A stretch of 43,443 bases of DNA from NCBI GenBank assembly GCA_020536535.1, contig JAHLWZ010000444.1, positions 1 to 43,443 on the forward strand. Direction: 5' to 3'. Below are positions 1 to 43,443 of the stretch, in pieces. A program made the translations under genes and the position numbers. How positions within the stretch are numbered: position 1 is the stretch's first letter; every line of letters begins with the position of its first letter. A model generated the notes under the pieces. The model had not been told where the DNA came from and ran no database searches. It saw nothing but the letters and a program-made list of their open reading frames with translations. The stretch is from Pelomyxa schiedti. Its lineage: Eukaryota; Protista; Evosea.

Positions 1-452
1 CCAACTTTTTTCTCCTGTTCCTCCGTTGAGCATTGCACAGGCACCATCAGGCGGTCAACAACTTCCAAACACCTGTACTTGATCATTCTGTTGAGAGCTA
101 CATGTGGAGTGTCGGTATTGCTCTGGTTATCCGTTAACCCCCTGAAACGTTCTTTTTTTTTGTATGTGTGGCCATTGGCTCGTCGACACCCCTCACTACA
201 AGAGTAAGAGTGGCACCATGCCACATACCCACAAATAGGTATGGTTGGTTATCCCTGCGTGTCAGAGGTTCAGACTCAGCCGTGGCACCACACTCACTTT
301 CTTGAGAGAACAATAATAAAACAATTGTCACTGTTCTGCCCCAACCGCCATGTGATTCAGACCTCTTAAGAGGTTTTTGGTTCAAGGAGAGGCGCTGTCT
401 TGGGCCATTAGATTAATTTGGAATCTTTCTGGTGGTCCCAGTCCTTGGCCAT

Positions 453-3400
453 TCAATTGATGGTGAGGGATTGGTTCTGGCCAGAAAACTGGAACACGTG
501 AGTTGTGGGCTTTGTTCCTGAGCCAGTGACCCCCTTGATCACAACAACAACCAACCCGTGGTTCCCATCAAACGGTCGGGCGTGGGTTGTTGGTGCCACG
601 CAACCACCGGCACCGTCGCGGTAGTGCTCGTTGTTGGTCTCGGGTGGCGTCGTGGCTTGGTTGCAGGCGGTGGCGCGTTGGCCACACACGGTGCGTGAGC
701 TGATCACACACACAACACACCCACCAGCTCCCACAACCCCCCCACTGACACTGCTGCTCGTTGTGGGCGCCACGACGAACCCGCTCCCTCCCCCTCCCCC
801 ACTGTCACCCTTGCCCTCAATGTACGTGTGTCCACCAGCACCCCCAAACAGTCCCCCACCCCCTCCTCCTCCACCGCATTCATTCGCGCCTGTGGGTGCG
901 TTGAGACCGTCACCACCGCGGAACTTGCCACCACACTGCGGGGAGTTGTCACCCCAGCCACCCGGTGCCTCCTGTGTTGCCCTCTTGCGCTGGTCCCCGT
1001 CCGCGCTCCCTGTCTCGCCTCCTCCCCCTCCCCCGTACCCGTGCGTGTCGTAGTATATTGTGGAGCCACCGCCGCCACCAGCCACGACGAAGGGCACACC
1101 CTCCACCAGCACTGCGCTGCATCCACCTCCCCCTCCCCCACTGTATTTGTAACCGTTAGCCCCACCACTGCCGCCACTGCCACCACCACCAAATGATCTC
1201 CTCGTTGGTGATGTTCCATATGGGTTGTACACCATACCAGCACCACCCTGGCCCACCACGATGGTGAGTTGTGTGCCAGGCTTGACCAGCATCCTGGCTG
1301 TGCTGAACCCCCCTGGGCCACCCGCCATGTTGTGAGAGTTGTTTGCGCCGCCAGCGGCACCCCATGCAAACACCTCAACCTCCCTCGTTGGTGGGAGTGG
1401 AGGGACAGTGGCACGCTGTGTTGGCTCAGATGATCCAACGAGGCTCACTGCACAAACACCAACACTCACCTCGTTATTGGAGTCCACAGTCACATCACAC
1501 TTGGTTGTCTCCCTCCCCTTCACCTCAATCACCATTCTTCCTTCTGCTGATGAAGAAGCAGTTGAGGGGGAGACAATCACGTTGTAGCCCACAACTTGTT
1601 CGAGTGAGGTCTCATTGAGGAGGGGAGAAGGTTGGTCCCACTGGACTGTGATTGCATCAGTGCCTGATGACCTGGAGCACAGAGGGGCCCTCCCCTCACT
1701 TGGGGTGTTTGGCACCCTCCCTTTGGCCAATGTTCCAAACCCCCTGATCATCCCAATCACCTCGTCACGTGGCCCACTCCTGCACGTGACCGCCTTGGCT
1801 TGTTCGCATGGTTCAAGTCTGTGTGTGTCCTGTGTGAAAGGAGGGAGAGAACACCATGAACTCACGTGAAACGGTGGGAAAGAATAGCACACCAGGAGCA
1901 ACGGTTTGTTCAAGAGGAAGGAAGAGAGGATCGAGCGTGCTTGAAGCACTTCCAGAGGTTGCTGCTGTTGCTGTTGGGCCACTTCGTTTGCCTTGGATAT
2001 CAGAGCTCGGTGGTTCTTCACAACGGCTTCCAACGAGTTGCACTGAACTCCCAGGTTGTGTGCTGTGAGAATTCCATGTTAAAACTTTTTTTGGGATTTT
2101 CTTGTTGTTTGCTGTTGTTGGTTTTGGTGGGAGGGGAAAATGAGAACTCATTGCATCAGAGAGTGACTGTGACATTTCGTTGATCTCCTTGCACCTTGTC
2201 TCAACTGCGCCCAGAATCAACTGCAAATCGGCCAGAATTAACATGCAACCCTCAGTTATCACCTGTGGTTTTTTGTTTGCACACATAACCAGTCACAATT
2301 ATGGAGCAAAGAGGTTGGGAAAAGAAAAAGGGATGAATTTGACCTTGGGAACTGACAACATCCCTGTGTTGACTTTAGAAATGGCCTCCACTTCTTTTTC
2401 GGCAATGTCATTGAGCTCCTTACTGAGTCCTTTTTTTTTTGTTGGATCACATCCTTAAACGCAATGACTGAGGTGAGTGAAAACACACGTTCCAGTTCAG
2501 AGACCTGTTGAGAAACGCTGTCAACCAATGGCACACTGGTATGGCCAGAGTGCTTCTCTGTTTTCTCACATAAATAACAGATTGGCACACCACACGAGCA
2601 TAGCAAATCTCGTTCCTTTGTTGCATGATGAGGACACATTGTTGTCGCAAAGCCCTTTTTCACTGTCCCTTGTGGAATTTCTGTTGCCTGATTGGCAAAC
2701 AAATATTAGTTCATAAAAAGAGTGAAAAGACCACCTGGTGGGCTCTGTAGGCACCCCTTTGGTGGTGCTGCCTGAAACAAGGTCCACAAAAAAGCGTTCC
2801 GTGGCAGGAGGAACATTGGCACGTGGCAGGGGACGGCGAACTCGTGGGTTCCTCACAACAATATTGGGCCTCACACAATGTCGATTTGGTCTGTTTTTTT
2901 CCAAGGTCATTGGGGTCGGAACAAAAATGGACTGTGGAATACACACCAATTCAGCTTTCTTGCTCTCGACAAGGGACATTGCCACGGTGTTTAGTTTCAA
3001 GTTGTCACCTGACATAGCTGTCCTGGTTGTCCTAGTGCACCGGAACGGGCACTTGATTTCGACTAGTGGTTTTTGTAGTAGTGTTCTTATCAGTTCAGTA
3101 CGCAAAGCAAAGAACAGGCACAGAGATTACAGAGTAGAGCAGAAAAGCCGATGTGTGTGTGTGATGGGATACGACATCGATAGTGCCACGAGCAACACAC
3201 ACCAGTTGCATCGGGTGAGCAGCAACCCCATCGACACCCAGACGACGACGACGACGAGGAGGTGCCACAAGACAATGCAGCGGTTGACTGGGGTGCGCTC
3301 GTCTGGCCTGGCCCCGGCATCGCGCCAACTCCACCACCACAGCCACCGCCACCGTGCGCGTGTGGCTTCGTGGTAGCCGTGGTTGGGAACACAGACACCG

Positions 3401-3566
3401 TGGGCAGTGCGGCGAGCCTGGCGGCGGCCACGAGTGTGGTGAGGGCGCAGCAGCGGCAGACGGTGTGGCCGCATTCTAGGTACACTGGATCGCGGTACAT
3501 ATCCATGCACACCCCGCACACAACGCCGTCACCATCGACACACACACCACGCGCGTCGGAGGACAT
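453..3566 (-). CDS. TRIM-like E3 ligase, copy 1: RING - B-box1 - B-box2 - coiled coil - FN3 - glycine-rich (ALK/LTK-type polyGly) domain; about 8 exons
   Basis: Manual splicing joins the listed ORFs in frame. RING CGVC..LECGHTVCRCC..(insert)..VEIKCPFRC (intron 3202-3063). B-box1 CEAQYC..CSSCHGTLFCGPCFRQHHQRGAYRAH. B-box2 CPHHATKERDLLCSCGVPICYLCEKTEKHSGH. Coiled coil RLSKELNDIAEKE (intron 2488-2430). FN3 ITVQWDQP..VVGYNVIV. Gly-rich domain VEVFAWGAAGG..LTIVVGQGG..VVAGGGGG..GNHGLVVVV. Confidence 0.85.
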
Positions 3567-3836
3567 CAGGGAATAAAAAAAAAACAGCGGCCAGAGCCCA
3601 AGTTGGAGGGACGCCTTTTTTCCTGTTTCTGTATACTTCTCTGGGTTGGTTGAAGCTCTAAGTAGTATGATGGTTAGTATGGGAGGTGGTTGCGAAGTGT
3701 TTGCGAGGTGACAGAGGGGGGACTTTCTCCCATTTCTGAGCAGATTTGTACAAAAAAACTTGGAGACGGGCAGACAGGCACTGCCGCATCAGGAGCACGC
3801 GCAAGAGTCCCTGACTGTTGCACCTCGACGACCGAC
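3567..3836. promoter_or_regulatory. Putative bidirectional promoter, TRIM copy 1 / SAM copy 1
   Basis: Divergent ATGs at 3566 (-) and 3837 (+), 270 bp apart. The arrangement is conserved in copy 2 (9748 / 10020). Confidence 0.5.
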
Positions 3837-4442
3837 ATGTCCAGCACCACCACGCCCACCACGTCGTCTTCATCGCCATCATCATCGTCCAGCAGTAACA
3901 CTACGGCCACGGCCACGGCCACGGCGACCGCCACGCCGACGTGCGGCAGAGAAGTTGCTCCAGTGCCGCCATCCCCCCCAAATTGGACGAACCGCCACGT
4001 GTGCGCTTGGCTCACACAACTTGGTGTTGCCAAGCACGTCCGCGTGTTCGCTGTGCGCCGTCTTTCCCCACTCTTTTTACATACTCTACAGAACGTTGGT
4101 TGCGCACAGAACGGAGTTATGGGGGTGAATTGGCCTCTAATTTTGTTTGTTTGTTTTGTTGTAGGTTACCAAAGTTAATGGGAGAGAGCTTCTTAGCATG
4201 TCACAGGAGCAACTAGAAGCACCACCTTATTCACTCCCTGCTGAATTAGCGGCGAAAATCGTGGATTCGTTGACAACACAATGTGGTAGGTTAGCCATTC
4301 TGTAAATTCTGAGCTTTGTAATGTGTCTAACTCTGAGTTCACTCTGCAGCAAGTGTTGTATCAGACATATTCGATACGCTTCTTGCTAGCACAGAGCAAG
4401 CCGACGATGATGACATCTTCACACCACTCTATGAACTGAGTG
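3837..4442 (+). CDS. SAM-domain protein, 5' part (duplicate of the SAM-RapGAP N-terminus), cut off by the assembly gap
   Basis: Spliced WTNRHVCAWLTQLGVAKHVRVFA|VTKVNGRELLSMSQEQLEAPPYSLP is a typical SAM motif. The protein is identical to copy 2 up to the N-run. Confidence 0.75.
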
Positions 4443-4542
4443 NNNNNNNNNNNNNNNNNNNNNNNNNNNNNNNNNNNNNNNNNNNNNNNNNNNNNNNNNN
4501 NNNNNNNNNNNNNNNNNNNNNNNNNNNNNNNNNNNNNNNNNN
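4443..4542. other. Scaffold gap (100 N)
   Basis: Run of exactly 100 N, the usual placeholder for a gap of unknown size. Confidence 0.99.
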
Positions 4543-4753
4543 TATCTTCTTGTCTTGATTTATTGCTGCTATCTTGCTGGCATTTTCACATTTCCCTAAA
4601 TATGCTTTACCTGTGTATGCAGTGCCTTTCTCTGTTTGTGCCTCCGATTCATTGCATTCAGGTCGTCCATATTTTAACTGCTTGTGTGAGTTGCTCTTTA
4701 TGTTGGTGAGGCAGTGCAAAATCTTTGTACACTGTTGTCATTTTGCTGGCATG

Positions 4754-5900
4754 CTATGCTGACATTGGCATCTCACTGTGCACAGATTCCCATGTGCGCC
4801 TCAGATCTGCAAGAACTCGGTCACCTGCGAAAAAAAGCGCTCTGAGAATGTGTCACGGCGGCTGGGGGTCACTGACTTTGACCGGCGGGGCGCCAGAGGG
4901 ACGCCCACGGTTCTGCTGTGGTGGGCATCGAGAAGGGATGCTGCATGGCCAAAGGGTTCATTGGGTAATTTGGTACTTTTCCAGAGTAGGGCACATTGGG
5001 GTATTCCTCTGTGGTACTGTTTTGTGTTGTTCCAAAATGTACTGGGTTTTTTAATTCTCCTTTTTTTTTTGTTCCCTTAGGTGTGGGTGTGAGGTGTGGG
5101 TAACGGCAGAGCACTGCAGACAACAAGAGTGCCAGTAAGAGCGAGCATGCTGGGTGTGTGGGTACTGGCACTGGTGGTAGGAGTGAGGAAGCAGTAGGGA
5201 GGCCAAGTCCAGCCACAGTATGCCACACCATCCACACCTGCAAAATGGAGTTAGCAGGGTTGGAAAGAAGAACAACAAGGTACCTTGATATTGCTGTGTT
5301 ATTGTTCCGCTGTGGCTCCATCATTCCGGTTATCTGTAAGCATGTTAGAAGAGCCAATGATGGTTAAAGACATACCAAATCCCAAGTCCCTGAGGAACAA
5401 TTCCGGAACGGTTTCAGCTTCAGTCTGTGGAAAACGTTAGAGGAAGAGAATGACAAGACAAAGGGGCCAACCTAACATCTAGTCAGCAAGCAGCAGCGGC
5501 CCCGACTGAAGTCTGCTTTGGAATCAGGGCAGTGCATCATCGTTCTGGGGTCTGGCTGGCGTGTTAGCGTGACCAAGGAAGCATATGGCGGGGAACAAAC
5601 CGAATTCCAAGTCAGTGCAGAACAATTTCCAAAGGTGTCGGCTTAAGTCTGTGGAAAACGTGAGAGGAAGAAAGAGGAAAGACAATGGGACCTACCCAAC
5701 TTCCCAGTCAGTGTGGAGTGAGTGTAAGTTGGGGAACGCGGCAGAGTGGAGCGTAGGAGCCCAGTGAGCAGGAGTGTAGGTGTGCAAGAGCAAAGCAAGG
5801 GGTGTTGGTTCCAAAGTGAAGTGGGTGAATGGCGGGTAAAGCCTGACATTGCACTCCATTAGTAAGTGACATCCATTGTCGCTGTTGTTGTTGAGTGGTG
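4754..5900 (-). pseudogene. Uncharacterised spliced gene or pseudogene
   Basis: Several good minus-strand splice sites, e.g. CTAAC..CTTACAG at ~5334, and GTCAGT..TTTTTCGCAG giving a terminal exon DRVLADLRRTWESVHSEMPMSA*. No single continuous frame or domain could be established. Confidence 0.3.
5376..5695 (-). repeat. Two diverged copies of a 47-nt intron + 48/49-nt exon module (5376-5471 and 5601-5695)
   Basis: Both read GT..TTCCTCT(A/C)ACGTTTTCCACAG, then an alignable exon (ACTGAAGCTG..GACTTGGGATTTG vs ACTTAAGCCG..GACTTGGAATTCG), then GTATGT or GTTTGT. Confidence 0.7.
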
Positions 5901-6622
5901 GGAACAAAAGGGAGAGGGAATGTACCCTGGTGATAGATTGTCAGCAGGTCCGCCACCTGAATAACATATGTGAGCTGCAGGGTGGAAAAAAAAAAAGAAG
6001 GCACATACCAGTGTCACTGTTGGAAATGCAGAAAGGGGCTGTGGTGTGCAACACTGGGGCCTGGGGTGGTTGAGTGGGGTGACGATACAAAGGAGAGGGG
6101 ATTTACCGTGAAGATGACTCTCAGCAGTCGACAAGTTGCAAAACCACCTGGTTAGAAAGGGTGAGAACTCAAAAAAGAAACAAGAGAAGATACCTGTATC
6201 TTTGGTTGGTTCAAAAGAAAATAAGACGATAACAACCACACAACAATCGTTGTCCATGTGCACTTATGTTGGTCCAGGCACCCCTGACACGTTGGGTTTT
6301 TTGATTTTTTATTTTTTCTTGTTGATTGTTCTACCGGAAATTCCCGACAATCGTTTCTGATTCTGTGACTTAGGCCTGCCTGCTTCAAGCACAACATACT
6401 CAAAATTGAGGAGCTCAACTTTGGGTGTCTTCTAAGGTGCAACACGTTCTGAATATATTGCTGTTAGGAACCACCTCACATGTTGTCACGCAGTTTTGTA
6501 TTTTACCCCAAGTCCCACCATGTGATTCAGACCTCTTAAGCTGTGTGGTTTTTGGTTCAAGGAGAGGCACTGGGTCATTAGATTAATTTGGAATCTTTCT
6601 GGTAGTCCCAGTCCTTGGCAAT

Positions 6623-9600
6623 TCAATTGATGGTGAGGGATTGGTTCTGGCCAGTTAACTTGAACACGTGAGTTGTGGGCTTTGTTCCTGAGCCAGTGAC
6701 CCCCTTGACCACAACAACAACCAACCCGTTGTTCCCATCAAACGGGTGGTCGTGGTTGGTTGGTGCCACGCAACCACCGGCACCGTCGCGGTAGTGCTCG
6801 TTGTTGGTCTCGGGTGGCGTCGTGGCTGTGTTGCATGCGGTGGCACGTTGGCCACACACGGTGCGTGAGCTGATCACACTCACAACGCACCCACCAGCAC
6901 CCACAACCCCCCCACTGACACTGCTGCTCGTTGTGGTTGTGGGCGCCACGACGAACCCGCTCCCTCCCCCTCCCCCACTGCCACCCTTGCCCCCACCGTT
7001 GTACGTGTGTCCACCAGCACCCCCAAACAGTCCCCCACCCCCTCCTCCTCCACCGCATTCACTCGCGCCTGTGTGTGCATTGAGACCGTCACCACCGCGG
7101 AACTTGTCACCGCACTGTGGGGAGTTGTCACCCCAGCCACCCGGTGCCTCCTGTGTTGCTCTCTTGCGCTGGTCCCCGTCCGCACTCCCTGTCTCGCCCC
7201 CTCCCCCTCCCCCGTACCCTTGCGTGGAGTGGTATATTGCTGAGCCACCACCGCCACCAGCCACGACGAGGGGCACACCCCCCACCATCACCGCACTGCA
7301 TCCACCTCCCCCTCCCCCACTGTATTTGAAACTCACACCACCACCACTGCCGCCACTCCCGCCACCACCAAATGATCTCCTCGTTGGTGTTGTTCCATTT
7401 GGGTTGTAGACCAGCCCAGCACCACCCTGGCCCACCACGATGGTGAGTTGTGTGCCAGGCTTGACCAGCATCCTGGCTGTGCTGAACCCCCCTGGGCCAC
7501 CCGCCATGTTGTGGGAGTTGTTTGCGCCGCCAGCAGCACCCCATGCAAACACCTCAACCTCCCTCGTCGGTGTTGGTGGGAGTGGAGGGACAGTGGCACG
7601 CTGTGTTGGCTCAGACGATCCAACGAGGCTCACTGCACAAACACCAACACTCACCTCGTTATTGGAGTCCACAGTTACATTACACTTGGTTGTCTCCCTT
7701 CCCTTCACCTCAATCACCGTTCTTCCTTCTGTTGATGAAGAAGCAGAATCAGTCGAATTTGAGGGGGAGACAATCACGTTGTAGCCCACAACTTGTTCGA
7801 GTGAGGTCTCATTGAGGAGGGGAGGAGGTTGGTCCCACTGGACTGTGATTGCACCATCAGTGCCTGATGACCTGGAGCACCGAGGGGCCCTCCCCTCACT
7901 TGGAGTGTTTGGCACCATCCCTTTGGCCACTGTTCCAAACCCCCTGATCATCCCAATCACCTCGTCACGTGATCCACTCCTGCACATGACCGCCTTGGCT
8001 TGTTCACATGGTTCAAGTCTGTGTGTGTCCTGTGTGAAAGGGAGAGAACACCATTAACTCACGTGAAACGGTGGGAAAGAATAACACACCAGGAGCAACC
8101 GTTTGTCCAAGAGGAAGGAAGAGAGGATCGAGCGTGCTTGAAGCACTTCCAGAGGTTGCTGCTGCCGGGCAACTTCGTTTGCCTTGGATATCAGAGCTCG
8201 GTGGTTCTTCACAAGGGCTTCCAACGAGTTGCACTGAACTCCCAGGTTGTGTGCTGTGAGGAATTACATGTTAAACCTTTTTTTTGGGATTTTCTTGTTG
8301 TTTGCTTTTATTGGTTTTAGTGGATGGGAGGGGAAAATGAGAACTCATTGCATCAGAGAGTGACTGTGACATTTCGTTGATCTCTTTGCACCTGATCTCA
8401 ACTGCACCCATAATCAACTGCAAATCGGCAAGAATTGACACGCAACCCTCAGTTATCACCTGTATTTTTTTGTTTGCACACATAACCAGTCACAATTATG
8501 GAACAAGAGGTTGGAAAAGAAAAAGGGATGAATTTGACCTTAGGAACTGACGATATCCCTGTGCTGACTTTAGAAATGGCCTCCACTTCTTTTTCGGCAA
8601 TGTCATTGAGCTCCTTGCTGAGTCCTTTTTTTTTGTTGGATTACATCCTTAAACGCAATGACTGAGGTGAGTGAAAACACACGTTCCAGTTTAGAGACCT
8701 GTTGAGAAATGCTGTCACCCAATGGCACACTGGTGTGGCCAGAGTGCTTCTCTGTTTTCTCACACAAATAACAGATTGGCACACCACACGAGCATAGCAA
8801 ATCTCGTTCCTTTGTTGCATGATGAGGACATATTGTTGTCGCAAAGCCCTTTTTCACTGCCCCTTGTGGAATTTCTGTTGCCTGATTGGCAAACAATATT
8901 AACATATTATATCTAACATGAAAAAAGAGTGAAAAGACCACCTGGTGGGCTCTGTAGGCACCCCTTTGGTGGTGCTGCCTGAAACAAGGTCCACAAAAAA
9001 TCGTTCCGTGGCACGAGGAACATTTGCACGTGGCAGGGGACGGCGAACTCGTGGGTTCCTCACAACAATATTGGGCCTCACACAATGTCGATTTGGTCTG
9101 TTTTTTCCAAGGTCATTGGGGTGCAGAACAAAAATGGAATACACACCAATTCAGCTTTCGTTTTCTCGACAAGGGACATTGCCACGGTGTTTGGTTTCAA
9201 GTTGTCACCTGATATTGCTGTCCTGGTTGTCCTAGTGCACCGGAATGGGCACTTGATTTCGACTAGTGGTTTTTGTATTAGTGTTCTTATCAGTTCAGCA
9301 CGCAAAGCGAAGAACAGGAACAGAGATGGCAGGGTAGAGCATAAAAGCCGATGTAGGTGCGTGATGGGGGACGACATTGACAGTGCAACGAGCAACACAC
9401 ACCGGTTGCGTCGGGTGAGCAGCAACCCCATTGACACCCAGACGACGACGCAGAGGATGCCGAGGTTGACTGGGGTGCGTTTGTCTTCCCCGGCATCGCT
9501 CCAACTGCGCCACCACAGCCACCACCACCACCGTGCGCGTGTGGCTTCGTGGTCGCCTTAGTCGAGAACACAGACACAGTGGGCAGCGCGGCGAGCCTGG

Positions 9601-9748
9601 CGGCGGCCACGAGTGTGGTGAGGGCGCAGCAGCGGCATACGGTGTGGCCGCATTCTAGGTACACTGGGTCGCGGTACATATCCATGCACGCCCTGCACAC
9701 AACGCCGTCACCACCGTCAACACACTCACCACGCGCGTCGGAGGCCAT
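6623..9748 (-). CDS. TRIM-like E3 ligase, copy 2: RING - B-box1 - B-box2 - coiled coil - FN3 - glycine-rich domain
   Basis: Same exon structure and motifs as 453-3566 (ORFs 9290-9748, 8603-9085, 8271-8483, 6623-7987). Length differences that are not multiples of 3 fall in the inferred introns checked. Confidence 0.85.
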
Positions 9749-10019
9749 CGGGGGTGAAAAAAAACAGCGGAGCCCAAGTTGGTGGGGACAGTCATTGTTT
9801 CTGGGTGTCTGTTGACATCTCTGGGTTTTTTGAACCTCTAGGTAGTATCATGGTTAGTATGGGGGGTGTCTGCCAGCCGCCCGAGGCACAACAGCGATCT
9901 ACTAGTCTTCCTCCCCTTTCTGGGCAGATTCGTACAAAAACTTGGAGACGGGCAGACAGGCACTGCCACACCAGGAGCACGCGCACAGAGTCCCTGACTG
10001 TTGCACCTAGACGACCGAC

Positions 10020-12847
10020 ATGTCCAGCACCACCACGCCCACCACGTCGTCTTCATCGCCATCATCATCGTCCAGCAGTAACACCACAGCCACGGCCACG
10101 GCCACGGCGACCGCCACGCCGACGTGCGGCAGGGAAGTTGCTCCAGTGCCGCCATCCCCCCCAAATTGGACGAACCGCCACGTGTGCGCTTGGCTCACAC
10201 AACTTGGTGTTGCCAAGCACGTCCGCGTGTTCGCTGTGCGCCATCTTTCTCCACTCTTTTTACATACTCTACAGAACGTTGCGCACAGAACGCGGAGTTA
10301 TGGGGGTGAATTAGCCTCTAATTTTGTTTGTTTGTTTGTTTGTTTTGTTTGTTTTGTTTGTTTGTTTGTTTTGTTGTGTAGGTTACCAAAGTTAATGGGA
10401 GAGAGCTTCTTAGCATGTCACAGGAGCAACTAGAAGCACCACCTTATTCACTCCCTGCTGAATTAGCGGCAAAAATCGTGGACTCGTTGACAACACAATG
10501 TGGTAGGTTAGCCATTCTGTAAATTCTGAGCTTTGTACTTTGTGTCTAACTCTGAGTTCACTCTGCAGCAAGTGTTGTATCAGACATATTCGATACGCTT
10601 CTTGCTAGCACAGAGCAAGCCGACGATGATGACATCTTCACACCACTCTATGAACTGAGTGATAGTGATGACGATATGCTTGCATTACACGCTGGGCTGC
10701 CGCCTTCTGCAACTCCCTCTAGCTCTTCATCCACAACTCCGCCGTCAAGCAAAAGGCCACCATCAGCTTCACTCAATCCAACAACGCCAGCTCAGCCTAC
10801 GACTCAGCAATGGCGTCATGTGGATGCGTGCCGATCACCTACATCTGGAAGGCGATTTTCCCTTGTTAATACTCCCATTCAAACATTTTTTCCAAATCCT
10901 TAATCTATTACAGAGGGATAACTCCCCTAGACCAGAAGGGTTGAAGGTACCTCCTTGCGAAAATCACTCATCTCTAAATGTTGGCAGACATCACGAGAAC
11001 TGTGCAAGATGACAGGACCACAACCTCCAAAAGAGTAACGCAGCTCAAATTCTGTTACATTCTTACCCCTCGTACGTAGATATGTCCACCACATGCCTTC
11101 ATTGATCAAGTTCATCCATAATATGGATGGAGCATCTTGGGATCATAATACCATTGACTACTGGAGTTCAATGCACAGTCCTGTGGCTTCATGGGTGGTA
11201 CTCATCAAACTTGAAACAAGTTACCCCGTTCAATTTTCTAAAGGCAAATGCTACTGTTGATGTACTAACTAATGGGATGCCACTCATTGACCCGAAAGTG
11301 AAAACCTTCAACTTTAATCTGGAGTTGGGCAGAAATTCTGTTTCAAATTGCTCTCGCATAGACCCAAGCATGCTTGTGGAGGCCCATCTTGACTGCAAAT
11401 TTTATGCCGAATTTCTTGCGCCATCATGTTGGCTCCCTGATCCCACTCTTAATGTTAATATGCTGTGCTTTCGTAGCACACAAGACATATGTTGGACAAC
11501 AAGGTGACTGTCCTTATGTCATTACATTCGAAATTCCGGTTTCCAAAGATAACAGTTGTAAAAAAGCCTTCATACGCACAAAACATGTATGTGTACTTCA
11601 TCCCCTCGTTATAACTGTTACATTGTAGGAAGATAAACGTGTTCTGGTTCAAGCTAATGAGCGACCTAGAAATCTCATACCACAACTTTTAGTAACTCAT
11701 TTTAATGCACAGTACTAAGTTATCTAAATAAAGAAAAAACTCATGCCTCAGTAGTGATATTCAGTTCGTGAAAGTCGTCGATCCTAATCTTCCCCATGAA
11801 CTGGTGGAATTTGAATCACGAAACACAGTCCGAGCATACAAGTTTGGACTTCTGTACTGCACACCATTCCAGCATGTTGAGGATGAGATATACAGCAACT
11901 GCAGTACTTCTCCACAATATGAAGAATTCTTGAGGTTCCTAGGGAACGGGGAGCCAATTAACTTAAAAGGCTGGAACAAATTTCGAGGGGGTCTTGATGT
12001 AAAAAGTAAGTTTTCTGAGAACTACCTCAAATAACGAGTCCACAACAGATAACGTGTCTGGTGAACAGTCTGTTTATACAGAATTCCGAGGATACGAGAT
12101 TATGTTTCATGTTCTCCACATTGCATTTAAAAAAAAATCTAATGCACTTTCTAGGTTGCTACAATGTTACCTTTTGTTGACACCGACAGACAGAGAGTAA
12201 AAAAGCAACATAATATAAGTACGTCTAACACAATATTCGGCATAGATCGAACGGAAAAGACATGTCGGGAATGATGTGGTACCCTTTCCAATACCTTCTG
12301 TTTGAGTACTGATAAGGAATTAAGGTTGTCATCATATTCAAAGAACGAGGCGACGACATGGACTGCTTCAATCCAAAGATTCTCGCATCCCATTTTAATC
12401 GTAATTGCACCTCCTGTGATGCCACCATGTAACAAATCCACAGATTGCTTCTTTGTCATTCAAGCTGAAACAGATGCACAAGGAAGAACAACTCACTACA
12501 GGTTGTGAACAACAAACAAATGTGCCGGAATGTTCTTACAACTACTACAGATTATCAATTGGAAATAAGGAAGGTGTACCACCGTACCCTCCCTTCCTTC
12601 CAAGTCCCCCAATATTCGAAAAGAACTCAGACTTCCGGGACTTTTTACTTCTAAAACGTTCGTCAATTCCTCCCCTACTCACTTCCACAAAAAATCACTG
12701 ATCCCACAAAAAAAAGTAATCAATGCTGAACGAGCAGCCATGAATGCACGAGAATTCAAAGCAAAAATTGAGAAGGCAAGAAGGGTACTACTACAACAGA
12801 TAGTCAATAAGTACACAACAAAACCCACAAAACCCACAAAAACTTGA
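10020..12847 (+). CDS. SAM domain + Rap/Ran-GAP domain protein, multi-exon
   Basis: N-terminal SAM. RapGAP motifs YKFGLLYC..YEEFLRFLG..LKGWNKFRGGLDVK, YEIMFHVATMLP, IERKRHVGNDVVVIIF (catalytic Asn intact) and FRDFLLLKLINAERAA. Stop TGA at 12845-12847. Confidence 0.9.
10322..10378. repeat. Imperfect (GTTT)n microsatellite in SAM gene intron 1
   Basis: Expanded relative to the equivalent intron in copy 1 (~4141-4160). Confidence 0.8.
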
Positions 12848-12944
12848 GTAAAGTAGTTGTGGATTTTTGGACTTGTATATTTTCTTTTTTGTTTCACTCC
12901 TTGTATCTTCACAGGGGTGTTGTGTGGTTTGATAGGTCTAAAGC

Positions 12945-14096
12945 TCAGGATCCACCAGGAGACTGTGGGGGAGAATTGGCATAATCCATTAGTGCTTGCT
13001 CTCCTTCTCTGTGCGTGAGGTTCAATATAGAGTCACATTTCGTCCGTTTCTTCCCGCGTTCACCTTCTTCAGTTGCCGGTGGTGGGAGTGTTTGGTTGAT
13101 GTGTCTCTCGATGTCCGAGTCTTCCCCGTCGGAGGTTGCTTTTATTATCTCTTCCTCTGAAGTAGGGTGAATGGGCATTCTGCGCTCCAGTATTGGTGTC
13201 GGCTGGAGCACTGATTACTGTTGAGTGCAGTTATATTGACGAAGGAGGATACCCGTTGGAGGTGTTTGTAGTGCCGGAGGTCTAACTGGGGCTGAATTTA
13301 ATCTATTGACTAACTGACTGAGTGCGATTTCGGCTTGGTGCTGTTGTTTCGCCTATGTTTGTTTTGGAAAAAGCTCCTTGTCAGCCAAGACATGATCTTT
13401 GCATTCCACATCTAAATTACCTTTTTCTGTCTGATGACATTTGTATTGACAGTACGTTCACAAAAAATCTGCAGTGACTTTAGAATGTGCCGAAAGAAAT
13501 TGCGCTTACCGTAGTTTTAACGTAGGTGTGCTTGTCAGGAAGTCGTGGGAAAAATTCGGGAATGTGTGGCGGCTGTGGTTCTACCGGTTCGTGAAGCTGA
13601 GGTACCGCGGGAATCTCTTTTCTGAGGGGGAATTGCGGAACATCTAAAATGGTATGGGAAGTTAAGCAAAAAGAATGAAAACAATGTGCAGGACCTTTGG
13701 GGAATGGGATTTCGTCGGCAGCGTCAAGATAGAGCCGTAGGGATGATTCGTCCAAATCCATCTCCCCCAAGGCAGCAATAACATCAGAGAAATTGGATTG
13801 TGTGCGTCTCGCATGTTCTGTGAGTCTGTGTGCTCGCAGTCCTATTTCTTCAATATCTATGCAGTGCTACCCATTTTTTGTTGTTTTTTTTTGTGCAGTT
13901 TGTTGTTTATAATGGGGGTTTTGGGTGTAGCACAACATCAGTACTAGAAAAATGAACGCGACTTTCGAGGTGGCGCACATAGTTGAACAACGTCAGTGAG
14001 TGTGTCCAGTGCCGTAGTTTGTGCTGTGTCAATCTCCTTTCCTTTAAGTACTTGCGCAATAGCGACCTCCAACAGCCGGCGTGCATACTCCCCCAT
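12945..14096 (-). CDS. TAF8: TFIID subunit 8 (bromodomain-associated histone fold + TAF8_C)
   Basis: Spliced MGEYARRLLEVAIAQVL..ALDTLTDVVQL|YIEEIG..EHARRTQSNFSDVIAALGEM, and PPHIPEFFPRLPDKHTYVKT, the TAF8 C-terminal motif. Confidence 0.85.
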
Positions 14097-14263
14097 CTTC
14101 GTATTTTTATTTTTTAAGTCTCAAAAAAAAACACGAAATCTGTATTGCTCTCCTTTTATTTTTCAAAGCACGATCTTGGCCCAAGTGGGCACACCTCAGG
14201 TGCCAAACCAAGTGGTTTGGGTGAACCTTGTTTGCTTGAAGGGTAGTGGTGGTGCCGCTGGTG

Positions 14264-17200
14264 TCACAGTGTCCCTGAGAGTTGTGCTCCAATCAGGGGC
14301 TTGATGCAATCGCAGGCGCCGGCGTGCTGCGCCCGCAGCGTAAGACGGTACATTTTGGCCGCGGGGTTGGTCTCTAGGCGAATCAGGATGGGAATCTGTT
14401 GGCCGTCCCCGAGGTGCAGAGTGGCCGCGAACACCAGATTCGACGCCTTGTTGTCCACATTCTCTATTACGGCAACCCTGGTGTGTGTTGGTAGATTGTT
14501 TGTTAGCTGGGCGGAAAGCGCTCGGGAACGGGGATTGTGGGATGGGGAGACAGGAGGGGGGGAAATTACTTGAAGCCTTGGGTGAATAGCTTGGAGACCC
14601 ATGTCACGTCAATGGGGGTTTTTGAGGGGAGAATGTCTTGCACCTCCAGTCCTGGTCCCACAAGAGATTTCCATGTTTCGAAGAATTCCGGGGCCGGAAT
14701 CTGCCTGCCGTGCATGAACTTGCTGAGGAAGATAGGCAGTGGAATAACAAATGATGCAGTCCGGCCAATTGTGCTGTACGATATTTGCATTGTGGGAGTA
14801 TCTGGGTATTCTCGGAGGCAAGTTACTTCAAGTGGATATTGAATTTGTGCCTTGGACGGAATAACATTGGCCAAGGTTCCCACTGGCCTGATGTCAAGGT
14901 CTGGAATTCTTGTTAGTGGTGACACGGGAATAGGAACGAAGTACATGGAACTTTTTGGATTGTAACGGAAAATTGAGTTAGAGGCATTGTGGTGCTGTTT
15001 CCAAAAAAGAGTACAATCCGGCCCTCAGCCCGCTGGTATTCAGATTTGAAACCTGCCGAGGTTACGTGGGGCTTGAATCGCTATTGTATTTTGAATTATT
15101 AATCCCTTAATGGAGTACCAATTTGGAAATTAGGGTCCTGGTATAGTACTCCATCAGGAGTAACGCACAATCTTCTCCAGTTCATTTGAGTCTGTTGTAG
15201 TTGTTCTACTGATATCCCTGTGCCAAGTGGCTGTACCACACCTAGTCCTGATACAGAGTTTTCCGGTAATGGAGCAACTACAGGTTCCATTCCACCGGTC
15301 CCAGGGCTGAGTCTGAGGCTTAGGTTAGCCTCACTTGGAGAACCAAGGCCCAGGCCTGCCAAGGAAAGGTCGTTAACAACAGGTGTTGTTGTCCCGTCAG
15401 CAACTGGAGTTGCTAGCAATGAGGGTGCTTGAGCTGAGACAGTGGGTGTCGTTTTTGGCACGGTGTTCATGTCTAGCAAGCTTTGAGTAGAAGAGGTTGG
15501 TGTGACGGAGAGATTTGTGTTTGTCTGTGCCGGTACACTAGAGAATCCAAGTAAATCCAGAACGCCGGAAGCTGAGGGTTTAGTTGATGAGGCAGAAGGT
15601 GGTGCTACAACAGAAGGCGTTGGTGCTGCTCTAGGTGCCTGGGAGAGTGTTTGTGGTGCTGACTCGGCTGTAGGAACTCGCTGTGATAATGAGTAAGTCC
15701 AAGAAACTTGGGAAAAGGATGTATACAGTGGACTGAGATGGAGAAGCGGAACCAGGTTTTCTATCGTCCCATGGAGGAATAATCTCAAGAACTACTTGCT
15801 GGAGGAAATGAAAAAAGCACAGTTGATTCCAGTGCATACCAATAATTCTTCTGCGCCAGGCTTGGTAAGACGCAAGTATTCACATGCCCGTTGTTGCACC
15901 TCTGCACCAATAAGTCACTAAATGGCAACATTCTTCCAGAGAAAAAATGAGAAAGAACCTGCGTCAATGTGATCTTGGTGCTGGGTAAACACTTCACGTA
16001 TAGAATTGCGCACTTCGGGGAACAGATTTACAAACTTGGCGTAAGTGGTGAGAAGAAGTGCTCTTGTAGGTATAGAGACAACACTATAACGTGTGTGAAG
16101 CAGTTTAAACTGCTCCAAGGTACTGATTTGGTTAAGAGAATGCTATAGAAGAACAGAAAGGAGAAGGATAACGAGATGCGGAAAAGACCTTGAGCCTGGT
16201 TGTTCAGCTATTAAATGTCCAAATTCTCCAAGGAGGTAGCCTCCAACCTTAACCATTGTCTCATGCCACGGTTCCATTTTGAGGGCCTGTACAGTGTGGG
16301 TGAAAGAAAAATCTTTTTATTTGTACCTTGAATACAGTCCTTGTTGCATACTCTTGAATATCTTCATTGTTGATGACTATTTTGACTACTCTGAACCAAA
16401 TATCATCCGAGACGTAGTCTCCAGCAATTCTGATGAGTTGCAGAATCACATCAACATACCACGCATATGTTTGGGAGAATTTTTCAGCCAGAATGGCAAT
16501 TTTCAACACCTAACAACGAGTGATTGAGCATGCTGTAAACGACTTAGTCTGAGAGTCCTACAAGCTCTTCTTTTATCTGAATATCACATGTGGACAGGTA
16601 ATTCAAAAGTTCGACAAGAATTTCTTTTGACGAGTCTCTGTCACACATTGCATATAGTAGGTCTAAGCTTCGTCGGCGAATGCTGATATCAGACTCTTGA
16701 AGGGATGCTGGAAGACAATTAAAGCACATTGACTAAATAAAAGGGGCTGTACTACCTATTACAGTTTTTTGGTGTTTCTTTATTAGATGAGAACTCTCTG
16801 ATTGTGACATGAGAGCCATTGCCTCCAGTCCTTTCATAGAGTTGTTACTGTCCAATGAAAAAAAGGTTTGAAGATACCAAGATACCGGACATTGGTCTCA
16901 CGTGCAGAGATAAATCTACCCAAAAAGGTAGTGACAGAGTTCAACAGATTTTGATCACTACATCTATGATTAGTATACGTTTTTATTCTGAATTTGGGCA
17001 CGACTATTCAAGGTGGATTACAACAGCTATAGCCTCAAACAAAATAGCATTAAGAGCATTTCTTTGATTATCACTTGCACCTCTTCCGGGCTCAGCTTGA
17101 CTGAAAATCTACTGTGATTAGGGAGGTGAACGATTTGTGAGAATAAACCTTTGTCAAAAGCGAGGTAAGCTGGTCAAGGTGTGCTTTTTGGGTGGGTGGC

Positions 17201-18373
17201 ACCAACTTGATAAATCTCAGACATTTAATTTGAAGCCATGGGTTAGGCACGTCGTGATAAAGATAGTCTCTTGAATACTCCTTCAATACTGTCTGAATAC
17301 AAATCAGTATCCCAAGTGGAAGAGAAACACAAAGCACTGAGAACCTTATGAAGAATTCGAAGAATTTTTGGAGTTGCAGCTTCGAAACTTGTTGTGTCAG
17401 TTTGAGCAATGACAGATAGCAAAGAAACCACACTGTTAACAACCCCAAGGTCAAGATCTTGAGGTGTATCAAAAGGGTGAAAAACCCAAAATTAAAGAAA
17501 TCTCACCGTCCAACATTGTCATAAGCTTTGCGTATATATTTGAATCAACTTGCAAAACGTTGTTATCTTTGCGGTAGAGTCGCAGAAGGCACATAGCTGC
17601 CTTCTTACGTACTGTGCTGGGAGTAGTTCTAGGACACGTTAAAAGGTCTAGCTAGTGTGACAGGAGTACGTTGATAGTAGCAGGTTTAGGATGGTAGGAG
17701 CCAGTGACTCAGTCATTTCCTTCCCCCCAATGGTGGCAATTGTAACAAGGGCAAGAGAGGTACTGAACTCACCCCTTGCCTAATGTAATAAACACAGGGA
17801 AATAAAACGGCATTAAAAATACCTGTAGGTCTTCTGCCAAAGAGTTGATAATGAGGGGTAACATTTCATGGTTTTCATTCAATAAAAGAGACATAGCAAG
17901 ATAACCCTGGGGAAAAAAGTCAAGAGAAGAAAAGCAAAGAAAGAACAAGCCATTGCTAAATTTCCTACCATTTGTTTTTCATGGAATTTAGTGCTGGACA
18001 AAAGTGTTACAGCCTCCATGTGCCCAAAGTCAAGTTCATAACCAAGCATGTACATGTACAATAACTTTGACACGTACTTACGCCGTGCATAGCCATCAAT
18101 GGTCTTTGCTTCCTACGATATGGCAGTTTGTAATTATGGGGGTGTTGCACATGTTGAGTGAGGATGCCCGTACCCTGAATTCCTTTCTGATTTTAGCCAA
18201 CTCTTTATCAACTCGTTTCTTTTCAAGCTCTTGGCTTGGAGCTATTTGTGATGATTTACAATTTACCACCACCGTGCAGAAGGAGGAAGAAAAAAAAAAC
18301 CATTGTGGATCGAGGAGATGAAGTTGTGCAACCCCCTCATGAAATCCTTTGCTATCCCCGCTGATGCAGCCAT
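14264..18373 (-). CDS. AP2A: AP-2 complex subunit alpha (alpha-adaptin), many exons
   Basis: [22 protein letters not shown]; [25 protein letters not shown]; [17 protein letters not shown]; [41 protein letters not shown]; low-complexity hinge; appendage ending [18 protein letters not shown]. Confidence 0.95.
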
Positions 18374-18711
18374 CTTGCCGTCTGGATTTCGTTCGTTTTT
18401 TTCCGTTCCGGTTGCTTGATTGTGGTTGATCAAGGTGCCTGCAAACACTGGGACTTAGGAGGACACACTTGTAGAGCAATAGCAGGGAAGCCCTGTATTC
18501 AGTGAGCCTTGACTTCCATCAGAAGTGACCTCTATGTGAATGATGTGAATGATGTGATTGATTTGAAAGAACCCTTTTCCCCAATTGGGCGTCACCATCA
18601 AAACACCGGAACCCCGAAATTGAGCGCCGAACGTGACGTCCCCCGAAAAGCCCTTGTTACTTTTTGTTTTTTGCACCCTGGAGTAGTGGCAAATAGATTG
18701 TGGTGACTTCA
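18374..18711. promoter_or_regulatory. Putative bidirectional promoter, AP2A / ABCA
   Basis: Divergent ATGs 338 bp apart. Contains GTGACGTC and GCGTCAC and a short (ATGTGAATG)x~3 repeat at 18534-18560. Confidence 0.4.
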
Positions 18712-21700
18712 ATGACCGAAAACAACGCTTCCAGTCTTGGGGACAAGTACTGGGGTACAGATACTGGGGATGCAGGGGCTACCCAGAGTGAGACTGAGTC
18801 GTTAATGGGCGCGGAGAGTGGCTTGAAAAGGACTTATGGGAACGCCAACAGAGGCAAATATGTGTTACTCAAACAGTTGAGAGCTATGTTTTTGAAGAAT
18901 GTCACTCTGTCTGTTAGACAGAGGAAGCAACTTGCTGTTCAAATTATATGTACGATGATGCAGTAAGTTTTTTGGGAGGAATTTGGAACTGGAAAGGAAA
19001 GTAATAACCAATTCTCACATAGTGCCACTTACAATAACACTTGGCATTGGCCTGGCTGCACTGCTCAAGGGTGATGAGGAGTCACATTCCCTCAATGACT
19101 GGATGTACAAAGATATATTGTATTATCCTTCAGAGTGAGTGCTCCTCTTCCCTTGTTTCTTACTTATTTGGTTCTTAAAGTGATTATTCTTATGGAGACC
19201 ACTTCTTCTATGTCGATCCTAATGACGTTGCTGGCCACTGCTACAATGCCTCATATAATTATGACAATCCACCCCGTGTTTGTGGGGATACCCTCTATTC
19301 TGGTCTGCCCCAAACGCACTATTTGATCAGTCTTACACGTCTCAAGGAGGAATTCTTGGAACGTACTACCAGAGACCTTGGACTGAGGCATATTGGTGCG
19401 ACGATATGGACCAATACGTCACATTACACTCGTGCTCTCCGTTTTTTGAAGAGCAGAACGACTGGGATACAGCCTTGGAGGTTTTCCAACAGTATGAACT
19501 TCAAATACTCAACTTGTTTAGAAATACATGGACTTATACAAAGATGCACGCGATGCAAATAATGACTGGGATATGAGCTACTGCAAGAGTGCTCAAATTG
19601 AATTCCAAATGCCTCAATCTGGTACTTCCCATCTTCGGTCTGGAGCCGACTAACCAATGACAGCATTTTATTTTGAGGAATTGACATCAACTGAAGAAAT
19701 TTCTCTTCCTGACGTCAAGTTGCACTACCGCGTCTTTGCAACTAATCAGTATTTGGCAGTGGCGTGGAATTATGATACATATGTTGGTCTCGCTATCCTA
19801 TGTGCTTTCTCACTAATTTAAGGATCCCGTAATGATATCCATTAACAGCATTGACAGTGCTTTCCTGCGTCTGATTACCAATTATTCCTATTCTGTAGTA
19901 GTAGGAGAGACAAAAGCTTTGGATATAGTACTAGGCTTCTCGGTTGAAAAGGTGGTGTTTTAGCGCAAAACTAACCACTTACAGCATTTCCCTGAGCACT
20001 TTTACCTGGAGTCTCCGCGAGCAATAATACTTGCCTTTGAGGCAATCTTAGTTCCATTCATATTAATGTGTTTGATGCCCTTTTTTATGCAGAAGGTTTT
20101 TTCCCCCTTTTTTCCACTAACTTACTTCTCCTCCTTAGGTTGTTGTAGAACGAAATTCTGGCCTTTCTGAGATGTTAAACTTGGTAATCTCATTTTACTT
20201 TTCCTCTTCATATCTTTACATAATCAGGCTGGTCTCAACACACAAATATATTGGATTGGCAATTTTTTATGTGACTGCCTTATATACAGCATATTCCTTC
20301 TTATTCTCATTCCCCTTGGTGCTGTTCTTCAAATGAAAATATATACGGAAGTTGGGTATGTTTTCTAATCCCCTGTGCAGCAGTGTTTTCATCTCTTGTA
20401 GGATTTCCTTGTATTGCCTGATTATTAGTTGGGGGATAGCTCTTATTGGACTCTCCTATTTCTTTGCAGTTTTCGTACGAACAGCAGGTCATTTTTTTCC
20501 TCTTAGCTGGTACGTTTTGATTTGATTGCAGCACAGTCTGCTGTCGTTGGTTTTATCATCGTTTGTCTGCAACTAGCCGCGGCAGTGTTGCTAATTTATT
20601 TTGGTTGTGCCACTACAAAAATTCTCAAACTAACATCCCTGTTAAGTATATTATGACCAGGACGGCACACCTGCCTATTTCATGCTTTATCCTCCATTCG
20701 CTTTGGCATGGGGTTTCTTTGTCACTGGTCACCCTCTTTCTTCAAAGCTTGAAATGTTCGTATGCCCTGATGTATCTGTTGAGCAAACTTGGAGGGCTAC
20801 AGGGTGGGTTGCAGGGATGGGTCTGATTTTTCTTCTTGTGTCAAGGTATCATCTGAACAAAGTTGTAAAAAAAATTCATTCCCTTCTAGTTATCTTGATC
20901 AAGTCATGCCACGGGCAATTGGAATGCGGAAGCCGTTCTATTTCCCAATTACAGATTTTATCTTCTGGGTGTCACACAAACTTGGTACCAAGAAAGGCCG
21001 AAAATTTCCTGCAACAGAATTAGCATTCCAAGGAGACAAGGCCGAACTAGAACCAGAAGATGAAGATGTACGGAGGGAGAGGCACGCTGTTTACGAATTG
21101 TCTGGGGCTAGTGATTGCCCTCTTGTAATTAAGGCAATGTCAAAGACCTTTTCTGGTGGTATAGGGTTTGCTCCACTGCGTCGTTTATCTTGTGAGTGCT
21201 TACTCTTAATCAGGACTTCAAACGTTCAGGCCTTGAAAAATGTAACCTTTCACGTTGAGCCGGGTCAGTGCTTTGGGCTGCTGGGGCCAAATGGTCAGCT
21301 TTGCTCCACGTTCTTAGTTTGTATAACCATATTGAACAGGTGCTGGTAAAACTACTCTACTGAATATCCTGTGTGGTTTGATGTCTCCAACGGGGGGTAA
21401 AATTGCTAACAAAGTCTAAACATAAACTTACACTTATAGGATCTGCTGTTATTGGTGGCTGTGCTCTCGAAAATTTATCTTCTATGCGGAGAATGATTGG
21501 TCTATGCCCACAGTTCGATTGGCTATTTGACGATTTGACAACACAAGAACATCTTTTATTTTACACACGATTGAAAGGCTTCCCAATAAGAAAAGAGTCT
21601 GCCCATGTGGTACGTGTAGAAGTTACAGCATTCCGTTTTACGCTGCATCTAGGAAAGTATTATTAAGGAAGTGAGCCTCCAAAATGAACGACGGCGTCTT

Positions 21701-22474
21701 TCAAGGGACCTTAGTGGTGGTCAAAAGCGCCGGCTTTCTTTCGCTATTGCGTTAACTAACGATCCGGCCGTTGTATTCCTTGATGAACCAACAAGTGGAC
21801 TTGACCCTGGGTGTACCAGGGAACTATGGAATGTAATCACAACTGCCAGGGTGTGTATCACAGCCCTATCAAAGATCATGCAGAATTAACTTTGAAACCA
21901 CAGCAAAATCGTTGTTTCTTACTTACCACACACTCCATGGCTGAAGCGGAGACAGTGTGCACACAAATAGGAATTCTGAGCCGCGGACACCTTAAGTGTA
22001 TTGGCACTCCCCAACATCTCAAGAGCCGATTTGGGCAAGGATACAAACTCGAGGTTCTGTGTGAAAGTTCCGAGGAAGCAACCAAACAGGAAGCGCACAA
22101 TTTTGTTGCTTCCATCATAAAGGGGGAACCTCAGGTTTTGCATGGAACCACACACAGCCTCGTATTCCAAATTCCGCACACTGTGAGAGTCTCGGATATG
22201 TTCGAGGTTCTAAGCCGAGAATCCAAACACCACAGTAAGTTCCCATCCATTCCCAAACACACAAACAACAACTCCCAATCAACAGCTAATGCACAATCAA
22301 TCAGAAATCAAATCGTGGAGCGTGGGCCAGTCCAACCTGGAGGAGGTATTCATAGCCATTGTTCACCAAGACGAGGGCGAGGCAGAAACAGCTGCACCCT
22401 CAACACTTCCCATTGGTTCCATACAAGACTCCTCACTGGCTTCATCACCAACATCAACCAATGGCTCTCTGTGA
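18712..22474 (+). CDS. ABCA-family transporter, half-size (one TMD + one NBD), multi-exon
   Basis: N-terminal [16 protein letters not shown] and several TM segments. Walker A GLLGPNG|[20 protein letters not shown], signature [10 protein letters not shown], Walker [38 protein letters not shown] and C-terminal NLEEVF are all typical of ABCA. Confidence 0.9.
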
Positions 22475-22614
22475 CATTCAAGCTTCCCCCCTTTTTGTCT
22501 GTGCTGTAAACAAAGTAATAACAAATTTGCGTACTAATTGGAAATTTCGGGTTTGTATTTTGCCACTGAAATTATGCATGAAACATTTGTACCCGAGAAG
22601 GAGGAAAGAAGTGC

Positions 22615-25600
22615 TCAAGAGCTGAAAGCCTTGAGCTGGCGCAGTTCAATATAGCTGGGGTTGCCGTAGGCTCCAGAGTTCCTCACCTCAATCTTGAGGA
22701 ACTGAGTCTCAAAGTTGACCTGCCACGTGTTGCTGGCGTCCACGGTGAGCCCGCCGTCCCTGCTGTTATTCAAGTCAGCCACGTCGGCCCACCCAATGCC
22801 CCAGTCAGTCCACCCAGGCGCGTCGTGCTGCGGCGCCTGGGCTCCCCCCTTCTTGCTGTGGTACGACAGCTTGATCCTGGTGGTCTTGCCGTCCGAGCAC
22901 ATCTGGAAGAACACCACGGTCCTGACCGCCGCGGACCTCCCGATGTCCACGACCAGGATCCCGATGCCGCTGGCCGTGTTGTTGGTCCACGTGGTCCCCA
23001 CCGAGTTGGCGGCCCTGGTGCTCGTGGTCCTGCTGGTCGGCTGCGTGTCGATCAGGCAGCCGTTGGCGCACCAGGCCTCGGAGGGCCCGCCGCAGTTGCT
23101 CTTGTAGTTGCCCGCGCCGCCCGTGAAGGCGTACTGCACGACCTTGCACTGGCCGCCGGTCTGCGGGTCGTTGAGGAGGTTGGCCGTGCCGTCGTTGGCG
23201 CCGTAGTCGATGCCCTTGAGGCGCGCGATCTCGCCGCGGAGCTCCTCGATGCGGGCGCGGTGGGCCTGCGTCTCGTGCTGGGCCGCCTGCAGCTGCGCCT
23301 CGAGCGACGCGTGGTGGGCCTGCGACTCGCTGAGCTCCAGCTCCTTGGCGGCCAGCGCCGCCTGCGCGTCCTGCAGCACCGCCTCGCTCTCGGTGAGCCG
23401 CGGGAACCCGCTGGCCAGGCGGTCCAGCCCCGCCGGGGGCTCCGGGACCGCCGCGGGCGGCGCCAGCTTGGGCCGCAGCAGCGCGTAGGCGTGAAGGAAC
23501 GCGACGGCGCTGTCGGCGTCGCTGTGCCTCTCGGCTGCGGCTCTCATCACGAAGGGCGAGGAGGGGGTAGTAGTTTCAGGAGCTAGAGGCATTGGCGGAA
23601 TAATTGGGGCTGCTGAGGCACTGCGTGATGACGTTGTTGTTGTTGTTGTTGTTGTTGCTGTTGTTTGTGATGCCGATGCTGAGGCTGAGGCTGGAGGGGG
23701 GATCGTGGATATGCGGGTTATTGCAGATAGTAAGGAGAATTGGCCAAGTTTTCGTAAAGCCTTGACGGCTGAAGACATATTGCTATATGGGTGTGATTAG
23801 TTGCTTGGGATTGTGGGATTGACGAATGTGTGTGCGTACTTTAAGCTGCTAATCAAGGCGAAAATCGTCTTTTGAAACGCGGCTAGTTGTTGCAAGGCTC
23901 CAGTGAGCTGCGTTTCGGTTGTGGAAAATAGCTCTGTTACATTTATGTGCCAGGTTGTAACAATCTTGTTAAGTATACTGATGGCTTCCTGCCCTGATTG
24001 GACTGCGCTTTTTTGCAACATATTTGCTATTACTTCTGCCTGTTTATGATGTGCTTGTGCTGTAACGAGTAGTTTGCTTATGCTTTCATCTGTAGGATTT
24101 GAGGACATTTGATGAGAAAAAGCGGGGCTTAACCCTTGTCAGTAAGATCATTCAAAGCTGATGCAATTGCATCTTTCAGAAGAATGCATTCATGTTTGGC
24201 ATGAGCGCCATATATTGAACAGTGCACACAAATAAGGCATTTATCTTGCGTGCAAACCATATCAAGAACTTGATTTTGGTGGTCCTTGCACATCTTGGAG
24301 CCAATCTGTGTATGTAATTATTAGGGCCTTCAGAATTTCCATTCAACCTGAGGGACCAAATGCATAGATGCTGTATGTAGGGCAGGAACTATAGTACACA
24401 GCTGTGTACAACCCTTATCATTTGAGTGCTCTGGTAATGAATGAAGGGTATTGTAAACTTCTCCAGGAAAACTCATCAGCTGCCGCACAGTCTCCTTCAT
24501 GATAACAAACTCAGCGACTGGATGTCCATGCATGGAATGCCCCACCTACGTTGCATAATTACTACCTAACGATTTTATTAATTCTCATTCCTCCATTGCG
24601 CCAGTGGAATGCAGTCTGTTGTAAAGAACATCTAGTACTTCAGAAAGTTCATTTCTTTTTCGGAGCAATACAGTATCTGGCAGTGTCTCGGTGGCACTTT
24701 CCAGTTCTGATAGCTGGGTGCATAAAGAGTGTACTAGTGCAGAAAGGTTTTTGTGCTGTTCTGTTATGCTGCTAACATCATTTGTTAACGTGGAATGAAT
24801 AGTGCCCTAAAGATTCACAATGAAATGAGAATTGTTTGATAGTATGCACAAACTTTGATTTCCGTTATTCTGGTCGAGTCAATTGCCAGCAGTTTTTCAC
24901 AGAGTACTGTCAGAATGCTGGCAATGTATTCTTGTTTTCTTCAAGAATGTGAGGATATCTAGGTATGACTGAAGTACCTGGCAATCACTGAGGCCGAGAG
25001 GGAAAATGGCTGGGCTGCATCTGAGACAAATTTAACAACCTATAGCGGGTCAGTTGCATAAAGAGAGTTGCAAAGATAATTTTCCTCATGAACAGTACGG
25101 CATTTCTTCTGTAAATCGGTGCGGTATTGCAATGCAGCAGCCTCTATAGAAATACACCCATCATAGGGATGACTATCACATACACATATTTGGCATAGAA
25201 TTACATCATGAACTGGGCAATAAAATCGAACAAGTTCCTGCGTTTTTGGTGTTGGTATCAGAAATTAATTAACATAAGAAAGGAGAAAGATACAGATGTA
25301 TGCTTTCGGCAAAAGGTTCTTGCTGGAGGTGGGGTTCCTGGATGGAGCAAAACAACAGATCCAGAAAGGTGTCCCTTGAAACGAGGCCCACGATGCACAC
25401 GTGCATTGCATTCATCACAAAGTCGAATAGGAGGAATACAAGCATTGCAAATAACAGAAGCCCTAACAGAAGGTTCACTCGGGTGGTCCTCACACATCAA
25501 ATCAGCCATTCGCAACTCCTACGAAAATTTTAATTTATCAAAAAGATACAACAGTATAAAAAGTTAAAACTAGGAAAAGGAGAGATACGAATGACAACGC

Positions 25601-26162
25601 TATAAAAACAAACCTCTACAGCTAAGCACAATTGCTTATTTATGGTGGCACTATTTGGGTTGCATTCAGACTTACACACAGGGCATTTCAATACACTTCT
25701 GGGAATCGTGCTTGTCGTTGATCCAGCCCTGGAACTTGCCCTCAGTCCCCCTCCCCCGCTACTCATCCTCAGGCTCCGGTTGCTAGACCTCAACGCCGAG
25801 CCCGCACTGATTATGGGACCGGGTCCGCCGGGGGCCTGGTCCAAGTTGGGTCCGTCGACGACGGCGAGGCAGTAGCCGACGCAGCGCATGCACAGGGAGT
25901 GGGAGCACGGCAATGTGACGGGGTCGACGAAGAGCTCGGAGCACACGGGGCACTCCATCGTGAACTGGGGCTGCGGCGTGTGGGGATTGTGGGACTGGAG
26001 CATAAGCTGGTGGTGGAGGTGCAGCGCCGGCGCGGAGGAATTATGGGACTGGCGCAGCGGGGGCGAAGAGGGTGGGGCTTGTTGCGTCATCGGCGTCGTA
26101 GTGCCTGGAGGAGTTGAGCTGGGGACCAACGCTGAGTGCGTTTCGTTGCTTGTCGTTGACAT
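22615..26162 (-). CDS. Third TRIM-like protein: RING - B-box1 - B-box2 - coiled coil - linker - coiled coil - beta-sandwich (galactose-binding/F5-8C-like) domain
   Basis: RING CPVCSELFVDPVTLPCSHSLCMRC..CPVC. B-box1 CEDH..CNAC..LCDECNARVHRGPRFKGH. B-box2 CRKHTS|ELVRFYCPVHDVILCQICVCDSH. The 57-nt intron 23839-23783 (GTACGC..CTAAT..TAG) joins ORF 23797-24108 in frame to the 22615-23778 ORF. Exons between 24.1 and 25.1 kb are only partly resolved. Confidence 0.7.
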
Positions 26163-26361
26163 GACCGTTTTTTTTTTAACTGTTCTCTGAATAAACCGAC
26201 ACGCACATCCAGATTGGTCAAAGAATTTTATTGACACAGGGATTAAAACCCTGGAGATGTGGCGGAAAGAGATGGAGTCAGGCCCCATATGTTGTGTGCG
26301 TCACCGAGCTTTTGTTTCACTGGAAAGGTGCAGTTCGCGGAATCATCACTTTACGATAAAA
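26163..26361. promoter_or_regulatory. Putative bidirectional promoter, TRIM-3 / TPR-GT61
   Basis: Divergent ATGs about 200 bp apart. Confidence 0.4.
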
Positions 26362-28567
26362 ATGATTACGCCGCTTTGTGGGGTGTGGCTTGTTGCCATT
26401 ATGTGTGCCTTTTCAGGAGCACAAGAACCGGGGATTACTGTGTAAGTTTCGTTTGTGGCAGTCCTCGCCGTAGCTTAATTCTGAAGGCAGGAAATATTTG
26501 CGCGGGGAGTGACCGAGTTCAACGCTGGGAACATTGACGGAGCTATTGAATACTTCACATTGGTGACAAAAGTGGCACCAGAGATTCCCCAGGCGTGGAC
26601 CAACTTGGGTGTTGCTTACGAGCGGTGTGTGTATTTTCTGGGGATGGAAATTGCCATGTACATGCTTAATGATGAATAAAGCCAACGCAACGTGAATAGG
26701 AAAATACACCGAAAACAAACAACAAATAAACAAAACAAAACACCAACCACACCAGCAATAAAATGATTGAAAAAGCCAAGGAAATTTACCGTGAATGCGT
26801 TACTGCAATCAACCCCACTGATATAACGTGTCATATGAGCCTCTGCAAACTAGCTTTTTCAACAGTTATTACCTTTGGCTTGAAACCTCAACGCTCAAAA
26901 ATAAAAACTAGAGCATGCAATTGGAAGATTATCGGCCCTGTGTTCAGGCTCTCCAGATTGCTCCTGATGATCCAGATGCCCTCGGCCAAATGGGGAATCT
27001 CCATGTTCTTGTATGTAGACAAAAGATGGAATTCACTCCTCATAGTCAATCAGCTTTATCAGTATGCTGAGGCCATCGTCTTTCTTGAAAATTCTCTACA
27101 GAAGAGGCCTAATGACCGCGGTAATAAATTTAATCTGTGTCTTGCATATTCTCGTGAAGGGAGGTGTGAAGACACTCTTTCGTGCAGTGAAGAACTTGTG
27201 CAAAGTTTTCCCTCTTCTGGTTCCTATTCCGCCCTCGGCGTGGCTGCTTCTTGCTGTGCTAGATTTACAAAACGCGGGGTTGAAGCTCGCACAATGGGCT
27301 GCATGCTGAAGGCAGAAGAGGTGAAGACAGAAAAATGTCCAGAAGGGTTCAAGCTGTCCCTTGACTATAGCGGGGCTCCACACACAGCAACCACAATTCT
27401 GCATGGCGGTGAGTCATATGGTTTTGATGGCACTCCAAGAGGGTTGCCCTACCTAATCTTTAGTGAACGTCAAATCAGTATCATTCAATTGCAAAATGTC
27501 ATTATGTATGCAACTGGCTCTGGGCTATTGTCACATGGATGCACAGTTTTCAGTGGGGATCACATATTTGATGCCAGGATTGTTGAAGAGTTTGGCGCAG
27601 GCGGGCTAAATGAAAACCCAGAAGTGCTACGAGGATATGGTCTGATTGCCTCTGCAGTGCAGCAGAATACCGGAAATTACTATCATTCCCTCGCAGAGAC
27701 ACTTGGTAGGATAATTATCCTGCGGGATCACTTACTTTTGCCACACTATTCTTCAGTGAGTGCCATGGGGGAAGTGAAAGGCAAATCAAAGCAAGCCCTT
27801 CTCATCCTCCCGCAAGGTGGAAGACGCTTTTTGCAAGAGGCAATTGACTTAATTGGATTGCCTCCTCATACAGTGATACGCTGGTTCCCTAGCAATGACA
27901 ATGTTCCACTCAAAATACCCAAGTTGAACATTGTGGACTGGCGTGTATTGGACGTATCAAGCATTCAAGATAGCTGGCTTCCTTTCTTTCCCCCAAGGAG
28001 TGTATTGAGAAATACATCTGCATTAATACGGCAAGCAGTGGCTTCAAAGAGCAGTACCAGTGCTTCATCAGAATGGAGAGTTGTATACATAAGCCGCGGA
28101 GATGCCGGAGTTCGCACCGTCGATTCCGAAGAGGACTTGATATCGTCTCTAAAACAGGCTCTCGGAGATCACTTTATAGTGTTCACAGGCAGCGGAATGT
28201 CACTTACCAAGCAGGTTGAGACATTTGCCAACGCGGTGGTCATAGTTGGGCCTCATGGAGCCGGTTTTACCAATATGATGTGGGCACCTCCGGGAGCCAC
28301 TGTTATACTATTCCCTATGGAACCTGTCTCGGATGTATGCTTTGGCCACATGGCCGCGGCCCTGGGACATGACTACATTGAAGTACCACAATTGACATCC
28401 TACTATGTGTGTAGTAGTACTCGTCCCTCTCACTGTCCCTTCTAATAACACTAAAGTATGGGCACTACAAAAACGTTGATTGGGCCAAAATTCAAGCCGT
28501 TCTCGATACCGTTCTCAACGCTCTATCAGCCAAAGGCCTCACCCCCAATCCCAAAACAGAGTTGTAA
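26362..28567 (+). CDS. Signal peptide + TPR repeats + glycosyltransferase family 61 (DUF563) protein with C-terminal KTEL
   Basis: Hydrophobic N-terminus MITPLCGVWLVAIMCAFSGA. TPR: AIEYFTLVTKVAPEIPQAWTNLGVAYE. GT61 motifs NYYHSLAE, VVYISRG, QVETFANAVVIVGPHGAGFTNMMW. The last intron 28407-28456 gives ..LTPNPKTEL*. Confidence 0.8.
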
Positions 28568-28642
28568 AGGGAAAAAACCACAAACAAGAAGAAAAGAAAA
28601 TTTTCGTTTATTGTCGGTTGGACGTTGAGGAGACGCTATCAA

Positions 28643-30395
28643 ATGGCCTCTGCTCGAGGGGACAGCGAAGTTGGCGGCGTTGTGACGAGGAAATTCAACA
28701 GCAGGAACATACTTAAGTTGTCATCAGTGATGATCCAACGAGTGGACGACGAGGGCAGGACTGTGAGGATATCGTTCCCTCTGGAGAGGCTATTTTTGGT
28801 TGGGTGTGTTACTGTGGGGTTGGACATTTTTTCTTTTTTTCTTTTTTTTTGCAGAAATGTTGCTTGGTGGGTCATGCTCTTATTTTGGGAACCTTATATA
28901 GGTATTTCTTGAGGGATATAGGGGTGTCGTATTCAATTTGCGGGGATAATGTGACAACAACAAATATTCCTCTGGACCTGTTTCAGGTTCACCCAAAGGA
29001 GCCACAAGATGTTTTAACTTCTAAGCCTCCTGCCAGGTGTTTCTTTTTTATTTGAAAAGCAATTCCAGTTGTAGGGAGGGTTTTGATTCACTCACATAGT
29101 GAGCAAGTTACCGATATTGGAGCAGAGACGGTACACCAAATGAGAGTAGCTGCATTGTGGGCTTATGACTATAACTGGTGGTTTGATGCCTTGTGTTCAT
29201 GCAGAGTTACTGATGAATTGGGTGGGGTCCACTCACCTTTTATTGATATGCCGGCTGTTATCCCTTTAGCACCAAGTGTACTGATCAAATTATCTACTCT
29301 TTTCCCAGTGGGTTAATGTAAATAGGAGCTGAAGTTGCTGAGAGTTTTGATTAAAAAAAGGCTGTGGTATATGGGCTCCAAGCAAACTGAACAAGAGATA
29401 TCTGCCATGGCCTCATTGCGTGCAAGAGTGGACAATGCTCTTGAGGGGATCAAATCTCACTCTCGGTTAGTTAAGGCAAGTTTTCCATTTCACCTTCTTA
29501 TCATCCCCCAGATGCTCGGAATTCTTTCTGAAACTGTCATCCCATAGCCCAAAGGATGTTCCAAAACCTTTGAGGGTGAAGAGTGCTGACGAGATATTCG
29601 ATATTCTGCTCAGAAGGTAATTAATTTTCTGATTTTATCACTTTGTCCGACAACACATAGTGACCGCATATTAACTGACTTGGAGCTCCTACGGGGATTT
29701 GCTTACAGTGCCAAGTTTATGTCCATCGTTCTTATCCCGTGGGATAATGTTGCCTATTTATTTATTTATTTGTAACATTTAACTCGCTTCAGACGCACTT
29801 TCCATCCCCATTGGAATTCAGATGCTTTGTGTATAACAAAAAGCTCACTGCAATATCTCAATATGAGTGGTAAGCTACTCTAGACTACCCAAGTACTCAG
29901 CGAGTAAAAAAACAGGTCCCGAGTCATTCCACAGCTTCAAGATGATCAAACCTGCCAAAAAGTCAAGTAAGCAAGATGCCCCCTGTCATTCCACACACTG
30001 AGCACTAACAACACCAAAGGTCATCCATACTCCACATGCACGCGCAGCTCCAACAGCACGTTCCCTACCCCTCCTACGTGATGGATATCGTCCTGCTACC
30101 ACTCCAGCCACCAACCGTAGAACACACCACCGAGGCATCACCAGCAACATGTGCGCAGCCGGCACCGGAATCCACTGCGGAATCATCATCTTCATCCGGA
30201 TTCTCTGGCGTCTTCCAGCCACGGCTCATTGAACTGAACCCCTTCTTCCCTGACCTGTCTTCGGGCTCATGCCTCTTTGACTGGGACACAGACCTCCCAA
30301 CACTAATGCCTCCTCCCACAATTGACTCCCGAACGGCATCCAAGACTGTACTACGTGTGCGTGCAGCCGACACTCCCCACTACAAGGAATACTGA
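28643..30395 (+). CDS. Cdc123/D123-like ATP-grasp protein, multi-exon
   Basis: FFLKLSSHSPKD, SDRILTDL, WEFRCFVYNKKLTAISQY and LIELNPF..SGSCLFDWDTD are characteristic of the CDC123 (R2K) clade. The N-terminal exons are less certain. Confidence 0.75.
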
Positions 30396-30488
30396 ATGAA
30401 GGAAGAGCCGGCAAATGACTTACTTTTCCCTTTCAAAAAGAAACTTTGATGACACTAGATTACTACTTATACAACGGTGTTAATTGTA

Positions 30489-32840
30489 ATGTCAAAAAAA
30501 AAAGTACGAAGGGTACGAGGTGACGATGTCGTGTTCCCCACTACGCCAAGATGTCCCGTGTAGCGATATCAGCAAATGCCTCACTGTTACGAGCCCCCTA
30601 TTTCCGTTGTTTCCTTATTTTTTTGTTTTTGTTGTGTAGGAACTGTCCATGTTCGAACCTGGGCTGATGATACTCAAAAGTTACATTTTGTCAAATAGAG
30701 ATCAATACGAGGACTACATAATACACATTGCACATGTGCCACAGGCAGCAACGCAGCTGTACACTTTGGCTTCCCGCGCTCAGGAGCTCAAGAAAGCAGA
30801 GATGGAGTTCAAGAAGGCAGAAGTTGAACGCCAAGCTAAAGAGGCAGACCTCAAGAAAGCCGGGATAGAGGCAGACATCAGGAAGGCTGTGATGGAAGCA
30901 GATTTTATCAAGAATGAAAAAAAACGATTGGAAGCCCTGGCCCAACGCCTTGCAAGAGACGACGTCGACTCGGAGCTCAGTGTGCAAGTTTTTGGATTAG
31001 ATGAGGTCCAGTACACTGCCAATCACATCCATACAGAACAGGATTTACTAGACTGGTTGATTCCTCAAGGTGTGCCTGGTGTTCATGTACCTTTTTTTGC
31101 TAATACTTCATGGTTATAGAGGAAGATGCAGCTCACTCTACGATACCAAAGAGAACCAGAACTTGTGCTCCAGGAGATCTAAGACCTCTTAGTGGATTTC
31201 ACAAGTTGGTGGCATCGTCAACGCCATCTTCTTTTGCGCGCAGCACGTGGAGAATTAAGCAACATCAAGAAAGTGATGGCAGAGTGTACAATCACAGGCC
31301 AGAGCTTTCTGATAATTACCCAGTCACACTTGTTCAAAACATCTTTGGGGAATTCCAAGATAAATGCAACACAATGCCCATCAGTAGAGAGTTGTATGAG
31401 GTTACTTTCATCCAATTTCAATCAGTGATGGAAGGCTAACATGATAACAGATCACCTATGACTTTTGTGAGGGTATGTCGAAGCATTACTCTGGGCCATC
31501 AGGAGAAACGGCACGCATGAACGTTGTGGATAAAGCATTTGGCCGCCTAGGGACAAATTTAGGCTCTCTCACCTTTCTCAGCGGAGCTAAGACCGATTTG
31601 TCCTTATGTGAAGTATTCCAGCAGTATAAGGTGATGCTTTTGAACGTTGAAATCAAGACAGAACCCGGAACAGGTCGAATCCTTCTGAATAATACATCAT
31701 TAGCTTATTTCTTTTTTTCATCTTTTAAAACCACAAGGTGGTGATGCCGAGTACGAAAATTACCAGTACTATGCACAGTCTTTGACTAATTTTGGCCCTC
31801 ATCTTGCTGTGTCTTGCACCTGCCCCGCATTTCTGATGGATGTAGTAGGAACATATGTCTCGGTGTTCGGTGTTGTAACCATTGGCAATCCACCTAGACC
31901 CATGTCCGACCTTCTGTGGCGAGAAGATTGCAGATTGGTCTTCCACAACCCCTCTTCAATTGAGAATGTGGCAAGATTCCTTGGAGCTCTTTGTACGTCA
32001 ATTGACCGTCTCAGGGAGTTCTACACAGGGGTCACCAAAATCAACTCACTCAGCCAGATAGCGGCCATTGAAGGGATCTCCTTGCCCATAGAACTCCCAA
32101 GAAAGTGCAAGTTACCTGACGGCCACACGGAAATAGAACTGGAATACTCTGAACGACTGGATGAAAGAAAGTTGAACTTCAAGGCAACCATGAAAGTCAA
32201 CAGCAGTAGCGGCACAGCATCAGGTCACCCAGTGGCACCCACATTCAGCAATGTTTTGTACCCTCCATCACCTCAGCCAATTTCCGCAACAGCAACAACA
32301 GCCTCAGCCTCAGCGGCAACAGCAGTGGCAACTGCTGGTCAACAAGTGATGGTAAAGTTCATACACAAACGGTATGGAATTGAGGCACATGATCTTCTAG
32401 CACAACGAAATTTTGCTCCGCGCCTCTACTATGTTTGCACTCTGCCGCCGGACTGGGTAGTTGTCATAATGCAGTGGCTTGAAATTACCCCCTACTACAT
32501 GTGCATTCACCAACAGCAACTGCCTGACAATAATCGTCCCCGAATGGGCAACTTCAAGGAATCACTGAGAGAGGCAGTGAACCTTCTTCACAATCGCGGC
32601 CTCGTTCATGGAGACCTCCGCGGCCCAAACGTTGGTGGAATTCCCCTGCCTGGCAGTACCACTGGTGAAATGCGACCCGTTTTGATTGACTTTGACTGGT
32701 CTGGGCCGTGCAACACCACGCTGTATCCAGCCAACATGAACCACGCGGAGATCGAATGGCACCCTACCGCGCGACCCTGCACCCCACTCCTCATCGAGCA
32801 CGACGAATGGCTGGCGATGAAAACACTTGGTTTACCCTAG
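30489..32840 (+). CDS. Coiled coil + PD-(D/E)xK nuclease-like domain + atypical protein kinase (Crinkler/CR-type C-terminal module); start uncertain (30489 or 30649)
   Basis: VYNHRP..PVTLVQNIFGEF; KTD..NVEIKTEPGTG|GDAEYENYQYY; PAFLMDVVG. Kinase VMVKFIHKRYGIEAHDLLA..APRLY, VHGDLRGPNV, LIDFDWSG, YPANMN..W. Introns are GT-AG and in frame. Confidence 0.75.
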
Positions 32841-32919
32841 GATTGTTTGTGTTGCGGTTAATACATACAGCTTCAAATTCACAAAACTCAAACAAAAAAG
32901 CCACAAGCAATCACCAAAT

Positions 32920-34536
32920 ATGCTGCGGTGCCCGGTGCCGCGTTTGGAACCGACACACGGTTCCCTGTCGGCGACCAAGATGGTTGCTTTCGACATTGTC
33001 CCCACAGCGTCGCCTACATCGAGTTCTGGGGTTGAAACGCCGCGAGGGGGGCTGGGGTGCGTAGTTAGTGTTGGCAACAGGCTTGTGTGCGCTTTGGTCC
33101 CCGTTCTTGATGCGTGCTGTGCTGTTGTGGGTCCAACACAACAACCGCAGGTTTTTTTTTTTTTTTTTTAACATATATATAAATATTCATTTAATATTTA
33201 TTTTGGGATGTTTAGGTGAATGAAAGGCAGACTCACCCAATAAACATCACACCAGCAAAGGTTTCTTTCCCACTTCATTCATTTCCCCTTTGAAGGTCAC
33301 ATCTGTGGTAGGTATTTGAGGTTCCTTCTGGTCTTACACACGATATTTGCACTATTGCATCAAACAAAACGTGTACTGGTACAAAGCTTCCTTCCCTTTG
33401 AATCGTCCCTTGACATTCGTGGAACAGCACTTGGCTCCGTTGACAGCAGTGGGGTGGCATCTATTATGGCTATGCCATCATTTGAAGGAGATCCAAGTCT
33501 CACACCTACCGTAATTGCACCCAAGAGGATATCATCAGAACTGGGTTGGGCTGGAATTGCATTCCACACAACCAAGCATGATAATGTACCTTTCCTTACT
33601 CACCTCTGCGTTTCCCTGATTTTAGTAGTTTGCTACTGCTCACCAGTTCAGTAATACAATTTCAGCATATGATGGTGAAAGAGAGATTCGAACACTTTTT
33701 TCCTCCCAGTATCCTAACCAAGTAAACGTTTTCATTTGGGAATTCTGTTCCTGAGATGCTTTAAGATAGACTATCTCAGTTTGTCGCAGTCAGCCGAACC
33801 ACTTTTGTGTGTTGCTGAGTATAATCAATTGTGCATCTATGACTTAAAGGCGCCCTCTCCTTGCATTGCCAGGCTAGCGGTGTGGTGTGACTGGTTTACG
33901 ATCAAGCAATTTGCTAACTTTTTCTTCAGCCCTCTCCACAAGCCCTATTTGCCATGACTGCGGCTGACAGTGTAGTACTTGCAGGCGGTGCGCATCGCCT
34001 TCTACATTGCTATGACTCCCGCAAATGGACTCCCCTTCACTCCATTTCGTGCTCCAAGTTTGCTGTACCTCTCCCCACTCCGTTTCGACTCTTCTCAACA
34101 AAACCCCAGATTACCGGCATAAAAACATCTCCACTGCGGTCATCAATGTGCTTTGTTAGAGACACCTTCACCGAGGTTTTTACCTGCATTTAACAATACT
34201 CCCACAGCTCACTCTATTATATAGCTAGTTGGATGCACCTGGGCCACGCCCACAGCCCCTATTTGCGAGGTTGTGCGATCTGATGGCCGCTGGCTAGGCC
34301 TGCAGGTTCCTCCACAACCCAATAACCACACTCTTGTTAACTTTTTTTTTTTCCCCTCATAGTGCACTGGCAAGGATACCCTCGTGGGATTCACTGATGC
34401 GGGCAGTCTCTATGTATTGCCTGGTGCAACCAGGCACTGCCAACTGGACATTGAAAAGCAACACAAAAGAGCAACAGAAACCTCTAGTGCGGCTGTGGGG
34501 CCTCCGTCAGATAACACCAAACGGCCTAGGCTGTAA
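32920..34536 (+). CDS. WD40/beta-propeller protein, multi-exon
   Basis: Spliced LGWAGIAF, QLCIYDLK, VLAGGAHRLLHCYDSRKW..CSKFA|ITGIK and VRSDGRWLGLQ|CTGKDTLVGFTDAGSLYV. Stop TAA at 34534-34536. Confidence 0.75.
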
Positions 34537-34578
34537 AATCGTTAATTCAAGTCACAAAACACATAGACAATTTTTGTT

Positions 34579-35768
34579 TTATGAGTGAAAAGGCGGTGGT
34601 TGGGTTACAGTTGATTGCGTGTGCTGTGGGGGTGGTGGGGGAAGTTGTTGTAGCTGTTGGGGTGACTGAAGTTGCTGAGGTTGTTGTGGTATGGATGAGT
34701 GTGTGTGTTGTTGTAGGGACAATGTCATGTCCCGTTGTTTGAGAAGCTCTTCTCTTTCAATTTGAAGAGCGTTGTAGTGCTTTTCTAGCTCCTCCAGCTG
34801 CACAACAGTAAGAAAGGGGAATGAATAAGCCAAGAGTGACTATTACCTTGAGCTGGAGTTCCCAGGTGTAATTTGTGAGAGTGTTGACTTTGAGTTGCAA
34901 CTCTAAACGTTCTGTGCTGAGACAGGTGTTGGTTTGCTCAAGAGTTGCAATGTACTCCTTCTTTCTTTTGCGTGATATTGAGGCGGAAATCCTGTTTTTC
35001 GCTCTTCTCTGTGCAAGGCTGTTGTAAAAGTTAGAATTTTGACAACTCAACATCCGTGCTTGGGACAAACCTGTCCTCAGGCAAGTCTTTACTCAGTCTC
35101 TTGGCCACTTTTTTTGACCGTCGAGGACTGTTTGGGTACTCATCAGAAGGAAGCCTAGGTTTTGCGTTAGGAAGCCTGAAGCATGGAGAAGAACAACATA
35201 TTAAGTCCCTCCTGGCTGTATTCAAGAGATGGATCATATCCCTCGATCGAGCTAATCTCTGGTCTGTGGAAACATTTACACAACGTAGTGGAGTAACGTA
35301 GCTCACCCCATGCCTAAGGGCAACTGAGATACCATAGGGGTAGGAACGTACATCCCGCCCGTTGCTGGGTCTATAAGAACACCGCCTTGAGAGTCATAAA
35401 GGAATTGCTGGTGCTGAATGTGACCATTGGCGTGCTGGCCTTGCAGTACCATGTGTTGTGGAAGTGGGTGCTCTACCATAACCAACTGTTGTGGGACAAC
35501 ATTTGAGGAATCCGGCGGTGAGTTGTGTTGTGAGAGGCTCTGTATTTCTTGCTTCATGTCAATGTATTCGTAGTTGTTTTGCTGTACCACCATGCCACCA
35601 GGGCCAACCATAACGCCAACAGGCACGCCGTTGATGCCCACTTGCATTTGTTGTCCCGATATCATGTCTGTAAGATATTTTGTTGGTGCAGTTAGACATA
35701 AAACAGTAATACAAACTGATTTGATCTTGGGTTAGATGGACATGCTGGTGCACATCTCCCGTTGCCAT
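34579..35768 (-). CDS. bZIP transcription factor (CREB/ATF-like basic region), Gln-rich
   Basis: RRAKNRISASISRKRKKEYIATLE followed by a Leu heptad zipper. Q/P-rich N- and C-terminal regions. In-frame intron after MATGDVHQHVHLTQDQI. Confidence 0.85.
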
Positions 35769-36182
35769 TCTTCCTTATTCGCCACCTTCGTCAAAAATGA
35801 ATTTACTGCATCTCTACTAGGACTATTCACAAAAATATAATATATTTGCAAGCACCATAAATCTAACTACGACGGTCATCCTCGGGTGCACCGGTTTTTT
35901 AAAATTTATGTTCGAATTTTAAGGATAACATTCGACATTAACGCGCAGGGGAATTATATCGCGTCATTAATTAATTGCTTTAATACCTCGTCAGCAACGT
36001 CACAGCCGACGTGTAAATTTTCACTATTTTTTTTCCTCCTTGTTTCTATCTGGTGATTAGCATCTCTACCGGGCGTAGAAGATAGAAAGAAATGCAAGAA
36101 AAAAAAAAATAAAACGATCCATGATGTGATGGGTGTCGCGTGCTCCCATCATTGAGGCTGTGTCCCGCTTCCCATTGTACAG

Positions 36183-36684
36183 GCCCGCCATAAAACATTC
36201 CGTGACACTCGCCTCGGAGTTACCTATTTTATCAGCAATGTACACACAATGTGACGGCAAAGTTGCACACATTCCTTCAACTTCGGGACACATGTGATGA
36301 GAACGCACGCTTGGCACTACTTTACGTTCCTACAGACTAAATGCAACATATATGACACAATTTACAAAACTTTAGAATACCCCGACACAGCAGCCTATGA
36401 CACCAATTGTGCACAAGAACCTGGAAATTGGCAATACAAACTGGTCTTTGACAGACCTCCTATCTGGGTGGAATCTACTAGCTTCGCGTTGAATCTTGCC
36501 ATACACAAACTCTGATATTTGCCGTTCGAACGCTGCACAGTGCACTGTGTTGTTGTTTATCATCCCAAACAAGGAAAGCATGTCGAATCCAGCTTCAATC
36601 ACAGCTCTGTTCCATGAAAGCACCTATTTAGGCACAACACGAAACCCTTCCGCAATCATTTCCATGTTTAAACAAAACCTTTGA
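36183..36684 (+). CDS. Small uncharacterised three-exon ORF (start codon not resolved)
   Basis: Exons 36183-36239, 36336-36467 and 36541-36684 join in frame through GT-AG introns, giving ARHKTFRDTRLGVTYFISN|TKCNIYDTIYKTLEYPD..FDRPPIW|CTVLLFIIPN..MFKQNL*. Confidence 0.4.
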
Positions 36685-36912
36685 TGGGTTGTGTTGCCCC
36701 TACAACAAGATAGAAAAATTTGGTACCAATCTTCTCGTAAAATCTGCCCATCAGAAAACCTAAAATAGCGTGGTTGCTGTGTCCCTTTAAAAATTTGGCG
36801 TCATTTAAGTGTAAAGGCAAGAAAAGAAGAAATCAAACATTTTGTATTAAAAAAACACTCCAGCGAAGTTCGCTTCTGCGGCACCCCTACAACCGAAAAA
36901 AACTAATCGAAG

Positions 36913-37488
36913 ATGGTCGACGTTTCTGATCCCGCAATCGTTGAGGCCTACAAGGAGATCCGCAAAAACGGAAGCGCAACAAACTGGATGACCCTCGACT
37001 ACGAAACACCCAAAAGAATCAAGTTTTGCGCCAAGGGCGAGGGTGGCATTGATGAGATGGTTGCATCGCTCCCCGAAGATCAAGTTCGCTACGGATACGC
37101 GAGGGTCGAATTCACCCACAGCGGCGACGAGCTCACCAAGCGCGTCAAGTTTGTCTTCTTCTCATGGGGCCCACCACGAGTACGTTTTTTTTTGTTTTGT
37201 TTTCTTCATATCAACAAATACTTGATTTTTATTAGTTTAAACTCAAAAACTACCGTAATGTGCAACACTTTAACGTATTAAGTTAGCCTTTGATTTTGTA
37301 ACCGAAACTAACCAACGGGTTTTTTTTTTTTTGTGTAGGCACCAGCTCTTCGCAAGGGCAACATGAGTGTACATCTTCCCGCTGTTAAGGAGGTTCTTCG
37401 CGATTCCTCCATCAGTCTTCAGGCTAGCGTACCCGAGGAGATTTCCGCCGATGTAATCAGGGAGAAGCTCGACAGATCCAACTACTAG
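36913..37488 (+). CDS. Coactosin-like ADF-H actin-binding protein (2 exons)
   Basis: MVDVSDPAIVEAYKEIR..NWMTLDYE..GEGGIDEM..YGYARV..KRVKFVFFSWGP|..LRKGNMSVHLPAVKEVL..EKL, a full ADF-H domain. Confidence 0.9.
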
Positions 37489-37619
37489 AAAGAGAGGAAG
37501 CCCCCAGTTTCTTTCTTTTTTTATTGTACCTGGCAGCGTATCACCGGTGTCGTACAATAAAAAAAAAGAACCAAAAAAAATTGATAGTTGTCTGTTTTTT
37601 CTGAACAATTTTTCCTTTC

Positions 37620-38896
37620 CTATGGGTCTTTTTCTTTTATGTTGTCCTTTGGCGTTGCTTCTTGGGTGGGTTCTGTGGGCATAGTGTGTTCTGTGGAGCT
37701 GTTCTCTGCCTCTTGTTGGAGTGCTGTTGTTTCCTCAATTTGCTTGATAATAGTCTCGAGAGGAGGTCGTGTGGGTACTGCAGTTGTGGAAGTTGCTAAA
37801 ACTCCAGTCTGCATTTTGACCATTCTGTCATACATCACAATAGCACCCGCAACGGCGATGTTGTAGCTGTGTGCTCGCACACATGGAATTGATACCACAA
37901 AGTGGCACGAGGCAAGAACACTTGCTGGAATTCCAAATTCCTCCGAGCCAAGGAGATATACACAGTTTTTTGGGTGTTGAAATGTTTCTAATGGCTAGAG
38001 TAAAGTTAGGGTATAGTATTAGTTTAGAGAAGGAACAAAGGCATACTTGGCCTCCCATTTCTACTGCTACAAGTGGGGTAGAAAACGGAGCGGCAGTGAC
38101 AAAATCCTCCCACGCGTTAAATCTCCATGCGGGAACAGTCTTAAATGCCGCAATACAATCTTCACTTTCTACAAACCCGTGTCTAGCACCGATGGTGAAG
38201 ATGAACGAGGCACCCAGCTGGTGTGCAGTGCGCCATAAAACTGCATGGCTTTGTGATCTACGACCTCTGTGTATGCCAATCCCAAAGAATCCAGCATCAC
38301 TGTAGGATGAATCGCTGTTGACCTTTGGCCTCGCACGTGCTACAGCCGCAGCATACGAGGGCCGTTCGGACAATTCCACATCAACAACGTCATCCGGGAC
38401 CTCATACGACATAATTCTCGAATCAGGCATACTTCCATCCGCAACTGGCGGAACCAAAGCGACATATCCACCTAGTTTCTTATTATACCACTGTAGTAGA
38501 GAATTAGAGAAAAAGCAAGATAGCAGGGGAGCGAGAACCACGAATAAAGGCCACCCAAAACCAATAACAAAAACGAAATGGGGGAAAAAAAAAAAAAAAA
38601 ACACTCACATTGGGCTCGAACCTGTCCAAATCAATCCCCTTGGTCGCCAGTGCACTCCACACCTCCGATGACATCAACCACCAGCAGTTCTTGGCCCCAA
38701 CTTCCACATGGCCACCATCACCAATCGTCGGGCCTGAGTTGATGTAGTCGGCTGCAGTACGCGAAGGGGCGTGTCGTTTCACGTAGACGATTTTTCCACG
38801 AGAGGCCTTGTCGCCGGCGTAGAAGTACCTCACCGGGTGGACGTCGCTTATGGGATTCCCTGTGTTTCTGATGGCGGCGGTGTCGTTGCTGTCCAT
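37620..38896 (-). CDS. SpoU/TrmH-family RNA 2'-O-methyltransferase with N-terminal extension
   Basis: GFFGIGI..LWRTAHQLGASFIFTIG, LVAVEMGG, HPKNCVYLLGSEEFGIP and VSIPCVRAHSYNIAVAGAIVMYDR (SPOUT motifs). Confidence 0.85.
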
Positions 38897-38986
38897 GTGC
38901 CGTGGCTGTCTTTCTATTCTATGGGTCTATTTGCTGCGACAAACAACGAGAACGGGGCAAAAAAAAAAAAACAAAAATAAAGGCAA
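38897..38986. promoter_or_regulatory. Putative 90-bp bidirectional promoter, SpoU / SAPS
   Basis: Divergent ATGs at 38896 (-) and 38987 (+). Confidence 0.4.
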
Positions 38987-41626
38987 ATGTCAGGGGAGAA
39001 CGCAATTCCCGGCGAAGGTGTCGTTGTTGGTGGAGATCGTCGAACTGGTGATTTTTTAGCACAAAGGTTGGCTGCGTTGTCGCCTGTGGACGCTGTATTG
39101 GACAGGCCAGATTGCACTGTAGCGGATCTGCTGGACTTGGACGATCTGTTGGACGAGTGGCGGTCACAACAAAATACGAGGCTCATGGATTTGTATGCAA
39201 AAAAAATTTCAAAAAAAATAAATTCAAACTAAATAATAAAAGCAAACATTACGAGTTTAATCCGTAAACTACAAGTTTGACGAGTCCTGAGAGTCTGGAC
39301 AATTTGGTTGGTTATCTAGTAACTGAGTGCCCACCTGATTCTGATCCAAAACTTGCCTACAAGTGTGCTTGCGGCATACATACCGAGTTTTTCGTGTATT
39401 TACCGAAATACAGGTATCCCTATTTGTGCTGTGAGATACTGTGTACTGATGCTCCCGCTCTGAATTCAGCTATAATGCGACAAGATACCGCACTGGGTAA
39501 CTTGATTTCTGTTCTCGAAGGCACACCCAAGTCACCCCATCTTGCAAATTACGGCACACGTGTACTGCAGTCCCTTATAGAACGCTGCTCAACACAGGTT
39601 TGAGAGAAGCGCTTTATGTGAATACTTCACCTAATCGAAACAGATTGTCTTGGCCTTCAAGAGCAGACCTGGAATAATACAGAGACTCGCAAACAATCTC
39701 ACAGTACCTGGTGTAATAGAATTCCTTCAAAAGTTGCTCCTTGTAGAGTCAAAAGACCCGGCCATGGCGGGCACAACTCAAGTATGCACAAGTACCTTGA
39801 CCCAACTGACTGATTACTAAACTTTTTAATTTTAGTGGATTTGCGATCAAAATATTATTGGCGAATTGATAAATGAGCTTGACTTCAGCAAATTTAACTG
39901 TGATGTAGGTTTGGCCTTTTTGAGTCGAGTGAAATTTATAATTTCAAGGTAAATGAATGTGCATCCCAGATGCTGTGCGATATTCTCTCAGCACCTATGG
40001 TGGTGTCTTCTGTTGTTCTGGATTCCATCCAGAGTGATAGTTGCTCAAAGAGTTTGTTTCATTGCTTGTTCACACCAATTTCTCCACAGGTAATACTTCT
40101 CATTGAAACATTCTCACACACTTCAATACAATTTCTTACTCATAACCAAATGAACTGCAGAATGAAAAACAACTTGTTTATGCATTACAACCAGTTGTTT
40201 CCATTTTGGAAAAAACGTGCAAACTGGAGTACGATTCTTCTACTACAATCAATCAACTTCCCTGTATCCATAAGATGATCGTAACGAATGTGGCGAAGAT
40301 AGACTCATTACTATTGGTGACCTTCTTGTTATTTATTTTTTTTATAACTGGGTCATCTAGACTCCACCTCCAAGCCAGATTACTTCCGGCATTGGAGAAC
40401 CTACCTTCATTCTCGGTAATCTGCGTTTGCAGTTGGTGGAACTTGTTGTTGCACTAGTCAAATCCAACTTTAAGTCTATTCTCGACTTTTTAATCACACA
40501 AAATATTCTGCTGACTATAACAGTTATCCCCTTCCCCATTCGCGCGCTCCATTGCACTTCATATCATCTTAACCGACTCACTGACTGCTCAAGGTCAGTC
40601 CATGTTCTTCCAATTTGAATGGAACTCCTTGTTACATCAGTCGATGCAAGAGCTAATGTTTTATGTCTTTGATTCCCCTCACGAAGAGATTAAATTATAT
40701 GTATGGGAAATTATAGCTGATTTATTTAATAAACATAAAGATGGTTACAACAGCAAATTGGCCAAACCGGATTCTCGCTGCTCATAACCGGAACTGCACA
40801 TTCATGTACTTTTCCCTAACTTTTCCCTTGTCTGATCTGACTTAGAAAACAAACAAATGTATCCTACGACTATGTTGCGTGCATGTCTTGCATTGCACAT
40901 TTGATTTGTAAATTTGTTTCCCTTCATCCAGATAAAAATATTGTATCACAAGTATCTGGTATGTCAAAAACGCATTGCATCCATGTAACTGGAGACAGGA
41001 CTTCCTGGGTGGAACGATTTCATGACTTCTTGCGTTGATCCAACCATCAAAAACGACACCGAATTGCTTGGGGGAAAACGGCCTACCCTGGCCCCTGAGT
41101 GTATCCACTCACTACCTAATTTTTGTTTCTCACTTTGGCTAGCAATAGAAGACGGTGTGCAACAAGTACTTGAAGACTATTCCATTGTATTCCCAGAAGA
41201 AATTGACGATAATTATGATCCAAATTTTCAGGGGTACATTTTTTCACACAGTTCCAACCCCTGAATGATTTGGTAGAAACCTAAATTTCGATCCTTCTGC
41301 GGAATTTGACTCACGGAAGATTTTCACCACTGATGAAAAACCTGTTCGTGCTCTCCACTTTTTCCTGGTCCTCCTTACGTGGAACACAGTTTAAATTTGA
41401 TTCTGGGCTTTATTCTTGCATTGATCCCGCCTCTATCACATATGACGATGAGGAAGACCCCTCCAACATAAACACAGAGTCTGCAGAAGAAAGCTGTGAT
41501 GCCACTGATTCCACTGCAACAAACACTCCCTCTCTATCACGTAGTGAGGCAGTTGATGCCGATGGTGGTGAGGAAAAGAAACCCCCTTCCGATAGTGAGG
41601 ACCTTCCCCACAGTCACAGTCAATAA
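38987..41626 (+). CDS. SIT4/PP6 phosphatase-associated protein (SAPS domain), multi-exon
   Basis: VDAVLDRPDCTVADLLDLDDLLDEWRSQ.NTRLMD|FLT, LAYK|YPYLCCEILC, RLGNLRLQLVELVVALV, F..FEWNSLLHQ and an acidic C-terminal tail. Confidence 0.85.
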
Positions 41627-41765
41627 ACAACCAAATGTACAAACCAACGAAATAAGAAAAAAGTTTTGCAAAAAACTCCAACAATTCCCGTCTGAGTTAA
41701 GTGCCTTTTTTCCTTTTTGTTTTGTGGTTTTCGGTTCTGGGAGAGCGACTTTCGCCCCCGCTTGC

Positions 41766-42900
41766 ATGACCTCTTCTGACGCCAGAAGTCTGTGTCTTCG
41801 CCAACTTATGGGTTGTTGTGAGGGATACTGCACAAAAAGGGTGCAGACAATCACCAGTGTCGATTTTGAAATCTGTAAAAAAATAATTCCCTCTCCTTGT
41901 AACTGGTCGTGTCTGCCTGATTGTCAATGAACCGGACTCTTTCTCCCCGCCTGGCAGACACAGAAAAAAAAGATGGGGGTTTACTGGAGTGTGGTTTCCA
42001 AATAAATAAAAAAATAGAAGTGAGGGGCCGTTTTTTTCAGTGTGTAATGTTTTAGGCTGCCTCGTTAATGAGCTCCAAATTGACGGAACCAGGAGTACAC
42101 GTCACGGCGAGGTAAGATAGAAACGGAGATTCTTTTGTTCAAGTTTTCCCCAGTGCCAGCAAAACGGAAGAGAAGGAGGTAATGAAGGAAAAGGAATATC
42201 CAATGGGTACCTGCGCAGTCTCAAACAACCAACCTACTCTTGAGTAGTGCGCTAAGCGCTGACCCTCCAGAGATTGGAGGTTATCAGAAATCGGCTCTTT
42301 TTTTTTTTCCTTTTGAAAAACCACTTACAGTGCTGTGGATGCCATCAACAAAGTGGTGACTGAAAGTTGTGTTGTTTATTGATTTAATATTAGGGGGAAG
42401 TCAGGCAGCCCTGTTAAGTGTTCTTGTACAAAAGGGTCAATGTAGTATCTGTCGTTCTCTTGAGCACAATAAGACACGATGCCCTGAAAACCCTGCAAAC
42501 CAAGTGCAATCACAATGCACTCAAACTTCATCTCAGCTTTTTCTTGATTTGATTGAAACTCTTGCTGAAAAACTCTGGGTACCAGCAACATATATTGCCA
42601 TTCTTCTTAACGGATTTGCAAAGGGTATCATGTTCTGGCTAACTGTGCTTTTAGTCACCCACATTTATTATGGACCCAGTGTCTCCATCAAGGAATTGGA
42701 AAATGGCAAACTAAAGTGCTTTATCAAAAAAAAGTGATTTTCACAGGCAGCACACCTGATGGCTCTTTCATATTATGCCAAAGTTGCAGCAAATCGAAAG
42801 AAGAAGATCATTAACATCCTCACAAATATCCCAAATTTAACCACAAGAACTACTCGTCTGGTTTGGAATGCAATATCAGGTGGCACTGTGCTCAGAAACA
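41766..42900 (+). CDS. Uncharacterised multi-exon gene containing a CCHC zinc knuckle
   Basis: CSICRSLEHNKTRC (Cx2Cx4Hx4C) at 42441-42482 and several good plus-strand splice sites (e.g. GAG|GTAAGA..CCCCAG). The full model is not resolved. Confidence 0.35.
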
Positions 42901-43188
42901 GCTCCTAATTGGGATCTCTATGCTGCCAGCAAAGAATCCTCCTCCTCCATCTCCACAAAGGCAGCAACTTACACACGCATCCTCTGCAGCTGGCTCCATA
43001 GGTTCGACCAATGCACACTCTCTTTGATCCTGATTGGCGCTCCACTTTGCGTTTTTCGCGGCTGTCGCAGCTTTTTTCGCGGATTTGATCAAATATGATC
43101 GCTGTCTTCTAACCTAACCCGCTAAACAACAAAACTTTATTTCCATTCTAAAACTTCGAATTTTTCGAAGGTGGGGGGGGGTCTAGAA

Positions 43189-43255
43189 GTGCGCTCCCCA
43201 TTGGATATTGAGTCCCAAAACCAGTAGGTACCGGGTTCGATTCCCACTGCGCACT
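43189..43255 (+). tRNA. Degenerate tRNA-like element (pseudo-tRNA or Pol III B-box element)
   Basis: Ends pair (GTGCGC / GCGCAC), T-loop/B-box GGGTTCGATTCCC is present, and a T-run follows ~30 nt downstream. It is too short and the D and anticodon arms do not fold cleanly. Confidence 0.3.
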
Positions 43256-43443
43256 GGCCCGGATGGTTCAAGAGTCGAATTCTTTTTTTTTTTCCCCCCC
43301 AACTCAAAGGCAAGTCGAAAGGGTGTTACTGTTGATTTTTTTGTGGGTCACGGGTGTATGGTATGGTTGGTGACACATGGTAGTACACAGGGTGAGGACC
43401 ATGACAAAGTACTGACAGTGAAAGTCAATAAAACATAGCGCAA

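Follow-up and report, generated by a model that had tools for sequence, protein, structure and literature searches.

Gene organisation of the locus

The window, the whole 43,443-nt stretch of DNA that was analysed, is one complete contig (JAHLWZ010000444.1, GCA_020536535.1) of the anaerobic amoebozoan amoeba Pelomyxa schiedti. It carries three genes of interest, all on the minus strand and all annotated as "hypothetical protein" in the deposit. With the paralogue Pelo_2647 (P0007) as a guide, genes 1 and 2 were each resolved into eight exons separated by GT-AG introns of consistent phase, and their coding lengths amount to 860 and 862 codons, respectively, by exon arithmetic only, without a joined sequence. 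The order in both is RING, B-box1, B-box2, a probable coiled-coil region, a fibronectin type III (FN3)-like stretch and a glycine-rich domain of the ALK/LTK type. The features of this part of the window are as follows.

453-3566, minus strand: gene 1
3203-3566, minus strand: gene 1 exon 1; start codon, first six RING ligands, long low-complexity insert within the RING
2947-3062, minus strand: gene 1 exon 2; final RING zinc pair (C-x3-C, not C-x2-C) and a TRIM-like post-RING helix
2735-2890, minus strand: gene 1 exon 3; B-box1 (PF22586, 25.9 bits)
2489-2687, minus strand: gene 1 exon 4; B-box2 (PF00643, 24.9 bits against a cut-off of 24.1)
2344-2429, 2148-2262 and 1893-2062, minus strand: gene 1 exons 5-7; coiled-coil region, aligned to P0007 residues 274-391
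453-1829, minus strand: gene 1 exon 8; linker, FN3-like stretch, glycine-rich domain, C-terminal tail, stop
768-1367 and about 1373-1718, minus strand: glycine-rich domain and FN3-like stretch, respectively, both in gene 1 exon 8
4443-4542, no strand: assembly gap (Ns) between genes 1 and 2, outside the coding sequence of all three genes
6623-9748, minus strand: gene 2; paralogue of gene 1, 91% identical (blastn, duplicated unit)
9403-9748, 9147-9262, 8942-9097 and 8683-8881, minus strand: gene 2 exons 1-4 (coordinate mapping, P0002)
8539-8624, 8345-8459, 8090-8253 and 6623-8029, minus strand: gene 2 exons 5-8 (coordinate mapping, P0002)
6944-7546, minus strand: gene 2 glycine-rich domain (Pfam)

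Exon 1 of gene 1 matches Pfam RING families at E 1e-7 and ends at a phase-1 GT donor, and exon 2 is alignable to P0007 and P0001 with its splice sites identified. The B-box1 exon coincides with a genome-scan match (C444:2732-2863) and is 72% identical to P0007, the B-box2 exon is 58% identical, and junctions and phases of exons 5-7 have been mapped. An earlier sequence-only reading had noted that the motifs are spread over different short open reading frames; this is the case, RING, B-box1, B-box2 and glycine-rich domain of genes 1 and 2 each lying in a separate one.

In the deposit, genes 1 and 2 are modelled as Pelo_5493 and Pelo_5496, which omit half of B-box1, the whole of B-box2 and some of the coiled coil. 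If these models are right, the genes encode a RING, a truncated B-box1, a late coiled coil and the glycine-rich domain with no B-box2, gene 3 is two genes, and the proteins are just loosely TRIM-like. This is possible but rather doubtful. The models were produced by Augustus, PASA and EVM using single-cell RNA-seq data (PMC8887013), and the skip is identical in both tandem copies. However, the omitted exons are open and intact, 58-72% identical to Pelo_2647, mostly with dN/dS below 1, and joined by canonical in-phase GT-AG introns. The donor of the skip, which in gene 1 links 2816 to 2063, lies inside B-box1 and would cost it half of its zinc ligands. In addition, full-length architectures are present in the deposit itself, in Pelo_2647 (878 aa) and, for gene 3, in the paralogue Pelo_12339 (one protein of 972 aa). 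Pelo_5493 and Pelo_5496 are thus probably mis-spliced across the B-box exons.

The tandem adjacency of genes 1 and 2 is uncertain, because the gap interrupts the duplicated unit in the middle of its homology (blastn of the unit) and RNA read pairs were used in scaffolding the assembly (PMC8887013). The DNA beyond the gap has no counterpart after the second copy.

Gene 3 and its interrupted junction

Gene 3 is longer than first reported, its domain series running from RING, B-box1, B-box2 and a probable coiled coil through a third B-box and two further predicted coiled coils to a galactose-binding-like β-sandwich.

22615-26162, minus strand: gene 3
25614-26162, minus strand: exon 1; start codon, RING interrupted by some 70 inserted residues
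25294-25518 and 25094-25237, minus strand: exons 2-3; B-box1 and B-box2, the latter crossing an intron, splice sites found
24585-25039, minus strand: exons 4-6; coiled coil, exon 6 reading into the TGA at 24585-24587
24348-24545 and 24134-24305, minus strand: exons 7-8; conserved linker exon and third B-box
22615-24089, minus strand: exons 9-10; coiled coil (23840-24089), low-complexity stretch, further coiled coil, β-sandwich (22618-23220)

Exon 1 has a Pfam RING match, is kept in the paralogue and has a start codon that agrees with P0023. Pfam B-box matches in exons 2-3 are weak, while amino-acid conservation with the paralogue is 66-68%; the third B-box is matched by PF00643 at 34.6 bits in the genome scan. 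The last exon gives coiled-coil-type Pfam noise. The RING, two B-boxes and β-sandwich that the sequence-only reading assigned to gene 3 are all present, but that description was incomplete in that it left out the third B-box and further conserved exons.

The same reading held that all three genes splice into one RING-B-box1-B-box2-coiled-coil series. In-phase GT-AG chains are consistent with this for genes 1 and 2, but one junction of gene 3 is broken: the GT donor of the paralogue is TG here, so exon 6 reads into the TGA. Since the exon 6-exon 7 junction has no GT donor and meets an in-frame stop, and since the deposited Pelo_5501 starts shortly downstream at 24533, this copy may be two genes, a RING-B-box1-B-box2-coiled-coil protein ending at TGA 24585-24587 and a separate Pelo_5501 with B-box, coiled coil and β-sandwich. 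On the other hand, the two parts could be rejoined in frame through a donor at 24599 (GC) or 24639 (GT). Ancestrally, gene 3 was a single gene; in this copy it may have split.

A TRIM-like chassis

An N-terminal C3HC4 RING is found in all three genes (Pfam RING families, E 1e-7 to 6e-7). These matches span only the first 25-30 positions, which hold the first six ligands, and about 70-85 residues are inserted between the third and fourth zinc pairs, the fourth pair having C-x3-C spacing in the subfamily of genes 1 and 2. In both of these genes the RING leads straight into a tandem B-box, PF22586 and then PF00643. In whole-protein comparisons, which were run on the deposited paralogues P0007 and P0023 standing in for the window genes, P0007 221-336 is alignable to the B-box/coiled-coil chain 8amr of TRIM3 (E 9.5e-6) and P0023 176-272 to the tandem B-box 2jun of MID1 (E 7e-4). 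The nearest solved sequences to the chassis are those of animal TRIM2, TRIM3, TRIM5, TRIM21, TRIM39, TRIM72 and the MID1 tandem B-box, and its language-model neighbours are animal TRIM clusters. A TRIM-like chassis is therefore supported for the three predicted proteins.

Ligase activity is not assured, because the RING is atypical in its long insert and C-x3-C last pair. It is conceivable, albeit improbable, that the RING is degenerate and that the proteins are scaffolds or adaptors assembling via B-boxes and coiled coil; the non-canonical spacing, the very long insert and the restriction of the Pfam matches to the start of the RING would fit such a role. Nevertheless, paralogues share the post-RING helix as well as the first six ligands, dN/dS of exon 1 is 0.30, and the best RING matches are the active RINGs of TRIM2 and TRIM21.

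The same RING, B-box1, B-box2, coiled coil and variable C-terminus make up the animal two-B-box TRIM/RBCC E3s (MID1/TRIM18, TRIM9, TRIM2/3, TRIM45). The Pelomyxa genes differ from these in being amoebozoan, in the long RING insert and, for genes 1 and 2, in the C-x3-C pair; gene 3 is further set apart by its third B-box and by a second segment of tripartite-like make-up. The likeness that had been drawn to class C-I (MID1/TRIM9 type) fails, since genes 1-3 lack SPRY, FN3 could not be confirmed and no COS box turned up; for genes 1 and 2, none of COS, FN3 and SPRY was detected by Pfam at E<=0.1.

According to an evolutionary survey, all TRIM subfamilies except Subfamily A are animal-specific, and this TRIM37-like group (RING, one B-box, MATH) is the only one reported outside animals (Marin 2012, PMC3503706); DdTRIM of Dictyostelium is a non-animal TRIM37-like protein (PMC5758549). 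Subfamily A is likewise a non-animal RING-B-box protein, although it has one B-box and MATH, whereas the Pelomyxa genes have B-box1 and B-box2 and no MATH. Literature searches on Archamoebae and other amoebae yielded TRIM37-like families only. The TRIM-like family of P. schiedti is undescribed, and its two-B-box layout is reported by the survey only from animals (Marin 2012, PMC3503706).

An origin of the genes from a contaminating animal in the culture or by recent transfer from animals is highly improbable. The culture is polyxenic and polyeukaryotic (PMC8887013), and the chassis has its closest known relatives exclusively among animal proteins. Nevertheless, B-box matches are spread over more than 100 contigs, some of them 134-467 kb long; the introns are GT-AG and 39-98 nt long, and exon density is consistent with the reported 7.4 introns per gene (PMC8887013). 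Identity to animal TRIMs is low (best E about 1e-5), and the C-terminal modules differ from those of animal TRIMs.

C-terminal modules

Genes 1 and 2 had been read as ending in FN3 plus a polyglycine domain, and the second of these stands. The polyglycine domain is ALK_LTK_GRD (PF12810), scoring 35.1 and 32.9 bits where the cut-off is 24.5, and a family profile (A2) matched LTK, ALK and SCD-2 ectodomains in the PDB (7NX0, 7NWZ, 7N00, 7LS0 and 7LIR; E 5e-13 to 5e-12) over about 245 positions that include the opening motif as well as the glycine runs. In phmmer, the last exon of gene 1 against the PDB returned glycine-linker noise only, and word-index protein searches with this exon and the P0007 front end, which are little informative on other taxa, returned only the close Pelomyxa subfamily and a few glycine-rich proteins from metagenomes that lack RING and B-box. 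As for FN3, no PDB profile match was found in genes 1 and 2; the FN3-like stretch matched real FN3 weakly in hhalign (E 0.0026, probability 11%), and part of it is alignable to the opening strands of the LTK module.

A protein is the ligand of the glycine-rich (TNF-like/polyglycine) domain in ALK and LTK. In these receptor kinases the domain is extracellular and accompanied by a kinase, whereas in genes 1 and 2 it forms the C-terminus of a RING-B-box protein that has no position for a signal peptide. As the RING is N-terminal with no secretion signal ahead of it, the predicted architecture suggests that the domain is used inside the cell. Domains of PF12810 type occur at no fewer than 17 sites in the P. 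schiedti genome, where the glycine-rich domain is elsewhere also joined to a TRAF-type zinc finger.

The β-sandwich of gene 3 was modelled by AF2 with a pLDDT of 94.4 from a 41-sequence alignment taken from a large search, compared with 40 from two-sequence input; that search yielded 212 relatives. In Foldseek the model matched CBM32, APC10, SUN and muskelin (probability 1.00), with VIA Z 12-15 across 130-150 residues and Atlas F5/8C 0.97. The fold is thus common to galactose-binding-like jelly rolls (CBM32, F5/8C discoidin, muskelin, APC10/DOC and SUN). Unlike CBM32/discoidin-type jelly rolls, the gene 3 domain has no Pfam family match, PF00754 (F5/8 type C, discoidin) included; this family was matched only weakly, by 4 of the 41 relatives, and hhalign against two Pelomyxa discoidin-like modules gave no match. 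Galactose-binding-like folds bind sugars in CBM32 and discoidin and substrates in the E3 ligases of APC10 and muskelin. Outside Pelomyxa the best relative, at 35% identity, comes from Myxococcota, in a protein that carries two copies. The Myxococcota-like jelly roll has a GC3 of nearly 100%.

Neither the papers nor the database matches examined showed another ALK/LTK glycine-rich or galactose-binding-like domain on a TRIM chassis.

A genome-wide family

At least 150 B-box matches, scored from 309 candidates, were found in the P. schiedti genome. In addition, 57 matches of B-box1 type were found, of which at least 26 are immediately followed by a B-box2. Of 23 sampled B-boxes, 14 have RING motifs upstream. 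Glycine-rich, olfactomedin, Sel1, filamin, NHL and SPRY modules, as well as F5/8C (discoidin) with or without FN3, lie 0.7-3.5 kb downstream of B-boxes on the same strand. This survey covered 20 fetched loci and coordinate co-location, and some co-located modules could be from neighbouring genes; co-location of Sel1 is uninformative, because the genome holds about 2000 candidate Sel1 repeats. Since diverse modules, among them glycine-rich, olfactomedin, filamin, discoidin, NHL and SPRY, sit downstream of B-boxes, the earlier proposal of one chassis with unrelated, swappable C-terminal modules holds. Its designation of these as non-SPRY fits genes 1-3 but not the whole genome, in which at least one B-box-SPRY gene (C797) occurs.

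At the level of predicted gene structure, the domain order, the conserved exon structure and the joining of one front end to many unrelated C-terminal modules are shown, and the three loci are probably members of a very large, lineage-specific family of RING, B-box1, B-box2, coiled-coil proteins in P. schiedti. Filamin, NHL, FN3 and SPRY on the chassis elsewhere in the genome are shared with animal TRIM classes, so that the tails mix animal-like modules with new ones (ALK-type glycine-rich, olfactomedin, Sel1 and jelly-roll). With at least 26 tandem B-box1-B-box2 loci in an amoebozoan, the timing and mode of origin of the TRIM system become a different question.

Possible function

By analogy with animal TRIMs, the RING would recruit an E2 charged with ubiquitin, assembly into a dimer or higher-order form would fall to the B-boxes and coiled coil, and the C-terminal module would pick the target. 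The target module would be the ALK/LTK-type TNF-like/polyglycine domain in genes 1 and 2, putatively inside the cell, and the galactose-binding-like jelly roll in gene 3. A ligand-binding domain of ALK/LTK would then be carried by an apparently cytosolic protein.

A role in cell-autonomous surveillance, in which variable C-terminal modules recognise bacteria, endosymbionts or viruses for marking with ubiquitin, had been put forward in the sequence-only reading and is tentative and rather unlikely. In its favour, the family has many members, a modular make-up and local duplications, its C-terminal modules are typical protein or sugar binders, animal TRIMs act in this way, and reviews of Dictyostelium suggest the same for amoebae (PMC5758549); prokaryotic endosymbionts live in P. 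schiedti (PMC10579272). However, ordinary proteostasis and signalling, too, make use of big modular families, and dN/dS does not speak for an arms race. Between genes 1 and 2 it is 0.3-0.7 by region, exceeding 1 only in one 34-codon coiled-coil exon (1.65), and over seven paralogues it is 0.27-0.48 in every region. Values of 0.27-0.7 by region indicate purifying selection and rule out positive selection at the region level.

More speculatively, and with the odds against it, the predicted full TRIM-type ligases, well over 100 in number, might constitute a cytosolic recognition system paralleling animal TRIM immunity, with binders recruited from extracellular or bacterial-type proteins (ALK-type polyglycine, olfactomedin, Myxococcota-like jelly roll) directed at bacteria, symbionts and viruses. 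If so, the two-B-box TRIM chassis predates animals or arose twice. The family offers a natural chassis-plus-binder set for the study of target selection in a phagocytic, symbiont-bearing cell, its members being deposited as hypothetical proteins with the B-boxes hidden in several models.

TRIM-like genes in the Pelomyxa schiedti genome

In P. schiedti, one TRIM-like chassis (RING, B-box1, B-box2, probable coiled coil) is combined with diverse C-terminal modules. The window is one entire contig of 43,443 bp (C444) in a 52-Mb assembly, whose scan gives at least 150 B-box matches above the Pfam cut-off among 309 candidates. B-box1-type matches number 57, at least 26 of which are located 100-250 bp upstream of a B-box2, and RING motifs lie upstream of the B-box in 14 of 23 sampled cases. 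Modules that follow B-boxes on the same strand, counted in 20 fetched loci and by co-location of coordinates, are given below as lower bounds.

Modules downstream of B-boxes
Glycine-rich domain: at least 11
Olfactomedin: at least 10
Filamin: at least 6
Sel1 repeats: 5 of 20 loci
F5/8C with or without FN3: at least 3 loci
NHL: 2
SPRY: at least 1
Modules without a Pfam match: several

The swappable C-terminal modules proposed in the sequence-only reading are thus found genome-wide in many kinds. Their description as non-SPRY is not absolute: SPRY occurs behind a B-box at one locus at least. The Sel1 expansion is very large, with about 2000 candidate matches in 52 Mb, many within open frames of 400-900 residues and part of them behind B-boxes. 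At three loci (L025:4248-4571, L026:7074-7391 and L031:7522-7911), RING-B-box1-B-box2-coiled-coil genes end in a recurring module of about 105 residues. It has no Pfam match and shows no hhalign similarity to the domain of gene 3; it seems rich in beta structure and could represent a further jelly-roll family.

Outside animals, Marin (2012; PMC3503706) recognized only TRIM37-like proteins (RING, one B-box, MATH) and described the other subfamilies as animal-specific. A single TRIM is reported from Dictyostelium (PMC5758549), and 15 B-box proteins of Entamoeba invadens are listed without further study. Literature searches turned up no account of expanded TRIM-like families in Archamoebae, and ubiquitin is unmentioned in the P. 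schiedti genome paper (PMC8887013). By analogy with animal TRIMs, the family would have ligase activity and select targets through its modules; a role as immune sensors would be purely hypothetical.

Exon structure of genes 1 and 2

The deposited window proteins (Pelo_5493, Pelo_5496, Pelo_5501) are all named hypothetical. P. schiedti gene models come from Augustus/PASA/EVM, with scaffolding by RNA read pairs; the genome has 7.4 introns per gene, GT-AG in 98.4% (PMC8887013). In single open reading frames of genes 1 (453-3566, minus strand) and 2 (6623-9748, minus strand), Pfam detects RING, an ANCHR-like B-box (B-box1 type), zf-B_box (B-box2) and, above cut-off, ALK_LTK_GRD. The deposited models of both genes jump from 2816, inside B-box1, to 2063 (gene 1 coordinates), so that B-box2 disappears entirely, along with half of B-box1 and a portion of the coiled coil. 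These parts are retained in the deposited paralogue Pelo_2647 (P0007, 878 aa), to which the skipped exons are 58-72% identical. With this paralogue as a guide, gene 1 is predicted to comprise the following exons.

3566-3203, minus strand, exon 1
3062-2947, minus strand, exon 2
2890-2735, minus strand, exon 3
2687-2489, minus strand, exon 4
2429-2344, minus strand, exon 5
2262-2148, minus strand, exon 6
2062-1893, minus strand, exon 7
1829-453, minus strand, exon 8

Every intron of this 8-exon, 860-codon gene is GT-AG with consistent phases, and gene 2 has the same structure with 862 codons. These chains are coordinates and phases, whole-protein tests having been run on deposited paralogues. 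The RING of genes 1 and 2 is unusual: a low-complexity insert of about 85 residues sits between zinc pairs three and four, and in this subfamily the last pair has C-x3-C spacing.

An assembly gap separates the two genes.

4443-4542, assembly gap

None of the three coding sequences is interrupted, as the gap is 877 bp upstream of where gene 1 starts and 2 kb past the stop codon of gene 2. Positions 345-4442 and 6515-10661 form a duplicated unit (91-98% identity), the match extending to the final base before the Ns, and no counterpart of the 1.97 kb following the gap was found beyond copy 2. Genes 1 and 2 are therefore true paralogues, but their tandem adjacency depends on the scaffolding join. 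A divergent plus-strand gene (3690-4442 and 10020-10661) is duplicated along with them. This gene opens with a Thr/Ser-rich stretch, and a SAM domain seems, by eye, to begin in the gene; its first copy is interrupted by the gap.

A comparison of genes 1 and 2 gives dN/dS of 0.3-0.7 for every exon except a 34-codon coiled-coil exon (1.65). In seven paralogues from the glycine-rich subfamily, all regions have values of 0.27-0.48, giving no arms-race signal at the region level.

The glycine-rich module

What had been read as a polyglycine domain is the ligand-binding module of ALK/LTK, as a family profile (A2, 21 sequences) matches the ectodomain structures of LTK, ALK and C. elegans SCD-2 over about 245 positions (E 5e-13 to 5e-12). 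The FN3 domain assigned to genes 1 and 2 is unconfirmed: an FN3-like motif is present with a weak hhalign match and neither a Pfam nor a PDB match, and part of this stretch can be aligned with the opening strands of the LTK module. Among 17 PF12810 (ALK_LTK_GRD) matches in the genome, at least 11 sit 0.7-2.2 kb downstream of a same-strand B-box. At another locus (L007:1054-2229; G000:C792:112870-114045), one open frame runs from a TRAF-type zinc finger, recognized by eye, into a PF12810 domain, so that the module appears to be joined also to a second type of ubiquitin-ligase front end.

Exon chain of gene 3

Gene 3 (22615-26162, minus strand) is alignable with a colinear paralogous locus on contig C841 in exons only (72-76% DNA identity), which marks its coding parts. 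The following are conserved between the two loci.

25614-26162, minus strand, RING
25094-25518, minus strand, B-box1 and B-box2
Minus strand, three probable coiled-coil exons
Minus strand, linker exon
24134-24305, minus strand, third B-box
Minus strand, further probable coiled coil after the third B-box
Minus strand, long last exon

Of the parts read earlier, the RING, two B-boxes and C-terminal beta-sandwich stand; the third B-box and extra conserved exons are additional to that architecture. Each junction has an in-phase GT-AG intron (39-98 nt), with one exception, between exons 6 and 7. There TG stands in place of the GT donor of the paralogue, and the frame enters a TGA at 24585-24587; these exons could be joined only through a GC donor or through a GT located 17 codons upstream. 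Pelo_5501 starts just downstream of this broken junction. The paralogue, Pelo_12339, is deposited as a single 972-residue protein with a complete chain. The chances that the window copy is one gene are about even. Its neighbours are an ABC-transporter-like fragment (21811-22509, plus strand; by eye), co-duplicated on C841, and a TPR and glycosyltransferase-61 gene (26763-28445, plus strand; PF04577, E 3e-21).

The C-terminal domain of gene 3

Neither Pfam nor a protein word search matches this domain. A large profile search finds 212 relatives (E<=1e-10 for 127); of 41 relatives, four match F5/8C weakly. An AlphaFold2 model built on this alignment (pLDDT 94.4, pTM 0.90) is placed by Foldseek and VIA-align among galactose-binding-like jelly rolls (CBM32, SUN, IFT25, muskelin discoidin, APC10, BIRC6; Z 12-15, rmsd 2.2-3.1 Å, 130-151 residues), and a language-model search independently points to F5/8C. 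The closest relative outside Pelomyxa is a protein with two domain copies from a Myxococcota metagenome-assembled genome (35% identity, E 9e-25), whose gene has 71% GC. Near this gene (L036, 6001-8760) are DotU and DUF4280 genes, which belong to type VI secretion; in that bacterium the domain may therefore occur in a protein that is secreted or exposed at the surface.

In the last exon of gene 3 (22618-23510) and its paralogue (L015:2845-3680), GC3 is 0.97-1.00 for about 200 codons, compared with 0.25-0.45 in other exons, and then 0.71-0.87 as far as the stop. The high-GC3 stretch, common to both paralogues, takes in the last of the coiled coils as well as the jelly-roll domain; together with the relative in a 71%-GC genome, it would fit a transferred module. 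Third positions of the jelly roll differ between the paralogues at 59 of 198 sites, 35 of them G/C swaps, indicating that the bias is maintained despite divergence.
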